Source of the DNA: a virus
Lineage: Duplodnaviria; Caudoviricetes
Length of the DNA: 64,000 nt
IMG/VR virus record: IMGVR_UViG_3300050509_000509
Span: 1 to 64,000 of that record
Reading direction: 5' to 3' (one strand)
Shown: one piece after another, positions 1 through 64,000 of the stretch
How the letters are laid out: each line of letters starts with the position of its first letter
How positions within the stretch are numbered: position 1 is the first letter of the stretch
Position numbers and translations under genes: made by a program
The notes under the pieces: generated by a model
What the model saw: the letters and a program-made list of their open reading frames with translations, nothing else
Databases searched by the model: none
What the model was told of the DNA's origin: nothing

Positions 1-1
1 G

Positions 2-631
2 GAGCCTGCATTTATACAAGTTGTCACCAGAAAGTTTGACAGTGCTGAGTTGGCCTACTGGAATCATTACCACATCTCAGAGAGAGAGCTGAGAGAAAAT
101 GAGATCTATGCTATAAAGCGCCTGTATGTAGACAGATTACTCGTAGGCTATACACCAGGTACGCTACAGTTTGGATATCTCTTTGAGGACAAATGGAAGA
201 TCTATAGACCAGAGCAGCCAAAGGACAGGAAATGGATCAGCAATGTACCTAATGACTACATGAGTGGAATGCAGCGTATTACATCAGGCTGCAATGTAGC
301 TGTAGTAACAAAGAGCAAAAAGGACGAACTAGTGCTTGCTAAAATACTACCTCATGTATGCAGTGTGCAAAGTGAAAGTATTGTCTCTATCAACAACCAT
401 AATATCCGTCTTCTCAGAGAAAGGTGCGGAAAGGTATTCGTAAACTTTGACAGTGACAAAGTAGGTGTGCAGGCTTGTACTTACTACAACCAGTTCGGAT
501 TTGGATGGGTGAACTGTCCATGGGGATACCAGAAGCCCAACCAGGAGTGGATAAAGGACTTTGCAGATCTGGCCAGATACTATGGAATGGATGAGGTAAT
601 CAAACACTTTAAGTTGAAGGGTATCATATGA
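2..631 (+). CDS. DNA primase, C-terminal TOPRIM part (5' truncated by window edge)
   Basis: Frame is open from position 2. TOPRIM-like VTKSKKD, FDSD (DxD) and KDFAD motifs, in a replication-arm context. Confidence 0.75.
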   Translation, partial: EPAFIQVVTRKFDSAELAYWNHYHISERELRENEIYAIKRLYVDRLLVGYTPGTLQFGYLFEDKWKIYRPEQPKDRKWISNVPNDYMSGMQRITSGCNVAVVTKSKKDELVLAKILPHVCSVQSESIVSINNHNIRLLRERCGKVFVNFDSDKVGVQACTYYNQFGFGWVNCPWGYQKPNQEWIKDFADLARYYGMDEVIKHFKLKGII

Positions 632-1398
632 ACTACGAAAAAGTAGCACCATTCTTGGGGGATTGGGCCCTCAAATTCAGACCATTTATAGAATCGGAGA
701 AGTTCGATGAGATATTTGCATTCCTTAAACAGCAATCGAGAAAGCCCCCTGAGGGAGAGGGGAAAGTCATATGCCCCGCATGGCACGATACGTTCAGGGC
801 TTTTAAGGAATGCTCATACAATGCGTTAAGAGTAATCTTTATTTTACAGGATCCTTACCCATGGATTAAGGATGAAAAGTTTGTCGCTGATGGTATGGCA
901 ATGAGTTGTTCCAACACTGGAATGTGCCAGCCATCACTTAGTACCTTTTATGACGGAATGGAAGATGATTTAGGAGAGGATGTACCGCACATGCCAGATC
1001 TTTCCTACCTTGCACAACAGGGAGTTCTTCTGCTTAATACAAGCCTTACAGTAGAGCTTAATAAACCCACTTCACACAAGGGTTTATGGGATGGGTTTAT
1101 GGACTATATGATCCAAGAGGTTATAAACTTCTATAATCATGGGCTTATTTATGTATCTTTTGGAAAGAATGCTCATATCACTGCCAAGGCTATAGTACCT
1201 TTTCTGCACTGGGGGTTTGAGGTAGAACATCCTGCAGCAGCAGCCAGAGCGGAAAGGAAGTGGGAACACCAGAATATCTTCACCAAGATCAACAGGATCT
1301 TGCACGATTGTAACAACGAACAGATAAACTGGATTTATGGACAGACTGCATCAACACCTCCAATCTCTGGACGTAGAAAGAGAGAAGAACGAAGCTGA
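628..1398 (+). CDS. ung: Uracil-DNA glycosylase, family 1-like
   Basis: LQDPYP (canonical GQDPYH), ADGMAMS, QGVLLLNTSLTV, SHKGLW, HPAA (canonical HPSP). Confidence 0.9.
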   Translation: MNYEKVAPFLGDWALKFRPFIESEKFDEIFAFLKQQSRKPPEGEGKVICPAWHDTFRAFKECSYNALRVIFILQDPYPWIKDEKFVADGMAMSCSNTGMCQPSLSTFYDGMEDDLGEDVPHMPDLSYLAQQGVLLLNTSLTVELNKPTSHKGLWDGFMDYMIQEVINFYNHGLIYVSFGKNAHITAKAIVPFLHWGFEVEHPAAAARAERKWEHQNIFTKINRILHDCNNEQINWIYGQTASTPPISGRRKREERS

Positions 1399-1867
1399 AC
1401 AATGGGCTGAGGGGTTTATGAAGACTATTATAACTCCCGGAAACATGATAATGTTCGAAGAATCATTTTATGAGCTTGTTATGACAGGAAGATCCGAGAC
1501 ATGGATACAACGTGATCTGGAAGATCAGATAGCCGAAGAAAAAGCGGCTCAGACATCAGCACAAAACCAAAAGTCAAATATGGCAAGACAAACAAAGGAC
1601 ATCAAAATTCCAGAGGTACTGGAACTGTTAAAAAAAGGATATACCAGATATAAGAAGGATGATCAAGGCTTCGGAAGTATACAGGAACACTATAGTCTTA
1701 CTATAGTGGAAATGGCAGAGGTTGCCAGACATCCAAAACTCAGGGGTAAAAAAACAAAGTTCCCCAGCAGGATTAGATTGATAGATGAAGATGAAGCGCT
1801 TAAGCAGGAAGAAACAAAAGCAGATGAACCAGAAGTAAGACAGGCAGAAGATGATGTATTTAGTTAA
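1337..1867 (+). CDS. Hypothetical protein (a second start is possible at 1580, MARQTK)
   Basis: ORF fills the gap in a tightly packed operon. A-rich AAAACCAAAAG leader before ATG 1580. Confidence 0.55.
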   Translation: MDRLHQHLQSLDVEREKNEAEQWAEGFMKTIITPGNMIMFEESFYELVMTGRSETWIQRDLEDQIAEEKAAQTSAQNQKSNMARQTKDIKIPEVLELLKKGYTRYKKDDQGFGSIQEHYSLTIVEMAEVARHPKLRGKKTKFPSRIRLIDEDEALKQEETKADEPEVRQAEDDVFS

Positions 1868-1884
1868 TTAAAAAACCAAGTTGT

Positions 1885-2553
1885 ATGTCAAATCAAATCG
1901 CAGTAGTTAGGAAAATAACTGTCTACAACACCTCGGCACAGAACAATCAAGTGATCGAGTCCTCAGCAATGACATGGGAGCAGCTCCAACAAGAGCTGGA
2001 ACGCTCAGGTATCCCCTATTCGGGCATGCGGGCAGTAGTAGGTGAGAACCAAAACGAACTTATTACAGGTCAGAGCACGCTCATGGAAGGAGACATGACA
2101 TTATTCTTAATGCCTCGTCGTGTAAAAAGCGGAAATAACTTAAGCCATCTGGTAGATCCAGATGGCATTCACTACAACGAAGTAGATTGGACAGATATGT
2201 TAGAACATGTGGATGATTATCAGTTCATCACCCATTATGATCTCGCAATGGCATTGCAGTTAAAAGCTAAACATCACATAGAGCTGGCATCCACACACTT
2301 TGGAATTGCTGAGCAATTGATAAGAAATGGGGCAACTGGCGCATTAGCCGATGATGATGATGATGATGACGATGATGAAGATTCTTACGATGATGATTAC
2401 AACGACGATGAAGACGAGAACTATGAAGAGACTGAGGAGCAGCGGGCAACGCCAGATAAATTTGACTGGGGATTCCAGACAGTAAAGACTGTCGATCCAG
2501 AGACGGCAAGGCTTCGGGATAAGGCCCAGGAGATCGAGCGAAATATGCAATAA
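1885..2553 (+). CDS. Ubiquitin-like (beta-grasp) protein with acidic C-terminal extension
   Basis: An ~83-aa N-terminal domain with beta-beta-alpha-beta-beta pattern ends LFLMPRRVKSG. Adjacent to E2-, JAB- and E1-like genes. Confidence 0.65.
   Translation: MSNQIAVVRKITVYNTSAQNNQVIESSAMTWEQLQQELERSGIPYSGMRAVVGENQNELITGQSTLMEGDMTLFLMPRRVKSGNNLSHLVDPDGIHYNEVDWTDMLEHVDDYQFITHYDLAMALQLKAKHHIELASTHFGIAEQLIRNGATGALADDDDDDDDDEDSYDDDYNDDEDENYEETEEQRATPDKFDWGFQTVKTVDPETARLRDKAQEIERNMQ
2349..2420 (+). repeat. (GAT/GAC)n low-complexity repeat encoding a poly-Asp tract
   Basis: gatgatgatgatgatgacgatgatgaagat..., translating to DDDDDDDDDEDSYDDDYNDDED. Confidence 0.85.
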
Positions 2554-2562
2554 TAAAATAGT

Positions 2563-2585
2563 AAAGAGGGCTTCGGCCCTCTTTT
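2563..2585 (+). terminator. Intrinsic terminator with cUUCGg tetraloop
   Basis: AAAGAGGGC-TTCG-GCCCTCTTT(T) immediately after the Ubl gene. Confidence 0.8.
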
Positions 2586-2601
2586 CATTTAAACCCGTTT
2601 T

Positions 2602-3807
2602 ATGGCAATACTAAAGTTATCAGAAAAGAAACAGCAGATAGTCGAGAAGGCCATTAACCGTTTGGTTGAGAAGACAAATATGAATGTGTATAGGACGATC
2701 AAGAAAAAGCTTGTAATGACCTTTGGCGAAGACAACGTACAAATTGCTAAAATGGACGAAGAAAACATCTGTCGCAGGCTCAGAGAGTACGGATATAATG
2801 ATACTAACATTGTTGGGGCAGATGATAATGGATTTACTCAACGTGTTGACCAGATAGTCCATACATATCATGCTATCGTTAGAATCCCGGAGTTCACAAT
2901 AAAAAACAGTCGTGGAGGTAGTGTAACAATCCGGGATATGTTCGTACGCATACAACTGGCTCCGGACGGAAAACTTGCTCATGGAGGTCTGGAAGGAGTA
3001 GTTACTACCTTTACAAAGGCGCAGGCTCGCTATGGCTATATGCATTCCCATCTACTGGCCGTAGCTATTTCAAGAGGTAATCATCCAACATTTAATACAT
3101 TTTGTCTTGGCACAGGACAGATTAATCAGATAATAGCACTCTTACGAAGAGAGTTTAATGAGATAAACTTCCAAATGTTCTGTTTGCACATTAAGAACTT
3201 TCTGGAATGGGAATCCCTCGAAGGAAATCCATACTGCAGATTCGGAGATGTTCAGGAGACTGTAACTACTATTCCTATTAGTACAGTAGCATCACCATAC
3301 TTCATACTCGTCTCTGAGATGCTCAGGAAGGAATTCTATAAACTACCAACTGACAAATCCAAGGAGCTTATATCTATCCATCCTGACACATATGAAATCC
3401 ATGTAGAGCCGACAGAAGATCTGGAGAAATGGGCAGCTGATGCTATACTATCGAAACAGGGAGTTCTGATTGGAATGAATATAAATCCGAGCGATCTGCT
3501 GGCTGTTAAAGATAGTACTGGTATATATTATAAGTTCAGTCCTGACACAGGTAATTTGTCTGTCTCCAATAAAACAGTTCTTCATTTCAGAGGAGAGGAT
3601 ATAAAGATCAAAATAATTGATAACGAAAAAAACCTAAAAGGTACCAAATATGCGAACCCAAAGATCATCGAGCAACTATGCAAAAAGATCAGCGCAGACC
3701 TCACAACAACCGCGCTTGACTATGCGTACACTGGAAGCAACGATACCAGTGGAGATAAGCCAGAAGCTACAGTTACAAACCATGACCCTGTGCGGGAGGC
3801 TACCTAG
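2602..3807 (+). CDS. Putative prokaryotic E2-like (ubiquitin-conjugating fold) protein
   Basis: YMHSHL...FCLGTG (His upstream of a CLG-type Cys). Lies between the Ubl and JAB genes. Confidence 0.55.
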   Translation: MAILKLSEKKQQIVEKAINRLVEKTNMNVYRTIKKKLVMTFGEDNVQIAKMDEENICRRLREYGYNDTNIVGADDNGFTQRVDQIVHTYHAIVRIPEFTIKNSRGGSVTIRDMFVRIQLAPDGKLAHGGLEGVVTTFTKAQARYGYMHSHLLAVAISRGNHPTFNTFCLGTGQINQIIALLRREFNEINFQMFCLHIKNFLEWESLEGNPYCRFGDVQETVTTIPISTVASPYFILVSEMLRKEFYKLPTDKSKELISIHPDTYEIHVEPTEDLEKWAADAILSKQGVLIGMNINPSDLLAVKDSTGIYYKFSPDTGNLSVSNKTVLHFRGEDIKIKIIDNEKNLKGTKYANPKIIEQLCKKISADLTTTALDYAYTGSNDTSGDKPEATVTNHDPVREAT

Positions 3808-4870
3808 GGTTGAATGGTCTGGAACCCTATTTTATAGTGTGACAGGAGAGTTTGGAGAGCCAGATTTCGCTATAACAGCAGAAGAATTATATCTGCAGGA
3901 TATTGGAAGTGCTACTTATACAGAATATGAAACAGGAGATCCTGATTTCATCCAGTTCCTCATGCAAAGATCTGATCTTCGAGTAATGCGACAGGGCCAT
4001 ATCCACTCTCATAATTCCATGGGTAGTTTCTTCTCTGGGACAGATGATGATGAGCTTATTGAAAATTCCGAGTTTCACAACTATTACTTCTCTCTTATCG
4101 TGAATAATAAGAATGAGATGGTAGGTAAGGTGGCCTTCAGAGCACAGGTAGATTCAGAAACCAAAGCATCTATGATATTCAAAGGTACTGATGGTCAACC
4201 CAAAGAGAAACATATGACTACCAAGAATCAGACAACATATGTATATGCATATAACTGTGATATGGAAGTTCCTGAGGTAGTAAATCAGATAGAACAAGCT
4301 CTGGAAAAGCAAGAGGAAAAAGACGAGGCTCGCAGGGAGGCTAATAGAAAGAGCACCTACGGGAGTTATGGCACCTCTTATAATACCTCTACTTACAATG
4401 GTAGATTATTTGGTGGGCCTGAGGAAGAGGAAGAAACGCCGGTAATAAATATGCCATCAGAGTTTGGTGATAGTTCAGAAGAAGAAATACCAGAGACGAG
4501 AGCAGAAAAAAAAGGAGGCATCGCATGGAGAAGAAAACGCGCCAGTCGTCCACTCAACAGAAAAAGCGTGGACTTCCTGATAAAGCTGCTCAAAATGGAC
4601 AAAGGCGCAAATGGAAAAATCGAAGAAACTCTCGAAGAGGTCGTAGGTGATATATGGCGTGACAAAAAGAATGACGAATATTTCGCAGAGATATCTGATA
4701 AGTTACCTTACCTGTATATGGAAGTCTTCCCTAATGATCAGAAGCTCGATGGAATTGATGATACAATCTACGATTGTCTTGATCTCCTTGATCTGTATGA
4801 AGACAAGTATCCCAATTTCACTGAACGTATGATAGATGTATTCACCAAATACTTAACACCAACTGTATGA
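3650..4870 (+). CDS. JAB/MPN+ metalloprotease (deubiquitinase-like)
   Basis: VEWSG (catalytic Glu) and GHIHSHNSMGSFFSGTD match the JAMM motif HxH-x7-S-x2-D. Start could be 3650 or 3722. Confidence 0.85.
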   Translation: MRTQRSSSNYAKRSAQTSQQPRLTMRTLEATIPVEISQKLQLQTMTLCGRLPRVEWSGTLFYSVTGEFGEPDFAITAEELYLQDIGSATYTEYETGDPDFIQFLMQRSDLRVMRQGHIHSHNSMGSFFSGTDDDELIENSEFHNYYFSLIVNNKNEMVGKVAFRAQVDSETKASMIFKGTDGQPKEKHMTTKNQTTYVYAYNCDMEVPEVVNQIEQALEKQEEKDEARREANRKSTYGSYGTSYNTSTYNGRLFGGPEEEEETPVINMPSEFGDSSEEEIPETRAEKKGGIAWRRKRASRPLNRKSVDFLIKLLKMDKGANGKIEETLEEVVGDIWRDKKNDEYFAEISDKLPYLYMEVFPNDQKLDGIDDTIYDCLDLLDLYEDKYPNFTERMIDVFTKYLTPTV

Positions 4871-5568
4871 GCGAAGTAAAACCACAGTACAATAGAGTGA
4901 AGGGAGCAGAATGGTTTCCCAAATTGCACAAGAAGGAAGTTCTCGTCTTGGGGCAGGGTGGTATAGGCAGCTGGCTGAGTGTTATGCTGGCCCGTGTTGG
5001 CTGTAGCCTGCATACCTTCGATATGGATATTTATGAGGAGCATAACCTAACTGGTCAGATGGCCCGCAAAAAGGATATTGGGAAGAACAAAGCTGAAGCA
5101 ATTAAAGATTTGATTGCTGAGCTCTCTCCTGATACAGTCGTACATACCTATGGTGTATATGATGAAGCAGCAGTAGTGTCTGATATCACACTCTGTGGAT
5201 TCGATAACATGGATGCCAGGAAGCTGGCCTTTGCCAAATGGGAAGAATATGTTCTGGGACTCTCTGAGAGCAGAAGAAAGGAATGCTTCTTCCAGGATGG
5301 TAGGTTGTTAGCTGAGCAGATGCAGATCTTTAATATCCCTGGTGACAAACTTGAGATGATGCAGAAATATAAGGAAGAATGGTTATTTGATGATGAGCAG
5401 GCAGTCGAAGGAGACTGTACATTCAAGCAAACTTCTCATGCAGCAGCTATGATTGCTTCTCTGATGGTAAGTTTTACTACCAATTGGATAAGTGGGCCGC
5501 CCAGGAGAGTGCCATTCATGTATGAATATCTTATACCATTAAATTTAGCAACAAATGACAACGCTTGA
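4867..5568 (+). CDS. ThiF/MoeB/E1-family adenylyltransferase
   Basis: VLGQGGIGSW nucleotide-binding loop, DMDIYEEHNLTGQ, GKNKAEA, CGFDNMDAR, candidate catalytic Cys in CTFKQT. Confidence 0.9.
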   Translation: MSEVKPQYNRVKGAEWFPKLHKKEVLVLGQGGIGSWLSVMLARVGCSLHTFDMDIYEEHNLTGQMARKKDIGKNKAEAIKDLIAELSPDTVVHTYGVYDEAAVVSDITLCGFDNMDARKLAFAKWEEYVLGLSESRRKECFFQDGRLLAEQMQIFNIPGDKLEMMQKYKEEWLFDDEQAVEGDCTFKQTSHAAAMIASLMVSFTTNWISGPPRRVPFMYEYLIPLNLATNDNA

Positions 5569-6181
5569 ATTTCGGGATCAGTTGGTAACTAATACATTCG
5601 CTTCGAATAACAATTACCAATACTCCCCAAAAGAACAACTGACTTTTCATGTTAACAGAAGCAGCCAGGAAGAACCCTTTATTATGCGTGCAACAGTTAA
5701 CGGACAACGTGTACATTCGGAATCTCATATCTCTTATTGTACAGAAGCCCAGTTCCAGCATAGAGCTGTTTCTGGATCGAAGTTACAAGAGATATTGGAT
5801 GGTGCACGAGTGCCAATCCTTATTATGCAGGGAGATAAGCAATACCTGGTAGGGAAGGGTTTCCTGGCTTATATAAGCCCGCGAAAGAAAGTGAAGATAC
5901 TATTCGTGGCAACTGCAGTGAAAAACGCCCGAATCTCCAATATTACGCAGGTAAAACTGTGCATATCCAGAGAGATATATTCTGAAGAACATAAGCGTGT
6001 CGCACAAATAGTAAAAGGGATGATGAATACCCATCAGGGAGATATATTGATCGCTAAGGATATTATGGAATATCTCGGAACACCAATGGTTACATCCAAA
6101 CTGGCCTCTCTGAAGGAGAAGCGTGCAGCAATGGATGAAATATTCGAAAGTACAGCGAAACGGATCAGGGCGACAACTTGA
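5555..6181 (+). CDS. Hypothetical protein
   Basis: 208-aa ORF overlapping the E1 stop, i.e. translationally coupled. Confidence 0.65.
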   Translation: MTTLEFRDQLVTNTFASNNNYQYSPKEQLTFHVNRSSQEEPFIMRATVNGQRVHSESHISYCTEAQFQHRAVSGSKLQEILDGARVPILIMQGDKQYLVGKGFLAYISPRKKVKILFVATAVKNARISNITQVKLCISREIYSEEHKRVAQIVKGMMNTHQGDILIAKDIMEYLGTPMVTSKLASLKEKRAAMDEIFESTAKRIRATT

Positions 6182-6278
6182 CACCCATTACATAGTACCA
6201 GATTTTGAGAATAATCAAGCATGTTTTTATGGAAGGTAGACAGTTTTTGTCTACCTTTCTTCTTTAAACTATAACCAG

Positions 6279-6737
6279 ATGGCTTTAGACCCACTTCCCA
6301 AAAAGAGGGCTTCAAACTACTCGCGCAGTAAAGGCAATCGTACGGAATATGAATATATAGACAAGTTCAAAGAGCTTGGCTATCCAATGTGTAAAAGCAG
6401 CAGACTCGCATCGAGGCTTCTGGACAATTGTGGCATAGATCTCTCAGGAATTCCTTTCAATGTACAGGTAAAAGGAGGATATAGGAAAAACTTCACACGT
6501 CCGGATAGGATATTCGCGAAAATGAAGGCTGACCTGGCAGGCTCGTTCGACACGAGGGATCCTGTACATAACTATCCAAAAATACTCATCCAGAAACTAG
6601 ATGGGTACCATGCCGAAAATCAGTTGGTGACTATGATGTGGTGCGATTTTGTCAAGCTGATAGAAGCATATGTTAAATGCAAAAACTTACCAGATGTGCC
6701 AAAAGATCAAACACCAGACAACATTTCACGCTTATAA
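6279..6737 (+). CDS. Hjc-like Holliday junction resolvase (PD-(D/E)xK)
   Basis: RSKGNRTE...GIDL...FNVQVK pattern. Confidence 0.65.
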   Translation: MALDPLPKKRASNYSRSKGNRTEYEYIDKFKELGYPMCKSSRLASRLLDNCGIDLSGIPFNVQVKGGYRKNFTRPDRIFAKMKADLAGSFDTRDPVHNYPKILIQKLDGYHAENQLVTMMWCDFVKLIEAYVKCKNLPDVPKDQTPDNISRL

Positions 6738-6866
6738 GCATTTGAAATACCTATTGATCCACAAAAGCAGGCAATGTAAGAAAGCAGGAATTTATTATTG
6801 TAGTGATTGTGAAAGCTACCACGTTACCTGTCATCCAGGCGATGACTGCAAAATCATTTTTAAACC

Positions 6867-7079
6867 ATGACAAAAGTTGTTATTGAAGTAAGAGGAGGGG
6901 TTGTAATTGGAGTGTATGCTTCCTCTCCTATTGAATATACAGTTGTAGACTGGGATTCAGAAAACCCAGAAGATATTAGAGTGCTTGAGGCAGATGCAGT
7001 TAGGAATGATATGCACGGAATTTTTGCGAAGATAGGAGAAACAGAAATAGCAGAAAGTTTAAAACTGAACGAATTCTAA
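6867..7079 (+). CDS. Small hypothetical protein
   Basis: 70-aa ORF (VVIEVRGGVV...VVDWD), coupled to the next gene by a TAATG overlap. Confidence 0.6.
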   Translation: MTKVVIEVRGGVVIGVYASSPIEYTVVDWDSENPEDIRVLEADAVRNDMHGIFAKIGETEIAESLKLNEF

Positions 7080-7279
7080 TGAGCTTTAAAGTGTATGTAG
7101 CACCTGATCGCCAGTCAGCTGAGCACATAGAAGAGCATGGATTCTCAGAGGTGACAGATAGAGATATACAAATTGATATATACGAATTTGATACAATAGA
7201 AGAAGCAAGAGCTTTTTGCAAAGGAATAGACTATGGGGCAGGATGGGCTCAACCTTATTATGAAATCAAATCTTCATGA
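7079..7279 (+). CDS. Small hypothetical protein
   Basis: 66-aa ORF with start/stop overlaps on both sides. Confidence 0.6.
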   Translation: MSFKVYVAPDRQSAEHIEEHGFSEVTDRDIQIDIYEFDTIEEARAFCKGIDYGAGWAQPYYEIKSS

Positions 7280-8355
7280 CAGAGCGGGAATACAGGGCAC
7301 TTGAGATTGATTCCTATTCAACCCTCAAGGACTTCCTGGAAGACAGGAAGAAATATTACAAGAAATATATATTGAAAGAGCCAGTAAAGGAAGAAGAATC
7401 TCCCTACCTGGTATTTGGGAATGTGGTAGACTGTTTACAGTTCACCCCTTCCCTGTTTGAGGAGAAATTTGCAGTGGCAGTCACTCAGGTCCCTACCGGA
7501 CAGTATGGGAAATTTGTTGATGAGATGGTAAAGATTACCTTTTCATGCCTCTCTGAGAGAGGAGAAGTGACTATGCATATTGAGGATATTATTACTGAGG
7601 CGTATAATAGATGTAAGTTCGATAGAAATGGAAATGTTGTTGATTTTAAGCGTGATAGTTTAGAAGTGGCGACTCAGAAATTTTTGGGCACTGAATTGGA
7701 GATGTATTACCGACAGAGAAGAGAAGCTTTTGGAAAGACGATTATTGAAGCCTCTATGTTGGAGAATGCCCAACGTGTTGTGGCAGAACTTATGAGCAAT
7801 GATGTGACCAAGTATATCATGACCCTGGAAACGGATCGAGATACTGTAGCTGTATATAATCAATTTCCTATTATAGGAAAGATGGATGGCGCAATGATAG
7901 GAGGATCAGATTTTCCTCTGAAGTGCCTGATTGATAAACTGGTTATTGATCACAAGCTAAGAAGTATTTATATCTATGATCTAAAAACAGCCTGGGACAA
8001 CGAAGGTGAGTTCCTGCACAATTATTTCAAGTACAAGTATTACATCCAGATGGCAGTGTATTTCTACCTGGTGGTGGAATGGAAGCTCAGCCAGCCGGAG
8101 ATCGCAGATTACCAGGTTCATTATCCTTCTTTCATCGTGGCAGATAGTTCGAATTACAAGAACCCGCTGATTTATGCCACGACCCAGGAGAATTTTCATC
8201 AAGGAATGCGGGGGTTTACTATAAGAGGTAAGTATTACCCAGGTGTTATTAAGGCAGTTCAGGATTTAATATGGCACGAAGAGACAGGAATTTGGAGCAT
8301 CAGTAAGGACAACCACACTGCAGGAGGAATTGTACGTATTCAGCCTTTTCAGTAA
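7276..8355 (+). CDS. PD-(D/E)xK exonuclease (RecE/DUF3799/Cas4-like superfamily)
   Basis: SYSTLK, FGNVVD, KCLIDKL...IYDLKT...YKYYIQMAVY motifs. Confidence 0.8.
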   Translation: MTEREYRALEIDSYSTLKDFLEDRKKYYKKYILKEPVKEEESPYLVFGNVVDCLQFTPSLFEEKFAVAVTQVPTGQYGKFVDEMVKITFSCLSERGEVTMHIEDIITEAYNRCKFDRNGNVVDFKRDSLEVATQKFLGTELEMYYRQRREAFGKTIIEASMLENAQRVVAELMSNDVTKYIMTLETDRDTVAVYNQFPIIGKMDGAMIGGSDFPLKCLIDKLVIDHKLRSIYIYDLKTAWDNEGEFLHNYFKYKYYIQMAVYFYLVVEWKLSQPEIADYQVHYPSFIVADSSNYKNPLIYATTQENFHQGMRGFTIRGKYYPGVIKAVQDLIWHEETGIWSISKDNHTAGGIVRIQPFQ

Positions 8356-8372
8356 CGCTAAACCAATATCGA

Positions 8373-8945
8373 ATGGGTATAAAAGACGCGAGTTCGATGG
8401 AGTTTACATGCTCCACGATTTTTATGCTGCCAGCCATTGGGTTACAGCGAAAAGATATACTTAGTTACGGATTTATGGAGGCATATCTGGACGATGTGAA
8501 TCACGAACCACATTATGATGCATCACTCTATTTGCTATTCAAACCAGAAGAAATGGATGCTTTCCAGGTATTCCTGGAAAAGGAATATAAACGCACGAAG
8601 TTGCTTATTGAGGATTATGATTATGCAGGAGGATATGTTGTTATAGTTTATAAGATTCCAGAAGAGTACATGAAGGAGTTTGAGATGTTCCTGAAAGGTA
8701 AGTACTCAAAGTTCAGGAAGAAGTATATGTTACTTTTTCCAAAAACAGTGAAGATAGAAAATGAGGATGGCAAGTCAGTGACAGAAATGTCACTGGCATA
8801 TCACATATTTGACAAGACTCAATCCATCAGAGATTATTGGGAAGAGAAAGTGGGTATAGTGCTGGACGAAGAGGCTGAGATGTGGAGCAAACCAGACATT
8901 GATGGAGCTGAGAAGTTAGATATCTACAAAATGGATAAAAGGTAA
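8373..8945 (+). CDS. Hypothetical protein
   Basis: 190-aa ORF in the operon, with an A-rich leader. Confidence 0.7.
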   Translation: MGIKDASSMEFTCSTIFMLPAIGLQRKDILSYGFMEAYLDDVNHEPHYDASLYLLFKPEEMDAFQVFLEKEYKRTKLLIEDYDYAGGYVVIVYKIPEEYMKEFEMFLKGKYSKFRKKYMLLFPKTVKIENEDGKSVTEMSLAYHIFDKTQSIRDYWEEKVGIVLDEEAEMWSKPDIDGAEKLDIYKMDKR

Positions 8946-8955
8946 AAATAATTAT

Positions 8956-9369
8956 ATGGACAAATCATATTTGTCGTTGGACTATGACTTTATAAAGGAA
9001 AGATTTCCGCTCTCTCTGAGGGCCGTGGAAGAATGGTTCCTGAAGAACAACGATATAGCAAAGGGGTTGAAGATGCTGGGTGCAGATATGACTCATAGCA
9101 GTGCAATGAGTAAGGTTGTTATGTCAGTTATCATGTTCGATCCCCGAAAGTTGTATGACGTATTTGACGATCTGGACTGTCGGATATGTATTACTGATCG
9201 TCCGGAATACCCAGGTACTTTTTGCTACTACAATAGCATGAAGAGGGAATCCAGGGTAGGCACAGGGAGAAAAAATGCAGAGTTGTTTGCTTTTATGGAA
9301 GCGTTTGAAGTACTGGAAAAAAACCTGGCAGATGGCAAGAACAAAGAACGAGTACAAACATCTGATTAA
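8956..9369 (+). CDS. Hypothetical protein
   Basis: 137-aa ORF in the operon. Confidence 0.6.
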   Translation: MDKSYLSLDYDFIKERFPLSLRAVEEWFLKNNDIAKGLKMLGADMTHSSAMSKVVMSVIMFDPRKLYDVFDDLDCRICITDRPEYPGTFCYYNSMKRESRVGTGRKNAELFAFMEAFEVLEKNLADGKNKERVQTSD

Positions 9370-9790
9370 TATATATGAACAACGCAGACAAGATATCGAG
9401 AAGCAATTGAAAGAGGTTACTCAGACCTATATCAATCGCCGTCGGCAGATGAGCGTTAAAATAAAAGTCTGGAAGCGTGCTATAAGAAGAATTGAGAGCC
9501 GGGAGCAGCGTGTCAGAGATCTGGCAGCGAATGTACGCGAATTCACTGGAATTGGAGTAAAACATTCCTTTCCATCATTAAGCAGAAGTTATGTTGAAGC
9601 ACGTGGCCTGTTCTATAAATATGGACTCGAATCAGGGTTACGTGCTAAGGACCTTGCAGCATATACAGGATGTAGAGGAATAGGAACTCCATCGAGATGT
9701 AGGAGAACGTTCACAAGAAATATGGTGAATTCACCCAAGTTGAGGGATCTGTGGGATAGGTTCAACATATACATGAAAGACTCGAAGTAG
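9332..9790 (+). CDS. Basic coiled-coil protein, possible helix-turn-helix at the C-terminus
   Basis: Likely start MARTKNEY at 9332. Arg/Lys-rich, with a GLRAKDLAAYTG HTH-like segment. Confidence 0.55.
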   Translation: MARTKNEYKHLINIYEQRRQDIEKQLKEVTQTYINRRRQMSVKIKVWKRAIRRIESREQRVRDLAANVREFTGIGVKHSFPSLSRSYVEARGLFYKYGLESGLRAKDLAAYTGCRGIGTPSRCRRTFTRNMVNSPKLRDLWDRFNIYMKDSK

Positions 9791-9815
9791 GTATTCTTCA
9801 TTTTTAATGATTAGT

Positions 9816-9851
9816 CCTCCTGATCATTCCTGATTGAGGAGGTTATTTTTT
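9816..9851 (+). terminator. Intrinsic terminator upstream of recA
   Basis: CCTCCTGATCA-TTCC-TGATT(G)AGGAGG followed by TTATTTTTT. Confidence 0.6.
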
Positions 9852-9869
9852 CTTTATCAAAAAAATAAC

Positions 9870-10880
9870 ATGCCACGACAATCAGAAAGTATGACAGAAG
9901 CCAGAACAGCCTTACAGAAAGAATTAGATAGATGTGAAAAGGAATTTGGGGTTGGCACAGTAATTAGCTCCTCTCAGAGAGGAGAGAGAGTAGAGGTAAT
10001 ATCGACAGGATCGTTGACACTTGACAAGGCGACGGGAATAGGAGGTCTACCAAGAGGTAAGGTGGTAGAGATTAAGGGTTGGGAATCGAGTGGGAAGAGT
10101 ACATTAATGTTACAGACCATTGCAAATGCGCAACATATGGGATTAAAGTGCCTCCTTGTAGACGGTGAGGAAAGTTTTGACAAGAAATATGCGCAAAATC
10201 TTGGTATAGATACAGATGCTTTAATGATAAGACAATTGGATGAACATGGTGGGGAGAGATGTTATGATATAGCCGAAAGGCTCATGAGGACCAGGGAACT
10301 TGGGGTAGTAATATTTGACTCACAGACCTCACTGCTACCGAAGAAGGTATTGACGAGTTCATCAGCTGAAAGTGCTATTGGATTGCATGCTCGTTTAATG
10401 AGTCAGACTGTGCCAAAAATTGTGAATGCAGCAGCCTATGGCAATACACTGGTTGTATATATATCTCAGCTCAGAGAGAAGGTAGGATTTATATTCGGCA
10501 ACCCAGAGACCACTAATGGTGGGCATGCACTGAAGTTCTATGCGCATATGCGTATTGATGTAAGCAAGAGCGTGATTAAGGATACGGAGACCAAAGAGGC
10601 CATGGCTAATAAGACGATCTGTAAGGTAATCAAGAATAAACTTGCCCCTCCATTTGGTGAGGCGAGTTTTCGAATAAATTTTGGAACAGGAGTAGATACC
10701 AACTTTGAACTTATGGATCTTGGAGAAGAGCTCGGTATATTGATGCGCTCTGGTTCATGGTTTAAATACAAGGATGAAAATATAGCTAACGGAGACAAAA
10801 ATATGCACCAGTTATTAGAGGATAATCCTTTACTGGCAGCTGAGCTACATCAGATTATCAAAGAAAAACTCTTACAATGA
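9870..10880 (+). CDS. recA: RecA recombinase
   Basis: ISTGSLTLDKATGIGGLPRG, Walker A GWESSGKST, SQLREKVG, GNPETTNGGHALKFYA, KNKLAPPF. Likely start MPRQ at 9870. Confidence 0.95.
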   Translation: MPRQSESMTEARTALQKELDRCEKEFGVGTVISSSQRGERVEVISTGSLTLDKATGIGGLPRGKVVEIKGWESSGKSTLMLQTIANAQHMGLKCLLVDGEESFDKKYAQNLGIDTDALMIRQLDEHGGERCYDIAERLMRTRELGVVIFDSQTSLLPKKVLTSSSAESAIGLHARLMSQTVPKIVNAAAYGNTLVVYISQLREKVGFIFGNPETTNGGHALKFYAHMRIDVSKSVIKDTETKEAMANKTICKVIKNKLAPPFGEASFRINFGTGVDTNFELMDLGEELGILMRSGSWFKYKDENIANGDKNMHQLLEDNPLLAAELHQIIKEKLLQ

Positions 10881-11110
10881 AAATCTTCGCTGTGGTCCTG
10901 AGCTGCCTTATGCTCAAGCCTGTAAGTGAACCGAAGCATATCTGCTCTTGCAAGATACAAGTTCGGTACTACCTGGAAGGAGAGCTTCAGATAACTGGCT
11001 ATATAAAAGATTCGGCATACATGTCGACTGAACTCCCTATCGCCAGCACAAATAAGTGGACTGGCAGTATCACCATATATGACTCCGTGGCAATAATCAT
11101 AAATCCATAA
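10877..11110 (+). CDS. Small hypothetical protein with hydrophobic N-terminus
   Basis: ATGA overlap with the recA stop. Confidence 0.5.
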   Translation: MKIFAVVLSCLMLKPVSEPKHICSCKIQVRYYLEGELQITGYIKDSAYMSTELPIASTNKWTGSITIYDSVAIIINP

Positions 11111-11111
11111 T

Positions 11112-11312
11112 ATGACAATTAAAGAGTTTGCCACCCAATGGGGCCTAGATGAAAGAACGTTGCTGTATCTCAGAGATACCCAGCGCCGACTCTCAGAGGA
11201 GTGGATAGATGGGTCGGAGTACGAAGAATACCTGATGATGTGCGGCCTGACTATGGGCTCTATTGTAAGTAAACTGTCTATCACAGATATAGATATACTT
11301 GAAAATACATGA
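11112..11312 (+). CDS. Small hypothetical protein
   Basis: 66-aa ORF, tightly packed. Confidence 0.55.
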   Translation: MTIKEFATQWGLDERTLLYLRDTQRRLSEEWIDGSEYEEYLMMCGLTMGSIVSKLSITDIDILENT

Positions 11313-11665
11313 AGAAGTCACCACTCAAAAAATACAGTAAAAGACGGAAGGAAAGAAGAGGCAAAGCCAATCGGGAGGTGAATGCCATGAAGGAATTCTT
11401 TGCATCCTTCTGGGGCTCTCTGAGAAAGGAGCAGAGAAGATGCTATGAGACAGGGGATGCTATATATGACCCCCGTACCTTCAATTTCCATCATGTGCTA
11501 CCTAAAGAGATATACCCTCAGTACCAATATTCCACGTGGAACATTGTACTTGTGGGGTGGACGATACATGACCAGATTCACAGAGATATAGACCGGTTGC
11601 CAAAAGTAAAGGCGCTTTACGAAGAGTTATTACTCAAACATCAAAACGGAGAATTAAAACCATGA
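11309..11665 (+). CDS. HNH-like endonuclease
   Basis: CYETG...FHHVLPK...NIVLV...H pattern. Confidence 0.6.
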   Translation: MKKSPLKKYSKRRKERRGKANREVNAMKEFFASFWGSLRKEQRRCYETGDAIYDPRTFNFHHVLPKEIYPQYQYSTWNIVLVGWTIHDQIHRDIDRLPKVKALYEELLLKHQNGELKP

Positions 11666-11856
11666 TGGGCGAAGATAAATTCAGCCGCTTGCAGACAGTG
11701 AGGAAAGTAGGAGGGGATTACACCTTTGAAGGTGTTGTTGTAGCAGTATTTACCAAGCTTTCGGGCAAGGTAAGATATGTAGTGGAGGATGACAGAGGAG
11801 TTCTACATATATTTTCGGATAAGCAATTAGAAGCAACCGATGAACTAACCTCCTAA
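11662..11856 (+). CDS. Small SH3-like hypothetical protein
   Basis: VRKVGGDYTFEGVVVAVF...VRYVVED...LHIF; ATGA overlap. Confidence 0.6.
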   Translation: MMGEDKFSRLQTVRKVGGDYTFEGVVVAVFTKLSGKVRYVVEDDRGVLHIFSDKQLEATDELTS

Positions 11857-11880
11857 TTATACATTTAAAAATCAAGAAGT

Positions 11881-12096
11881 ATGAACAAGTTCAGTTTATT
11901 TCAGTATGCAGTAATCCTGCATAAAAAAGAGACGAAGGATGGCAAGACAGAGTTTGTAGGAGCAGAGATGATTATTGAGCCCACTACCATGCTGGCGCGC
12001 AACGAGCGGGATGCTATATTCAAGATCACCAGGATGATCCCTGAGGAGAAAGCGACCAATCCGGATGACATTGATATCATCATCCGAAATTTTTAA
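11881..12096 (+). CDS. 71-aa hypothetical protein; probably extended by a -1 frameshift to 12350
   Basis: A-rich leader. Ends in A_AAT_TTT_TAA, a slippery site. Confidence 0.65.
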   Translation: MNKFSLFQYAVILHKKETKDGKTEFVGAEMIIEPTTMLARNERDAIFKITRMIPEEKATNPDDIDIIIRNF

Positions 12097-12162
12097 TTGC
12101 CCCACCTGCTGGGGGCCTGAGAGGACAGCTCGCGCAAGCCGTGAAAAACACAAGTCAGCAGG
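12087..12162 (+). other. Putative -1 programmed ribosomal frameshift element
   Basis: In-frame X_XXY_YYZ heptamer AAATTTT (12087-12093), 5-nt spacer, stem GCCCC/GGGGC. Loop CCTGCTG is complementary to CAGCAGG at 12156-12162. Confidence 0.6.
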
Positions 12163-12381
12163 ACTGGGAAAGGAAAGTGAGAGCCAAAACCAGAGGAGTA
12201 AATATGGATTGGATGGAAGAGGAAAAACAGAGAGTTGCTCCGCAGTTCATGACCTCATCTTTTAATGTAGTACATGATCATGATCAGGATCAGCTACTCC
12301 CCAGCTCCACTGTTTACACAATGAGTTCGGCGCTTGCATCTGGACAATAAGAAGCTCGTATGGTTCGTATTTTAGGTAGAA

Positions 12382-12411
12382 GGCCCCGCAGTGTGTAGCG
12401 GGGCCATTTTT
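12382..12411 (+). terminator. Terminator between the convergent replication and structural arms
   Basis: GGCCCCGC-8 nt-GCGGGGCC followed by ATTTTT, at the strand switch. Confidence 0.8.
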
Positions 12412-12739
12412 ATTTGTCAAATAGCGTCTTTACCTTGCCTTCCACCTCCTTCATACCTGAAGCTACCTCACTGGCAATTACTTGGGAAGTGTTTGCTTCC
12501 AGGATTACTCCCTGTTCGATACCTCGTTTCATGAGATCCATAATTACAGTATATGCCTCATATGTCAGTTGGATGGAAGCACCTCCTTTCTCCATGACTG
12601 CCTGATTGAGTGCATGATAAAGAGATGCAAATTGCATACCTGTCATCTCGAAAACATCGGTTGGATCCCATTTGTAGGAACGTTCTGAACTGTAGGGATT
12701 GTTACTTCGCTGCTGTTGATTGAGTGTCACTCTGCCCAT
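12410..12739 (-). CDS. Hypothetical protein
   Basis: 109-aa ORF preceded by the AAAACCAAG leader motif. Confidence 0.65.
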   Translation of the reverse strand: MGRVTLNQQQRSNNPYSSERSYKWDPTDVFEMTGMQFASLYHALNQAVMEKGGASIQLTYEAYTVIMDLMKRGIEQGVILEANTSQVIASEVASGMKEVEGKVKTLFDK

Positions 12740-13031
12740 TTTCTTGGTTTTGAAAGTTTATGTTGAAGAAAATATTACGTCCTGCACGCATGCTTTTGGA
12801 GAACTCTACCTGGATACCCAGTAATGAATGTAACCTTTTTATCTCTTGTAATACGGGAGCCAGGAACTGGGGCGACGCAGGACATATCCTTACAGATATA
12901 CCTTCAATCCTTTTAGTGACCTGACCTACTGAACCTTCATCTATAGAGGAGATGACACCTTCCAGATATCGAAAATATGTCTGCTCATTCTCAGAGAGAA
13001 GCGTAGGGAATCCGACTTTGTAGAGTTCCAC
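12702..13031 (-). CDS. Hypothetical protein
   Basis: 109-aa ORF coupled to the upstream gene. Confidence 0.6.
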   Translation of the reverse strand: MELYKVGFPTLLSENEQTYFRYLEGVISSIDEGSVGQVTKRIEGISVRICPASPQFLAPVLQEIKRLHSLLGIQVEFSKSMRAGRNIFFNINFQNQENGQSDTQSTAAK

Positions 13032-13432
13032 TACAGCAAAGTTAATAGATATTTCACCTTATACCCAAGTCCGCTCAAATCTGCTGCTTTATTAGATAAA
13101 GCCCACCATTTTGTCATCTCCCCATAGTCATACAGATCATCTGCAAATTTGCATAGTGCATTTAGCAGTTGATCATTGCTCATATCGGTACGGATAGCTA
13201 TATTCTCGAATTTTCCAATCCTTTTAGGGACGACATAACCCAGTATAAGCTCACTTATTTCATCTTTGAATGTTTCCAGACCTGTATACAACTCGTCCAG
13301 CGCTTTATGCTCAGCAAAACTCCTTGTCTGCAGATGGTTGAAGTGTGCCTGCGAATGGAAATAAAACAGCCTGGATATGACTTTGTCGGGGGTAAGCTCT
13401 CCACCATTAGGAGCGCTGGGAAGTATCGCCAT
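13031..13432 (-). CDS. Ferritin/Dps-like four-helix protein (DUF5856-like)
   Basis: HSQAHFNHLQTRSFAEHKALDELY...DEISE...KYLLTL. Confidence 0.65.
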   Translation of the reverse strand: MAILPSAPNGGELTPDKVISRLFYFHSQAHFNHLQTRSFAEHKALDELYTGLETFKDEISELILGYVVPKRIGKFENIAIRTDMSNDQLLNALCKFADDLYDYGEMTKWWALSNKAADLSGLGYKVKYLLTLL

Positions 13433-14116
13433 TTAAAATCGTATTAAGGTTCTACCAAATGTTATACCTACAAAAGGCTGGGGCTCAGCCTTAGTACCTA
13501 CTCCATAACCTACTGAAAGCGAAAGTGCATATTTCTTTGATATCTTCTTTGCAACCTTCACGTATTGTCTGTCAAGATCATCATAAAGTATACTTATAGA
13601 ATCCAGCGACTTACGCATCTTGCTATTGAAACTGAGAGCTGTAGCAAGACGGTTTTCACCAACCTGGACTAACTGATCCTTTGCCTGAAGTAAGCTATCT
13701 GTAACCCGTTTCTGATAGGCTAAGCTAAACTTCAACCTTGTCACTATATCAGACAAGCTATCGCATTTGTCCAGAGCTTCAATATTATTCCCTGCCAATC
13801 GGGCTCTTATGACTTCGGCAGCCAGTTCGGCTGACCGATCTATATAGACCTTTAGCCGGTTATCCACCTGATATTTCAAGACTTTTAGTGAATCTGCTTT
13901 CTTTACTATAAGGTAGGTTGTTTGTTTTAGTGAATCTTCTGTTTCTTTCCATCGCTGTTGAGCTGAATCTAATGCTTTTATTATTGCATCCTTCATGGGC
14001 TTCTCAGAGAGGGAAGAGGTCCGATTGCAACGAGTATCATCCAACAGCAACCATAGAACTATGATTATGGCTGTTGCAAGTATAAATAATTTCCCAATCC
14101 CCTCAAGTCTCTTCAT
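13433..14116 (-). CDS. Spanin-like membrane-anchored coiled-coil protein
   Basis: Likely start MKRLEG at 14116. N-terminal TM helix, long coiled coil, C-terminal amphipathic beta-hairpin ending in Phe. Follows a holin-like gene. Confidence 0.55.
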   Translation of the reverse strand: MKRLEGIGKLFILATAIIIVLWLLLDDTRCNRTSSLSEKPMKDAIIKALDSAQQRWKETEDSLKQTTYLIVKKADSLKVLKYQVDNRLKVYIDRSAELAAEVIRARLAGNNIEALDKCDSLSDIVTRLKFSLAYQKRVTDSLLQAKDQLVQVGENRLATALSFNSKMRKSLDSISILYDDLDRQYVKVAKKISKKYALSLSVGYGVGTKAEPQPFVGITFGRTLIRF

Positions 14117-14306
14117 CTTTTTTCTTTTTAAGACCGAACATCCTGTACAGGTTGTATGCCATTGTAGAGAGAGCAGCAAATATTGTAGCAATCGCTGCCC
14201 ACTCAGTTAGTGAAAGGCGTGCAATTAAGTACAGAAATACAGTAAGTAAAGTCATATACAGACTTCCGTCGTTGTTGTGTTCTCCGTGCATGGCTTTATC
14301 CCTCAT
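14103..14306 (-). CDS. Holin-like small membrane protein
   Basis: 67 aa, two hydrophobic segments, charged C-terminus KKKKDEET. Confidence 0.55.
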   Translation of the reverse strand: MRDKAMHGEHNNDGSLYMTLLTVFLYLIARLSLTEWAAIATIFAALSTMAYNLYRMFGLKKKKDEET

Positions 14307-14324
14307 AACCTTTTAATTACGATA

Positions 14325-14903
14325 CTATGGTGTAGTTGTAGTTGTAGTTGTTGTACTGGTTGTTGTAGTTGTAGTTGTGGTGGTCGTAGTAGTGGTCGTA
14401 GTGGTCGTTGTTGTGGTAGTAGTGGTGGTGGTTGTGGTTGTTGTAGTAGTTGTAGGTCCTACAGTAGCTGTAACTGTATAGGTCTGGAAAGGCTCCGCAG
14501 TGAACGAACAGGTGATCGCAGCAGTCTGCGATGCATCTGTACATACCACATCTCCTGCCACATTCGTTACTGTGACAGTACGATAAGTGCTACCATCTGC
14601 TACAGTAGCTTCAATGAAGTTGCCCTGTGTCGCAGTAAATGTACCTGTCTCAGTAGTTGTACTGGTAACAACTGTTGTACCATTAACATCAATAGTCAGT
14701 GTACCATTCTGACCACCCAATTCTGCAAAGGAGAAGTTGTTGATGTCAGGAGTGCAACATTCATTGGCATTAATTTCAAACCAATAGAATCCCCTTCCAC
14801 CTTCCGGCTTTTTATAGCGAAGGATGAGAGTTCCAGGGACGACCTGCCCAAGTTTATCAACTTTGACAAAGGCTCTTAGCCTCGGGTCTCTTCTTGTAGA
14901 CAT
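14325..14903 (-). CDS. Putative virion protein with 41-residue poly-Thr C-terminal tail
   Basis: Beta-rich domain followed by T32-S-T8-P-stop. Confidence 0.75.
   Translation of the reverse strand: MSTRRDPRLRAFVKVDKLGQVVPGTLILRYKKPEGGRGFYWFEINANECCTPDINNFSFAELGGQNGTLTIDVNGTTVVTSTTTETGTFTATQGNFIEATVADGSTYRTVTVTNVAGDVVCTDASQTAAITCSFTAEPFQTYTVTATVGPTTTTTTTTTTTTTTTTTTTTTTTTTTTTTTTTSTTTTTTTTP
14331..14453 (-). repeat. ACN codon repeat (poly-Thr)
   Basis: 41 codons using mixed ACA/ACT/ACC/ACG. Confidence 0.9.
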
Positions 14904-14907
14904 ATAT

Positions 14908-15996
14908 TTAATTTTGATTTTGTCCTCTTCGTCGTACTTCGATACCTATCTGCTCCATGGGAGCTTCGAAGATCTTGTACATATCAAGTCTTGCTTCTTG
15001 TATCTCACCCACATAATTCTTCGAGCAATACTCATTTGAAACAAAACTCAAATCATCTTCAAAGGGTGTCTTCTCATTATTCACATAAGGCAAATCCCTC
15101 TTATGGAAGAGCATATGCCCTTCCTCTACTGGCCGGGTAGATGCTCCTGCATCATGATATATCTGTACTTTATCCCACTTCTCTATCTTATCTGTGGCCC
15201 AGCAAAAATCCATTTCAGGTGGGCATTCTGTCTTCATACCCTTTTTCCACAGGTTGAACAGAATACTCCACATATCTGCACACCAGGATTGGAAACCTTT
15301 GTCCTCATTCTCAAAGAAACGCTTGTTTACGCTCCTCAAATTCAACCTGACTGTTATACAACCTTTGAATACATCCTGCCAAAATTGAGCATCTATGTTC
15401 TTCAGGAGATACTGTGCACCACCAGACCCTTGCTCGTTCATAACAGCTGTTTCACGTGAAACACCGAACTCTTTGAGCAGGTCACCTAATACATCAATCT
15501 TTTTATAGGAATCAAGCCTTTGAGGAAGAACGTCCTTAATCTTGCTATCGAAGTAGGAAGCAGCGATGTAGCTACGAGTATCACTCAGGTAACATGTATC
15601 GTCACCCAGAAGATTATCGAAGTTAGGCTTTTTGGTGAATATTACATCACTATCCATATATAGAATTGCATTCTCTCTCAGAGAGGACGCAGTTTCGAAG
15701 TATTTGGCAAGGAGCCATGGTCTGAGCAGAGGTATATAGCCTGTTTGCTGGATAAGACGTGGAAGCTCCCCGGTAGTATCTTCTATGAATACGAAATTTG
15801 CTTCTGGATAATCTCCTATTAGCCCTCCCCATTCTTCAGCAAAGGTTCTTCCTCCTTCTCTATTGCTATGTTTCCAGATGAGTGCTGTATAGTTCTCTGA
15901 GAGACCATACTTACGGAGATTATGAAGCTGCACCCTGAGCTGCCATACGAAGTAAAGATCGTTGGGTTGAGCTGTAATGATCCTAAGTTGTCGCAT
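14908..15996 (-). CDS. GT-A glycosyltransferase resembling plant peptide O-glycosyltransferases (SGT1/GT96, HPAT/GT95)
   Basis: YFVWQ, YIPLLRPWLL, ILYMDSDVIF (DxD), GGAQYLL, WCADMW. Confidence 0.65.
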   Translation of the reverse strand: MRQLRIITAQPNDLYFVWQLRVQLHNLRKYGLSENYTALIWKHSNREGGRTFAEEWGGLIGDYPEANFVFIEDTTGELPRLIQQTGYIPLLRPWLLAKYFETASSLRENAILYMDSDVIFTKKPNFDNLLGDDTCYLSDTRSYIAASYFDSKIKDVLPQRLDSYKKIDVLGDLLKEFGVSRETAVMNEQGSGGAQYLLKNIDAQFWQDVFKGCITVRLNLRSVNKRFFENEDKGFQSWCADMWSILFNLWKKGMKTECPPEMDFCWATDKIEKWDKVQIYHDAGASTRPVEEGHMLFHKRDLPYVNNEKTPFEDDLSFVSNEYCSKNYVGEIQEARLDMYKIFEAPMEQIGIEVRRRGQNQN

Positions 15997-16699
15997 GCTC
16001 TTCCTCCCTTTTTAAGAACTCCTCTACCGATATAATATTCATTAACTCTGTCCTTCGATTATCGAAGTAATCCCAATCTTCCTGAGCACGCTCAAAGTTG
16101 ACATGGGCCATATTGAGTTGAAATGCTTTACCTCCTGCCGCCGGACCAGGATTCTGAAGGGGTCTTATTACACCAACTCCCCAGTCTGTATCTATAGTAT
16201 AATACTCAAAAGGTATAGCTGCTCCATACCGGAGTATAGCTTTGTAGCAATCTCCATTCCAGTTGCCACCCTGATCTCCTGTAGTAGTATGCTGGTAAGT
16301 GGGCGGATTCATATCATGAAGCACTATAGTGCCATTCTCTGAGAGGTGCGCGAGGGCATTTTGAATATCCCGGTATACCTGACTTGCTTCATGAAGACCG
16401 TCAATAAATACTATATCGTATTTCTGGATCTCGTTTATTCTCTCGAAATATTGGTCGGAAGTACATTTGAATATGGCCTCCGCCTTTGTAGGCTGATCAG
16501 GCTCCCTCCAGAAGGTATGTACTATAGAATCAGCTGGCATTCTTTCCTTCCGGATATCTTTGGAAGGATTAGGGTCTACTGCTACCTTATGAGCACAATC
16601 TACATTATCAAATGACCAGCCTTTAAAATATCCTATTTCCAGGTATGATTTGTAATCATACTTTGTAATGAAGTGATTAATGATGTCCCATCTATTCAT
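15983..16699 (-). CDS. Class I SAM-dependent methyltransferase (Methyltransf_24-like, probable sugar O-methyltransferase)
   Basis: SYLEIG, VAVDP, YDIVFIDGLH, GTIVLHD. Confidence 0.85.
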   Translation of the reverse strand: MNRWDIINHFITKYDYKSYLEIGYFKGWSFDNVDCAHKVAVDPNPSKDIRKERMPADSIVHTFWREPDQPTKAEAIFKCTSDQYFERINEIQKYDIVFIDGLHEASQVYRDIQNALAHLSENGTIVLHDMNPPTYQHTTTGDQGGNWNGDCYKAILRYGAAIPFEYYTIDTDWGVGVIRPLQNPGPAAGGKAFQLNMAHVNFERAQEDWDYFDNRRTELMNIISVEEFLKREEEHATT

Positions 16700-16734
16700 A
16701 TATGCTTGGTTTTTAGCGACTTGACGTAGAGCCC

Positions 16735-17226
16735 CTACTTTGCCCAGTCGTCTATAGTTACTTTGACGCGCCTGAGGGCTTCTCGGGATCTCCTTTTATA
16801 ATCCATAGTCTGTTCATAAGGACATTTTTCCCATCCTCTAACCTTTGTTCTTGGTTTTGGAGGAGTAGTATGCTTCAGGAATTTTAATATTGTCTTCTCC
16901 AAGGCAGAGATATGTTTTCTGCTAAGTCTCAACAACGCAAATCCCGACCTTCTAACAAGATCTGATTTCTTTGCATCATTCTCTTTCTGTTGTTTGGTGC
17001 TGTGATATTTCGCCCCATCATATTCAATTACTACCCTTTTCCCCGGAACTATAAAATCAAAAACGTAATATCCTCCCTGTTCGTTTCTTCCCTCCCAGAA
17101 AGAGATTTCCTGCTTGAACTTTACTCTGTTCTTTTTCAGGATATTAGCTATCCTGTTTTCCATCGGAGATCTCTCACTATTCTCTAATCTCCATGTATTA
17201 ACGAACCATCCCTTGGGCTTTTTCAT
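16735..17226 (-). CDS. Vsr/DUF559-like endonuclease
   Basis: SPMENRIANIL, FKQE, YVFDF, VIEYDG..YH, ENDAKK, GFALLRL; basic C-terminal tail. Confidence 0.8.
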   Translation of the reverse strand: MKKPKGWFVNTWRLENSERSPMENRIANILKKNRVKFKQEISFWEGRNEQGGYYVFDFIVPGKRVVIEYDGAKYHSTKQQKENDAKKSDLVRRSGFALLRLSRKHISALEKTILKFLKHTTPPKPRTKVRGWEKCPYEQTMDYKRRSREALRRVKVTIDDWAK

Positions 17227-17239
17227 ATAAAATTTCTGC

Positions 17240-17543
17240 TTTTGGGTAATGGAACATTTACATCCGGAGACAGAACTCGGATTCCTGTGGCCTTTTTACG
17301 TACTTTTGTCCACAGAAGGCTTAAACAAACACTCCATACATCCGTTTTTAGATGGAGAACTGAAAATTCTTTTTCCGTTTAAGTCTCCGTCGGGGGTCAT
17401 CATGTTCGAGATGTTGCCCCCACTTTTTTTTCAGTTTTGTCACTACGAGCCAGCTTTTCACCCCTACTCATAGCTTAGTTTGATAAACCGATTACCTTTT
17501 TACCACACCATAAGTACGCGATGTGATTAACCGGGAGGAACCA
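17240..17543 (-). ncRNA. Unidentified large structured RNA upstream of the endonuclease
   Basis: At least nine complementary segment pairs, including long-range and pseudoknot pairings. G-U wobbles are consistent only with the - strand. Confidence 0.55.
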
Positions 17544-18215
17544 CTAAGAACCGGTAGTTTGTGAATGTGAATCCACAAATCTTTTTGTTGTTGAAAATTC
17601 ATTGCTCGAACGAGTCAGCACATATTCCTCTTCATCGCTGAGCGCATTATAGTCCAGATACCAGGGTATGTGCTTTGCAGTCATATTGCCGGCTATTCGG
17701 ATTGATTCATATTGAAAGGGGAGACCCACCTTTATTACACTAAAAGTGGTGTCTACCCCTGCTATATAAACGTCTGTCTCCAGGGATTTCTCCCAGTATC
17801 TTTTCTCCCAATGCCTAGCATAGTTCGCATACTCACTGTCTGGTAAATCATCTATTCGGAGGGCCAGTCCTGCTTTATCGTATTTATATTTTTCGGCCAA
17901 CTGAATCATTTTTTCAATAAAGGCTTCAGGTGTATTAGGGTTTAGTTCTATATCTGAGTCAGTATAGGCTATCCATGAACCCTGCTCGAAATTATTTATG
18001 TAGTCACTGTTGTATACAGCAAGCTGTCCCAGGTTTGAATCCAGGCATACCACCTCACAACCACATTCTTTATACCACTCTCTGAGAGGGGTATACGAAG
18101 AGTTGTTATCAATAATGTGTAGGTTTACGTACCCCAGTCTCTGCAGGTCCATTAGTAACTTCCGGGTAGTTGTCAACCTGTTGAAGTTGTTGATGATTAT
18201 TGGTATCTGGCTCAC
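17544..18215 (-). CDS. GT2-like glycosyltransferase
   Basis: IPIIINNFNR, IIDNNSSY, NLGQ, YTDSD (DxD), DTTF. Confidence 0.8.
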   Translation of the reverse strand: MSQIPIIINNFNRLTTTRKLLMDLQRLGYVNLHIIDNNSSYTPLREWYKECGCEVVCLDSNLGQLAVYNSDYINNFEQGSWIAYTDSDIELNPNTPEAFIEKMIQLAEKYKYDKAGLALRIDDLPDSEYANYARHWEKRYWEKSLETDVYIAGVDTTFSVIKVGLPFQYESIRIAGNMTAKHIPWYLDYNALSDEEEYVLTRSSNEFSTTKRFVDSHSQTTGS

Positions 18216-18345
18216 TCAGACTTTTTTGAATCATTAGAAACATTTCATGTAAAAGGGCAGCATCTTCTGTCTTTGATATTAAACCCATCTTAATAGCTCC
18301 ATCACAAAGTTGTTTGAGCGTGCTTATAGCTTGTTCATTTGTCAT
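18109..18345 (-). CDS. Small hypothetical protein (possible fibre-associated)
   Basis: ATGA-coupled to the upstream fibre gene, but overlaps the GT gene by ~100 nt. Confidence 0.4.
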   Translation of the reverse strand: MTNEQAISTLKQLCDGAIKMGLISKTEDAALLHEMFLMIQKSLSEPDTNNHQQLQQVDNYPEVTNGPAETGVRKPTHY

Positions 18346-19148
18346 ACAGCTTGTGCTACTAATTTATAATTCGTTCCACCTATATTAACTGTAATTGTTG
18401 AGTCAGCTGTTACAGTTTCAGTGGCAACACTGGATGCCATCAGGATATCTTCCCTGTCTGCTATTCGTACAAAAGTCAAATTAGTTCCATCATATTCCAA
18501 TCCACCTACTTCTGAAGGAGACATAAAAGTACCAGCGTCTATTTTTATAGGGGCTGTTCCAGGACTACCTGAGCTGCCTCCTATATGTATCCTGGCAGTA
18601 GGGGTAGTCTCAATGCCTAACCTACCGCCATTTATTACTACTTCAGCGTTGTTCACATCTACTATGAAATCAAATGTAAGATCCTTAGTGATGTGGAAAA
18701 ATCCCTGCAAGTTGATTAGATTAACCTGTTCAGATGCATTACTGGTATTAAGCTGTATATAAGGAGCATTGGAGAGATTGTCACGCAAATTGATGAATGT
18801 GCTTGCATTAGTGTTCATATTTATAACCAATGTGTTATCCTCGTTGTGCAAACCAATCACTCCTGCTGATACATCAGTACTGAGTCCCGAATCTATAAAA
18901 TTTACACTGAACCCTCCAGTGGGAACCTCACGTACAGAAGTAAGAACTGCTGGGCTTCCTGCTTCACCCACGTCCTGACCCAGTACAGTTTCACCAGCTG
19001 TGCTAATAGACAAGCCATCAGCTGCAGCTCCTCCCCCGCCAGAGGAAGACAGGAAACATAGATATTGATGAATAAACCGGAGCCTCCGGTTTAAATCGCG
19101 AATAGATAGATTGATAATAGGCTCGTAATTGCAAATGTTACCACTCAT
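18342..19148 (-). CDS. Tail fibre/spike-like protein
   Basis: Beta-strand-rich; GLS...LG shaft motif and LGIETTPTARIHIGG fibre-like repeat. Confidence 0.55.
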   Translation of the reverse strand: MSGNICNYEPIINLSIRDLNRRLRFIHQYLCFLSSSGGGGAAADGLSISTAGETVLGQDVGEAGSPAVLTSVREVPTGGFSVNFIDSGLSTDVSAGVIGLHNEDNTLVINMNTNASTFINLRDNLSNAPYIQLNTSNASEQVNLINLQGFFHITKDLTFDFIVDVNNAEVVINGGRLGIETTPTARIHIGGSSGSPGTAPIKIDAGTFMSPSEVGGLEYDGTNLTFVRIADREDILMASSVATETVTADSTITVNIGGTNYKLVAQAV

Positions 19149-19900
19149 AATGTAAGGTTATAATATTTTTGAACTTTTTCTTTAGGCCAGGGAGTGATTA
19201 TCCTATCTCCGTGATCCTGGCTAAAATTACGATAGTTTCCAAAATTATTGGGGTGTCCTGCATTTCCTGATGTTTTAAATGTTGGTACATCGGTATCTCC
19301 CCAGTTATATATCAGTGTTGGTTTACCTTTCTCGTCTACCAGAATCTGCCCACCATAAGCTAGTGGATCTACCCATTTAAGATGCTGATCACTTGTCGAT
19401 TCATGATACCCATGCTCTCTGAGATGGGAGAATGGTACAAAGATCGAGGGTTCAAGTGTATTACTCATCAGCTGGATACCCCCCGGGTGTCTATAGTACG
19501 ATTGTGCAGGTTTGTAGGCAATCTTTCCCTGCTCTCTTGCACGAAGTACTCCTTTGACTCCTTCAGAGATATGATTGGGCAAGAATAGATCATCATCATC
19601 CCAATGGATCACTATATCCATGTCTTCAGGTATATACTTCAGTGCATCATTATATATATCTCCCAGGTTTTCGTAAGGAAGGCCTGTCCTATGACTTACA
19701 TGCTGATTTATGAGCAGGACTTTCTTGTTTGGTACGAGCTCAACATCTTTTGCATCCAGACCAGGATGTTGTTCAATAGGGGAATTGTTATATATCAGCA
19801 GGATATGCTCTCCCTCATAATCCTGATCTCTGAATAGCCGTACACTCCGCTCACAGAGTGTATGGCGGCCACAAGTGGCCATGATAGCAACTACTTTCAT
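19145..19900 (-). CDS. GT2-family glycosyltransferase
   Basis: VVAIMATCGR, FRDQDY, NLGDIYN, IHWDDDDLFLPNHIS. Confidence 0.85.
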   Translation of the reverse strand: MKVVAIMATCGRHTLCERSVRLFRDQDYEGEHILLIYNNSPIEQHPGLDAKDVELVPNKKVLLINQHVSHRTGLPYENLGDIYNDALKYIPEDMDIVIHWDDDDLFLPNHISEGVKGVLRAREQGKIAYKPAQSYYRHPGGIQLMSNTLEPSIFVPFSHLREHGYHESTSDQHLKWVDPLAYGGQILVDEKGKPTLIYNWGDTDVPTFKTSGNAGHPNNFGNYRNFSQDHGDRIITPWPKEKVQKYYNLTL

Positions 19901-19920
19901 TATCTTGGTTTTTATTGGAC

Positions 19921-20232
19921 TTATTCCGGCTTATTTTCGCGTTCCTGCTCCCACTTCTGCTGTAATTCCTTACCTGCTTGTTGCAATTCTTTCTTCTCTT
20001 GCTGATTTTCAGGATGTGCTGTAGTATCTCCCAGCATAATGCCGATTGTTTTCACGGCGAGTACTAACAGCGGGAGTATTACTATAGTCAGATTGTCTTT
20101 AAGTACAGGACTTATACCTTGTATCAGAGATACGATAGGTATCATACCTGTAAAAAAGAAAATGGCGGCAGTCTCCAGGCGTTTCCACCACCAGGGAGCA
20201 TTGATTTGTGCATTGCTAAATGATAATTTCAT
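19921..20232 (-). CDS. Two-TM membrane protein (holin-like)
   Basis: Two hydrophobic helices and a charged C-terminus. Confidence 0.55.
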   Translation of the reverse strand: MKLSFSNAQINAPWWWKRLETAAIFFFTGMIPIVSLIQGISPVLKDNLTIVILPLLVLAVKTIGIMLGDTTAHPENQQEKKELQQAGKELQQKWEQERENKPE

Positions 20233-20235
20233 ACC

Positions 20236-21402
20236 CTATTTTATTTCAGTTGTTCCATCTTCATACACATATACATATTTACCAATCTTATTTACCCATA
20301 CTCTTCCTTCTTCAATTTTCGATTGCATGACAGTGGTAGTTGTGGTAGTTGTGGTAGAAGTAGTAGAACCACCTCCCGCATAAGTTATTGTAACATCATC
20401 TGTTGCAATTCCTCCTTTGCCATCCTTCACTGTGAGCCTGTATGTATAATTGCCGACCTTCGGCATAAATGCATCTACGATATACCAACCAGATCCCTTA
20501 GGAAACAAAAGTCCACTGTCCCAAAGATTTACTCCATTAGGAACTGATATTGCAGACCAGCTACTAAGCTCAGGTTTGAAATTCTCTGACATACTGCCAT
20601 CAAGCTGTATAGTTTGTGCATTGACTGTACGATCCGGACCTGCTGCAGCCTTCAGAGAGGTACCACCAGAAGATCCTGGAACAGCTACGGGAGCATCTTT
20701 CGAATTCATGTACATCCACTCATAAATACTTACTGATGGATAGAGCAGACCCTGACCATTGGGAGCTATAGGAGGGGCATCTTTATAAACTGTATCCCAT
20801 CCACCATGGCCTGTAGCATTAAAGAGAGTCTTCACCGCTTTAAAAGCATTCGTATTTGCATTAATAGCATCTACAATCCCGTTGGTAGCTGCCACAGGAG
20901 TCCCACCATTAGTGTCATTGATATTATGAAATGCCCATACGGGTAATTGAGCATCTGCTACGTTCTTCCAGGTACCATTTACCCATGTTGTGGCGATAGG
21001 GATAGCAGTAGATAATTTCTGGGCTCTTGCAAGTGAGGAGCCTATGTAAGAGAAAGTACCCCCACCACCTAATGAAAGTCCTGTCAGGTTGATCTTGCTC
21101 TGGTTAACCTGTAGATTGGCCGAATAGGCGATCATTGCATCCACTTCATTGCCTGTGTAATTAGTAACCTGTGGTGCCAGCAAAAAAAATGGACGGGTAG
21201 TGCTTTGTACTGCAGATTTTAGATTGCCCGGAATCTCATTATTTAACAGATTATCCAGGCTATTTTCTCCATCTCCTGTACCACCTATACCATGTAGGAA
21301 GATGATAAGAGGTATATTAGTAGTGAGGGGTATATCTGGTTTGTATAATACAAATCCATACCCTGTCAAATTCTGCGATTTCCTGATTTTTTCGAAGCCC
21401 AT
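20236..21402 (-). CDS. Alpha/beta-hydrolase (esterase/peptidase-like) + PKD-like domain + poly-Thr linker
   Basis: IFLHGIG, TGLSLGG (GxSxG), WAFHNIND, GHGGW; AGPDRTV..LDGS..YTYRLTVKD PKD signature; STTSTTTTTTTT. Confidence 0.8.
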   Translation of the reverse strand: MGFEKIRKSQNLTGYGFVLYKPDIPLTTNIPLIIFLHGIGGTGDGENSLDNLLNNEIPGNLKSAVQSTTRPFFLLAPQVTNYTGNEVDAMIAYSANLQVNQSKINLTGLSLGGGGTFSYIGSSLARAQKLSTAIPIATTWVNGTWKNVADAQLPVWAFHNINDTNGGTPVAATNGIVDAINANTNAFKAVKTLFNATGHGGWDTVYKDAPPIAPNGQGLLYPSVSIYEWMYMNSKDAPVAVPGSSGGTSLKAAAGPDRTVNAQTIQLDGSMSENFKPELSSWSAISVPNGVNLWDSGLLFPKGSGWYIVDAFMPKVGNYTYRLTVKDGKGGIATDDVTITYAGGGSTTSTTTTTTTTVMQSKIEEGRVWVNKIGKYVYVYEDGTTEIK

Positions 21403-21413
21403 GATGTCAGATT

Positions 21414-23213
21414 TTATAATATTTCATACCAAAAATCAATATTCCATACTGCATTAATAGTAGCTCCACTCGTAAAGTCAAACTGCGCTCTATCGTTTGT
21501 TGCATCTCCTTGTATAAATCCGCCATAATATGTTCCTGCTGATGCATCTCCAGTACCTCGGCCTCCAAGTTGATAGTATTGAGTAAGGGCTGAGGCAAAA
21601 GGAAGAGAGAATGATACTATTGTTGGAGTAGCAGCAGCTGTTGGGTCTACTTCTAACATACCCCAGACATGAACACGATTTCCAAATCTTTCGTAATACC
21701 ATGTAGTTCCGGGGACAGCAGTTGCATCAACATTCGCCCCATTGGTTAATGTGGGCGTATATGTAGATACTGCAAACTGAGTCTTATTTAGTCGCCCTGC
21801 GTTGCTTCCCGAAGCTGTATCCGTAGTTACTAAGAAAGTGGATGTGGGTGTATTGCTCGTTGGTAAACTATCCTTTTGAAATCCTACACTTCCACCGACA
21901 AATAATTGTCTTTGATAAATATTGGTAGCTGTCGGGGTTGCTCCTATCATTACACCGCCGCCGTAATTAATACGCATTCTCTCGACATTGCCAGCAAGGA
22001 ATCTTTGAGCATAACCAGATTGGGTTTGAATATCCATAAATCCAGTAGCCTCATCAGTTAGTATATACCCTCTTCTACCACTTGGTGGCGTCTGTCCATA
22101 AAGCCCAAGAATCGCTTGGGTGTTAGCTCTTACTATTCTAAATTCTCCGTTATGCGCACTCGAAGAAAATCCATTCGCATCAACAGCGAAACTTCCCGGA
22201 AGGGTAACAAGATTAAACGTATGCATTCTTAATTGAATACCTGTGGTACTTGGCAATATATCTACTAATTTATTCGTGCTATCTACAAGTACACCAAGTG
22301 CGGGGCCAGTGGCTGTGCTGAACAATGTGAATTGAGAATATTTGCTTGTTATATTTCGCCCTATTGAATAATAGGCGTTGTGAGAGCTGTCATATAGGGT
22401 ATAGCTCGCAGCAGTTCGATAAAATTGCAAATCGTTTGTTTCGGCATTTATAGTCCAGCTTTCTGCTCTTATTTGCTTTCCTTGCCGGGTATTAAAGTGT
22501 TTGTGATATTCATATAACTGAGGCGTTCCGCCTATTGGGTCAGGTCTATAGTTAGATTCCCACGCTTCGCCCCATGCAGCTACGCCAGCGGTTTGATTGC
22601 CGCCGCCAAAAGTTAACCCAATTCCTCTTGTATAAACAACATTGGGTCTCTGTGGTGCTTGTAAAGCAAATCCCACCCCCTCGTACCATGACTGCATACC
22701 TTGTGCGGGGGTTCCAGAAAAAGCAGGTTTTATTTCTCTGAGAATATATCCCGAGCCAGTACTATCTGGCTGATCTGTTTCTTTAGCCGCCTCGACCTGT
22801 TTATAAGGATACCCGCTCTGTAATCGCAGATAGTTACTGCCTTGCGTAATTGTTGTATTCTGATTTAATGTGCCACCCAGTTCTACAGTGTCCCCATCTT
22901 TTGAAAGACCATTACTGGCAAAGATGTTACTAACATCTCCTGTCTTCAATACTTTAATCCACCTTTTGGGATTACAGGCTCTGAACCAGAATGAGTTCTC
23001 TGCATAGGTGAAAATCAGTGCAGCGCAGGTATCAATACCCTTTTGTAGATTGGCAGCTGTAGTGTCCAGGTACCTGGGAGCATATAGATTTGTCGAGGCC
23101 ATAAGCCGTGGATCATTGACAGTATTGGTGCCAAGAGTCCTGTTAATAATTGGCTGTGCTACTGCAAAACTGCTAATTATTGCAGTCATTATAACTAAAA
23201 ATATGTGTTTCAT
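21414..23213 (-). CDS. Tail fibre-like protein with an N-terminal Sec-type signal peptide
   Basis: MKHIFLVIMTAIISSFAVA|Q; ASNGLSK..VELGG, ERMRIN..GGVMIG repeats; C-terminal YTPT..YYERFGNRVHV receptor-binding-like beta domain. Confidence 0.6.
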   Translation of the reverse strand: MKHIFLVIMTAIISSFAVAQPIINRTLGTNTVNDPRLMASTNLYAPRYLDTTAANLQKGIDTCAALIFTYAENSFWFRACNPKRWIKVLKTGDVSNIFASNGLSKDGDTVELGGTLNQNTTITQGSNYLRLQSGYPYKQVEAAKETDQPDSTGSGYILREIKPAFSGTPAQGMQSWYEGVGFALQAPQRPNVVYTRGIGLTFGGGNQTAGVAAWGEAWESNYRPDPIGGTPQLYEYHKHFNTRQGKQIRAESWTINAETNDLQFYRTAASYTLYDSSHNAYYSIGRNITSKYSQFTLFSTATGPALGVLVDSTNKLVDILPSTTGIQLRMHTFNLVTLPGSFAVDANGFSSSAHNGEFRIVRANTQAILGLYGQTPPSGRRGYILTDEATGFMDIQTQSGYAQRFLAGNVERMRINYGGGVMIGATPTATNIYQRQLFVGGSVGFQKDSLPTSNTPTSTFLVTTDTASGSNAGRLNKTQFAVSTYTPTLTNGANVDATAVPGTTWYYERFGNRVHVWGMLEVDPTAAATPTIVSFSLPFASALTQYYQLGGRGTGDASAGTYYGGFIQGDATNDRAQFDFTSGATINAVWNIDFWYEIL

Positions 23214-23656
23214 GGTCTTGGAAATATATAGAGATGATAATCTATAGTATTAGCGTCAAATCCTGGTATGAGAATAGTAAATCCTCCTAATTGTTCGTAG
23301 TCCCACTCCTGATTGCCTACTTCGTTATAGACAAAGCGATTTGCATCATTTAAGAAAATCTCAAATTCTATGCCCTCCAGTTCAGGTAAAAGACATGTAA
23401 TGCCATCTGGCTCAAAATCACTACTTACTATCGGTATGATTGCTGAGGCAGTGGTTGGTACAGCGTCAATATAAGCTACCAGCTTGTTGATGACTATATT
23501 AAGTAGATCACCTGTATTGATTCCGGGCGCTGTAATACGGGTACCAGAATAGTACACACACGTACCTGGTAATGTCATTATACAACCTGCTCCTGTTGTA
23601 GGAGCACAACAACGTGCATTAGTACGACAGGAGTTACCTGGTATGGACATTCCCAT
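23210..23656 (-). CDS. Cys-rich structural protein
   Basis: Shares the CVxYxG..GIxxxDxL domain with 59314-60726 and 60726-61802. Confidence 0.6.
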   Translation of the reverse strand: MGMSIPGNSCRTNARCCAPTTGAGCIMTLPGTCVYYSGTRITAPGINTGDLLNIVINKLVAYIDAVPTTASAIIPIVSSDFEPDGITCLLPELEGIEFEIFLNDANRFVYNEVGNQEWDYEQLGGFTILIPGFDANTIDYHLYIFPRP

Positions 23657-23686
23657 TAGTCAAACATTTATCTTATTAGTCAAAGT

Positions 23687-26600
23687 TTATCTAAACACAC
23701 CGTACCTGGACTGAACTCTTATATTATATTCCTTTGCAATATCTTCGTTAAATATAGCCAAATACGTTAACAACTCTTTTGTAATAGGTAGCATACGAAA
23801 TAAATACTTACTGGGTTTAAGATCTTCTGCATATCTCTCTGATTCCCGATCACCCAGCATGTAGTACCATCCCTTTAGAATGCCCGTTCCAATAAACCGC
23901 TCAAGCTCTACCAACAAGTGCACCGCTGGAAATACTGATCCATTCACAATGTTTGTGAAGGAGATCGGGTTGTAGAAAAAGCTTACCTCGTCCTGTAGTT
24001 TATCAAGTCCTCGTAACATCCACTTGTACATACCCCTTACTTCAGGATCTCCTTCGTCAGGCTCTGCTGAACGGACTGCCAACAGGATACCCATTAGTGA
24101 TAGGGCCAACAACAACTCTTTTACTTCAGAACGTACCCCCTTGATGTACATATCAATAAATTCAGCTTCGTTCATCTCAAGCCTGTCTTCCTGCTCGACA
24201 AATTCGCGTTGCTTTTCCTTGTAAGCTCTCCTTGCAATTTCTACAAGTGGCTCTGCACTACCTGTCAAATAATACTTCAGATTGCTGATATTGCCTAGAG
24301 CCCCTTTTCTTAAGGCATCGCCAAGCATGCGAATTCTGCCCCATTCATACTTCTGGGAGCCTGGAACAAATTTTAGAGACTGTGCACGTACATCAAGCAT
24401 TCTGGGTATCCAGTTCTTGAACATAAAGAAGCTTTGCCACATGATTGAGCGTTTGTACAACGAAAGATCTTCTCTTGAAGTATTACCCAACGCGTCACGT
24501 GAAGTCTGTAGCATCAGATGCCTGAAATCCACTACTGTTTGTGCGTCGTTACTGATTCCAGGTATTATGATCTGATCATCAACTATGTTAACATAGTTGA
24601 GTAATGCCTGAGGGGATTCCTGCATCTCCTCCACGCGTCTATCCAGTTCTCTCTCGAACTCTTGTGCTTCCTCATAGGTACCACTATACTTGTCCTGGTA
24701 TCCCATCTGCTTGCGCATGTACTCTCTTATATTTACAATCTTCCCATCAATGACAGCAGCGTTCTTTATATGCGACATAGCAATTACGCTGTTCACTGCT
24801 GTCTCTGAGCCACGTTGCAGAAAGAATAGATGGTCTGACGATAACCACCTCACAGCCCAGGATACACTCCTGTTACGAATATCCTTTGCAGTTACGTTAT
24901 CAGTATAAGGGTGGAGCATTGCCAGCAAGCCTGCCTGCTTCTGATTCCTGAGAGGTCCATAGAACCTGCCAGATACAAGCTGGAGTTCGGATTCCAGTAC
25001 ATCTTTTTTGCTGAAGAATCTGCCCTGGTTGATGTATGTATTTACTGTTCCCCCGAATAGGTTGGATGCAGAAGTAAATACGTTCAAACCGAGTGTCTTC
25101 GCTACATAGAAGCGGTTAAGAGCATTCAATGCTTTCACACCAGATACGGTGATAGTATCCTGTTCTGGCTCATCAAGTACTTTTCTTCCGAGCAATTTGT
25201 TGATTCTTCTTACGGCTGTACCATATGGTATCTCTATAGCTACATCTGACTCGTCAGATAGGTTTTTGTTGTAGTATATGGCATCAATGTGCTCCTTGAT
25301 ATAACGTGTGTTGATATCATTACTTATTATAATAGGATATCCGCTCTCATCACGATCTATGCCGCCTGTACGCTTGGTTTTATAGGCCATGCGATTTTCC
25401 TCTGTGTAATGCAGTAACCTGGCTATACCTTCGGACTCAGTCCTCAGCCTATATTTTATGATCTCTCTTTCCCATAGAGCCATAACCTTGAAGATGTCCA
25501 TGGACTTCTCTGAATAGTCCAGAAAGTATTTGCCATCTGCCCCCTGCACCCACTCTCCGAGATCGGATACAAAAGAGGCGTGAACTTCATCAATTGGCTT
25601 ACCAGTCAGTGGATCAATCTTTCCAAAAGAGGTATCTTCCCTTTCTATACGAAGGCCACCAAACAGACTTCCGAGCTTATTACCTCCTGGGGCAGTTGTT
25701 AGCTTTTCCAATAGATTCCTGCGGACATTAGGAAACCAGCTCCATCCATTATGCTCATCTATCATACCTGATTCGAGAGACTCTTCGAGTCGGTCGATCC
25801 AGTAGTTATATAGATCCAATAGTGCTTTGTTCTCTGGCTTCAGCAGTTCCTTATATTCATCAGACTCCCATTTGCCAGGTTTGGGGAAATCCTTCAGACG
25901 ATAATTATTCCTGTTTACACCTCTGGAAGTGGAGATTGAATAAGTATTCACAAAGTCCTGGAGACTCTGTACAATACGACGCTGGTTCTCTGCGTCATCT
26001 TCATGCACACGGGTTGTCTTGGCATTCTCAATCAGCCTTTTATGCTCTTCAAGATACCATGCTTTATAGGCATCAACATCAATGTTGTCGATAACCCATT
26101 TCAAATTAGTTTTCTCCTGTGCTTCTCTGAGAGAGGAGTAGAAATCGCGGGAGTACTTCTGGACGAACCTACCATTCCATCGTCCTTCTTTATCAATCTG
26201 TAGTATATGGCGATATAGCTCTTTTACTCTCTTACCCCTCAGCCAGGCGTCAACAGCATCTTCAAGTTCTTTTAATCGTGTCAGTCTGGCCTGGAATTCC
26301 AGGTCGATCCTGTTATTAATATTCTTCACGAGTCCCCATAGGATGGCCCCCGCTCTTAGAGAGGATTGGGAGAGCGAGCGGATCATACGTCTGTACCAGG
26401 AGAGCTGCTTTTCAGGAGTAAATTCGTCGCGTATGCCCATCTTGGCAGCCATCTTGTTCTTGCGAAAGTCCACTGACATCTTCCAGTAGCGGTTCAGCAT
26501 ATCCTGTGCATCGTCTGAGACCTTACGTGCATCTTCTATATACTTCTTTGACGCTTCAGAATCATCAGTGTACACCTCACGAAATACCTTATTCATGTCA

Positions 26601-29600
26601 GCGTACAATTCTACCTGATCTTTTTCATCCAGGATAGCATCAGCTATCTCATTCAGCTCTCCGATAGATGCCTCATCTGGATTTGTCTGGGCAATCTTTT
26701 CCTGCAGCTTTTGGAACTTTTCCTGCTGCCGGCGTACGATAGTTCTACCAGAGCTGATAATATCTTCAGCTTTCTTCTGCACCTGTAGTTTGCGGATGGC
26801 AGCGACAAGCTGTGCTATACGCTGTCCCTTCTCCAGGCGTTTATCTGGCGGAACTCTTTCATCTGCAAGTTTTCTGACAAGTCCTCTGAGCCTTGATAAA
26901 AAGCGATCAAACTGTTCCTCTCCTGTAGTTTCTGAAAGTGATGGAACAGGCAACAATACATCATCCTGAATGAGTGTAGCATCAAGGCCACCTATTGTAA
27001 TGCTACTTACTTTGAGCCCACTTCTCGCCTCTCCGAGAATGTTGTATTCATAATTCGCCCGCATTGGAATAGCGCGTGTCTGCCTGAATTTATTTCTTGG
27101 GACTCCGTATCCATTCTGCAGGATCCTGCGGATAGCCTCGATCTCTATATTATAGGCTTCTTGCACCCAGGTAGGTATGTCCCGCCTGAGACCTGTCAAA
27201 CCTGGTACCTTGAACTGCAGCACGTCTATATCTTCATTCGGAAGTATGGCTATAAGGTCGACTGTCCCAGCCATATTGGTCTTATCATCAAGAATATTAA
27301 CCTTCTTCAGGAATCTTGTACCTGCAGGATATGCACGCAATCTTTCAGCAATAGCTCCTTCCAGGGTATTGTAGAATGTACTATTATAAGGGTCAAGTAC
27401 CGAAGGTATGGTTTGCTCCAGCGGATTATCCCTCAGCGCACCATTATCATCAATATAACGGTCTAGTATAGATTGTATATCCTCTTTGGCTCTTCCTTCA
27501 GTTTCTTCACGGAAATCCTGGTTAGCCTGAGCTATATCACTTAGTGTTCTCTTTCTCAACCGACGCTCGTAAAACTTCTCTACTTCGCCAATAATAGTAC
27601 GACGTATTTCTGTACCATCGAGCTCGTAGCCTGTTTCTGTCCTCGCCAGATTTGCATGTACATTATTCAGTTTGCTGTATAGGTCTTCGTCAACCTGCAG
27701 AAATTCTCTACCCGCACTTTTGTCACCTGTAAGATCACTGACCTTACCTATTTCTTTCCCTGTTAGGATATCAGATGCCAGTGACTCGAATGGATTCATA
27801 CCTGCTCTATTGAACAATATCTTTAGCCAATCAAGTATTTTCTGCCACCATGTTTGTGTGCGTACCAGAAAATCTGGTCGCTCATTAATGTCCTGTGCGC
27901 GGTCAACGATTGTAGCCGCAAGTACTTTGGCAATCGCTTCTTTTTTGAGCTTGACGATATCAGGAGAGCCGTCTTTGTTTTGGTAAAAGCCCATATGCCT
28001 ATACTCAGCTACAACATCAGAGAAGATATTATAGCTTCCGATACTGTTCATCATCTCTTTAAAAAGTGCAGGATTGGTCTGTTCTACGATCTCTACAGCA
28101 ACGTGCATAGCTTCTTCAGTGAGAGCAACATCCTGCTTTCCATTCACCACATATATCAAGCCCTCTAAAGGATAGGCAATACCATTTATGTTTACCTTCT
28201 TTCCATTCATAATAAAGCCATCAGCTGTACGTACAGTTACGCCGATCCTATCAAGAAATTCCTCTACCCGGGCAATAGTTTGTGCAGATGCTCTTCCGGG
28301 AATAGTCTGCGAACCCTGTTGTAGAAATATAGGTTTAGCAGCTTTTTTGGGGTCTATGCTTACTTCGAACCATTCATTATCATATTCATCCTTTACCCTC
28401 TCTGGTTTTAATCCCTGCTTTCTGAGAATGTTGTATATATCTGCCTCGTAAAACTTGGCTATAGCAGAGAATTTTTGTACGCCATCCGGACCTCTGAGAT
28501 CCTCAACTTCTCTCTCAAAAGCTTGTTTTTCTAACAGGGAAGATCCCAAACTTTCCTGTAGGGTATCACGAAGTTTTTCAAGCTGTGAGTCAAAAAAACT
28601 CTTTGGTATATCTGTTATAGTCTGATCCCCGTCGAGTTGTTGGTAGAAGTATTCGCTACCCTTGACTATAAACTTGAAAACCTGGTTCTCAAATCCGTTC
28701 GTCTCAGCATCTTTGAGTTTTTCCTGTAGTTCTTCTATGTGCTTTATCTCTCTGTCCAGTCGCGCGATCCTATCCTCACGCTCAGTGATAAAGGTTTCCA
28801 CTGTATCGTGCCCCTGTATTTTCGAGGCTGTGTTTCCTGTAGGAAATCGCACCCTTTTATATTCCTTCCTGGCTGAATCCTGTATGATAGAGCGCACGAA
28901 GAATTTAACCCAGTTGTTGTCTATATTCAACAATTGCAGGAAATTGTTCTCAGGATTCAGGCCCACTTTCCTAATACGAAACCAGTCTATGTCTACATGG
29001 ATGTCATCACCACCTCCTGGATAACGAGAGGTGCGCTTTTCATATAAGTATCCATCAAATTCGATTTCTGTCTTTCCTTGTGCTGCCTCATCAAGCTCAC
29101 GGATACGCGACTTTGCAGTAACCTTAAGAAATTCACCTGCTAAATCCTTCTCTTTTCTCGATTTCTGGAACATATCAGACTGTATTTCCAGTATGCGGCG
29201 GGTCTTAGCCTGGGCAGCTTCTATTTTAGCTGCTTCTCTTTGTTTACCTTCTACCCACTCCTGAAAATCATCTTCATGCACTATATCCTCGTACTCCCCC
29301 TCTACTCCTTTCTCCCTTTTATACATTGCATAAAAGTTCTTGTCTGCTGGCACAAATACCTTGTCATCGCTTCTGAACCATCCTATTCCATGTCTGGAAG
29401 CGAACTGTCCATGCCCTTGCACGATAGGAACAATTTCAGGAGTTCTGATTTCTATCTCCCTGTAATTTGTCCCACCACGTACGCTTATATTCTCGTAATA
29501 TTGAGTTGGCCGTAACTTCCTGCTATCATTCAATCTTTCAGTTTCTTTCTCTGCCTCTGGTAAAGAGTCCGTTTTGAACATGGTATTTCCATCACTATCT

Positions 29601-30091
29601 ATTACTGAATAGATATGTGTTGGCTTCTCAACATTCAGACCCGCTTGTGCATCCACTATATAATCTTCCATGTCATTATGTACCATGAAGTCAGCAGCCA
29701 TATCTATTGATATGTTTATACCTACTGTAAATCCCATCTCTGAGATGAGCCCGGCGATTACGTCGTTTAGAGTGGGTGCTGTATTTCCTTCGAGCCAATC
29801 TTTAAGTAGGTCAATTTGTTCTTTGGGAGCTCTTGTCTGCAGTAGCTTACGGAAAAATACCTCAGGTCGCTTTTCTGCCTTATAGAAGCGTTCGAACCAT
29901 CCTTCGACAGGTGGCTGCATGAGAGCATTAACAATTTGCAAACCGTAATTCACTCCCTGCACACTTGGTGTGTAATTGTTTGGATCTGGAATCTGCTCGC
30001 CGTGACGAATGAATTCCGAGAATGCATTATACAAACCTATTTTGCCCACCAATTCTTGCCATTGTGGTGAGTTCACGTTCGGACAAGCCAT
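23687..30091 (-). CDS. Large virion cargo/ejection protein (2134 aa), polyvalent-protein-like
   Basis: Follows the RNAP gene as in crAss-like phages. NYREI..GH..F..GWFR..EIQSD domain and a degenerate zincin-like EEAMH. Confidence 0.65.
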   Translation of the reverse strand: MACPNVNSPQWQELVGKIGLYNAFSEFIRHGEQIPDPNNYTPSVQGVNYGLQIVNALMQPPVEGWFERFYKAEKRPEVFFRKLLQTRAPKEQIDLLKDWLEGNTAPTLNDVIAGLISEMGFTVGINISIDMAADFMVHNDMEDYIVDAQAGLNVEKPTHIYSVIDSDGNTMFKTDSLPEAEKETERLNDSRKLRPTQYYENISVRGGTNYREIEIRTPEIVPIVQGHGQFASRHGIGWFRSDDKVFVPADKNFYAMYKREKGVEGEYEDIVHEDDFQEWVEGKQREAAKIEAAQAKTRRILEIQSDMFQKSRKEKDLAGEFLKVTAKSRIRELDEAAQGKTEIEFDGYLYEKRTSRYPGGGDDIHVDIDWFRIRKVGLNPENNFLQLLNIDNNWVKFFVRSIIQDSARKEYKRVRFPTGNTASKIQGHDTVETFITEREDRIARLDREIKHIEELQEKLKDAETNGFENQVFKFIVKGSEYFYQQLDGDQTITDIPKSFFDSQLEKLRDTLQESLGSSLLEKQAFEREVEDLRGPDGVQKFSAIAKFYEADIYNILRKQGLKPERVKDEYDNEWFEVSIDPKKAAKPIFLQQGSQTIPGRASAQTIARVEEFLDRIGVTVRTADGFIMNGKKVNINGIAYPLEGLIYVVNGKQDVALTEEAMHVAVEIVEQTNPALFKEMMNSIGSYNIFSDVVAEYRHMGFYQNKDGSPDIVKLKKEAIAKVLAATIVDRAQDINERPDFLVRTQTWWQKILDWLKILFNRAGMNPFESLASDILTGKEIGKVSDLTGDKSAGREFLQVDEDLYSKLNNVHANLARTETGYELDGTEIRRTIIGEVEKFYERRLRKRTLSDIAQANQDFREETEGRAKEDIQSILDRYIDDNGALRDNPLEQTIPSVLDPYNSTFYNTLEGAIAERLRAYPAGTRFLKKVNILDDKTNMAGTVDLIAILPNEDIDVLQFKVPGLTGLRRDIPTWVQEAYNIEIEAIRRILQNGYGVPRNKFRQTRAIPMRANYEYNILGEARSGLKVSSITIGGLDATLIQDDVLLPVPSLSETTGEEQFDRFLSRLRGLVRKLADERVPPDKRLEKGQRIAQLVAAIRKLQVQKKAEDIISSGRTIVRRQQEKFQKLQEKIAQTNPDEASIGELNEIADAILDEKDQVELYADMNKVFREVYTDDSEASKKYIEDARKVSDDAQDMLNRYWKMSVDFRKNKMAAKMGIRDEFTPEKQLSWYRRMIRSLSQSSLRAGAILWGLVKNINNRIDLEFQARLTRLKELEDAVDAWLRGKRVKELYRHILQIDKEGRWNGRFVQKYSRDFYSSLREAQEKTNLKWVIDNIDVDAYKAWYLEEHKRLIENAKTTRVHEDDAENQRRIVQSLQDFVNTYSISTSRGVNRNNYRLKDFPKPGKWESDEYKELLKPENKALLDLYNYWIDRLEESLESGMIDEHNGWSWFPNVRRNLLEKLTTAPGGNKLGSLFGGLRIEREDTSFGKIDPLTGKPIDEVHASFVSDLGEWVQGADGKYFLDYSEKSMDIFKVMALWEREIIKYRLRTESEGIARLLHYTEENRMAYKTKRTGGIDRDESGYPIIISNDINTRYIKEHIDAIYYNKNLSDESDVAIEIPYGTAVRRINKLLGRKVLDEPEQDTITVSGVKALNALNRFYVAKTLGLNVFTSASNLFGGTVNTYINQGRFFSKKDVLESELQLVSGRFYGPLRNQKQAGLLAMLHPYTDNVTAKDIRNRSVSWAVRWLSSDHLFFLQRGSETAVNSVIAMSHIKNAAVIDGKIVNIREYMRKQMGYQDKYSGTYEEAQEFERELDRRVEEMQESPQALLNYVNIVDDQIIIPGISNDAQTVVDFRHLMLQTSRDALGNTSREDLSLYKRSIMWQSFFMFKNWIPRMLDVRAQSLKFVPGSQKYEWGRIRMLGDALRKGALGNISNLKYYLTGSAEPLVEIARRAYKEKQREFVEQEDRLEMNEAEFIDMYIKGVRSEVKELLLALSLMGILLAVRSAEPDEGDPEVRGMYKWMLRGLDKLQDEVSFFYNPISFTNIVNGSVFPAVHLLVELERFIGTGILKGWYYMLGDRESERYAEDLKPSKYLFRMLPITKELLTYLAIFNEDIAKEYNIRVQSRYGVFR

Positions 30092-30095
30092 AACT

Positions 30096-33000
30096 CTATG
30101 AAGGTTTTATGCAGTTATCTATCTTGTTCTGTATATCATCACCGGATGGTCGACTCAGTCTGAATTCAACCTGGTAGGATCCTACGAATTTCTGATTCTT
30201 TAGATGTGCTACTGTCCAGTTCTCTTTCTGTGACCACTGCTCCATGAATTCCTTGTTCTTCAGATCTTCCTTAGTGATCTTGTGTACATCTATCACTTCT
30301 ACACTTACGATCCTGCCATCCGGAGAACCAAAGGTGAGGGTTTTCCCCTTCATTTCCATCGCATTTGGTATATAGCCTTTTGCTACATTATGCCAATAGC
30401 TACGAGTTGTAGATGTGCGCTCTCCTTTCACTATTTGGTCAAAGGTGGTAGTATCCTTTCCTATAATATTCAGAGCTGCCGGCATAGGGAAGTCCATAGG
30501 TTCAGGTAGAGGCAAATGGTTTGGATCAGTCTCTACTATTTTTAGTGGTGCATCAGGCATGTTAGGGTCAGGAGAACGATTACCTTGGTCATCCTCGCTG
30601 GGATCATCATCGCCTTCATACTTACGCACTATATCAAATAGCATCTGATCACTAGTATTTGTAGGAAATCCTGCTCTGGATAATGCATATATAAGTGCAT
30701 CATCTGTATACTCCTGGACTTTTGGATTTAGCGGTAGCACAGAGGGTTTTGCTTCAGCATAGAACTCCTGTGTTGTAGCATCTCCCCATGCATTGATCTC
30801 TCTGAATAGTATTCTTCCCTTTGTAACAGAAAGAGGAGCTCTTCCAAAATCTCCAAAAGTATCTACCCTTACGAACAAACGTGGGATGACACCTATGAAC
30901 ACTCCTTTCTCATCTCTGAGAGGGTCGAGGATCTTGACAGCACGGAAACCTTTATACTTCCAAGCCTGTAGATTTAACACATTACCTGGCTTCTCTAACT
31001 GTGTGATCTCTTTAAGTGCTTCGGTAATCTTCGCTGATCTCAGATAGGTATAAATCAATGGAGAAGTTGGATCCTGTGGATCGAGCTGCTCCATTTCTAC
31101 CTGTGGAACGAGTCTGTTATTCGTCCATAATGCCCGATAGAACGTATAATTGTTATAGAAATTCTCAAACTGCTGATTCTTAAGCGACTGCTGGGTAAAT
31201 TCAGAATATGTGACGTTTGGAATCAGATGACTTATTGAATTGGAGCCACGCTTAGAGCCGCTTTGTATCAGTGCGGCAAGTACCAGGTTCTTGTATATCT
31301 GTGCTACAGTTCTATCATCAGCCTCATTGTTATTGATACTTATCACTGTGACATCATCCTTCATTTCGCGGAATGCATCTGTCCATACGTTTGAAGTATA
31401 TGTATCATAGTCACGCTCCAGCAGATTTATTACAGAAGGGTATCCCTGCCTGGAGTCTATACTGGCAATAAGATTCTTGATAAAGGGATTGTTTGCCAGC
31501 CTTTTGTCATTAGACTTCTGAAGAGCACGGATATAACGGGCCACGGCTTTATCGCCAAGCATTAATGGATAGATGAAAGTATTCAGTGACTGACCGGCTA
31601 TATTAGAGCGCGTCTGGATCAGGTAATCTACCATAGCCAGTTCAGCTGCAAGCAGCAGACTTCTACGCAATTGCTCGTTGAGACCAACCTGGTTAAACAG
31701 ATCCCATGCAATCTTGTCAAGGATGTCCCCCCCCTGACCTGTTTGCACTCCAATAAGTGTACGAAGGGCCCTATCCAAACGTTCTGTGCTACGCTTCATT
31801 GCACCTATAAAAGTACTACTCATCACCTTTGTTACAGGTGAGATTGGCAGACCATTGGCCTTATCAAAACGAAGCTGCTTAAGCCGTATTGCGTTTGGAT
31901 CATTAAGTCTGGCAGTATCCCAGTTGTAACCCTGATAGAAGTGGAATAAATCCCATGCCAGTGCTTCGTAACCTTCATACCTGCCTACTGCCCTGTTGAA
32001 GCGAGTATAGTCATCAAGTATCATCAACTGTAACTTCTTCTGAGCAGCATTCAATTGCTCACCTTGCGCAATAGCCCTGATCATTTCTGTCATCTGTTCG
32101 ATGGTATAACGCTTAGGTTTATTCTTTAATTCCTTTCGGTCTTTGCTCACTCCACCGAACTTTGCATATACACGATTGAGTAATCTCCAGTCTGGCAAAC
32201 GTATTATCCTTGGATTGATGGATGAGACGGAATTGTGAATAGCTTTCAGTTTCAGGAACTCCTGTATTGAGGGTTGGTTGATATAGAGCACTGCCCATTC
32301 AGGCGAAGCACCCATTCTTACCAGAGATAGAAAGTTCTTAAGCGTATCTGAGGTAATGCCCATTTCTGCAAGGAACTTGTCTTTTGATACGTCCACACCA
32401 CCATCCGTAGTCTGTGAATTGATGTTAGAAATAAGCTTATTTGTGCCAGCTATATGAAGACCACTTAACGTGAGTTTTCCATTGATGTAGTTAGCCGCAA
32501 ATCGTGCTTCTATAGAAGGATCTTCTATTATCAGGCCACCCTGCATGTTCTGAGAAACAGCATGTGCTGTCTGAGATACAGCAGATGTGCCTACCACACC
32601 TTTCGATGCCATGTAAGCCTGTCTCTCCTGCATCATATACATGCTGTCTACCAATCTTCCATAATCACCAAGGGAATTTTCCTGTGTGTCCAGACCTTTT
32701 ATCTTCTTTAGTTTGTCACGTAAATCTTTCAGATCTGATGCATCATTAGGTGCTACCAGGCTGGCATATTTCTCAGGAAGGCTCATCAGATCCTCGATTG
32801 CATCAAAGAACTCATTCTCCATTGCCTGCATAGTAAGCTTGCTGGTAAGGAATTCCTTTGTTTTACCAAGGAAGTCGCGCGTGATAGCCTCATCAGTGAA
32901 CATGGCCATTACAGCAGGAATGCGCATGAGCAGGTTATTTTCATCCAGATCTTCGGTTTCTTCTGCTATGATTCTATCCAACTCTTCCTTCTGCTGCCTC

Positions 33001-36000
33001 GTTATGACATTACCTGAGTCAAGAAGCTGTCCGATATATTCTTTCGTTTTCTCGATAGATCCTTTCCATTCTACCATCTTAGGATAACCTGTCGCATTAT
33101 CAACATAGAAGTTGTACAAGTACATATTGATCTTATCAATATCAAAATCAGAACCTGCTTTCACAGTAATCTCAGATGGGAATATTGCAACAGATCCCAT
33201 CTGCTCAGGAAGGAAATCCTTTACTGTGAAAAAATCAATTGAGTTAGGACCTTGCGTAGGAATACGGAAACCTACACCACGTAACAATCTCTGTCCTTCT
33301 TTTGTGGTATTCAGATATTTTATCACCTCTTCTTTCGTTCTCAGAGAACCTTGTTCTAACAACTTCTTTCCAAACCAGTAAGGAAGCATTATTTCACATC
33401 CCACGGTCTTGTCCTCTCCCCGTGTATAAAACTTTAATGTATCACTTGTATATACAGGTTTCCCATTAACCATACGTTTTATTACACGTGCTCCCTTTTC
33501 CCACCCTGTTACAGCAAGGAGCGTCTTCTGTCCACCATTTACAGTAGGACGCATGATAGTGCGGTCCATCACAGAATATAGAATATCCCTGATCTTCTTA
33601 TACTGTGCGTTTGCTTCTAAGGGTTGAGCGAAGTCTCCTGTGGCTGGATCAATCTCCAAACCATATGCAATATTCCTTGGAAGCTCCCTACGCTCCAGCT
33701 CTCCGAGAAGGAATTCACTTACGCGTTGTCTATCATTGATGACTGGCTGATCATTTACCATTGTGATACCAAGTTTGCGCATTGTATCATCAACACGAGC
33801 CCATGTAAGTCGCTCTATAGCATCATCATGTCGTTTGACTTTTTTGTAGATCGCAGAAGATCTAAGTTTCTCTTTTTCTTCCAACTTGTTCCAGCTATCG
33901 TATGCCTCGTCCTCAGTAGAGAATTGCGATATATAGTCAATAGGCACACCATTGCTCATCAAATCGGCAGTAACCATCTTTCTGGCTTGCGAACCCTCTG
34001 TCTGACCTTTTGATTTCTTAGATTGCTCTACCTGCACACCCATAAATTTATGAGGGATATATTCGGGTATGGCTTTGCTGATAGCAAGTCCATTTATATT
34101 TCCATTGGTATCATAGAGTGATACCAGACCATCTCTTTGTATACCTACTTTGTGGGCGCTTTCCATGCGTACATAGTCAATACCATCTTCCTGCATGCGA
34201 TTATACAATGTGCCGAGCTTAGTGCCCTTCACCCATCTATAGAATAAGGGAGCCCAGGATGCTTTATCCAATGAGGCAAGAGCATTGCCATTTACTACTT
34301 GCATACCTGAATGTACCAGCTTCAGGATAGGGAACTCAACAGTTGTGTCAGCAGGAGCTTTGAGTAACTCATTATCTGCAGCTCTCAGAGAGTCGGAAGT
34401 ATAGGTATAGAGCCCTTCTTTGGCTCTATCCTGACGCTCCCAGGCCAATTCCCATTGGAATTGTCTCTCCTGTACATTAGTGAACCTACCACCTGATTTC
34501 CATAAGATCTCCCGGTAGGCTGTATTAGACAGGTATGCTTGAGCATCTGCTTCGTTGCCCTTTCTATAAGGCTTCGCCTTTTCAGCTCCGATTGCATCCT
34601 CTATTTCGTCTATCTGGTTGGATTCAAAATCTATGTCAAAAACTGTGATAGTTGTAGCGAATTCTCCAAAGTGGTGCCATCCGGGGTCTCCTTCCTTGAG
34701 AAGGACCTCGTTGTTCACCATGTTTAGTGCTGTATTCGCCCACTGGTCAAACCCTTCAGAGGTTTCCAGTGTGTCGACGTGCATGACCTCTCTTCCTGAG
34801 AGGAACGATTTGATACGTTTCAGCTCATCTTTATACTGTGCAGGGTCTCCAAAGAAGAACTTATGCAGCTCAATATTATTAACGATATAGTTCATTTCAC
34901 GGAAGCCCAGTAATCTTACTACTTCCGTGCGTGTAAAATGTTGTCTCTTTCCCAGGTATGTATCCAGGAAGGTTCGATCAAATCCATTTAGCCTGTACTC
35001 ATTTCCATCTGTGCCTGATATGCCTATAATCTTCCAGTCAATGAGATTGTTAAGTACTGCTTCTGCTTTGCGCTCTGCAAACTCTCGAATGATAGGACGT
35101 AGCTGCTCCTCCGTAATAATTCTGTCCAGGGGATGCTCATTGTCAATCACCGAGATATGAATCTTATCGACAATCTCCTTTGGTAGAATATCTTTGAAGA
35201 AGCGTAGTGAGTTACCTACAGTCCTGTCCGCTATCTTTCTATTTAGTGCTACGATATCTGTACGATCACCATAACCTTTGGCCAGTTCCACTTCTGTGTC
35301 CAGCCAGTTATACATTAGTTTGGTAAGGCGTGTTATTTCATTAGAGCGACTTGAATCATCCCCAAAGAAATTCTGTGCATTTAGGAACGTGCCCGAATTT
35401 ATAGCCCATTCTGTCTTGGCATCTGCAGGGAGCAACGTGTAGAACACGCCATTTAGGTTATTATTAATCTCGTACAGCTGACGTTCAGCTTCAGTAAGCT
35501 TTGAAGCTGATCGGTTATCCTGGTTCCATGTCTCTCTTCCTTCCACTACACCCAGTTGAACTGCACGGTTGAACTTACCATCCGCATCGAAGATTACACT
35601 GTTTAACAGCCATGAGTCTTCATGGAATATGTCGTTGAAGTATCCCATTTCCTTCTTGCTGAGGAATTCATCCCTGGTTGCTGAACTGTTCGCATCATTC
35701 AATACTGTAGACACGAAATTATTCAGCACAAAATTGCTCGTAGGTTCATTATCCAGATTCGGGTGCTGTGACTGCGTATCATCACCTGTTATATTGGTTA
35801 CATAGATTTCTGCCAGGTCGCTCAGGCGGGAGTCAAAATCCATATGCTTTGCCGACATAATAGGGATCTGAGTCTTCTCCCTGGCAGCTTTCTCTATAAG
35901 AGATTTTATATTGTTGACTGCCTTATTGAATTTTGCCTGATCGCGGGCAGATAGCCTGTCGTACTCTTTTTTCTCTATATCAATACCTACTTTGCTCAGG

Positions 36001-39000
36001 AATCGTAGATTATCTGCAATCCCTATCACAGATGGCGAGAATATAAATACGTTCTCTCTGCTGGCCATCACTATACCCGATCCCTTTATATCTGCTATCC
36101 AAGCTTGCTTTATCTGATCTATCTTCGAGTTTAGCACACTGGTCTTGAAGAAAGTATTGCGCTGGAAATCCACAAACTGTCTGAAGAATTCAGGCTTCTG
36201 CTTGGAAAGGGTATTCTCCAGCGAAAGCAATAGTTTGGCCTGGTTAGGAGTCTTGCCTTCGAATCCCCTATCGAAGCTCAATCTGTTAATCAGGCGTTGT
36301 ACATTCGCATCTATTGGCTTACGATGCTCCCGATCAGATGTCATCTCCTTGAGACGCTTCACAATATCATACAGCCCATTTATATTGGATGTATTGTGTA
36401 GCATATAGTTGAATACCTTCGCATATTGGACCTGTTTAGGCAGGAACATTAGCGAATTATCCCTTTTTATGCCAATCAGCTGCGGGTTACGAGCAGCTCC
36501 TATAGATGCTGCAGTTGCCTGCTGCCAGTAAGAATCTGCCATTGTAGCAATCAGCAACTTCACCTTTAGCGAAGCTGAATTCTTGGCATCAATCCTAAAT
36601 ATATCGCGATCATATTCAACCTGATTTGCACTGTCTCCTACTACATCTTCTTCTACCTCTTCTGAGAAAGCAATATTTCCTTCATCATCTATCACAAACT
36701 CAACATTGAACACGCGCATATATCGCTTGTGTTCTCTTGTAAAAGAAGGCCAGTTATCCTTGATACGTTGCCAGTTCTCCAGTATAGATCTTATCTGGTT
36801 TCTCATAGCCTCACGATCATCATCTTTAGTCAACCTTTTATACCTATCATTGAATTCGGCAGCTAGTGTATCTCCATATTTTGGATCTGTCTGCTCGAAA
36901 TAGTGAACTAATCTTGACCGTAGCTTTTCATACAATATCCACGAAGCGGCACCTCCCCCCTCTTCTATATTGGAGACAATATCCGAGGCTTCGCGATATG
37001 CTTGCTGGAACATTTCTATCGTCATCCCTTGCAATACATCCTGTACAAATGCTTCAGAGAATTGCTCAAGACCTACTTCACGGAATGCAGATTCTGCTGT
37101 ATCTCTGAGAGGAGTAGAGTAGTTGCGGTAATACCCCTGATTCATACGTTTGAACAGGAGATTCACATCATATTCGTCACCAAAGATGATACGTTTGATG
37201 AAATCAAGTAATCTGCGCAGAAAGCTCTTAGCTTTTGGACCCTGTGGTAATGTGCCATTCAGCTTGTAATCACGGAACTCCTCAGCAATCTGTTCCTTCG
37301 CTTCCTTAAGACTTGCTTCGGAAAAGTTCTTGGTCTGGCCGGTGAATGTTTTAAAAGTACCATCACGGCGCAGAAACTCATTATATATATCCTGCTGCTC
37401 GCTCCCCGAAAGGAAGTGATTCCAAATTACTTCGAATGCTTCATGGTATACAGTTCCTACTTCGGCATGCTTGTATATATATACCATCTTGTCACGTAGT
37501 GCACCCCAGGCAAATCCACCTGAAGTAGTACGTAGCAAGTGATCTGTCTGACGGATCAGAATATCATCTGGTATAATACGATGGAACTCCTTAAATTCCT
37601 CAGCGAGATTGGCTCTTTTGTAATCGTTATTAGCAGGGTTGAAAGCACGATACTGATCATCTCCTTCTTTCTTTCCTCCGTTACCACCAAGCCAGGGCAT
37701 GTCATTGCCACTATTGGTATCATCCTTCTTTATCTGGCTCTTACGTATATTATCGAGAATAATCTGCTTGACTACCTCTGGTTTTGTAAAGGGCTTAATA
37801 GGTTTGCCCTCCTCTATAATACCTACAGGTGTCAGATCTATTATATTGTCCTGGGCATCACGAACTACATCTTTGAAAACAAGTTTTACCAAGCTTCCTC
37901 CCAGATCGACCTCTACCCACTGTAGTTTTTCTGCTGCACCACCTACTCCTTGCGTCTGCGCAGCCTGTTGTGGTATGGGCTGCTGTGGTTGAATGGGGGG
38001 AGGAGTTGGGGATGAGGTTGGCTGTCCTGACGCACGGGCGTACAGATGACTGTCAAAGTCAATTCCCTTCAGGACGGAATATTTTTGGACAATAGGTACT
38101 TCTCCTTCCATAGGCACAACAATGTGTGTTGTCAATGGAGGTTCGCCCCTATTCTTACCATCAGGAGCTTTCGAAGAGAGTAGGTAATAGTTGTAATTCT
38201 TCCATCTGCGTGCAACCTTTACTTTACCATCATATACGTCAAGTTCAGCAAATTCAAGATCGTTTGCCTTGGGATTCCTTGCAATACGAAGTAGCTCCGA
38301 ATTATTTGTTACATGGTACAAATCATTTAGGAAATCTACTATTCTTCCCCGGTGTAAATCCAAACTGGCTGGCGCTAATTGTATAGGATCCTTTGACGTT
38401 CCTAAAAACAGGCTTGATCCATCTATTGTGATAGAGTTCGGTCCAGCCATAATACCCTTCTTTGGGTTTGCCAGGTATACTACCTTATTCAGGAATTTGA
38501 ATAGAGCTGACTTATTCTCAGTTGATGAGCGATCAGATATCACTTTCAGTAATTCGAATATATTTGCTGCTTCACTCTGTGTAAGCTTACGTGTGTTCAG
38601 GAATTCAAGATTGCCCCCAAAATTGAGTAATGGGGTTCCGAGAGGCATATTAATACCTGCTTTTGCTGCTGATATACCCTCTCCAGATGCATTATATGCA
38701 CCAAGAACAGCTACATTACCTTGTGTTGCCACAGTAATAATAGGCAGGTCCATATCTTCCTCGCGGATAAGTTTGGATTCTACCACGCTATTACGTGTAT
38801 CGTAGTTTGCTACATTCGGTCTTCCACGACTTACATAAAACTGGAAGATGGGGGTTCCTTCAACAGAATCAACAGCGAGTATTTCTGCTCTCTTCTCTCT
38901 CCACCAATCCTGGACCTTTTTCTCGTCAAGGTTCTCTTTGTTAGTATAGCGCGGACCATTCTGGAAAGTAATATCTGTTGAAGCCAGATTAGTATAGATC

Positions 39001-42000
39001 AAGCGGTTGGGATTTGCCTCGCGTGTGATTTGGCTGAGTACATTCCCATTTTCGTCCACGTAGTAAAGCTCCCTCCCCTCTCTGAGAGCGATGATCTTAT
39101 CGAGTAACTCCTCGCTCCCGGTAAGCTTAATCATTTCATCTCGGGCAGGTGTACCATAGTCAGCTCCCTCCTGAGTTAATCCTACTGCTTGCTGGTAGAT
39201 GAAGTCGATAAAATCACTATTTACTTCCCACATCTTGAAAGTCCCGGGCATTTCAGGCTGCCGCTGCGTAAGAGCAGCTATGATTTCATCATGGGCCTTT
39301 TGAGGATCAACATTCATATCCACTACATATACTGCACGGATAGATGAATTATTCGGATCGTCGCCCTTATCAGTAATCCAATCTTCAGGAAATCCGAATA
39401 ACTCCTGCGTTTTAGCTGTGATAGGAATGATTCGCAACTTCCCTTTATTCTCCTGATTGAACAGTTCAGGATTACTGCTTCCCAGATTAAACAGGAAATT
39501 CTGATGCCTGCGTTGGAAATTATCATCCGGCGTAGTACGTACGTTATATGTAGGATCTGTAGTTGAATACAGACCGAATGCAAGATCCTTCTTGTCTTCT
39601 CCAACTACTACATTACCAGGCTGATCGTTAGGTGGGGGAGCACTTCCATCTTTCGTTGTTGCATCATCCACCTCTTCATTAATGTCTTCTGTGAACTTAT
39701 CTTCCCTGAAGAATACATCATTTGGCACAACTGCTGTTGAACCATCTTCCTTCTCTATAACTACCCCATTTGGGTTCTGACCACGTACTTTTACCCTTTC
39801 CGGGTTAACAGCTGGGTTCGGATCAATATTGACGAAATACCATGCGTCCTGATCGAATATGAACTGCTGATTCTGGGGAGATTTTACAATTACACTCGTA
39901 GGTGTCGTCTGCTGTGTAGTTGCTTTTGCTGGGGCGGGCGCAACAGGTGCAGTGGCAGGCTGAGGAGGGGTACTAGCTTTCTGCTGCTCTCTGGTTATAG
40001 TATTGAAATATTTATTGAACCCTTCTTCGGAAGAGAGCTTTTCAAATGCTTCGTTCGCAGCTTGCTTCATTTTCTCCAACCTATTCAGGTCTATACCATA
40101 TTGGATAAGCTGGTTTACTGCTTCCTGAGGGATAGTAACACGAGGTTCATCTGTCTCACCATTAGCTATAAAAGTGAGTATATCAGCAAATATTCTGGCA
40201 TATTTATCACCAGAAAGTTCTTTCTCAGAGAGTGCTGACTCAAGGGCTTTTAAATGCTTATTCAAAAGGTTGGCCCTTTTGGTATCAGCCTCACGATCAG
40301 GAGAAGTTTTATCATCCAATGCACGCTGTAATACTCCAGCTTCTTCCTTTAACCGGTTAATATATCTCTTTACAGAATCTCTGTTAGTGAGCATGCGTAC
40401 TGCCTGAGGGCTCACTGCTGGTGTTATAGCTGATATGGCCAGTGCAATTGTACCTTCCCTACGTGTAGCTTCAGGTAATACACGAGCCAGATATACCAAC
40501 TCGTCTTTCCATTGATTGAATTGGTGATATTTTTCATTCTCCAGCGACTGTTCTGCATTGGCCGCACGAGATTTATATGCAAAGGGGTTAGTAAAGGTAT
40601 TCTCAATCAGGTTATATGTATCTCTGATAGATATTGCTTCATTCCGAAGTGCATCTACGTATTCTGTAACAGTACGTACATTTTCAGTTGTCTTATCAAG
40701 TCCAAACGCCTTTTTGAACTCCTCATCACTCATATCCTTGAGCATATTGAGTTGTTCTATTCTAACATCGAACCTATTTGCTCTGAGACCACTTACTACG
40801 AAATTTACGAACTGCTCATGCTGGAAGTTCTTGTACTTGAATACATCATTATTACGAGCAGCTTCTTTCATATCCTCAGCAATACGCTGAGATTTTACTG
40901 CTGCGTCATAGTTATTACGGATAGTACCTGTGATACCTTGAGAGTTTAGCAGATTAAGTACTGCCATTCTCTCCTGATCATTTCGTGACTTAGACAGCAC
41001 GTTCTGTACGCCACCAGTTAATGCACCAGTGATAGCTCCAAGGAATACGCTTTCCAGGCCAGAATCTGTCCCATATGCACCTTCCATCCCCTCTGAGATG
41101 GAATGCATGATATTGTTCATCTGGCTGCGCGCATCCCACGGAGTTTCGTCCTTCATGTACTGTGTACCTGGGATTCCCTTATCGTAGAGATAATTTCTTA
41201 CATAATAGTTTTCTGTACCAATCTGTGTAGCATATTGTCCACCTTCTTCGAAAATACCTTCACTAAAAATAGAGGGTGCTACAGGACGTATCTTACTCCA
41301 TATTTTGCCAGCAACTGTTGAAGGAACCACTTTTTCAAACACATCTATTGACCCTTCTCTGAGACCTATTTGCGATGCACTCAGCTCTTTTTGTATAGAT
41401 GATCGGAAACCAGCCTTTGCTGCAGTAAACGGCTTCAAAAAAGTCTCAAATTGTATTGCATTTGATATACCAAGAAGTACCAGATTGATACCAAATCTCG
41501 TATTGCCTGCTGCTTTTGCATATCTCTCTATATCTTCCAATTCTTTGCCTGTTGCAGAGTAACCATTTTCGCGCTGGTAAGCTGTGAGCAATTCCTCACG
41601 GACTGTATTATATCCTTCGCGGGCTTCGAATCCTGCTTCAGAGGCGGCAGATCCATATAATGCAAGCGCATAACGCGTACCATTGAGTGCTCTGGTAGCA
41701 GCAGCTGCACGTGCCAGTGATTCAAGTTGTACAAGCTGCTGAGGCGTCCGCCCCACAGCCTGTCCGAGTGCCATTAAATCTGATACCTTATCTGCGCCTG
41801 TGAATATCTTGTTTAAATATAGTGCTGCTCTACCAATCTGGTTAGCAACCAATGGGATTTCACCTATTCCTTTTGTCGCAGCAGCTACTATAAGATCTGT
41901 TGCAACAGCACCACCAATTGCACCTATGGTAAAGCCAAGATTCTTCAGAAATTTATCACCCCAGAAGTTAGCAAAGCCCCCGGAGAAAGGGACTGCGCTC

Positions 42001-42548
42001 ATAAAAGGATGCTCCTGTTGCCATTTTGTATAATAGTTAGGAAAATCGTTCTCAAGATTTTTGAGCCACCTGTCGATGTCAGCACCAGTTTCTGTATTCC
42101 AGGGCTGCCCGGATCCGATAGAAGCTACAGTATCCGGAATTGCTGTAACAGTGTTCCAGAATGTTCCCGCCGCGAAAGCACCTGTCTTGACAAGTGCATT
42201 TGCCCATTTATTATACCATGGTTGGGCTTTACCGAAAGCCTCCTCGCTGTCCTCTCCAGGGAGTATTGATCTATATCTTGGGTTGAATACTTCGGATGCA
42301 CTGAAAGAAGGTATACGACCAGGCGTAAGTTTATCCTGAGTTCCAAGAACCGAGGCATTGAATTGCTCCATGAATCTTTCGGAGTTCTCTGCAGGCGTAA
42401 AATCACCTGTTCCTGGAATAGGAATGGGAGCAATATTGGGTACCTCGAACCCACCAGGAGAAGGTAGGTCTTCAGTGAGGAACCCAGGGTCGCGCTGTTG
42501 GGAAAGGATATCCCCTTCCCTGAGTATATTCTCTTCTGGTAAGGCCAT
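30096..42548 (-). CDS. Virion-packaged DNA-dependent RNA polymerase polyprotein (4150 aa)
   Basis: GFRIPTQ...AGSDFDIDK catalytic DxDxD motif as in crAss-like virion RNAPs; zincin-like YHEAFE; C-terminal IVKGERTSTTR ASCH-like domain. Confidence 0.9.
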   Translation of the reverse strand: MALPEENILREGDILSQQRDPGFLTEDLPSPGGFEVPNIAPIPIPGTGDFTPAENSERFMEQFNASVLGTQDKLTPGRIPSFSASEVFNPRYRSILPGEDSEEAFGKAQPWYNKWANALVKTGAFAAGTFWNTVTAIPDTVASIGSGQPWNTETGADIDRWLKNLENDFPNYYTKWQQEHPFMSAVPFSGGFANFWGDKFLKNLGFTIGAIGGAVATDLIVAAATKGIGEIPLVANQIGRAALYLNKIFTGADKVSDLMALGQAVGRTPQQLVQLESLARAAAATRALNGTRYALALYGSAASEAGFEAREGYNTVREELLTAYQRENGYSATGKELEDIERYAKAAGNTRFGINLVLLGISNAIQFETFLKPFTAAKAGFRSSIQKELSASQIGLREGSIDVFEKVVPSTVAGKIWSKIRPVAPSIFSEGIFEEGGQYATQIGTENYYVRNYLYDKGIPGTQYMKDETPWDARSQMNNIMHSISEGMEGAYGTDSGLESVFLGAITGALTGGVQNVLSKSRNDQERMAVLNLLNSQGITGTIRNNYDAAVKSQRIAEDMKEAARNNDVFKYKNFQHEQFVNFVVSGLRANRFDVRIEQLNMLKDMSDEEFKKAFGLDKTTENVRTVTEYVDALRNEAISIRDTYNLIENTFTNPFAYKSRAANAEQSLENEKYHQFNQWKDELVYLARVLPEATRREGTIALAISAITPAVSPQAVRMLTNRDSVKRYINRLKEEAGVLQRALDDKTSPDREADTKRANLLNKHLKALESALSEKELSGDKYARIFADILTFIANGETDEPRVTIPQEAVNQLIQYGIDLNRLEKMKQAANEAFEKLSSEEGFNKYFNTITREQQKASTPPQPATAPVAPAPAKATTQQTTPTSVIVKSPQNQQFIFDQDAWYFVNIDPNPAVNPERVKVRGQNPNGVVIEKEDGSTAVVPNDVFFREDKFTEDINEEVDDATTKDGSAPPPNDQPGNVVVGEDKKDLAFGLYSTTDPTYNVRTTPDDNFQRRHQNFLFNLGSSNPELFNQENKGKLRIIPITAKTQELFGFPEDWITDKGDDPNNSSIRAVYVVDMNVDPQKAHDEIIAALTQRQPEMPGTFKMWEVNSDFIDFIYQQAVGLTQEGADYGTPARDEMIKLTGSEELLDKIIALREGRELYYVDENGNVLSQITREANPNRLIYTNLASTDITFQNGPRYTNKENLDEKKVQDWWREKRAEILAVDSVEGTPIFQFYVSRGRPNVANYDTRNSVVESKLIREEDMDLPIITVATQGNVAVLGAYNASGEGISAAKAGINMPLGTPLLNFGGNLEFLNTRKLTQSEAANIFELLKVISDRSSTENKSALFKFLNKVVYLANPKKGIMAGPNSITIDGSSLFLGTSKDPIQLAPASLDLHRGRIVDFLNDLYHVTNNSELLRIARNPKANDLEFAELDVYDGKVKVARRWKNYNYYLLSSKAPDGKNRGEPPLTTHIVVPMEGEVPIVQKYSVLKGIDFDSHLYARASGQPTSSPTPPPIQPQQPIPQQAAQTQGVGGAAEKLQWVEVDLGGSLVKLVFKDVVRDAQDNIIDLTPVGIIEEGKPIKPFTKPEVVKQIILDNIRKSQIKKDDTNSGNDMPWLGGNGGKKEGDDQYRAFNPANNDYKRANLAEEFKEFHRIIPDDILIRQTDHLLRTTSGGFAWGALRDKMVYIYKHAEVGTVYHEAFEVIWNHFLSGSEQQDIYNEFLRRDGTFKTFTGQTKNFSEASLKEAKEQIAEEFRDYKLNGTLPQGPKAKSFLRRLLDFIKRIIFGDEYDVNLLFKRMNQGYYRNYSTPLRDTAESAFREVGLEQFSEAFVQDVLQGMTIEMFQQAYREASDIVSNIEEGGGAASWILYEKLRSRLVHYFEQTDPKYGDTLAAEFNDRYKRLTKDDDREAMRNQIRSILENWQRIKDNWPSFTREHKRYMRVFNVEFVIDDEGNIAFSEEVEEDVVGDSANQVEYDRDIFRIDAKNSASLKVKLLIATMADSYWQQATAASIGAARNPQLIGIKRDNSLMFLPKQVQYAKVFNYMLHNTSNINGLYDIVKRLKEMTSDREHRKPIDANVQRLINRLSFDRGFEGKTPNQAKLLLSLENTLSKQKPEFFRQFVDFQRNTFFKTSVLNSKIDQIKQAWIADIKGSGIVMASRENVFIFSPSVIGIADNLRFLSKVGIDIEKKEYDRLSARDQAKFNKAVNNIKSLIEKAAREKTQIPIMSAKHMDFDSRLSDLAEIYVTNITGDDTQSQHPNLDNEPTSNFVLNNFVSTVLNDANSSATRDEFLSKKEMGYFNDIFHEDSWLLNSVIFDADGKFNRAVQLGVVEGRETWNQDNRSASKLTEAERQLYEINNNLNGVFYTLLPADAKTEWAINSGTFLNAQNFFGDDSSRSNEITRLTKLMYNWLDTEVELAKGYGDRTDIVALNRKIADRTVGNSLRFFKDILPKEIVDKIHISVIDNEHPLDRIITEEQLRPIIREFAERKAEAVLNNLIDWKIIGISGTDGNEYRLNGFDRTFLDTYLGKRQHFTRTEVVRLLGFREMNYIVNNIELHKFFFGDPAQYKDELKRIKSFLSGREVMHVDTLETSEGFDQWANTALNMVNNEVLLKEGDPGWHHFGEFATTITVFDIDFESNQIDEIEDAIGAEKAKPYRKGNEADAQAYLSNTAYREILWKSGGRFTNVQERQFQWELAWERQDRAKEGLYTYTSDSLRAADNELLKAPADTTVEFPILKLVHSGMQVVNGNALASLDKASWAPLFYRWVKGTKLGTLYNRMQEDGIDYVRMESAHKVGIQRDGLVSLYDTNGNINGLAISKAIPEYIPHKFMGVQVEQSKKSKGQTEGSQARKMVTADLMSNGVPIDYISQFSTEDEAYDSWNKLEEKEKLRSSAIYKKVKRHDDAIERLTWARVDDTMRKLGITMVNDQPVINDRQRVSEFLLGELERRELPRNIAYGLEIDPATGDFAQPLEANAQYKKIRDILYSVMDRTIMRPTVNGGQKTLLAVTGWEKGARVIKRMVNGKPVYTSDTLKFYTRGEDKTVGCEIMLPYWFGKKLLEQGSLRTKEEVIKYLNTTKEGQRLLRGVGFRIPTQGPNSIDFFTVKDFLPEQMGSVAIFPSEITVKAGSDFDIDKINMYLYNFYVDNATGYPKMVEWKGSIEKTKEYIGQLLDSGNVITRQQKEELDRIIAEETEDLDENNLLMRIPAVMAMFTDEAITRDFLGKTKEFLTSKLTMQAMENEFFDAIEDLMSLPEKYASLVAPNDASDLKDLRDKLKKIKGLDTQENSLGDYGRLVDSMYMMQERQAYMASKGVVGTSAVSQTAHAVSQNMQGGLIIEDPSIEARFAANYINGKLTLSGLHIAGTNKLISNINSQTTDGGVDVSKDKFLAEMGITSDTLKNFLSLVRMGASPEWAVLYINQPSIQEFLKLKAIHNSVSSINPRIIRLPDWRLLNRVYAKFGGVSKDRKELKNKPKRYTIEQMTEMIRAIAQGEQLNAAQKKLQLMILDDYTRFNRAVGRYEGYEALAWDLFHFYQGYNWDTARLNDPNAIRLKQLRFDKANGLPISPVTKVMSSTFIGAMKRSTERLDRALRTLIGVQTGQGGDILDKIAWDLFNQVGLNEQLRRSLLLAAELAMVDYLIQTRSNIAGQSLNTFIYPLMLGDKAVARYIRALQKSNDKRLANNPFIKNLIASIDSRQGYPSVINLLERDYDTYTSNVWTDAFREMKDDVTVISINNNEADDRTVAQIYKNLVLAALIQSGSKRGSNSISHLIPNVTYSEFTQQSLKNQQFENFYNNYTFYRALWTNNRLVPQVEMEQLDPQDPTSPLIYTYLRSAKITEALKEITQLEKPGNVLNLQAWKYKGFRAVKILDPLRDEKGVFIGVIPRLFVRVDTFGDFGRAPLSVTKGRILFREINAWGDATTQEFYAEAKPSVLPLNPKVQEYTDDALIYALSRAGFPTNTSDQMLFDIVRKYEGDDDPSEDDQGNRSPDPNMPDAPLKIVETDPNHLPLPEPMDFPMPAALNIIGKDTTTFDQIVKGERTSTTRSYWHNVAKGYIPNAMEMKGKTLTFGSPDGRIVSVEVIDVHKITKEDLKNKEFMEQWSQKENWTVAHLKNQKFVGSYQVEFRLSRPSGDDIQNKIDNCIKPS

Positions 42549-45205
42549 TACTTATTTTTCTGGAGTAAAGCGTCAATATATTGATCGTTCACCATACCGA
42601 GAAACCTGGTTATCTGTGCCTCGGATAGGAGCTGACCAAAGTTAGCGGTTTTTTCTGTCCACTGCTTTGTGTCTTTATCATATACGTATAGCTTGGCCTG
42701 AAGACCGCCATTCTTAAGTGGCTCTTCGACGTGGTACATTACTCCATACTTCTTGAGAGAATTGTTGCGAAGTGTAAAAGCCGATGATCTGCCCGTTCCA
42801 TCAACATCTGTTGTTACGCGTCCTGTGCCTCGTGTAAGTTGAAGTGCTTCACGAATGGCCTGGAAGTTATCAAGGAATTGATTGGCACCAAATAGATCTT
42901 GGGCCTGTGCCTTACTAATATCTACCTCGACTGGTTTATCTCTGACTGTTGTATTGCTTGCTCTGAGAGCATAGCGATCTCCGCCATAAGACATGAGTGA
43001 GTAAGTAGTATTGCCAGCATTTGCTTTGTTCAGCATGGAAGATAGATCGTCCTGATCATAGAGAGGATTTGGATTTTCCTTACCTTCCTTTGCAATACTA
43101 TTGAGCAGATTCACTACAACCGCCTGTGTACCACCCTGATCCTCCTGTTTGAACGCTTCTACCACAAAGGAAGTAGGTTGGTCCGCACCTACAATGCTTC
43201 TCACTGCATTGTTCATATAGGTATTACGGTTGTTTATGATGGCCCTGGCTCTGGTATTTATACTCTCATTCACACTATTCAGCCGGTTGTAAATCTCCCT
43301 CTCTGGTCCGAACATACCGGCGCTACTATTACGTTCCATAGTCTTGGCAATACGTTGCTCTGATGGTGTCATGATTTGACGCGCTCTTGCCCAGTCTATT
43401 TCGTTGTATGGTACACCCTTTTCATCTCTGCGTTTCCTCATTACCTGTTCCAGCTTGCTATTGAAATCTACCTGCTGCTGAGCATTCCATACCTCCCCCC
43501 CTCCAATATCCAATGGTTTGACATTCTTTAAGAGATCTTTAGTATTCCATACCTGATCTGCTTCTCCTTGCAGCCCATTTATTGCAGCTTTTCTATTCTG
43601 TACACGCCTATCAGTAGTAGAGAGGTTGTCAAAATAAGTCTTCACTCCATCAGGAACTTGTTCTCCTCTATCGTACGACTCCTTGAATTTGAGAATAGTA
43701 GCCTCTGCCTCATTCTTTATGAGGTTTGGATCCTTCCCAGTCACATTATATTCGTATCTGGGTGATGTTCCATCCGGATTACGTACTACCTTGACTAGGT
43801 CTGGTCTGGCCTGTGCGAGCAATGCCATCTTCTGTGTTTCAATGCCCTGCTCCATCTGAGATGTCTCATCAACAAATTTACTGGTGTTGATAGCTTCCAA
43901 TTGTTGCTGGTCAATAGCCTCTCTGATAGCAGCTCCGGTGAGAGTAAGAGGTGCTCCATCAGCCCCAATCCCCTTTTTCCTCAGCTCTGCCTCAGCCTTC
44001 ATACGCTCAATACCCAGTCTTTCACGATCTATATCTACACGCTGAGCTTCCAGACCTATCCTGGCAGCTTCAAACTGTTTATTGACCAGGAATTCCTGGA
44101 ATTTAATGTCATTCTCTCTTTTGCGCTCAGCAGCCATGAAATAAGGATTCTCTTTGTAAGTGAGTGCATTTTCTGCATAGGCAAAGCCATCCCCAAATCT
44201 GGTAAGCCAATTCTGCATATATAGGTTAGCCTTGTAACCTTCAAGATTACTATCTATGGATTGTATATCCTTACGATAATCATTCTGATATTGAGTTGCC
44301 CTCTCTCTGAGAGAGGCGATGCGTGCATCTACCTGAGCAACATGATTTGGATCTCCCTGGTTGGTCTGCCTATCTACCATAAGCCCTTTGATGGCATCAT
44401 TGATCTGCTCCAGCCTGTAGGTATAGCTGGCATCAGATACCTGCTTCATGGTATTCTTATCGTAATCCTTGTAGTTGTATGCACCATCAATACTGAGCTG
44501 CTGCATGTCGTTCGGGTCCAGTGATGCACGAATGGCTGCCTGTATACGCTCCGGAGTTATTCCTTTTACAGATTTCTCCATCATAGCAAAGTCTATTTCT
44601 GGCAATCCATCCTTACCTAACAGAATATTTCCATCACGCCCGCGTTTGTATGGGATATCTTCTAATGTGGAATTGGGATCTAAATCCTTGATCACTCCGA
44701 GTACTTTCTTATTGACATCTGTAAATGGAGTATAATCTCCATTAAACACAGATGAAATGTCTCCATCAGATAGCCAGTTATTGACCTGCTTTTGGAAGTA
44801 CCACTCATTCGAAGGCGAAGAAGCTCCTTTGGATTGAGCCTCTTTCATCTTTGCCATTCCTGCTTTATATCGACGTGTAGATTGCTCAGCCCCCTGTATG
44901 ATAGGATCACTGGCTATTTTGGATGTGAGTACACCCACAGAATTTACCAGTTGCTGATTGGAGAAATCACGCTGAACGATCTTACTTACTTCTCCCTGCA
45001 ACTGCATAGTACGCTTCTGTAAATAGTCTTTCTGCTCAGGCTTGATTACTTCAATACCTGCAACAGAATCTATATAAGATTGGACCTTCCTTACCCCTTC
45101 ATTGTACTGCATCTGCTTTGCCATGCCTACGCGCACATAGTCATCTACAGGCAGCTGTGAGATATAAGGATTGAATGGTATAAGTTGGTCTGTAAATGAT
45201 GCCAT
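42548..45205 (-). CDS. Virion cargo/ejection protein (885 aa)
   Basis: Helical, Gln-rich; directly upstream of the RNAP gene. Confidence 0.65.
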   Translation of the reverse strand: MASFTDQLIPFNPYISQLPVDDYVRVGMAKQMQYNEGVRKVQSYIDSVAGIEVIKPEQKDYLQKRTMQLQGEVSKIVQRDFSNQQLVNSVGVLTSKIASDPIIQGAEQSTRRYKAGMAKMKEAQSKGASSPSNEWYFQKQVNNWLSDGDISSVFNGDYTPFTDVNKKVLGVIKDLDPNSTLEDIPYKRGRDGNILLGKDGLPEIDFAMMEKSVKGITPERIQAAIRASLDPNDMQQLSIDGAYNYKDYDKNTMKQVSDASYTYRLEQINDAIKGLMVDRQTNQGDPNHVAQVDARIASLRERATQYQNDYRKDIQSIDSNLEGYKANLYMQNWLTRFGDGFAYAENALTYKENPYFMAAERKRENDIKFQEFLVNKQFEAARIGLEAQRVDIDRERLGIERMKAEAELRKKGIGADGAPLTLTGAAIREAIDQQQLEAINTSKFVDETSQMEQGIETQKMALLAQARPDLVKVVRNPDGTSPRYEYNVTGKDPNLIKNEAEATILKFKESYDRGEQVPDGVKTYFDNLSTTDRRVQNRKAAINGLQGEADQVWNTKDLLKNVKPLDIGGGEVWNAQQQVDFNSKLEQVMRKRRDEKGVPYNEIDWARARQIMTPSEQRIAKTMERNSSAGMFGPEREIYNRLNSVNESINTRARAIINNRNTYMNNAVRSIVGADQPTSFVVEAFKQEDQGGTQAVVVNLLNSIAKEGKENPNPLYDQDDLSSMLNKANAGNTTYSLMSYGGDRYALRASNTTVRDKPVEVDISKAQAQDLFGANQFLDNFQAIREALQLTRGTGRVTTDVDGTGRSSAFTLRNNSLKKYGVMYHVEEPLKNGGLQAKLYVYDKDTKQWTEKTANFGQLLSEAQITRFLGMVNDQYIDALLQKNK

Positions 45206-45209
45206 TTCT

Positions 45210-48200
45210 TTACTTTTTATTCAGTGGAGGTACAGTCATAAGCGGTAGATTTCTACGTTTCATTTCCAGATCCAGCGCTCTTTGCATCTCTCTGAGATCA
45301 AAATCATCATATTCTGTATAACCTTTCACGTTACCCTGTGCATCATATCTGGTTACTGTACGCAAATCAGGAGTCTGATTAGCTGCCCGATTTCCTGAGA
45401 AATTGAATAATGCATTAGGACCAAAGTAGGTGGCCTTCAGACCGCCATCTTCTTGGGGCACGAATCTATAATCATACAGATTTTCGTAAGCTGCCAGACG
45501 CTTGTTTTCATATCTATTCTGCATATACTTACTCGATAGACTGTTCACAATCATCTGGTTTGTTGCACGAGTATTACTACGTGCCTGCGACTGACGTACC
45601 ATCTGAGTATCAGCCAGTGCCAGGTTCTTCAGATTGGCATCATTGAGTAATGCTACATTCTTGTTGGTTACATCACTGGCTATTGCCTGGTTAGTTCTAA
45701 ACTCCTCACCTTTTACGTTAGTATCAGCAGCATATTTTTGAGCAGCAAGTTCTCCGAGAGAGGATGGATTTTGTGCTCCGACAGCCCTGCGCAGGGCATT
45801 AAATGAGTTCTGATTTGCATTCAGCCTATCCTGGAAGCTTACCTGGTAGGGTTGATAGAGTTGTGGTTCATACCGCTGTGTAGGTACGGGCTCTACACTA
45901 TTGGTAGCTGCTGCATATATCTCTCCAAGGAGCTGGTTTATATGCAGCGGTTCTACATTGCTGGGCAGATTTACATCATCTGGTGGATTCAATGGATCAT
46001 ATGGCGGTTCCACTGTACCAGGTCTGGGTCTTTGTGCACCTGGAGTGAATCCAGGCACATTAGGAAGATCATATGGGGTAAATGGAGGTGCCACAGAAGG
46101 AGTTTTAGCCCCTGGGCCATATCGAGTACCTTCACCTTGTTTCATGGTACCAACCATGAGTTCGAACTCAGCAGGACTCAAATCACCTACTTTTGCATTA
46201 CTTAATGCACTCAAGTCATACTTATAAGGATGTTTGCCAGTCCATTTATGAATGGCCTTATCAATAGGCAAATTCTTGTACTCAGAACTTTTCAAAAGGG
46301 TACGCATTGCCTTATCGCCAGCTTCTTTGTTAGGGAAAACAGCGAAGTTCCCACCATCATCAGCAGGTGGGCCTTTTATGGCACCCATTTTCTTGGCAAA
46401 TTTGCCCCATTTGATATTACCTGGATTGTTATTGCGATCCGCCATTGTGGGATCATTTATAGCTCCTCCTGCCTGGTAGTACCCCTTACCTTTTACTTTC
46501 TTTCCCTTCTTGGCTTTTGCCATTCTGCCAGCCGAGAGCTTTTCAGCATCCAGTCCAAATTCATCTGCTGTGTCCAACATTGCTTTCTGTAAAGCAGAAA
46601 GACTCTCCTTCTTCTGTGCCAGATCACGTTGACCCAGCTCTCCGCCTTGCATCATTACCATGCCTGAATTGAACTTCAGCTTCTCGAATTTATTGGAAGG
46701 GTTGGCTTCATTGACATACTTGGATCCACTTGTTTTCAATCTATCGTAGTGTTGCTCCTTCTTGGCAATCTCTTTAGCGACAGTTTTGAACTTAGTTCTT
46801 GTACCAGGCAGGTACATATTGCCAAATATATTCAGGTTACCTTCTGTATCCTGCGCAGCATATTCTCCACCTTCAACTTCTACAGGTGTACCATTATAGT
46901 GCATACCGATCCCACCGTTATCATGAGAAGCACCTTGAAACTCTACTGTGCCACCATCGTAGGGATTGTATGATGCAAGCTTGGAGTTGCCACCCCACAT
47001 AGTTCCTATTTGTCCGCCATCATCATAGATCACACCCCCTTTTTTAAGGCTGGCTGTAGCCCCTGCGATAGGAGGAGTAGGAGCACTTAAATAGGATGGT
47101 CTCATCGCAAGGTCACCTCTCTCAGAGAAGGATACCTGCCGTGTTTTTGGATCATACTTGTATTCTCTACCATAGCTCTTTGTACCCTCTGTGTTGCTTA
47201 CGCCAACAGAAGGAGTAAGCTGGAGACTTGCAAAGCGTCTTCCATAATTCAGATTCCTTACATCATTTTCACCTTCTTTGGTACCATATAATGGTTGACG
47301 ACCCTGCTGCACATTGTAGGAATTCACATCCTGTAATGCTCCAACATATTCATTATAGTCCTCAGGATTGAGCGTAGACTGAACTTCAGCAGGTGTCAGA
47401 TAATCATCAAATGGAGTATCCTGCACATACTTCTCTGCACCAGCCATATCTCCTGTCCTTCTCAGACCTGTAAGACCTGTGAAATAATCTTTGAACCCTT
47501 GAGGATTCTTTGCTTTCAACTTGTCATTTAGAATGTTCTTGAAATGACCCAGTCTGGCGCTCGCCTGATAATATTTTTCCTGCGCAGAAAGTTGGGGCGC
47601 GCCAGGTGCTGTATTATTCACCTGAGTACCCATCTGGGCCTTACCAGCAGCTACCATTCCAAAGTATTGTTTCTGCTTCTTGGTGAGTTTCTTACCGCTT
47701 GCTGTACCATCTCTGAGCATCTCTTTTGCTTTTGCTGCACTCAGGCCCGCGCGAGCCATTGGATATTCCATAACTCCATCCGCATTGAAGTTATAATCCT
47801 GTCCAGGCATCATCATCATTTCCTCTCCTAAGGAGCCTTTTTGAATAGGACGTGCCATTATAGGTTGAGAGACTCCCTGCATAGTAATATTACCACCAGG
47901 TATAATATTGTAAGGATTGTTAGCAGTTGCACTACCATCGAGATAGCCAGTATTATTGATTGGACCTCCCTGTTGGTACTGTAACCATTGCTCAAAAAGA
48001 TCTGTGTTGGGGTATCGAGGACCTACTTCACGGAATTCTCTACCATTCCAGTTGACCTGACCGCCTTCTTTATACTGAATCCACTGTTCAAGCAAATCAG
48101 TATTTGGATACCTGGCAGGCACCTCACGAAACTCTTTTCCTGTCCAATTTACCTGACCGCCATCTTTGTATAGTAGCCACTGTTCCATCAGGTCAGCATT

Positions 48201-50540
48201 GGGATATACAGCATTCACATCATTGATGATAGCATCACCATTTACTGATCCGCCTTGTTTGTAAAGAAGCCATTGCTCCAGCAGATCTGAATTGGGGTAG
48301 CTGGCACCTACCATCCTGATATCAGCCCCACCATTCACATTACCTCCCTGCTCATATCGCTTAGGGTAGAAGTTGCTCATGTTGTCAGGAATGATCATTC
48401 CTTCTGCGCCTTTGCGCTTTCTGGCCATCTTTTTTAGTGTCTTTGCCAAAGCTTTCCTCCTTGGTGTGCACGTTTTTTTAGTCATTGGCGTACAGTAACC
48501 CTTGTGCTTGGGGTTGATAGCCTTCTGGATCCAGCCGCCGTCCTTCATTTTTGGCTGCTGGACATAGGGCTGTACCGTATCTACCATATTACGAATATCC
48601 TGGTTATTCCTGAGTATTTCATCTCTGAGAGAGAGAACGGTTTTTCCATAAGCAGGATTTTTCTTCAGATCCAGGGGTTGTTTCGCTGAAACAGGGATTT
48701 CATAGAATGCACGGCTGGTCCCTTTATGATACTCCTTTTCTGTATCAGGTGTTAATACCCCCAGTCCATTATAGGTCTGAAGGCGGTAAGCGTCCGTAGC
48801 AGGAATCACCCCTTTTCGAGCAAGAGTTTTGGCATAGGTATTCTTGTCTTTTAAAGCTATACTTAGTAGGTAGGGTTCTATATCCTCATTTCTCATCTGC
48901 TTGAAAGTCTCCCAATTTGGCTCGATATATTCCTTACTCCTGACATGCCCAAGATTGTCATCGGTGGTTCCCAACTCACTTTCCTGCATCGCTACTGCAA
49001 GTGCATCATATGGATCAACTCCTTGAGCTTTCGCATGAGCAATGATCTTTTGTATAATGGCCTGGGGGGCATCAATAGTTTTAGCTGATTTGTTTTTGAA
49101 TGGTTTGCCGGTAGCAGGATTGATTTTTCTTTTATCATCCAGATGAATACTCTTCACCGTGTCCTTTGGCAGATACAAATTCAGTATGCCATGTTCCCTC
49201 GAACGGTTATCGAGCACACCCCCCTCCTGCATTGCACGATAACCTGCTGCGGTAGCACTATCCTCTCTTTCCTCAGAGGAAATAGGTGAAATAGCTCCTG
49301 CATCCATGAAATCTCTCCAGGCTTTCTTATCCTTGAAATATATACTACGTTGTTTGCCCGGCGCATTCTCATCTCTGACAGTAACAGAATATTTGGTAGG
49401 CTTTTGAGATAGATCCGACAGTTTTCCCGATGGTGATATTCTACTTGTGGTAGTCATATCTGTACCTCTTACTCTGGAGGATTTAAGGTTCGGTAACTCT
49501 TGTTGTGGCTCACCATATCTTTGTATTCTAATCTCCTTTTCCTTTGGACTAAGCATATCCCAAGGTTTAACTGCTACGGGATCATATTCGTATATTTTAA
49601 CACTATCGCTAAAAAGACCTGATCCAGGATCAATATTATTATAGACCTTTAAATATTGTGGATTAATTCTTCTATCATATAAAGGAGCAGGAGAATTCAA
49701 ATCTAATATACCATCATACGCTTCTCTCTGAGTAAATTGGTTATTATCAACTTTTTTATAAAAATCGTCTATTGTGAAATTTTTGTCATTCCATTCTCCT
49801 TGTTGAACAGACCTTGAAGTTACAGGATAGTTTCTATCAAGAAGTTTGTTTTCCATATTTTCTCTAACTCCTGCAAGATTAGAAAATATGTTATTTTTAA
49901 CTTTAAATTCGTCTTGTTTTTTATAATTTTTGGAATTGTAATATTTCTCAATTTCCATCGCTCTTCTATATAACTTTAAACTATCTTGTCGAGTGGCCTG
50001 ACCACCTGCCTGTGCGCTGGGTGTATTACCATCATCCTTGATATATCCACCATATTCAGCAATAGCCTGCGATCCTGTACCATATAGGTCGGGGTTATAA
50101 CCCATCTGGGGCTGTGCTGGCGTGTATTTAGGATACCAGTCAGGAAGTATTGCATCAAATGCTGCAAGGCCCAATAGTGTTGCCTGACCAGGATTAAGTC
50201 CTTTCTTTCTCAGAGAGGCTGCAGGTTGCTGTGGCTGTGTTACGGGCTTTTTAGGAGCAGGTCCCCCCATAGGATCCCAGGTAGCTGTGCTGGTCATATC
50301 ACCAGTAGGCTGAAAAGGTGTTATACCCTTGATATTATCAAAGGCATTCATAGGAGGCTGCTGGGGAGGCTGGAGCATATTCTCCAGCTTCTTGAAATAG
50401 TCATCTGGCATGCTATTCAATGTGATTGGAGGGGCCCCTGTTTCGCCCATTCGCTTCCCCATCTGGGCTTTTTTCATCTTCTTGCCTGCCTTGGCTTTAG
50501 GAAGGCTGCTGAAGAGTAGCTGCTTCGGTTTTACCTTCAT
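45210..50540 (-). CDS. Modular virion cargo protein (1776 aa) with lysozyme-like domains
   Basis: ALAVAMQESELG (SLT-like Glu) and DRNNNPGNIK motifs; GASHDNGG..VEVEGGE; many xxxGG-delimited modules. Confidence 0.65.
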   Translation of the reverse strand: MKVKPKQLLFSSLPKAKAGKKMKKAQMGKRMGETGAPPITLNSMPDDYFKKLENMLQPPQQPPMNAFDNIKGITPFQPTGDMTSTATWDPMGGPAPKKPVTQPQQPAASLRKKGLNPGQATLLGLAAFDAILPDWYPKYTPAQPQMGYNPDLYGTGSQAIAEYGGYIKDDGNTPSAQAGGQATRQDSLKLYRRAMEIEKYYNSKNYKKQDEFKVKNNIFSNLAGVRENMENKLLDRNYPVTSRSVQQGEWNDKNFTIDDFYKKVDNNQFTQREAYDGILDLNSPAPLYDRRINPQYLKVYNNIDPGSGLFSDSVKIYEYDPVAVKPWDMLSPKEKEIRIQRYGEPQQELPNLKSSRVRGTDMTTTSRISPSGKLSDLSQKPTKYSVTVRDENAPGKQRSIYFKDKKAWRDFMDAGAISPISSEEREDSATAAGYRAMQEGGVLDNRSREHGILNLYLPKDTVKSIHLDDKRKINPATGKPFKNKSAKTIDAPQAIIQKIIAHAKAQGVDPYDALAVAMQESELGTTDDNLGHVRSKEYIEPNWETFKQMRNEDIEPYLLSIALKDKNTYAKTLARKGVIPATDAYRLQTYNGLGVLTPDTEKEYHKGTSRAFYEIPVSAKQPLDLKKNPAYGKTVLSLRDEILRNNQDIRNMVDTVQPYVQQPKMKDGGWIQKAINPKHKGYCTPMTKKTCTPRRKALAKTLKKMARKRKGAEGMIIPDNMSNFYPKRYEQGGNVNGGADIRMVGASYPNSDLLEQWLLYKQGGSVNGDAIINDVNAVYPNADLMEQWLLYKDGGQVNWTGKEFREVPARYPNTDLLEQWIQYKEGGQVNWNGREFREVGPRYPNTDLFEQWLQYQQGGPINNTGYLDGSATANNPYNIIPGGNITMQGVSQPIMARPIQKGSLGEEMMMMPGQDYNFNADGVMEYPMARAGLSAAKAKEMLRDGTASGKKLTKKQKQYFGMVAAGKAQMGTQVNNTAPGAPQLSAQEKYYQASARLGHFKNILNDKLKAKNPQGFKDYFTGLTGLRRTGDMAGAEKYVQDTPFDDYLTPAEVQSTLNPEDYNEYVGALQDVNSYNVQQGRQPLYGTKEGENDVRNLNYGRRFASLQLTPSVGVSNTEGTKSYGREYKYDPKTRQVSFSERGDLAMRPSYLSAPTPPIAGATASLKKGGVIYDDGGQIGTMWGGNSKLASYNPYDGGTVEFQGASHDNGGIGMHYNGTPVEVEGGEYAAQDTEGNLNIFGNMYLPGTRTKFKTVAKEIAKKEQHYDRLKTSGSKYVNEANPSNKFEKLKFNSGMVMMQGGELGQRDLAQKKESLSALQKAMLDTADEFGLDAEKLSAGRMAKAKKGKKVKGKGYYQAGGAINDPTMADRNNNPGNIKWGKFAKKMGAIKGPPADDGGNFAVFPNKEAGDKAMRTLLKSSEYKNLPIDKAIHKWTGKHPYKYDLSALSNAKVGDLSPAEFELMVGTMKQGEGTRYGPGAKTPSVAPPFTPYDLPNVPGFTPGAQRPRPGTVEPPYDPLNPPDDVNLPSNVEPLHINQLLGEIYAAATNSVEPVPTQRYEPQLYQPYQVSFQDRLNANQNSFNALRRAVGAQNPSSLGELAAQKYAADTNVKGEEFRTNQAIASDVTNKNVALLNDANLKNLALADTQMVRQSQARSNTRATNQMIVNSLSSKYMQNRYENKRLAAYENLYDYRFVPQEDGGLKATYFGPNALFNFSGNRAANQTPDLRTVTRYDAQGNVKGYTEYDDFDLREMQRALDLEMKRRNLPLMTVPPLNKK
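47964..48300 (-). repeat. Four tandem ~32-aa repeats YPNxDLxEQWxxYxxGG
   Basis: YPNSDLLEQWLLYKQGG / YPNADLMEQWLLYKDGG / YPNTDLLEQWIQYKEGG / YPNTDLFEQWLQYQQGG. Confidence 0.9.
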
Positions 50541-50545
50541 TGGTA

Positions 50546-53500
50546 TTACTTGTAAGAGATCATAGTCTCTGTTAAAATGAATTGAGATGTAAGTCGTACA
50601 TCTGACCTGTTATCAAGAATATGCCTTATCCGACAGTCCTTTGCTCTCAATGGATATTTCCTGAAACTGCGCACAGAATAATCCATATTGTCGTCATTAA
50701 GCACTTTGTCATCTGATAGGTTCTCGCATTGTGTCAGCCAGATAGGTTCTCCATAATCACGCACCACATCCCATAACCCATTGTAATTGTAGAAGTTATC
50801 TGACTTTACTACCAGGATATCTACCCCATTACCGTTAATGCGCGGATATTGCAGATAAGATAATAAATTATTCTTGGGTTTGAATATCAGATTTCTCATC
50901 CCTGTACATTGCTGATCGTTCGATATAATTGCCTTATTAAAGTATATATCATTGGTCTGCACAAAGCTTTGTGCATTTGTTATCCTGTTGACTTTAGTAT
51001 AATCTTTCACACTCTGCAGGATTTCATCTTGCGCGTTATAATGAAATGGGTAGTCCAATATATAAGCATGTATATCGCCATAAAAGTTATTGAAACCAGT
51101 GTCTGTGGTATCATGTAACCATACAGAATTTCCATTCGGATTGTTGCTATAGAATCTGCTTATATCCTGGATATAGAAATTTGGTAGGTAACTATGGAAA
51201 GAAACCCACATCTTCATCGGGATCCAGTAGGAAAGAGTGAAGCTGGTACTGCAGAACATCGTTGGATCAGTAAGCGATACTTCTGCCCCATTCAGAGTAA
51301 ATATGTCCAGTTCACTATCGTAAACAATGGCACTGTTGAGTGGTCTATAATCCAGTTTCGTGATAATGATTCTGTCGTAGTAATTGTCGTATACACCATG
51401 CAGACCTATGCCTTTAAAATGATTATCTATACTATAATTCGGGAATGCCTTCTGTATCTGGAAAGGTAGGTTGTTGGTCAGAAACTTGCTCACACCCTCA
51501 TTTCCGATATTCTCCAGACTCTGTCCGCCTATCATAAATACCTGTCCACGCTTGGCATCAATAGTGAAGTGCCCATATTCCGTTTTGAGCAGGAATTTAT
51601 GTTGTGTGCCAGCGTATCCTGTATCCGTCTCAGCGAAGTCCACAGGTGGAACATTGCTGTTGAACAGAGATTGTCCAAGATAAACATCTCCTATAGACGA
51701 AGCTGCAGTCAATAATGCATTGTACAACTGCATTTTGTTCTCAAAACGTGCAAGTACCTGCCTTGTCTCCAGCCCATCCAGAGAGATTAGTCGTCCATAG
51801 TTCAATGGAAAGTCGAAGAACGCAGCTGGTCTATATATGAGCCAGTTGTTCCTGAAGTAGTTTACTACGTCTGACTGCCTCTCAGAGAAGATTGCTTTGT
51901 TAGGGAACATATGTCTGCAATCCTCACCAGGAACAAAATCAACGGGAAGTGTGCTGAATACATTTTCTGTGTTTTGCTTTGAAAAAGTCTTGTTGTATGT
52001 ATAGGTATTGTCCTGAACGATAGGAACAAATGACTCCTGTAACCAGTCATCAGGGACATCTGTACCTACATGTGGATAGAAATCTCCTTCACGCGCATTA
52101 GTTGCCTGCCTGTAATCCACATTCACCTGGCTTTCCACATAGAAGTTTACTATACCATAAGCGAATAGGTAGATCTTACCTGCATCATAGAAGAAAGCAC
52201 TGTTTTCACAATCAAAGTTGTTTACTTTGACACCAAACAGGCTTCCTATGCCAAATCCTCCACCATCTCCACGCCTGATATCTGTAGAGAACCAGTACCT
52301 GGGAAACCCGATGTTTCCGAGCTCATCATAGAAGACATCACTTTCATCCGGGAAACCAACCCTATTGTCAATAAAGAAGGGTATTTTTCTCTTGAATGCG
52401 AATTTGTTAATGAAGGTATCTCCGCCAAATACATCTTTGAAATGGGGACCTGTGAAGTCGGCAGATACATCTATAAGGAACTGATATCCTGTGTCAATGG
52501 CATCATACGAATAAATCTGGCCGTATTGATCTGGGGAAGGAACCTTGATAGAACCGTAATAAGATGATATATCACGGTTGTAAAACCTATTTTGGCATCC
52601 TACTTCTCCGAGAGTGAAGCGTGAATTATCCTGGGGAATACCAGGTATGGAATCGGGGTAGGGTAAAGGAGCAGTTGTCCTTAGGTAAACTGAGGATTCA
52701 CGCTGATAATTATTTACAATGTTCTCATCCCCTACACCCTGCAGACCAGGTGCCAAATATGCTGCAATATCTAATCTGCGGATTTTGTTGCCTGTATCAT
52801 TAGGCAAAGTGGTAGTTTCTGTATAGTTACCTACCGAATTGAACTGGTAGGCCATATTCTTTTTGGGCAACAATTTGAAGATGATATCTTCCAGTATGGT
52901 AAATGCAGTGAATGCCGCTGCTCCATCAAAAGGTTGGTTGGACACACCATACATACCTGATGCAAATCCTATAGCTATACCTACTGCCAGTGCAGTAAGG
53001 TATGATTCCAGTGAAGGAAATCTATACTTGGAGTGATCCTTTACCTGCACAAAATGCGAACGTGTACTGCCGTATTCTACTGTTTCTATTTTGAGCACAG
53101 TACCCAGGAACGGCTGAAAGAATGATGTATCGGGGCTATGGAAGGTATACCGCATCCCACTGGCCGTCTCAGAGAAGCCATCAAGAAGATGGCTGCCTAC
53201 CGGAAGGCGTGGGGCAGCCACATAGGTTACTTCTGCACTGTTGCCAGTTATTTCACCATCTACAGCAGTACCAGGAGTTGGGAAATCATATACTTGTGCT
53301 GTTAGTACCAGTGTATGATCAATGGAAAAATCCACACCATTGACAAAGCTGTCAAACGATACAAATCTTGGAACTCCGCCCAGAATTTGCAACGTCGTAT
53401 GTGTATCTATACGTGAAGAGTTAGTGCGCTTTAAATTAGTAACCAGTATCCAGGAATTTGTGTTGTCTACTGTCAGTTGTCCTGTGTCGTATATCACTGT

Positions 53501-55453
53501 CGAATCGAAGTACACACGAAGACGCTTCTTCGTAGTGGTACCACCAAATGTTCCTCTATAAGTACCTACCACCTTATCATTATCGACGGTAAGTGTATCT
53601 AATGGAATAGTTCCTTCGTATAGGATTGTCTCAGATATACCAACACTCTGAGAAGATTCAAATGAACCAAAGAGCTGCTGACTCAACATTCCAGTAGCCG
53701 AATTACTGATAAAAGGATCCGGCCTCAGATCATTGAAGGGGTAATTGGGATAGAAATATTCAGTTCCTTCTTTTGCATATTGTCCGACATTGAAAAGCAA
53801 TCCTTTTGCAATAACGGACTTTGCATTAGCACGATTGGCCCTTACTACTTTCACCGCAGCAATATTGTTCTTCTGATCTTCGGTTAGATTAGACGACCTG
53901 ATAGCCTCATAAAGAGTTTGCATATCAATACGTAGACCCAATGGATATACATTCCCTCCATCATCGTGATGATTAGTAATTGCGTTATCAGGATACTTGA
54001 AATGGCGAATGGGTCGTCCCTGGAGATCTCCCCATACCGGCTCATTGCAGGGGTATGTCTCAGTAGATTGCCAGAAGGAGAACTCACCAAACTGGTAAGG
54101 ACCCTGATAGCATGGATCGTCCGGATCATATGCAGGATCTATACCTGTAACACTGGCTGTATTGTATACTTCCCAACGCTGTTTAGGCTCAGGTTCTTCA
54201 CAAACATTTCCGTCCTGTACTACATCTGCATTATCCACAATTACCAGATCTGAGGCAAGTGGTGCTCTTCCAACCAATGGGAATCTATCTGTCTGGTGAC
54301 CATTTCTCAGGATGAACACAAGATCATAAGCATATACTTCATCTCTCATATATCCTCTGAGACCGGCTGCATTCAGTTCGTTTTTATATTGTTCCTGATC
54401 TGGCGGCAACTTCCAGCTTACCCATTGCAGTTTTACTTTACTGGCAATATCCTGGTAGTTGAGCCGCTCGGTTGTAGTCATGCCTTTGAATACCAGTATA
54501 TCATTCACTGTAGTAAGGTCATCTGCTGTATCGTAGGAAGGAAAGCGTTCGAAAATATCGTTTATACTAAGTGTTATACCTGCTTTCGACTGACCTGTGT
54601 ATACGATGTTCTGTACAGGACCTTGTATAGGAAATGTCCCAACCAGATCAACAGATGGAATACTGTTGATTGTTTTGATCACTGCTATGTTGAAGAACTC
54701 GTATAAACCTGTTGTATCAATATTGCTGATGAGAAGTTCTATAGATTTACCTACTTGGTAATTGAAATCAGGAGTAACTTTCAGCGGATCGAATATAGGT
54801 AATGGATTAGTGATAGAATAATACGATGTATATGGATCTCCCAATGAGCTTGCATACTGAAATGCGAACTGATAACTGCCAGCAGTGAGAGTACCATCCG
54901 ATTCCACATCCGTATAGCTTACCTGAGGAATAAAGAACTCAGGCATCACACGCATTTTATTACAATCTATCTCCGCAGAAGTATTATTCTCACAACCTTC
55001 CAACCTTTCAACGAATGGAAGATTATCCAAATCTATATAGCGCATAGGATTAAATCCATCTGTCCAATAGATTTCAGTAGAACAGTTTGTAATCTTGTGA
55101 ACTGCCTTCATGATCGGATAGTTCAGATTGAAGTTCAAGCAGTCCGCATTGATCACTGTTGAGTAGGTACAATCAATAACTCTACCTATCTCAGAGAGGG
55201 ATGAGGTAGGATTGGCGAGGAAAAGGATTTTGATGTTCTTCTCAACTATATTATGTGTGCCGATTACTCTATATCCATCAGGAATATCAAAGCAGAACGA
55301 ATTCTGAGTTTCATTCTGGTAAGTAATAGCATTGCCATCAAAAGCCGATATCATTGCATTCTTGGCATAGGCCAGCTGACCAGGCTTGATCTGGGCAGTG
55401 ATTGAATCCAGGTTCAAACCCAGATAGGCATTGTTAGGTCTTATTTGACTCAT
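50546..55453 (-). CDS. Tail stabilization/muzzle protein (crAss-type, P22 gp10-like position)
   Basis: 1635 aa beta-rich; YWTDG.NP.R, GYMRDEVY, GGDTFI, WVSFHSYLP; sits between ring genes and cargo genes. Confidence 0.7.
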   Translation of the reverse strand: MSQIRPNNAYLGLNLDSITAQIKPGQLAYAKNAMISAFDGNAITYQNETQNSFCFDIPDGYRVIGTHNIVEKNIKILFLANPTSSLSEIGRVIDCTYSTVINADCLNFNLNYPIMKAVHKITNCSTEIYWTDGFNPMRYIDLDNLPFVERLEGCENNTSAEIDCNKMRVMPEFFIPQVSYTDVESDGTLTAGSYQFAFQYASSLGDPYTSYYSITNPLPIFDPLKVTPDFNYQVGKSIELLISNIDTTGLYEFFNIAVIKTINSIPSVDLVGTFPIQGPVQNIVYTGQSKAGITLSINDIFERFPSYDTADDLTTVNDILVFKGMTTTERLNYQDIASKVKLQWVSWKLPPDQEQYKNELNAAGLRGYMRDEVYAYDLVFILRNGHQTDRFPLVGRAPLASDLVIVDNADVVQDGNVCEEPEPKQRWEVYNTASVTGIDPAYDPDDPCYQGPYQFGEFSFWQSTETYPCNEPVWGDLQGRPIRHFKYPDNAITNHHDDGGNVYPLGLRIDMQTLYEAIRSSNLTEDQKNNIAAVKVVRANRANAKSVIAKGLLFNVGQYAKEGTEYFYPNYPFNDLRPDPFISNSATGMLSQQLFGSFESSQSVGISETILYEGTIPLDTLTVDNDKVVGTYRGTFGGTTTKKRLRVYFDSTVIYDTGQLTVDNTNSWILVTNLKRTNSSRIDTHTTLQILGGVPRFVSFDSFVNGVDFSIDHTLVLTAQVYDFPTPGTAVDGEITGNSAEVTYVAAPRLPVGSHLLDGFSETASGMRYTFHSPDTSFFQPFLGTVLKIETVEYGSTRSHFVQVKDHSKYRFPSLESYLTALAVGIAIGFASGMYGVSNQPFDGAAAFTAFTILEDIIFKLLPKKNMAYQFNSVGNYTETTTLPNDTGNKIRRLDIAAYLAPGLQGVGDENIVNNYQRESSVYLRTTAPLPYPDSIPGIPQDNSRFTLGEVGCQNRFYNRDISSYYGSIKVPSPDQYGQIYSYDAIDTGYQFLIDVSADFTGPHFKDVFGGDTFINKFAFKRKIPFFIDNRVGFPDESDVFYDELGNIGFPRYWFSTDIRRGDGGGFGIGSLFGVKVNNFDCENSAFFYDAGKIYLFAYGIVNFYVESQVNVDYRQATNAREGDFYPHVGTDVPDDWLQESFVPIVQDNTYTYNKTFSKQNTENVFSTLPVDFVPGEDCRHMFPNKAIFSERQSDVVNYFRNNWLIYRPAAFFDFPLNYGRLISLDGLETRQVLARFENKMQLYNALLTAASSIGDVYLGQSLFNSNVPPVDFAETDTGYAGTQHKFLLKTEYGHFTIDAKRGQVFMIGGQSLENIGNEGVSKFLTNNLPFQIQKAFPNYSIDNHFKGIGLHGVYDNYYDRIIITKLDYRPLNSAIVYDSELDIFTLNGAEVSLTDPTMFCSTSFTLSYWIPMKMWVSFHSYLPNFYIQDISRFYSNNPNGNSVWLHDTTDTGFNNFYGDIHAYILDYPFHYNAQDEILQSVKDYTKVNRITNAQSFVQTNDIYFNKAIISNDQQCTGMRNLIFKPKNNLLSYLQYPRINGNGVDILVVKSDNFYNYNGLWDVVRDYGEPIWLTQCENLSDDKVLNDDNMDYSVRSFRKYPLRAKDCRIRHILDNRSDVRLTSQFILTETMISYK

Positions 55454-56382
55454 AATCTATCATTATACCCCCAGCTACTGGAAGGCCAACCAGTTGCGCC
55501 TCTCCATCTCCACGCATTCCCATACATCATTCTTTCATAAGGATTGAACCTGTTCTGATCCCTGCGAATACCGTATGCCTTACGATAGATGGTTTCTTTT
55601 TTAATTTCAGTATCTGCTATAATATAGGCTTCATCAGCCATTTGCTTATACATCTGATATTTGAGCTGCATCTGGTTGAAAGTCTCATCAGTGATTTGGT
55701 TGGATAACATTTCAAAGACTTTCTGCTTAATGAATGCCTCAATGAATTCCTGTATCCTGTAGTTGTCAGGTATCATTGGACATCCTGCCGCATCCACGTT
55801 CTGACCATAATATACCAGGTATATATCTCCGAGCCTGAAATTTGTCACGAATTTCCCATCCCTGATATCAAATACATCCGGGCAGTTTGCACCATAGTTC
55901 AGACAAGGAAGATCACAGTGTTCTCTTGCTGCGATGTTGCCTGGTCTGAGCAGATATTTAAGACTTACAGGGAAGGCTATATTAGTCGTTGTTTTAGCAA
56001 CTACAGTTATAATATCCGGGTTGCATGGATCGCAGTTTACAACCGGATTACATGCATCATAGGGTTTATTCAATACTGTTGTGATCTGCTGATAAAAAGC
56101 ACCAGGCTTCCTCATCTCCAGTGGAAAGGAGGTGGCTGTTAACCAGGCTTCCCTCACCGCTATAAAATCAGGTGGCAACTTTGCCTCAAATGTGTCCATG
56201 AATAATAGAGTCTGCTGAATCGGTAAGGAAGATCTACCCAACTTCTGCAAGCACTTCTTAGTCCAAACTGGAAACATAAGATCATCTACAGCTCCTGTAT
56301 CAAAATAGCTTTTCAGTTCTTCCTTTACGCGAGCATAAAGGTTATCAGGAGATTCAAATTTGTATTGATAGTAATAAGACAT
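55450..56382 (-). CDS. Tail ring/tubular adaptor protein
   Basis: AKLPPDF and PMIPD motifs; synteny with the crAss tail module. Confidence 0.55.
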   Translation of the reverse strand: MSYYYQYKFESPDNLYARVKEELKSYFDTGAVDDLMFPVWTKKCLQKLGRSSLPIQQTLLFMDTFEAKLPPDFIAVREAWLTATSFPLEMRKPGAFYQQITTVLNKPYDACNPVVNCDPCNPDIITVVAKTTTNIAFPVSLKYLLRPGNIAAREHCDLPCLNYGANCPDVFDIRDGKFVTNFRLGDIYLVYYGQNVDAAGCPMIPDNYRIQEFIEAFIKQKVFEMLSNQITDETFNQMQLKYQMYKQMADEAYIIADTEIKKETIYRKAYGIRRDQNRFNPYERMMYGNAWRWRGATGWPSSSWGYNDRL

Positions 56383-56864
56383 TATCTACGTTTCCATTGT
56401 TTATAAATGTCGATGTACTTAGGATCATTTGCTACATTCCCTATTGCACGGGAAGTATCGCGAGCAGGCTTGAACACCCATATAGATGCCTGGGGTAGTT
56501 TTGATTCCTGCACAAACCAGTACCAGTGATATACATACCCGTTAGTGTGTAGATTCAAATGATACACACGCTTTCCAAGTGCTTTAGATCGGGCCCAGTC
56601 TATAGGTAGCATCATTCTTTCTACCCCATCCCGGCACTTAACCATTCTACGTGCTTTCTTCTTGGATACAGCCAAAGGTCCTATTCCCCACGGAAGTTTA
56701 ACCTTATCTCCTGTCGCAACCAGGTAATCTCTATAACCCAGATTGTAAGCTTTTAATACTGCCTTCCATTCTTTATAACCTATTGTCAGTTCTGGATGAC
56801 GTGCACAGAACTTCTCATATACACTTTTCGACGAGCACGAATAATCAACTCTTTGTCTTGGCAT
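56382..56864 (-). CDS. IHF/HU-like DNA-binding protein (crAss-type)
   Basis: GDKVKLPWGIGPLAV, IDWARSK, HLNLHTNGY, FKPAR; basic. Confidence 0.6.
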   Translation of the reverse strand: MPRQRVDYSCSSKSVYEKFCARHPELTIGYKEWKAVLKAYNLGYRDYLVATGDKVKLPWGIGPLAVSKKKARRMVKCRDGVERMMLPIDWARSKALGKRVYHLNLHTNGYVYHWYWFVQESKLPQASIWVFKPARDTSRAIGNVANDPKYIDIYKQWKRR

Positions 56865-56867
56865 ATC

Positions 56868-57563
56868 TTATTGTTTGTTTACCTGGTCATCCTTGTTATC
56901 ACTGGTGTGGTCTACCGGAATACGGAAATATGTTTTCAGAAGTGTATCGAGGGTATCCTTTACAACTGCCTCTTCCAAATAACCTGGGCATTTGAATTCA
57001 TCGTCGAGCGGATTAATACATGGATTTCTCCTGGTAGCTATGCACTCACACTCAGGATAAAGCAATTCATCTGGTATATCTTCCTCGAAATATGCCCATA
57101 TATTTACTATACGTACATAAGGAGATGAAACATACAGATATCTGTCATATACCCAGTAATATGTATCCTTTTTTGGCAATCCTAACTTTAACAAGTTGAT
57201 ATAGCGCGATAAGGTAACCTCTTTCAATCTCTGAGAGGTGTCCACAGAGAATACACCATGGATAAGCAGGCCATATATCCCATCAGATATCTTGGGTAGT
57301 CTGAACCTACTCCTTGCTATTTTCTGATCTGACTCATAATCACAACATTCGGCCATGGAAACTTCTTTCATCTCCACACATGGAATGTTGGTAAATATGG
57401 TAGATGTTTGCCAAAGCCTTCTGCGATCTGCTTGTTGCTTGATAAAAAGGATAGCTCGACTCTTCAATTCTGCCGCAATAACGCGATCTGTAATTGAATT
57501 GTCCGAATTCAATAGCTTGTCCAGTGATCTCACTCTTGATACAACTTGTCTGACTGTTGACAT
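56868..57563 (-). CDS. Tail ring protein
   Basis: 231 aa, YYWVYDRYLY, C..LDDEF.CP motif; synteny with the crAss tail module. Confidence 0.55.
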   Translation of the reverse strand: MSTVRQVVSRVRSLDKLLNSDNSITDRVIAAELKSRAILFIKQQADRRRLWQTSTIFTNIPCVEMKEVSMAECCDYESDQKIARSRFRLPKISDGIYGLLIHGVFSVDTSQRLKEVTLSRYINLLKLGLPKKDTYYWVYDRYLYVSSPYVRIVNIWAYFEEDIPDELLYPECECIATRRNPCINPLDDEFKCPGYLEEAVVKDTLDTLLKTYFRIPVDHTSDNKDDQVNKQ

Positions 57564-57590
57564 ACGCTTTCGAAATTACGATAATGTTTC

Positions 57591-57618
57591 AAAAAAGCCT
57601 ATCCAGTAATGGATAGGC
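57591..57618 (-). terminator. Intrinsic terminator (- strand)
   Basis: GCCTATCCA-4 nt-TGGATAGGC followed by T6 on the - strand. Confidence 0.8.
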
Positions 57619-57645
57619 CGACCCCTTAAACCAAGAAACCGAGGT

Positions 57646-57888
57646 CTATATCGCCTGAGCCGGAAAAATTACCGGCTCAGAAAAAATCCCTCCTGAACAG
57701 CTTGGGCAAAGTGTCGTTAGTTCAACTTCATAGTTGCCCAGTGCCAGCCCATCAAATGTGAATGGCGAATCATTGTAAGTAGGAAAAGTAGTCAGATATG
57801 TAAATGCAGCTGATGAGTTTTGGATCCTGTATCCTACTCTCATAGAAGCGCCGAAGGGTAGGCTATAGTTTATTTGTATAGATGCCAT
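57646..57888 (-). CDS. Small Fn3/Ig-like protein
   Basis: 80 aa; VGYR..FTY..GL..GNYEVEL Fn3-like pattern. Confidence 0.6.
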   Translation of the reverse strand: MASIQINYSLPFGASMRVGYRIQNSSAAFTYLTTFPTYNDSPFTFDGLALGNYEVELTTLCPSCSGGIFSEPVIFPAQAI

Positions 57889-57897
57889 AGTTTGCTT

Positions 57898-59313
57898 TTA
57901 TGGTGTGAATGTAATTTGCACAAAATCTGCACCTGTAAAAGTTTGCGGATCAAATGTCTCAGTTGCTCCAGCTACCACAATTGTATCTACCGGCGAGCCG
58001 TTAATCAGTAGTGTAAGTGTTGCACCAGCGCCTCCTGTGAGATCTACAGCAATAGACATACTCGTTTCATCTCCATGGGTACCCACCAGGTTCTGACCAT
58101 TTGATAATGGGAAAGATCCTCCTGTTGGTACATAAAAAGCAGGAGTTACATCATCTATAGTAGATCCTGCAACTGAATTAGCTACCTGAAAGTTGAATGT
58201 TGTTGTGGTAGTCGTTGTAGTAGTACTTGTAGTACTTGTTGTTGTACTGGTCGTAGTAGTGGTTGTAGTTGTAGTAGTTGTAGTTGTACAAGGTATAGTC
58301 TCTGTAGTAAGAACCTGTCTGCAAAAAGCAGGTCCTTCACATAGAACTAATGAATAGTCAGTAGGGCACTCATACCCTATACCACCTGATCCTACCTGTA
58401 CATCTTCGCCGATATAATCCTTGGTAGAGAATATCAACCCCGAGCCCATTGATGCATAGGAAGTGGCAGCTTGCAACTGCGCAGAAGTGAGATTGTATAT
58501 CTCCGCTCCCATAGCAGCAACAGAGCTTACGTTATGTCCAATGATTTCTATCACATGATCTCCTGCAGCAAGCGAAACAGGGTAGATATGCCATAACTTA
58601 AAGGCAAGATCCACACCTATACCTGGAAAGCCATGTGTATTGAAATAGGCTGCCATTGCTGTAGGATCCATCTCTACAACAGTATTGCCATCAATACGAA
58701 TGATGGACAGATTATCTGCACCCGTTCCTACATAATAAGTAGCATTGGCAGGAACTGTTACACATACCGAAAAGCCTACGTCCTGGTTAGATACTGTAGT
58801 AGTTGCCCATAACCCTGCTCGATTCAATGGTCCATCTACCAGTGTACTACTACCATTAATCCAAAAGGAATTGCCAGTACTAATCTGTGTATAGGTACCA
58901 AATCCCTGTACATCATATCCTGGATCGTAGATCAGTGTTCCAAATTGCCCGTAATTTGTGTTATTCTGTTCTACAGTCGCCTCAGGAGAACTGGGTGGGG
59001 TTGCTGTAGTTTCGTTAATCTGAAAACAATATGTACCGTCCTCTGAGAGGGTGTACGATGGTGGGCAGCATTCGCCCCCTGCTGTGAATATTTGAAATGT
59101 TGTAGAGCGGGGACCGCATGCAATTCCATTAGTAGTAAGCCTTACATCATAGGTAACATTTTCCTCTATTTCCAGTACATAACTGTTGGTAATAGTAGGA
59201 TTGTTCGGGCTTGTTGGAGTGATCCAATCAGGATCTCCCTGAACACGATATTCTACCAGCGTACTTAATGAGCCTGGCACAAAATTCCATGTTATCGTCG
59301 CGAATGCACTCAT
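57898..59313 (-). CDS. Fn3-like, Cys-rich virion protein with internal poly-Thr tract
   Basis: N-terminal Fn3-like domain, CPPSY/CPTDY motifs, 30-residue T/S tract at 58198-58287. Confidence 0.7.
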   Translation of the reverse strand: MSAFATITWNFVPGSLSTLVEYRVQGDPDWITPTSPNNPTITNSYVLEIEENVTYDVRLTTNGIACGPRSTTFQIFTAGGECCPPSYTLSEDGTYCFQINETTATPPSSPEATVEQNNTNYGQFGTLIYDPGYDVQGFGTYTQISTGNSFWINGSSTLVDGPLNRAGLWATTTVSNQDVGFSVCVTVPANATYYVGTGADNLSIIRIDGNTVVEMDPTAMAAYFNTHGFPGIGVDLAFKLWHIYPVSLAAGDHVIEIIGHNVSSVAAMGAEIYNLTSAQLQAATSYASMGSGLIFSTKDYIGEDVQVGSGGIGYECPTDYSLVLCEGPAFCRQVLTTETIPCTTTTTTTTTTTTTSTTTSTTSTTTTTTTTTFNFQVANSVAGSTIDDVTPAFYVPTGGSFPLSNGQNLVGTHGDETSMSIAVDLTGGAGATLTLLINGSPVDTIVVAGATETFDPQTFTGADFVQITFTP

Positions 59314-60726
59314 TTATGGGGTTGTAGTAGTAGTTGTGGTTGTTGAAGTAGTTGTAGTAGTGGTTCCACCTGGTGTATATATTACCTGTACATTACTCGG
59401 CGCATCACATGGAGAAGGACATCCTGCTACAGCGGAGCAAAATGCCTGATATAAACCTGTATCTGTCTGCAATGCATCAATCAATGATTGAAATAGTGTA
59501 ACCGCATTTACTCCTACGTTGAGTACAACTACTTCATTGGTGGTATCTACTGATGGTATTACCTGAATACCATTGGTGACCCCACCTGCTGTGATCTTGG
59601 CTCCCAGATAATCCGGGCTGCCATCTGTTCCATCTACGGCTACTTTATGATCTCCTGTTCCTGATCCACCTGTGCTATTTATTATCACAGAGTCAGGGAT
59701 AGTCAGGAAGTCAAATGTTATATTGGTTCCTGGGACAACTTTATCCTGGAATACACCAGGAGACATATCTGATGCTGTTACAGCAAATAATCTGTCTGCA
59801 TTCACCAATGGAGCAAGCTCAACATTCTTACCCAGACACAGATTCCCGTTACTTACATTACTTATAGTAAAGTCTCCTGACCACTGGGTAGGCAATGCCT
59901 GAGCAATAGCTGTGACCCGGGTGAGTATATTCTGTAGTGTATCTTGCAGGTTCTGTGCGCCCGATGGTTGCGTTACACAACCCCAGGTGAGCGTAGTAGT
60001 ATCCAGAGTACCAGTCTGACAAAGTCTTGTCTTGATTTTGTTGACAGTATCTACCAATGTGTCACTGGCCGTGAGCGGTGCAGGCAAACAACTTCCTATA
60101 TTATTGAAAGTTGGGAGTACAGCTCCTGCATCGACAGCTGTTTTCAGCAGGCATATCTGGTCAATGAGTATATTGAATCCTTCCTCTGGAGTATCCGGAG
60201 CAGGACTAACTACATAACAGCTGCTCCAGTCTGCTGCAGATACATCGAGCAGCGCATCTATAGCACCGAACTTAGTACAGTAAGCATTCAGCACTTGCTG
60301 TAGGGTCATTCCTGATGTTACACTTGCAGTAGCACACGTAATACCTGGCACTTCCAGGGCATCCAGCCTTCCATCAATAGTAGTCTGGTAAGCAGGGAAG
60401 GTAGTATCTACGAATGTATCGAACTCATCTCTGAGATCGCACACAAAGGCGGAGATGGATTCAACAAATTCCTGCTGTGTGGAGATAGGCGCAAGACAGA
60501 ATGTATTATACTGCGAGTAATCTCCTGTTGATGCACACAGTAATGGATCTATCTTCTGCAAGATTGTCTGTAGGTCATCATTAGTCTCAATACCTGAGCA
60601 TTCAAGGGCAGGTCCTGTATATATTACACAGGCTGCATCAAGTGCGCAGGGAGTAGTGCTGGTGCAGTTAGCTGGAACAAATCCAGTTACTGTAGCAGTT
60701 GTTTGTATGCAATTTGTACAGGCCAT
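59314..60726 (-). CDS. Cys-rich tail/fibre protein ending T6-S-T8-P
   Basis: Repeated LQxxL helical modules with Cys; T/S tail at 59320-59364. Confidence 0.7.
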   Translation of the reverse strand: MACTNCIQTTATVTGFVPANCTSTTPCALDAACVIYTGPALECSGIETNDDLQTILQKIDPLLCASTGDYSQYNTFCLAPISTQQEFVESISAFVCDLRDEFDTFVDTTFPAYQTTIDGRLDALEVPGITCATASVTSGMTLQQVLNAYCTKFGAIDALLDVSAADWSSCYVVSPAPDTPEEGFNILIDQICLLKTAVDAGAVLPTFNNIGSCLPAPLTASDTLVDTVNKIKTRLCQTGTLDTTTLTWGCVTQPSGAQNLQDTLQNILTRVTAIAQALPTQWSGDFTISNVSNGNLCLGKNVELAPLVNADRLFAVTASDMSPGVFQDKVVPGTNITFDFLTIPDSVIINSTGGSGTGDHKVAVDGTDGSPDYLGAKITAGGVTNGIQVIPSVDTTNEVVVLNVGVNAVTLFQSLIDALQTDTGLYQAFCSAVAGCPSPCDAPSNVQVIYTPGGTTTTTTSTTTTTTTTP

Positions 60727-61802
60727 TATGGGATATACATTATATAGTTAGCGCCCATTGAAGGCTGAATATTGTTATGTGGCTGTCCTCCACCTGAGCT
60801 TCCCAGAGTTATACCAGTAGTTGCCGTTTGACAAGCTGTTGTATTGGTGAAGAAGAAGCCACTTTCATTTTGTCCTTTATCTCCACCTGCAAACCGGGTA
60901 GTATTGTTATTATCGTTATTGTCACCACCTGTCTGACCAAGGATGTTATGTTTGTGACCGGGATCTGTCACGCCATGGGTATGAGCAGGTGTTTCAGGTA
61001 TGGTAAGTGTATGACCACCTTCACCAAACTTCATAGATAGTTCCCAATTGGGGTTGAAGGTGCTTACTGCAGGATCTACTGCAGCATCCAGGCTTCCACC
61101 AGGGACACTTCTTATTGCACCGACAATTGTCCGACCTCTGAGATCAGGCGTTCCGTTCTGCCCATTGCATAGGTATATCTTTTGATATCCAAGGGCTGTT
61201 ACACCTATCCCCCCCGAGTCAAAATTGCTGAGCGGACCAAAGTAAGCTTGTGCTACATAAGGTACCATCCTGCTATTAAACTGCGATGTGCCAGCATTAT
61301 CATTTATAATTTGTATGACCAGATTAGTAAGATCACTCAGGCGCACGTACGTTGTTGGGATTTCATCCACCGTAGCACTTACTTCACAGAGAAGGGTAAC
61401 GGCGGCTTGGAGAATATCATCCCTTGTTGGGTTACTGCCCAGTCCTGTAAGACATGCTGTATTAAATACGGGATTATCGGCAAGCTGCTCATCTATCCCA
61501 TCAATTAACTCCTTAAGCGTACAACCCGTATTCCATAGAATCTGTAGTATATTCTGCAACGTTTTTGGCAGGACGCCTAACTGATCCTCCATGAAGCTGC
61601 AGCCAGATACAGTAAGTTCTTCTATGGTAATGCCTGTACCATCAGAAAGAGAAAGCAGTCTCTCCACTATGGCAGCTTCAAGTTGAGACAAAGTATCTCC
61701 CTGGCAAATGCCCAGTTCCGGGATATCAGGACCCGTATACTGCACACATCTGTCTGACAGTATTGTTTCACAATTTTGAAGACAATCTCTACAAATTGCC
61801 AT
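60726..61802 (-). CDS. Tail collar domain fibre protein (T4 gp12-like)
   Basis: YLCNGQNGTPDLRGRTIVG, HTLT..ETPAHTH, HKH, HNNIQP. Confidence 0.85.
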   Translation of the reverse strand: MAICRDCLQNCETILSDRCVQYTGPDIPELGICQGDTLSQLEAAIVERLLSLSDGTGITIEELTVSGCSFMEDQLGVLPKTLQNILQILWNTGCTLKELIDGIDEQLADNPVFNTACLTGLGSNPTRDDILQAAVTLLCEVSATVDEIPTTYVRLSDLTNLVIQIINDNAGTSQFNSRMVPYVAQAYFGPLSNFDSGGIGVTALGYQKIYLCNGQNGTPDLRGRTIVGAIRSVPGGSLDAAVDPAVSTFNPNWELSMKFGEGGHTLTIPETPAHTHGVTDPGHKHNILGQTGGDNNDNNNTTRFAGGDKGQNESGFFFTNTTACQTATTGITLGSSGGGQPHNNIQPSMGANYIMYIP

Positions 61803-61804
61803 AT

Positions 61805-62722
61805 CTAAGGTGTTGTTGTAGTTGTAGTTGTGGTACTTGTCGTCGTAGTAGTGGTAGTCGTTGTAGTTGTTGTCGTACAGACATTACCTGTATCTGTAAC
61901 AATGATCACCACTGCCTGCGAGTTGTCCACCACTACACCTGTGAACGTATATATTGATGCTCCGCTATAATTCTGACACTGAGCTACATCATCACTTCCA
62001 GTAATCTGTATATAACCAAACGGATCCCCGTCAACTGTTATAGTGAATTCACCAGGAATAAAGCTGGCAGGTATATCTGCTGTTTTGCTCTGACCTGCAA
62101 GCACAGGGTATGCACCTGTGGCAGGACCATTTTCATTTGGCGGGTACCTATCGTATTCCACAAGCAATACTGCAACTCCACCCACATTGGCATTATTGGT
62201 CACCGTTAGCTCCGGTGAAGCTGTAGTGGTTGTAGTGGTTGTAGTACTGGTGGTGGAAGAAGTACTTGTACTTGTCGTGCTACTTGTTGTGGTGGAAGTA
62301 GTCGTACTGGTGGTAGTACTTGTCGTTGTACTCGTAGTACTGGTCGTCGTGGATGTAGTTGTAGATGTCGTAGTCGAAGTAGTCGATGTAGTTGTACTGG
62401 TGGTAGTTGTCGTCGTGGTATACGTCGGCAAAAATATCCCCCTTGCTACTTTCTGTACTCCGGCTGTCAGGGCATTTACCCTGGAAACTATCTGTGCGAC
62501 TGTATAGTCGCAATAAAATCCTTGATTCCATCTGAGGTCTTCAAGTATCTTACGATAATAAATCAGTGCCCGTACTCTCCCAAAGGGCGTCGGTCGGGTG
62601 GTAAGATACGTTACATTTTGCCAACCATTCTTACCATACTGGGCCAGTACTGCATCAACTGCACAGATGGCATCCTCTAAAGAGGAGCAATCTGAACAAT
62701 CCTTTACCAGAAATCCGACCAT
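61805..62722 (-). CDS. Virion protein with two poly-Thr/Ser tracts (66 and 22 residues)
   Basis: Tracts at 62222-62419 and 61811-61876; ends S-T8-P-stop. Confidence 0.75.
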   Translation of the reverse strand: MVGFLVKDCSDCSSLEDAICAVDAVLAQYGKNGWQNVTYLTTRPTPFGRVRALIYYRKILEDLRWNQGFYCDYTVAQIVSRVNALTAGVQKVARGIFLPTYTTTTTTTSTTTSTTSTTTSTTTSTTTSTTSTTTSTTTSTTTSTTTSSTTSTSTSSTTSTTTTTTTTASPELTVTNNANVGGVAVLLVEYDRYPPNENGPATGAYPVLAGQSKTADIPASFIPGEFTITVDGDPFGYIQITGSDDVAQCQNYSGASIYTFTGVVVDNSQAVVIIVTDTGNVCTTTTTTTTTTTTTSTTTTTTTTP

Positions 62723-62853
62723 CTCTTTATAAATTTACTTGTCGTGTTCTTAAACTTTTCATAGCATGCTACACAATATCCATTGATCAGTTGGCAAGCT
62801 GCCATCCGAATATTACAGTCTGGATTCTTGCACTTTTTACTGGCACATCCCAT
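62704..62853 (-). CDS. 49-aa Cys-rich protein (not in the ORF track)
   Basis: MGCASKKCKNPDCNIRMAACQLINGYCVACYEKF...; AAAACCAAG leader 3 nt before ATG; fills the intergenic gap. Confidence 0.65.
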   Translation of the reverse strand: MGCASKKCKNPDCNIRMAACQLINGYCVACYEKFKNTTSKFIKRWSDFW

Positions 62854-62864
62854 ACACTTGGTTT

Positions 62865-63437
62865 TTAGCACCACAGAGTCGGCGCAACACCCCTACACCT
62901 ATCTCTGAGGAAGTTGTCAATCATAGTATTGGCAAGCTTGTATAGATTCATAGCCAATAGATTATTGCACTGGTTGGCTGCTGCTATAGCTGCCTGTATA
63001 TAAAACCATACCTCATCAAGCACTTTCATCTGTTCTGTCTTTACATCCTGATTGCATTGCACCAGGTCAGTCTTCAGGAAAGCACGTCCAAATTTCTGTT
63101 CCAGTTTAGTGGTGCGGATAAATGTTCTTTCTATATTGAAAGTGATTGGTGGAGCAATAGTTTGTTTGACCGTCCATATTCCATCTGGCAGATCAATTAA
63201 CTGGCTTACCTCACTCACGCAGGTGATGTTGAGCGTGTTACTATTGAATACCGTCATAGCACCTGCTGTATATGCCACTGTTGCCTTCATGAAACTGGGC
63301 GGCGTTATCTCCAATGTAGGGTTAGTTACTGCAAAATTTGACGGATAAAATGAAGTATCCGCAATCCCTAATGTTAGGGTGTTGTGGGTATCTACCACTA
63401 CAAAGTCTAATATAGGTGATGTCTCTGGATAAGCCAT
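62865..63437 (-). CDS. Structural protein (crAss tail hub-like)
   Basis: 190 aa, LPDGIW motif; TAATG-coupled within the virion module. Confidence 0.55.
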   Translation of the reverse strand: MAYPETSPILDFVVVDTHNTLTLGIADTSFYPSNFAVTNPTLEITPPSFMKATVAYTAGAMTVFNSNTLNITCVSEVSQLIDLPDGIWTVKQTIAPPITFNIERTFIRTTKLEQKFGRAFLKTDLVQCNQDVKTEQMKVLDEVWFYIQAAIAAANQCNNLLAMNLYKLANTMIDNFLRDRCRGVAPTLWC

Positions 63438-63967
63438 TACTGCTCGTTTGTTGATATTTGACCATCAGCCGAGATCCATATAGGCCGTATATTCGCTGGC
63501 TGAGCAATTTTCCATATAGGTCTGCGTACAGCTATTGCCCTATTCTTCATAATGCGAGTGATAGTCACTGCATCAGATTGGTTACCACCTATTACATGAT
63601 AGGTCGTTGCATCTTCAGCAACATATAATGCTACATGACCACCTTTCTCTCTTTTAAATACTACCACATCTCCGAGAGATGGTAAGGGGGATGGGTTACC
63701 AAATTTCTTCCAGCTAAGAGCCCATAATGGGTCAGTAGGAATCTCTTTGTCAGCCCATTTAGCTACAATAGCCATAAAAAGTCCACACCAAGGAACACTA
63801 TCCGCCGAATAGATCTTCTGCAGACCCAGTTCCCTGGCCCAAGATAGGATCTCTTCGTTGTCGGCATTACCAGGTTGCTCCTTGGTGCCATATAGCGCGA
63901 GAGCTACATCCAGCATCTTAGGACCCGGTTCATCCATCAACCATTGATATTTCTGCGGTAGTATCAT
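63437..63967 (-). CDS. TIGR02594-like NlpC/P60-CHAP peptidoglycan hydrolase (endolysin)
   Basis: GTKE.PG, VPWCGLF (catalytic Cys), GDVVVF.R..GGHVALY, IGGNQSDAV. Confidence 0.85.
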   Translation of the reverse strand: MILPQKYQWLMDEPGPKMLDVALALYGTKEQPGNADNEEILSWARELGLQKIYSADSVPWCGLFMAIVAKWADKEIPTDPLWALSWKKFGNPSPLPSLGDVVVFKREKGGHVALYVAEDATTYHVIGGNQSDAVTITRIMKNRAIAVRRPIWKIAQPANIRPIWISADGQISTNEQ

Positions 63968-64000
63968 AGTCTTTTAGTAAAAAAGGCCAGGAGCGGAAAC

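Follow-up and report, generated by a model that had tools for sequence, protein, structure and literature searches.

The stretch of DNA analysed here, referred to as the window, comprises 64,000 nt of a 73,811-bp contig that is the partial genome of an uncultured soil crAss-like phage. This contig accounts for 59% of the genome; it is collinear with the complete relative G001 (portal 69% and MCP 91% identical), and its missing part of ~50 kb corresponds to G001 37.2–89.2 kb. Genes relevant to the present analysis include a 152-aa nuclease with the PD-(D/E)XK fold, resembling either Hjc/resolvases or restriction enzymes (6279–6737, + strand); a 152-aa very basic protein beside recA (9332–9790, +); a small HNH endonuclease (11309–11665, +), with Pfam HNH and NinG matches in its G001 orthologue; a DUF559/Vsr-like PD-(D/E)XK endonuclease of homing-endonuclease-like character (16735–17226, −; E = 1.4e-8); and a 160-aa basic, weakly HU/IHF-like protein in the crAss tail/virion gene block (56382–56864, −). 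Spread through the genes of the phage is a short palindrome, TCTCNGAGA, found at 46 sites in the 73.8-kb contig (41 of these in the window), at a density of ~1 per 1.6 kb.

The sites, which carry no strand assignment, take three forms in the window. TCTCAGAGA lies at 75–83 (in ORF 2–631), 412–420, 9972–9980 (within recA), 11168–11176, 12989–12997, 14002–14010, 15676–15684, 33339–33347, 34383–34391, 40223–40231, 47120–47128, 50208–50216, 51880–51888, 53167–53175, and 55189–55197. TCTCTGAGA occupies 3311–3319, 5261–5269 (ThiF gene), 7550–7558, 11417–11425 (within the HNH gene), 15894–15902, 16336–16344, 18079–18087, 19416–19424, 22735–22743, 26124–26132, 29737–29745, 30913–30921, 37102–37110, 39079–39087, 41356–41364, 44304–44312, 45289–45297, 48622–48630, 57228–57236, and 60428–60436. 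The form with S at its centre, TCTCCGAGA, is present at 25554–25562, 27030–27038, 33700–33708, 45751–45759, 52605–52613, and 63669–63677. The remainder of the contig adds five more, at 66782, 68680, 70156, 70392, and 71597.

Definition, coding context and spacing of the palindrome

The original prediction described a genome-wide palindrome, TCTCWGAGA, and this observation is confirmed: the window holds 35 exact copies, at precisely the 35 starts that had been given and nowhere else. Their mean gap is 1775 bp (maximum 3613 bp; CV 0.51), and none of 20,000 random placements was equally even. Dinucleotide-preserving shuffles (n = 100) contained a mean of 1.08 copies (sd 1.08, maximum 4), with none reaching 35. 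Across the complete 73,811-bp record the count rises to 39, a 25-fold excess over the third-order Markov expectation of 1.54, and the same pattern reversed occurs once. As TCTCSGAGA is also in excess (7 observed vs 0.54 expected), the word is therefore TCTCNGAGA, and the W centre, correct for the 35 listed copies, proved slightly narrow as a definition. The core is otherwise sharp, single-base variants other than centre S lying at approximately background frequency. Matches with at most one mismatch number 83 in the window against 23.2 ± 5.1 in shuffles, and the 48 one-mismatch matches among them include 6 centre-S sites and 7 that overlap an exact site in a shifted register; all five near-copies named previously (9013, 28491, 41090, 42960, and 59040) were recovered. 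The flanks are graded and symmetric, C making up 40–48% over positions −4 to −1 and G 4% at −1, and the extended copy reported at 11165–11179, with the site 11168–11176 as its core, is indeed a 15-bp perfect palindrome, GTATCTCAGAGATAC.

All 46 sites fall inside ORFs, in all three reading frames (9/15/22 for frames 0/1/2), as had been noted for the exact copies. We considered whether the word could arise from a repeat family or from preference for some peptide or codon pair, a reading whose probability we regard as practically negligible. Synonymous-codon shuffles preserving every protein and the codon usage of each gene (n = 300) gave 2.24 ± 1.41 copies with a maximum of 7, against 39 observed (17-fold), and codon permutation gave 0.78 ± 0.83; the check proposed with the original prediction as a refutation, in this codon-preserving form, does not reproduce the count. 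The sites fall in many different peptides, their flanking sequences are not repeated, and 39 of the 69 peptide contexts able to encode the word actually do so. The weaker palindromes of more distant relatives are frame-biased (TCCN7GGA lies all in one frame, as do 8–9 of the 11–13 copies of TTCTNNAGAA); coding effects therefore exist in the clade, but in the window a coding or compositional artefact is rejected, and the original statement that coding does not account for the sites is borne out.

The regular spread holds for TCTCNGAGA as well, with a spacing CV of 0.58 against 0.97 ± 0.13 for random placement (P = 1e-4) and a longest gap of 3319, where simulated placements averaged 6908. The sites are not assembly artefacts: over 41231–57000 the phage sequence is matched without a difference by a Logan contig from run X1, which is possibly the source sample, and pieces from run X3, another sample, are identical across the sites at 45289 and 48622.

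Palindromes of related phages

The nearest complete relatives carry a different word, CCCNNNGGG (mostly CCCYNRGGG), with 155 copies in G001 and 139 in G407, against 5 in the present contig and 4 in G002; a further relative (G408) has 31 in 37 kb. Conversely, TCTCNGAGA occurs only three times in G001. Within G001 coding sequences, 140 copies of CCCNNNGGG compare with 22.6 ± 4.4 in synonymous shuffles, distributed over frames as 37/63/40 with a spacing CV of 0.79 (P = 0.001). Conservation in relatives, a check proposed with the original prediction, is above controls in this sister lineage: at ~75% nucleotide identity, 52 of 112 aligned G001 sites are preserved in G407 compared with 387 of 1701 control 3-N3-3 palindromes, approximately twice as often (P = 3e-8). 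Judged from these alignments, the sister-lineage sites are under purifying selection with turnover.

Individual loci illustrate how each phage writes its own word. The portal peptide FSPRE, present in both phages, is encoded with TCTCCGAGA in the present phage and CCCCAAGGG in G001 through synonymous codons. The G001 codons orthologous to the ThiF site (5261–5269) read CCCGAGGG, offset by 3 bp, and a CCCNNNGGG site lies 4 bp off the position orthologous to 16336–16344. A TCCNGGA lattice in G409 (38 copies, 28 of them in one frame, vs 13.8 ± 3.3 after shuffling; CV 1.05) probably represents a third lineage, for which the case is weak. The lineage words share a common design, in which pyrimidines run up to a free centre and purines follow it.

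Methylation, host and nuclease readings

An unlikely reading is that the lattice is a HIP-like by-product, in which a methyltransferase target of host or phage, coupled to very-short-patch-type biased repair, would turn near-cognate words into the cognate word by mutational drive and not by selected function. In Elhai's HIP1 model, iterated palindromes are connected with cognate methyltransferases and with a repair system (PMC4390886). The word resembles type II modification targets in its 6–8 specified bases, free centre, and C-N-G core; the DUF559/Vsr-like endonuclease is encoded in the contig; and the sites not shared between G001 and G407 differ mostly by C/T (148 of 229 folded changes). 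However, six-frame searches of the contig, G001, and G407 recovered no C5, N4/N6, or Dam-type methyltransferase; PF00145, PF01555, and PF02086 each matched none of five records, including the contig and both complete genomes; and no ORF contains a DPPY-type motif. The sole SAM methyltransferase (15983–16699) has a motif pattern that we take to be catechol-O-methyltransferase-like. The DUF559 gene is inserted between two genes adjacent in G001 and is missing from G001 and G407, both of which bear a lattice, and even spacing is not predicted by a purely mutational process. The HIP1-like methylation signal suggested originally thus finds no enzyme in the contig or in its two complete lattice-bearing relatives, and parS-like loading fares similarly, as no ParB_N domain was detected in the three genomes searched.

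Presence in the host genome was a further check proposed originally. The only hint to the host, a weak one, is a Cytophagales MAG whose bin includes an MCP fragment; this MAG has 81 copies of the word against 102 of the control. Among 401 evenly drawn genomes of Bacteroidota, a phylum taken from that hint and possibly not the host's, none showed an excess of TCTCNGAGA: the highest count was 132 in 4.4 Mb (1 per 33 kb) and the top word-to-control ratio 66:6, far below the phage density of 1 per 1.6 kb. These counts weigh against the HIP-like reading and equally against a host-directed signal, which we likewise consider improbable. Here a host machine, either a Chi-like RecBCD/AddAB regulator or a nucleoid protein, would read the word with a specificity varying among host species, each phage lineage mirroring its own host. 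The words are lineage-private, and lineage G+C contents of 42.7%, 40.3%/39.0%, and 48.4% are as different hosts would give; furthermore, the complete G001 genome yielded no identified phage reader, and the phage has its own recombination module of recA, PD-(D/E)XK exonuclease, and HNH/NinG-like nuclease. Known Chi sites, however, lack symmetry and are enriched in the chromosome of their host, and the pyrimidine-run/purine-run design common to the lineages is not predicted by this reading.

A further reading, to which we assign a slim chance, is a nuclease target lattice, in which a small homodimeric phage nuclease (6279–6737 or the HNH enzyme at 11309–11665) would cut or nick the sites to start recombination-dependent replication or to resolve branched DNA before packaging, even spacing ensuring a site close to any junction. 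Short palindromes with 3–4-bp arms are typical of small homodimeric nucleases. The 6279–6737 model is confident (pLDDT 92.7); its nearest folds are Hjc resolvases, tRNA-splicing endonucleases, the SPARDA nuclease, and HincII, all weak (E~0.1, TM~0.4), and its profile weakly matches Hjc (E~1) and a RusA-like resolvase PHROG (E = 2.7e-4). By tblastn, it is present in the contig and G001 and absent from G002, G412 (20–100 kb part only), crAss001, phi14:2, and Lbo-JY46, and hence confined to lattice-bearing lineages among the genomes compared. Between G001 and G407, which share a word, its identity is 86%, vs 50% between G001 and the present phage; the HNH enzyme is also fast-diverging (30% identical to G001). 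Against this, 35 of 36 IMG/VR loci with a 6279–6737 homologue lack a strong palindrome, the exception (L213) being the G407 record itself; known Hjc-type resolvases have little sequence specificity; and neither nicks nor ends can be discerned at the sites in the contig data.

Candidate readers and the preferred explanation

In our assessment, there is about an even chance that selection maintains the TCTCNGAGA copies as places where a symmetric DNA-binding protein of the phage, private to its lineage, docks. Symmetry, sharp core, and graded pyrimidine/purine flanks fit the binding sites for a dimeric protein proposed originally, an interpretation that is partly supported overall, its methylation, host-presence, and parS components being unsupported. 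The sites would act in cis, as double-stranded DNA, and be bound by a sequence-specific homodimer with two-fold symmetry, with selection holding ~1 site per 1.6 kb over the entire chromosome and maintaining their number and even spread, not their exact places. They would be written into genes through synonymous codons and, where needed, amino-acid change, with a specificity private to each lineage, sisters using CCCNNNGGG and probably TCCNGGA. Because the words are lineage-private, the reader presumably co-evolves with its sites and is most likely phage-encoded. Once bound, it would mark and organise the entire phage chromosome; possible roles are compaction or bridging of the DNA, or provision of a platform on which replication, recombination, or packaging factors load. 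In this way, the phage could also discriminate its DNA from that of the host or of rivals.

Our first choice as reader, put forward tentatively and with a modest chance of being correct, is the basic protein at 9332–9790, whose long ORF form (9275–9790, 171 aa) has 41 K/R against 15 D/E. Its homodimer model scores 0.58 vs 0.00 for the best control and is predicted to be symmetric, via residues 3–55, an N-terminal helix pair, with runs sharing at least 97% of contacts and a partner pLDDT of at least 89. Of benchmark proteins, 20 of 30 with one-chain-pair structures and 1 of 23 with single-chain structures attained this mark, counts that hold only roughly here, as a 7-row alignment of our own was used. 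The ESM Atlas model resembles viral and bacterial DnaA C-terminal domains (TM 0.53–0.60), a resemblance under the structure tool's naming bar; PF08299 gave no Pfam match at E ≤ 1. A DnaA domain-IV-like helix-turn-helix in the C-terminal half is thus a lead only. The C-terminal 70 residues are nearly invariant across relatives that are 65–84% identical. Two distant phage loci with a homologue at 34–36% identity (L249 and L250) have no lattice. No homologue was found in G001, G002, or G407; as G001 and G407 bear a lattice, a different reader must be assumed there. As the contig covers 59% of the genome, the actual reader may be encoded in the remainder.

HU/IHF-like proteins rank second as possible readers. 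The gene at 56382–56864, named originally as a candidate, resembles HU/IHF weakly (best PDB profile match HU, E = 0.17). It has no Pfam match itself, its G001 orthologue matches Bac_DNA_binding at E = 9.5e-4, under the cut-off, and its AF2 model is unusable (pLDDT 53.7). Its link to the motif consists of fast divergence, the orthologues being 39% identical vs 67–73% for flanking genes. Such a gene is present in all crAss-like phages according to an earlier study (PMC7886860), although crAss001, phi14:2, and G002 have no lattice. The site itself, 9 bp long with arms of 4 bp, leaves little room for two helix-turn-helix domains and more closely resembles a restriction or modification target.

A palindromic word dispersed through the window phage

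The original prediction listed 35 copies of TCTCWGAGA in the window, and each of them was recovered exactly where it had been placed, against 1.08±1.08 copies in dinucleotide-preserving shuffles (n=100). Across the whole record the count reached 39, compared with 1 for the reversed control word. When all single-base variants were tabulated, the word proved sharp: no change is tolerated at the outer eight positions, where variants occurred in 0-9 copies against 0.5-2 expected, and a C or G at the centre accounted for 7 sites against 0.54 expected. Since the centre also takes C or G, the real word is TCTCNGAGA, which has 46 sites in the contig. The symmetrised flanks are graded, with C at 40-48% from positions -1 to -4, G nearly missing at -1, and downstream purines mirroring this pattern; each site comprises a strict 4-N-4 core embedded in a pyrimidine-run/purine-run palindrome.

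Every one of the 46 sites falls within an ORF, at relative positions from 0.05 to 0.99 and with frames 0, 1 and 2 used 9, 15 and 22 times, respectively, and the peptides encoded are many and varied. Synonymous-codon shuffles within genes, which preserved the proteins and per-gene codon usage (n=300), yielded 2.24±1.41 copies with a maximum of 7, and whole-codon permutation yielded 0.78, both against the observed 39; the word is spelled out in 39 of the 69 peptide contexts that would permit it. It had been claimed that protein coding does not explain the copies, unless a codon-preserving shuffle could reproduce their number; because both kinds of shuffle fall far below 39, with all three frames in use, this coding-based objection fails. 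The predicted regular spread was likewise borne out: the gaps between the 46 sites have a coefficient of variation (CV) of 0.58, compared with 0.97±0.13 when sites are placed at random (P=1e-4), and none exceeds 3319 bp, whereas the largest gap averages 6908 in simulations (P=1e-4); the 35 window sites give a gap CV of 0.51. An independent Logan contig is identical across 41231-57000, and contig pieces of another sample match it exactly at two of the sites; given these identical independent contigs, the sites are not an assembly artefact. Runs X1-X3, which contain this phage, are rhizosphere viromes. Sequencing run X3 yielded identical low-depth pieces only and run X4 short conserved parts of relatives only, with a diverged strain found in neither.

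The 73,811-bp record, estimated by CheckV as 59% complete, has a short plus-strand arm from 1 to about 11,860 followed by a long minus-strand arm. TerL, portal and MCP close the minus arm (PHROG matches at 9.5e-50, 4.8e-92 and 8.4e-37), which also encodes a CrAss_Ring_1 protein (Pfam, E=5.5e-12) and five giant ORFs of 885-4150 aa. With the Crassvirales structural block of TerL, portal, MCP, ring protein and giant virion proteins thus present, we assign the contig on sequence grounds to a divergent crAss-like phage; in tblastn, its portal is 20-25% identical to those of named crAss-like phages and 29% identical to that of Leptolyngbya phage Lbo-JY46. Plus-arm genes encode UDG-like, ThiF/E1-like, PD-(D/E)XK exonuclease and RecA proteins, together with a small PD-(D/E)XK nuclease and a small HNH protein. 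The contig is collinear with the complete 126,034-bp record of the sister phage G001 (portal 69%, MCP 91%) and lacks the equivalent of G001 37.2-89.2 kb. Portal and MCP searches of IMG/VR and metagenome contigs returned many relatives, none of them close (best portal identity 75%); proteins 81-88% identical are present on other contigs, one of 123 kb.

Several other features of these genomes merit description. Three genes at 2602-5568 encode a 401-aa protein with no assigned function, a JAB/JAMM-motif protein (consensus GHIHSHN...FSGTD; a homologue is named RPN8/RPN11-like in one source) and a ThiF/E1-like protein; this module, which has the look of a system for attaching or removing ubiquitin-like proteins, recurs in Bacteroides phage crAss001 at 30-38% identity. 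At 14325-19900, three glycosyltransferase-like genes and a catechol-O-methyltransferase-like gene neighbour a gene (14325-14903) whose product has about 50 threonines in a row, and a second Thr-rich protein, with a PKD domain, is encoded at 20236-21402; this arrangement probably reflects O-glycosylation of mucin-like virion or surface proteins. A second enriched word family, ACAACTAC/GTAGTTGT (26 versus 4.5 expected), arises from the Thr codons. The product of 1885-2553, which matches phrog_15560, a family of no assigned function, has an extreme acidic tail of nine consecutive Asp followed by a D/E/Y-rich stretch, with D/E making up 49 of its 222 residues; it could act as a DNA mimic or counter restriction. 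G001 encodes, at L058:4822-5220, 9360-9773 and 6830-7396, a member of the Acb2/Tad1-hairpin-domain family of anti-CBASS/Thoeris sponges, a protein with a cREC_REC domain and a MazG-like dATP/dGTP diphosphohydrolase, as well as NAD-salvage genes (NAMPT/NAPRTase, PRPP synthetase-like) and a nucleoside 2-deoxyribosyltransferase-like gene at 37-89 kb. Enriched GGTTCGAATC-type words at G001 80.5-103 kb (L010) point to an array of tRNA genes upstream of terminase.

Words of sister lineages and selection on their sites

In G001 and four other relatives, TCTCNGAGA occurs in 1-4 copies each, equal to the control word. An unbiased word scan of G001 instead recovered CCCNNNGGG, present 155 times against 5 in the window contig and 4 in the relative G002; 104 of these copies take the form CCCYNRGGG and 45 the form CCCTNAGGG. 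Within coding sequences, 140 copies were counted against 22.6±4.4 in synonymous shuffles, distributed over the three frames as 37/63/40, and their gap CV is 0.79 compared with 0.99±0.08 (P=0.001). The same word is found 139 times in the 124,983 bp of the second complete sister phage, G407, and 31 times in the 37-kb record G408. A lineage of 48% G+C gives a hint of a third lattice word, a lattice being many copies of one palindrome spread along the whole phage genome: TCCNGGA occurs 18 times in 4.9 kb of one member (L124) against 1.9 expected, and 38 times in another (G409) against 13.8±3.3 in synonymous shuffles, with 28 of the 38 in one frame and uneven spacing.

Nothing comparable was detected in G002 or in the cultured phages crAss001, phi14:2 and Lbo-JY46. 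Palindromes of more distant relatives (such as TTCTNNAGAA, TCCTNNAGGA and AGGANNTCCT) are weaker and frame-biased, and were not counted as lattices. At 20-100 kb of one such relative, G412 (L209-L212; MCP 72%), the TCTAGA-containing TCTATAGA occurs 27 times versus 3.8 and TTCTNNAGAA 42 times versus 10.9, and G002 carries 9 sites of CTCTAGAG versus about 0.75; these weaker pyrimidine-run/purine-run palindromes may represent the same phenomenon in faint form.

The two complete sister phages, about 75% identical in nucleotide sequence over a 92 kb alignment, allowed the fate of individual sites to be followed. G407 retains 52 of the 112 G001 sites in the alignment (52 of 105 in the reverse direction), compared with 387 of 1701 control 3-N3-3 palindromes and a background probability of 0.21 for a match at all six specified positions (binomial P=3e-8); retention of sites is therefore roughly double that of control words. 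Half of the sites have turned over, yet the totals are still 155 versus 139. This combination of retention and turnover is the signature of selection for site number and coverage, and not for fixed places. Between the window phage and G001, protein alignments mapped 36 of the 46 sites (the other ten having no orthologue, no gene model or an unaligned stretch), and 4 of the 36 fall within 15 bp of a G001 site, random placement giving 3.6%. The portal peptide FSPRE, identical in both phages, is encoded by TCTCCGAGA in the window phage and by CCCCAAGGG in G001, and the ThiF gene reads L-S-E in the former versus L-P-E-G in the latter, each suiting its own word.

The word of the window phage is thus real, well in excess of chance and coding, evenly spaced and private to its lineage. 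Sister lineages use a word with the same architecture but another spelling, and purifying selection acts on its sites while they turn over. Crassvirales rank among the most abundant phages known, and how they replicate, package their DNA and persist is poorly understood. This clade spends coding freedom, including amino-acid changes, on keeping one short palindrome about every 1-2 kb, and its sister lineages have rewritten the whole genome for another word, which is direct evidence for a strong genome-wide function at the DNA level. Among the literature matches listed, supplementary motif tables aside, no paper contained TCTCNGAGA or TCTCWGAGA and none dealt with such a lattice in crAss-like phages; the string "palindrom" is absent from the texts of the crAss papers PMC10136315 and PMC7886860.

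A putative docking protein and rival readings

The reading that we favor, with our confidence balanced about evenly for and against it, is that the sites dock a symmetric, phage-encoded DNA-binding protein. From the symmetry and graded flanks we infer a homodimeric binder of double-stranded DNA; the private, switching specificity suggests a phage-encoded reader that co-evolves with its word, and the even coverage suggests a chromosome-wide role. Such a lattice could serve the organisation, loading or self-marking of the phage chromosome. The last of these can be framed more specifically, in a version that we consider rather unlikely: a fast-evolving phage reader and its word would co-evolve and would have switched at least twice among sister crAss-like lineages (TCTC-N-GAGA, CCCY-N-RGGG, TCC-N-GGA), with the mark letting packaging, recombination or nuclease machinery tell its own chromosome from host DNA and co-infecting relatives. 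If this is true, a change of word would be an incompatibility barrier that splits phage lineages.

Structural and transcriptional readings were set aside. A hairpin or cruciform would need a 4-bp stem with a 1-nt loop, which to our knowledge cannot form a hairpin, and a promoter role was rejected as the sites lie inside ORFs. In phi14:2, the published study found that early transcripts share no upstream motif and that middle promoters are sigma-70-like (10.1101/2020.03.07.982082).

The original prediction also raised a HIP1-like methylation signal, but a methylation-linked drive now appears improbable. Six-frame searches of five records (the window contig, G001, G407, G409 and G002) recovered no C5, N4/N6 or Dam-type methyltransferase, with PF00145, PF01555 and PF02086 each matching 0 of 5 while control genomes matched; the window contig is 59% complete, and G001 and G407 are complete. 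Gene-by-gene Pfam scans of the window contig and of the G001 region absent from it likewise found no DNA methyltransferase. Across the same five records, ParB_N (PF02195; ParB/KorB) also matched 0 of 5, counting against the parS-like loading that had been proposed.

To a signal read by the host we assign the same low probability as to the methylation-linked drive. The one host hint available for the clade is weak: an 8.4-kb contig in a Cytophagales MAG (G006/L178) is cut off within an MCP gene, and the fragment shares 73% identity with the window MCP. That MAG holds 81 copies of the word versus 102 of the control word, and presence in the host genome, which had been put forward as a check, received no backing from 401 evenly drawn genomes of Bacteroidota, the candidate host phylum, where the maximum is 132 copies per genome (1 per 33 kb) with no excess. 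This result weakens host mimicry without removing it.

Returning to a docked phage protein, five putative readers were examined. The IHF/HU-like gene at 56382-56864 had been named as one candidate. In its favor, the protein is basic and diverges fast: it is 39% identical to its G001 orthologue, against 67-73% for its neighbours, and stands further from the G001 copy than the G002 copy does. The likeness to HU is weak, with no Pfam match at E<=0.05 and hence none at the curated Bac_DNA_binding cut-off; against that profile, the copy in G001 reaches 16.5 bits (E=9.5e-4), under the 22.4-bit cut-off. The best PDB profile match is HU 5eka_A (a weak E=0.17) across the GxKVxLxGFGxF region, and an AF2 model, with a pLDDT of 53.7, was not confident enough for comparing folds. 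The genome part absent from the window contig encodes another HU-like paralogue. Counting against the gene as reader, all crAss-like phages possess it and a lattice is seen in few. One study annotates the family as an IHF subunit in crAss-like phages and suggests DNA compaction (PMC7886860).

A new candidate, beside recA, is 9332-9790, whose long ORF form (9275-9790, 171 aa) contains 41 K/R. Among relatives 65-84% identical, the last 70 residues hardly vary; a 123-kb contig encodes a homologue of 81% identity. Its ESM Atlas model resembles DnaA domain IV with TM 0.53-0.60, under the tool's naming bar. DnaA domain IV is a helix-turn-helix that reads the 9-bp DnaA box; PF08299 gave no match to this protein, and we treat the modelled resemblance as a lead only. 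The predicted homodimer, with its interface at residues 3-55, scored 0.58 against 0.00 for the best control, with at least 97% of contacts agreeing between runs and pLDDT of at least 89; the mark for this score is reached by 20 of 30 known one-chain pairs and 1 of 23 single chains, a calibration that holds roughly here, our own alignment having been used. Scans with the protein and its alignment returned 34-36% homologues only, and two loci that carry such homologues lack a lattice. No homologue was found in G001 or G002, and the G001 lattice therefore needs another reader. Granting a docking protein, we hold it possible, if on the doubtful side, that 9332-9790 is that reader.

That the words form a target lattice for a nuclease seems to us slightly less probable still than a methylation or host signal. 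Among the lineages compared, only the lattice-bearing ones have the small PD-(D/E)XK nuclease at 6279-6737, which diverges between word groups; against this, 35 of 36 loci with a homologue carry no strong palindrome. The gene for the DUF559/Vsr-like endonuclease at 16735-17226, absent from G001, interrupts a pair of genes that follow each other without a gap gene in that phage, much as a free-standing homing endonuclease would.

Other loci were rejected. The ThiF/JAB block (2602-5568) had looked specificity-determining, at 33-35% identity to G001 versus 72% between G001 and G407, but it pairs a JAMM/JAB motif with an E1-like ThiF and is present in the lattice-free crAss001. The Methyltransf_24 gene at 15983-16699, which from its motif pattern we take to be catechol-O-methyltransferase-like, lies within the glycosyltransferase cluster and was discarded as a DNA methyltransferase. 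A window-specific gene in a syntenic slot (13433-14191) encodes a membrane protein with no similarity to its G001 counterpart, and the G001 gene in the 9275-9790 slot is a MazG-like dGTP diphosphohydrolase with no similarity to 9275-9790. With 9-bp sites defined, a short list of candidate proteins can be tested against them, which provides a ready experimental handle.

Comparison with known dispersed repeats

Chi sites (RecBCD/AddAB) are likewise short, host-lineage-specific, over-represented and dispersed. They are asymmetric and enriched in the host chromosome, whereas the window word is a palindrome, free of strand asymmetry, and no sampled genome is enriched in it. KorB with the OB operators of IncP plasmid RK2 and ParB/parS share dispersed palindromes and a dimeric reader that acts on the whole molecule. 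Their sites are 13-16 bp long and few; the window core spans 9 bp, with 8 specified bases and flanks that are only graded, short of the about 13-16 bp of ParB/KorB-type sites. Stoperators are oriented with transcription and mostly intergenic. In Cluster A mycobacteriophages, PMC4351075 describes them as tens of repressor sites, roughly every 2 kb, and as asymmetric, whereas the window sites are palindromic and all in coding sequence.

HIP1 (GCGATCGC) and the alternate highly iterated palindromes (HIPs) of cyanobacteria are, as described in PMC4390886, short, restriction-site-sized, hyper-abundant in genes and swapped for another palindrome in some lineages; the window word shares their profile of a short palindrome, many-fold above expectation, in genes and frame-independent. 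The same source places HIPs in cellular genomes with a cognate methyltransferase (PMC4390886), whereas the carrier here is a phage and searches of three genomes found no methyltransferase; nor does any of the 401 candidate-host-phylum genomes show an excess.

In Cluster O mycobacteriophages (Corndog and relatives), the dyad repeats are, according to PMC4351075, 17-bp invariant inverted repeats with a free centre, present in >30 copies throughout the genome with no orientation bias; the window phage, with 46 free-centre inverted repeats in 73.8 kb, resembles them in this respect. Those repeats have no assigned function there, and the authors compare them to stoperators (PMC4351075). They are built as 7+3+7 bp, against 4+1+4 for the window word, and about a third lie in genes, with many intergenic and a higher density at one end (PMC4351075); the window sites are in genes in 46 of 46 cases and evenly spread, not mostly intergenic or at gene starts, and the word differs between sister lineages. 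In length, intragenic-only position, lack of a methyltransferase and the switch of word between sister lineages, the lattice differs from Cluster O arrays and HIP1, and by analogy it appears to work most like the Cluster O dyad-repeat arrays.

Follow-up and report, generated by a model that had tools for sequence, protein, structure and literature searches.

A probable free-standing Vsr-like homing endonuclease gene with a long, apparently constrained leader in an uncultured soil phage

Introduction

What is a 317-nt stretch of apparently non-coding DNA doing directly upstream of a nuclease gene in the densely coding late arm of a phage? The DNA analysed here, which we call the window, is a 64,000-nt stretch from an uncultured soil phage; in its late minus-strand arm, a nuclease gene and the gap 5' of it (hereafter the leader) lie between two sugar-modification genes, a glycosyltransferase (GT) and a methyltransferase (MT) gene (Table 1). 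An initial annotation of the window had pointed to this large, ORF-poor intergenic gap and read the locus as an inserted unit made of a Vsr/DUF559 nuclease and a pseudoknotted RNA of about 300 nt, possibly a ribozyme or an RNA-guided nuclease. By rough greedy ORF calls, the gap is indeed the sole one longer than 150 nt in the minus-strand arm (~12.4–64 kb).

Several known systems bear on the question. In the mobile units of HEARO/omega-RNA with IsrB or IscB, a non-coding region of ~300 nt stands 5' of the nuclease ORF, and Vsr-like endonuclease ORFs occur within group I introns, one case being the recA gene of Bacillus phage 0305phi8-36. Stand-alone Vsr-like endonuclease genes bring control elements with them, hairpins being reported in 15 of 16 5' UTRs (PMC2677866), and the seg, mob and I-Tev genes of T4 are described as controlled by terminators, RNA processing and hairpins that sequester the ribosome-binding site (RBS) (PMC2988022).

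Table 1. Features of the nuclease locus and related genes (positions in the window)
Feature	Position	Strand	Basis or remarks
Exonuclease VIII-like protein gene	7276–8355		recombination gene
UvsX-like recombinase gene	9834–10880		recombination gene
Methyltransf_24 methyltransferase (MT) gene, downstream flank	15983–16699	-	Pfam PF13578, E 7.7e-13
Spacer, 35 nt, with MT leader	16700–16734	-	homologous to the pre-start MT sequence of L003 and L117
Free-standing Vsr-like (DUF559) endonuclease gene, 163 aa	16735–17226	-	Pfam, fold, PHROGs
Non-coding leader (gap), 317 nt	17227–17543	-	ORF-poor; part of the inserted unit
Intrinsic-terminator-like element	17392–17431	+	G5...C5 hairpin followed by T8; -15.5 kcal/mol
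Post-stop hairpin	17504–17525 (arms 17504–17510/17519–17525)	-	7–9 bp, two G-U pairs, 19 nt past the GT stop codon
GT2-like glycosyltransferase (GT) gene, upstream flank	17544–18215	-	Pfam PF00535, weak, E 5.5e-4, below cut-off

Results

The nuclease has a minimal Vsr fold followed by a basic tail

Pfam, PHROGs and Foldseek agree on the Vsr/DUF559 identity given in the initial annotation. The ORF matches Pfam DUF559 (PF04480) with an E value of 1.4e-8 and 35 bits against a cut-off of 20.6, and its PHROGs matches are families annotated as homing, HNH or intron-encoded endonucleases; since its score against the NCBIfam DUF559 equivalog is far under the cut-off (23 versus 218 bits), family membership holds at the domain level only. 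An AF2 model (pLDDT 88.7) matched, at a Foldseek probability of 1.0, the I-Bth0305I catalytic domain (3r3p, TMt 0.73), Vsr (1cw0/1vsr) and 3hrl, and, at 0.99, PvuRts1I (4oq2); Vsr-fold proteins bound in mitoribosomes are also among the top structural matches. Across 51 aligned homologues, E23, E40, D57, D84 and K87 never vary, and conservation is 90% or more at E68, D70 and H75. By analogy with PMC2677866, these conserved residues may correspond to Asp51, His69 and Asp97 of Vsr.

The nuclease core is N-terminal, beginning ~20 residues into the ORF, and the closest homologues share that N-terminus. They (P0002-4, P0007 and P0020) also share the extra basic C-terminal tail that had been noted earlier, which ends in VTIDDW. 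This order is the reverse of that of the EDxHD enzymes, in which N-terminal NUMOD repeats (NUMOD/HTH) precede a C-terminal Vsr-like nuclease domain (PMC3239194); the protein here is also much smaller than those enzymes. The closest homologues are encoded on short ENA or Logan contigs, and searches of IMG/VR, metagenomes and genomes with P0002, P0003 and the family alignment returned distant relatives only (at most 42% identity). Purifying selection acts on this minimal Vsr-fold enzyme: in a diverged relative that carries it (see below), third codon positions account for 18 of the 25 listed substitutions, and synonymous codon changes outnumber non-synonymous ones by 16 to 7.

A Type III toxin-antitoxin system (ToxIN-like) was considered for the locus and rejected, as Tandem Repeats Finder returned 0 rows for 16600–17700 and the PADLOC matches were weak and to restriction-type nuclease models.

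Leader and nuclease form an insertion between two intact genes

The leader and the nuclease gene together make up a ~0.83-kb insertion at the GT/MT junction. In both of the syntenic relatives found (L003/L116 in genome G001 and L117 in genome G002), the MT gene directly follows the GT gene with neither nuclease nor leader between them, L003 having a GT–MT spacer of ~61 nt and L117 one of 1 nt. The records of both relatives are rated 100% complete, and an 861-nt stretch of the locus has no copy anywhere in either of them (best E 0.17). The GT protein is 64–69% identical to the syntenic gene products of L003 and L117, and its C-terminus is homologous to theirs through the stop codon. The 5' border of the insertion is the GT stop codon itself (17546–17544); the 3' border is the 35-nt spacer, which holds the MT gene's own leader motif CTAAAAACCAAG at 16716–16705. 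The same motif also stands ahead of several other start codons within the window.

A third, diverged relative, represented by short contigs from two soil runs (X4 and X5), keeps the cassette with the same neighbours: an X5 contig links the MT gene to the 3' end of the nuclease gene, and X4 contigs lead from the nuclease through the gap to the GT gene. The locus thus has the presence/absence polymorphism at a fixed site that is expected of homing genes, with the cassette absent in two of two relatives and present in a third. Both the inserted unit and the intact flanks proposed in the initial annotation are borne out by these empty-site relatives; as GT and MT are separate, intact genes there, nothing needs splicing.

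The leader is non-coding and appears to be constrained

In the diverged relative the gap is 94–96% identical to that of the window, as compared to about 81–88% in the adjacent coding stretches. Both runs have the same 1-nt indels at 17228, 17279, 17315 and 17351, which fit no ORF and indicate that the gap is non-coding. Comparing low-depth contigs (depth 3–5) that amount to effectively one relative from two studies, and only pieces at least 80% alike, we counted 7 differences in 198 nt of leader (17288–17485). The nuclease ORF had at least 20 differences in 182 nt (Fisher p 0.005), and the coding pieces on the flanks had 58 in 339 nt (p 9e-7). The relative has 47 further differences outside the listed set; in the worst case, with every unlisted difference of the overlapping contigs assigned to the gap (20/317 nt), the contrast loses significance versus the ORF (p 0.086) but persists versus the flanking genes (p 2e-5). 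By this comparison, the leader appears to be under sequence constraint and seems to evolve several times slower than the synonymous sites of its own nuclease gene.

The conserved island extends ~57 nt into the 3' end of the GT gene (17544–17601; 7 differences and 5 gap letters in 127 nt) and stops sharply at the point where contig and window cease to be alike. A tract acquired by recombination more recently than the surrounding locus would look like constraint.

Folding statistics do not single out the leader

The seven equal-length arm pairs put forward in the initial annotation do pair exactly, and every mismatch is A-C on the plus strand and G-U on the minus strand; the arms of the proposed closing stem are unequal (8 and 9 nt, GGTAATGG versus the reverse complement GGTAATCGG), and their pairing needs a bulge. 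As literal pairings the stems thus exist, but they are no denser than chance. The minimum free energy (MFE) of the whole gap on the minus strand is -80.0 kcal/mol versus a shuffle mean of -74.1 (z -1.07), 17 of 100 shuffles folding as well; the plus strand has z -0.96. Helices of at least 6 to 9 bp, whether or not G-U pairs are allowed, are no more numerous than the shuffle range gives, the observed count being reached by 10 to 60 of 100 shuffles. Sliding 100-nt segments reach z minima of -3.3 (minus) and -3.6 (plus) in the gap, around the G5 hairpin, as compared to -3.6 to -4.6 in neighbouring coding sequence. Neither folding energy nor helix content therefore exceeds that of shuffled sequence, and the 300-nt pseudoknotted fold as a whole finds no thermodynamic or statistical support. 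The earlier argument that G-U pairing places the fold on the nuclease-sense strand is right about the mismatches and is weakly mirrored in the folding z-scores of 17400–17600 (-1.2 to -1.9 on the minus strand versus +0.9 to +1.4 on the plus strand). The start-codon region of the nuclease is unpaired in the MFE structure.

Known RNA families were equally absent. Rfam gave no match at the gathering threshold across the whole 64 kb and, at E values up to 10, chance-level miRNA, snoRNA and lncRNA matches only (16600–17700 and 17200–17610), of which SNORA26 (E 6.1) alone lies inside the gap; ARAGORN found 0 tRNA genes. Neither the group I introns, to whose core the fold had earlier been loosely likened, nor HEARO, whose layout had been invoked, was matched in these searches, and complementarity between the leader and the empty-site junctions or flanks is at chance, the longest match being 10 nt (p about 0.06) and the others 7–9 nt (p 0.2–0.99).

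Two hairpins of the leader stand out

The post-stop hairpin is the only stem with observed covariation. In run X4, 17505 A>T is accompanied by 17524 T>A, converting an A-T pair into T-A, and indels fall in the hairpin's loop and flanks; the predicted folding energy of 17504–17525 is -7.7 kcal/mol in the window and -8.3 in the variant, versus -3.1 and -3.5 for the single changes. This compensatory double change lies in one of the hairpins of the initial annotation; we put the chance of one such case, roughly, at 0.04. An alternative hairpin at 17465–17516 (-16.8 kcal/mol) overlaps it.

The other element is the hairpin that had been placed at 17392–17421, with a G5...C5 stem when inspected by eye. 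As T8 comes next on the plus strand, it resembles an intrinsic terminator; on the sense strand it reads as A8 and then a hairpin. A terminator scan of the 64 kb gave six candidates, among which this element alone has a T8 run, and a second scan with stricter loop and stem rules did not list it. A comparable minus-strand candidate lies at a sensible intergenic place (57591–57641). The terminator-like hairpin suggests a putative short antisense RNA, although a sigma-70-like promoter at which it could start was found on neither strand of the gap. The Bacteroidota-type motif TAnnTTTG has a single plus-strand occurrence in the gap (17301–17308) and is not enriched in the window (37 matches versus 48 expected).

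The leader is not found upstream of distant nuclease relatives

Searching the leader against 83 loci (nuclease relatives and syntenic regions) gave a best blastn E value of 0.37 and no nhmmer match. Phage isolates gave neither a DNA nor a protein match, the leader has no second copy in its own genome beyond the gap itself, and an exact 24-nt pattern had 0 matches in IMG/VR. A 471-aa late protein of the window is likewise without a match among phage isolates. By crude ORF calls, the upstream gaps of 80 distant viral relatives of the nuclease have a median of about 111 nt, a rough figure that includes 6 stray values from loci without a callable ORF, 4 loci having no upstream ORF. Most distant relatives carry a long N-terminal protein extension, of 60–250 aa in many homologues, which makes this survey uninformative for the leader. 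The conserved RNA upstream of nuclease homologues that the initial annotation had anticipated was thus not seen in distant relatives, which mostly have the protein extension instead.

Two candidate relatives of the leader were discarded. The 368-nt upstream gap of a 134-aa relative on a marine contig (L085) contains an odd tRNA-like gene and is not related to the leader; a possible paralogy with the gap at 8946–9274, which shares an 11-mer, gave an unconvincing alignment, and 8946–9274 looks coding.

Discussion

We favour, with somewhat better than even confidence, the reading that this locus holds a Vsr-like homing endonuclease gene of the free-standing kind, preceded by a cis-regulatory leader that is constrained and unusually long and may include an antisense RNA. 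The cassette, taken as 16723–17543, would then sit exactly between the GT stop codon and the MT leader. The nuclease would cut relatives that lack it close to where GT and MT meet, and recombinational repair would then copy the cassette in; genes for a UvsX-like recombinase and an exonuclease VIII-like protein are present in the phage. The leader would act in cis, keeping nuclease expression low or well timed within the long late transcript. Its recognisable pieces would be the covarying post-stop hairpin and the strong hairpin that doubles as a putative opposite-strand terminator; the latter would end a short plus-strand antisense RNA at about 17431, overlapping the 5' UTR of the nuclease gene. 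Since the start-codon region is unpaired in the MFE structure, classical RBS sequestration is not evident. The hairpin-type controls reported from other homing endonuclease genes are far shorter than this 317-nt leader. A pseudoknotted fold, ribozyme activity or RNA guidance is not needed to explain the data, and a trans-acting or guide RNA is unlikely.

Comparison with known systems places the locus near several of them. As with HEARO/omega-RNA, a non-coding region of ~300 nt immediately precedes the nuclease ORF within a mobile unit, but the locus has no Rfam HEARO match, no transposon ends and no guide-like complementarity to its target, and its nuclease is of the PD-(D/E)xK/Vsr type rather than RuvC or HNH. 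With the group I introns that carry Vsr-like ORFs it shares a nuclease fold tied to phage DNA and RNA structure; unlike them, it interrupts no host gene and matches no group I family in Rfam at E up to 10, and its ORF comes after the RNA region rather than inside an RNA loop. In gene type it resembles the free-standing Vsr-like and EDxHD-related genes described from metagenomes and as I-Bth0305I (PMC2677866, PMC3239194): these have a Vsr-fold core with conserved acidic and His residues and include stand-alone inserts between phage genes, with their own hairpin-bearing 5' UTRs and a patchy distribution among close relatives. The Vsr-like precedents described there lie inside a fractured gene, an intron or an intein, whereas the insert here separates two different genes; and they have a single hairpin beside the start codon, whereas this leader runs to 317 nt and is more conserved than its ORF. 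Like the T4-type seg and mob genes, the cassette is an intergenic insertion in a polycistronic unit whose downstream gene keeps its expression signals, and terminators, RNA processing and hairpins are proposed to limit the expression of those genes (PMC2988022). The seg and mob nucleases are, however, GIY-YIG and HNH enzymes, and their terminators and hairpins are described there as lying on the sense strand near or in the ORF, whereas the sole canonical terminator here is antisense and the predicted fold leaves the start codon unpaired.

How else might the slow evolution of the leader be explained? A rather unlikely alternative is that the leader has no function and that its identity reflects a recent gene-conversion or co-conversion tract (about 17233–17601) between nuclease-carrying phages, the stems and the terminator being leftovers of the donor. 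The island's reach of ~57 nt into the GT gene and its abrupt end are what recombination tracts look like, such phages are mosaic and encode recombinases, the folding statistics are at chance, and a plus-strand terminator makes little sense in an all-minus arm unless it was imported. Yet the nuclease ORF of the same unit is clearly more diverged, and a tract would need one of its breakpoints precisely at the start codon; the leader moreover has seven indel events but few substitutions, the indels avoid helices, and the sole visible stem substitution pair is compensatory. [quoted passage not shown] The N-terminal extensions of many homologues would be in keeping with a remnant, as 317 nt fits about 105 aa, and the gap does contain small ORFs: one of 74 aa on the plus strand (17249–17473) and, by eye, one of 35 aa on the minus strand and two of 23 aa, one per strand. 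The closest homologues nevertheless start at the same N-terminus as the 163-aa ORF, and tblastn of 146 family proteins shorter than 400 aa (145 homologues and the query) against 16600–17700 reached a best E of 0.027 in the gap. A remnant would also diverge fast, whereas the gap is the most conserved segment, so that the decay version is already contradicted by the indel and conservation data; the shared 1-nt indels are spanned by the 74-aa and 35-aa ORFs, the two 23-aa ORFs escaping them in the indel-free stretch 17352–17500.

That the leader is instead a stable, structured sense RNA acting in trans, as a nuclease cofactor, scaffold, guide or ribozyme, seems to us distinctly unlikely. It is non-coding, travels with the nuclease and is better conserved than the ORF, which goes beyond what a simple UTR would lead one to expect; one hairpin of the initial annotation has a compensatory pair, six of the seven indel events lie outside the annotation's helices by our own count (chance about 0.09), and minus-strand folding is slightly favoured at 17400–17600. 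The nuclease subfamily also lacks the N-terminal NUMOD-type DNA-binding region of EDxHD enzymes (PMC3239194) and has the basic tail instead. The Vsr-fold proteins of mitoribosomes imply that the fold can sit on RNA. Against such an RNA stand whole-gap and helix-count statistics at chance, the lack of an Rfam match whatever the threshold, the chance-level complementarity of the leader to the empty-site junctions, and the failure to match the leader in the 83 loci of nuclease relatives and syntenic regions, most distant relatives having protein extensions or short gaps upstream. To our knowledge, the Vsr and EDxHD enzymes studied so far work as proteins alone. PMC3239194 likewise points to protein-only action. 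A more specific proposal, and a highly doubtful one, is that an RNA of ~320 nt would be the obligate partner of a NUMOD-less minimal Vsr-fold nuclease, co-mobile with it and more constrained than it, and would act as a brake of antisense or antitoxin type that lets the phage tolerate the nuclease, or else as a scaffold or specificity factor to which the basic C-terminal tail binds.

Free-standing homing endonuclease genes are common in phages, and the cassette itself is ordinary in that respect. What is unusual is the stripped-down nuclease of reversed architecture, a Vsr core followed by a short basic tail, found in a handful of metagenomic proteins, and the long non-coding leader, whose evolution seems several times slower than that of the gene's own synonymous sites. 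Should the conservation be an artefact of recombination, the cassette would be just another mobile nuclease gene; if an RNA were an obligate partner, it would represent a new RNA-protein architecture for homing endonucleases. If the constraint is real, the leader would be a functional RNA or DNA element carried along by selfish nuclease genes, and the locus a tractable case of how such genes are kept harmless in tightly packed late operons.

A nuclease and its leader occupy the glycosylation cluster

The source record is a linear, 73.8-kb IMG/VR virus with an estimated completeness of 59%. From ~12.4 kb to the end of the window every sizeable ORF lies on the minus strand, closely packed, and rough greedy ORF calls place a single gap of more than 150 nt in this arm, the 317 nt at 17227–17543, agreeing with its description in the initial annotation as the only large intergenic gap of the late arm. 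This leader separates a GT2-like glycosyltransferase gene, upstream in the direction of transcription, from a 163-aa nuclease ORF and, 35 nt beyond it, a methyltransferase gene. Around half of the window (23687–55453) is taken up by giant minus-strand ORFs in series (2134, 4150, 885, 1776 and 1635 aa). Two late proteins adjoining the glycosyltransferase/methyltransferase cluster carry poly-threonine, ~50 T at the C-terminus of a 192-aa ORF (14325–14903) and a T11 run in a 388-aa ORF (20236–21402), possibly as O-glycosylated linkers. None of 50,697 phage isolate records matched a 471-aa late protein, and the lineage appears to be uncultured.

Locus features and pieces of a diverged relative (soil runs X4/X5) compared with the window
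Feature	Position	Strand	Remark
GT2-like gene	17544–18215	-	upstream of gap
163-aa ORF (nuclease)	16735–17226	-	downstream of gap
Methyltransf_24 gene	15983–16699	-	35 nt beyond nuclease ORF
Methyltransferase piece	15902–15970		13 differences in 69 nt
Methyltransferase piece	16332–16402		13 differences in 71 nt
Nuclease 3' end	16733–16837		20 differences in 105 nt
Upstream ORF	18180–18273		12 differences in 94 nt
Nuclease 5' part + gap start	17045–17308		28 differences in 264 nt
Gap	17288–17485		7 differences + 2 single-base indels in 198 nt
Gap + glycosyltransferase 3' end	17475–17601		7 differences + 5 gap letters in 127 nt

The nuclease unit is absent from two syntenic relatives

The glycosyltransferase and the neighbouring 362-aa protein led to two related phages, L003 and L117 (125- and 126-kb IMG/VR records, each with a listed completeness of 100%), which are syntenic across the region at 47–74% protein identity. 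In both (2/2) the glycosyltransferase is followed directly by the methyltransferase: in L117 the stop codon TAA, one base and the start codon ATG succeed one another, and in L003 ~61 nt lie between the genes. The 861-nt stretch at this junction of the window has no counterpart anywhere in either record (best E 0.17). Since the window glycosyltransferase is homologous to theirs as far as its stop codon, and the 20–30 nt ahead of the methyltransferase start codon, with CTAAAAACCAAG, are homologous to the same position in the relatives, the inserted unit runs from ~17543 down to ~16723 and is made up of leader and nuclease ORF plus a few extra bases. These data show a presence/absence polymorphism at a precise intergenic site.

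The L003 spacer (4655–4715; ~61 nt versus 1 nt in L117) holds an extra ~45 nt with no clear match to the window insert, which could have been left behind by a lost insert or could have arisen as a separate small insertion. A second block lacking a counterpart in both relatives, 18216–19148, has ORFs of 78 aa (18109–18345) and 268 aa (18342–19148) with no Pfam or PHROGs match; the L003 and L117 genes matching 19145–19900 and 17544–18215 are separated by just ~80–290 nt, and this block is possibly a further accessory insertion within the cluster.

The protein is a minimal Vsr-like endonuclease

In Pfam the 163-aa protein scores above threshold for DUF559, and its PHROGs matches are families whose annotations read homing, HNH or intron-encoded endonuclease. 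Foldseek matches of its AlphaFold model (pLDDT 88.7) include the I-Bth0305I homing endonuclease, in its catalytic domain (3r3p; TMt 0.73), together with E. coli Vsr, PvuRts1I and 3hrl, a DUF559-like protein. With catalytic-type residues conserved, the protein belongs to the Vsr/DUF559 fold, the identity first assigned to it. The best Foldseek matches also include large Toxoplasma and Tetrahymena mitoribosomal proteins (9i05, 9g6k, 6z1p), so this fold is present in RNA-associated proteins too.

An exhaustive HMMER search returned 675 representatives at E up to 1e-3, one of which, P0002 (50% identity), reached E up to 1e-30. The five closest short homologues (P0002, P0003, P0004, P0007 and P0020) have the same architecture: an N-terminal nuclease core, then a basic linker, then a terminal (V/I)T(I)(D/E/N)D(W/Y/L) motif. 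The extra basic C-terminal tail noted in the initial annotation is thus present and common to all five. Most other relatives, including most of 80 IMG/VR loci, carry an N-terminal extension of 60–380 residues ahead of the nuclease domain, the arrangement described for the EDxHD family (PMC3239194). The window protein has its core at the N-terminus and its basic tail at the C-terminus; because it lacks the required domain order it is not a canonical EDxHD enzyme, and we classify it as a reversed-architecture minimal Vsr-like homing endonuclease.

The leader is apparently the best conserved part of the unit

A search of public sequencing runs recovered the stretch complete in two rhizosphere runs (a possible source) and half of it in a third, and small shares in two unrelated soil runs, X4 and X5, whose contigs (depth 3–5) were compared with the window only where at least 80% alike. 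X4 and X5 show the same variant, making this effectively one comparison. The diverged relative has the layout of the window locus: an X5 contig joins the methyltransferase region to the nuclease 3' end, X4 and X5 contigs span the nuclease through the gap, and one X4 contig extends into the glycosyltransferase 3' end; past 16962 and 17601 the X4 contigs continue as recognisably related sequence below the 80% threshold.

Within the nuclease ORF, 18 of 25 listed substitutions fall at third codon positions and the changed codons are 16 synonymous versus 7 non-synonymous, which marks the nuclease as a functional gene kept by purifying selection. For 17045–17308, 22 of the 28 differences are listed, and 20 of these lie inside the ORF; across the whole comparison, 47 further differences fall outside the listing. 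Divergence is lower in the internal gap piece (7 in 198) than in either the ORF (20 in 182; Fisher p 0.005) or the flanking coding pieces (58 in 339; Fisher p 9e-7). When all unlisted differences in overlapping contigs are assigned to the gap (20 in 317), p is 0.086 against the ORF, and the contrast with the flanks holds (p 2e-5). From this alignment the leader is apparently the best conserved part of the unit in this third relative, which contradicts its being a decayed coding remnant. X4 and X5 share gap indels at 17228 (-1), after 17279 (+T), after 17315 (+T) and at 17351 (-1), and X4, where it alone covers, has others at 17501 (-1), 17518 (-1) and 17528 (-3); conserved coding by a 74-aa plus-strand ORF, or another long frame in the gap, is excluded by the single-base indels.

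The leader may form local hairpins and matches no known RNA class

The initial annotation had read the gap as a densely self-complementary, ~300-nt pseudoknotted RNA. Its literal complementarities hold: all seven proposed stems with arms of equal length pair, and where they mismatch the plus strand has A-C and the minus strand G-U; the unequal-armed "closing stem" pairs only with a bulge. The density does not. Folding the entire gap gives -80.0 kcal/mol for the minus strand versus -74.1 ± 5.5 for dinucleotide shuffles (z -1.07; plus strand, z -0.96). Helix counts also stay inside the shuffle distribution, whether the minimum length is set to 6, 7, 8 or 9 pairs and whether or not G-U is allowed. 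Among sliding 100-nt windows in the gap, z reaches ~-3.3 to -3.6 around the G5...C5 hairpin (17392–17421) alone, and coding sequence on either side is equally low. The gap thus fails the thermodynamic tests for a generic structured RNA, and it is not a group I intron, a HEARO/omega-RNA or a ToxI-like array, each of which has a defining feature that was looked for here and is missing. Rfam gave no match at gathering threshold in the whole window and chance-level matches alone at E up to 10 around the gap; no tRNA, and no tandem repeats around the gap, were found. No leader segment matches the L117 and L003 empty-site junctions or the window's own flanks beyond chance, which makes an RNA guide directed to the homing site less likely. 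The upstream gap (368 nt, 2085–2452; MFE z -2.05) of a 134-aa stand-alone nuclease relative on L085, a marine metagenome contig, contains an aberrant 93-nt tRNA-like gene (2175–2267; ARAGORN "tRNA-???", 2-base anticodon entry).

Four gap substitutions are listed in the diverged relative: 17230 and 17232, just before the nuclease start, and 17505 A>T and 17524 T>A, which pair together in hairpin 17504–17510/17519–17525, so that A-T becomes T-A. The folding energy of this hairpin is -7.7 kcal/mol for the window sequence and -8.3 for the variant, versus only -3.1 or -3.5 when one of the two positions is changed alone; a rough estimate from ~65 proposed pairs and ~15 substitutions puts the chance of a compensatory hit at ~0.04. 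A mutually exclusive hairpin, 17465–17516, is more stable (-16.8 kcal/mol) and largely kept in the variant (-14.8). Indels near 17504–17525 affect the loop and the bases immediately flanking the stem, and by our count six of seven indel events lie outside the proposed helices (chance ~0.09), a placement that hints at local hairpins and does not bear on the long-range stems or pseudoknot.

On the plus strand, ACT8 directly follows the G5...C5 hairpin, one of six candidates, and the sole one with T8 (-15.5 kcal/mol), in a whole-window scan for stable hairpins immediately followed by six or more T; a similar minus-strand element is sensibly placed in an intergenic gap at 57591–57641. The plus-strand arrangement of the G5...C5 hairpin points to a putative transcript of that strand, which would stop near 17431 and lie antisense to the nuclease 5' UTR; no promoter for it was found. 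Because A8 precedes the hairpin on the nuclease-sense strand and no U follows, it is not a canonical sense terminator. In the MFE structure the ~16 nt immediately preceding the nuclease start codon are left unpaired, and classical control by ribosome-binding-site sequestration is thus not evident. A Shine-Dalgarno-like motif occurs in 3 of 41 rough gene calls in the window, and an A-rich ...AAACCAA... motif is repeated ahead of several other start codons, which would fit a Shine-Dalgarno-independent host such as Bacteroidota. The A-rich ...AAAACCAAG... motif stands 5–8 nt before several start codons (e.g. at 16705–16716 and before 1885, 12739 and 19900) and also precedes the methyltransferase gene in L003 and L117.

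Discussion

The locus is best supported as a free-standing Vsr-like homing endonuclease cassette, for which the data demonstrate the fold, catalytic-type residues, purifying selection and presence/absence polymorphism. The initial interpretation is supported in part: the inserted unit is borne out and one local hairpin gains weak support, and the pseudoknotted fold as a whole and the known RNA classes considered are not supported. The nuclease would cleave nuclease-less relatives and the cassette would be copied in through recombinational repair; the phage encodes its own UvsX-like recombinase and exonuclease VIII-like genes. Stand-alone Vsr-like endonuclease genes are already reported from phage-like metagenomic loci (PMC2677866).

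The T4 seg, mob and I-Tev genes are described as restrained by terminators, RNA processing and hairpins (PMC2988022), and by analogy the leader would most simply be a control region that acts in cis, and an antisense RNA may be part of it. Less probably, it would be a trans-acting RNA partner of a nuclease lacking the usual DNA-binding domain, as first proposed. Constraint on the leader could also be mimicked by a recent recombination tract, which would need a breakpoint at the nuclease start codon. What goes beyond precedent in this cassette is the leader's length and apparent constraint: judged from the one diverged carrier, a long non-coding leader is apparently under constraint.
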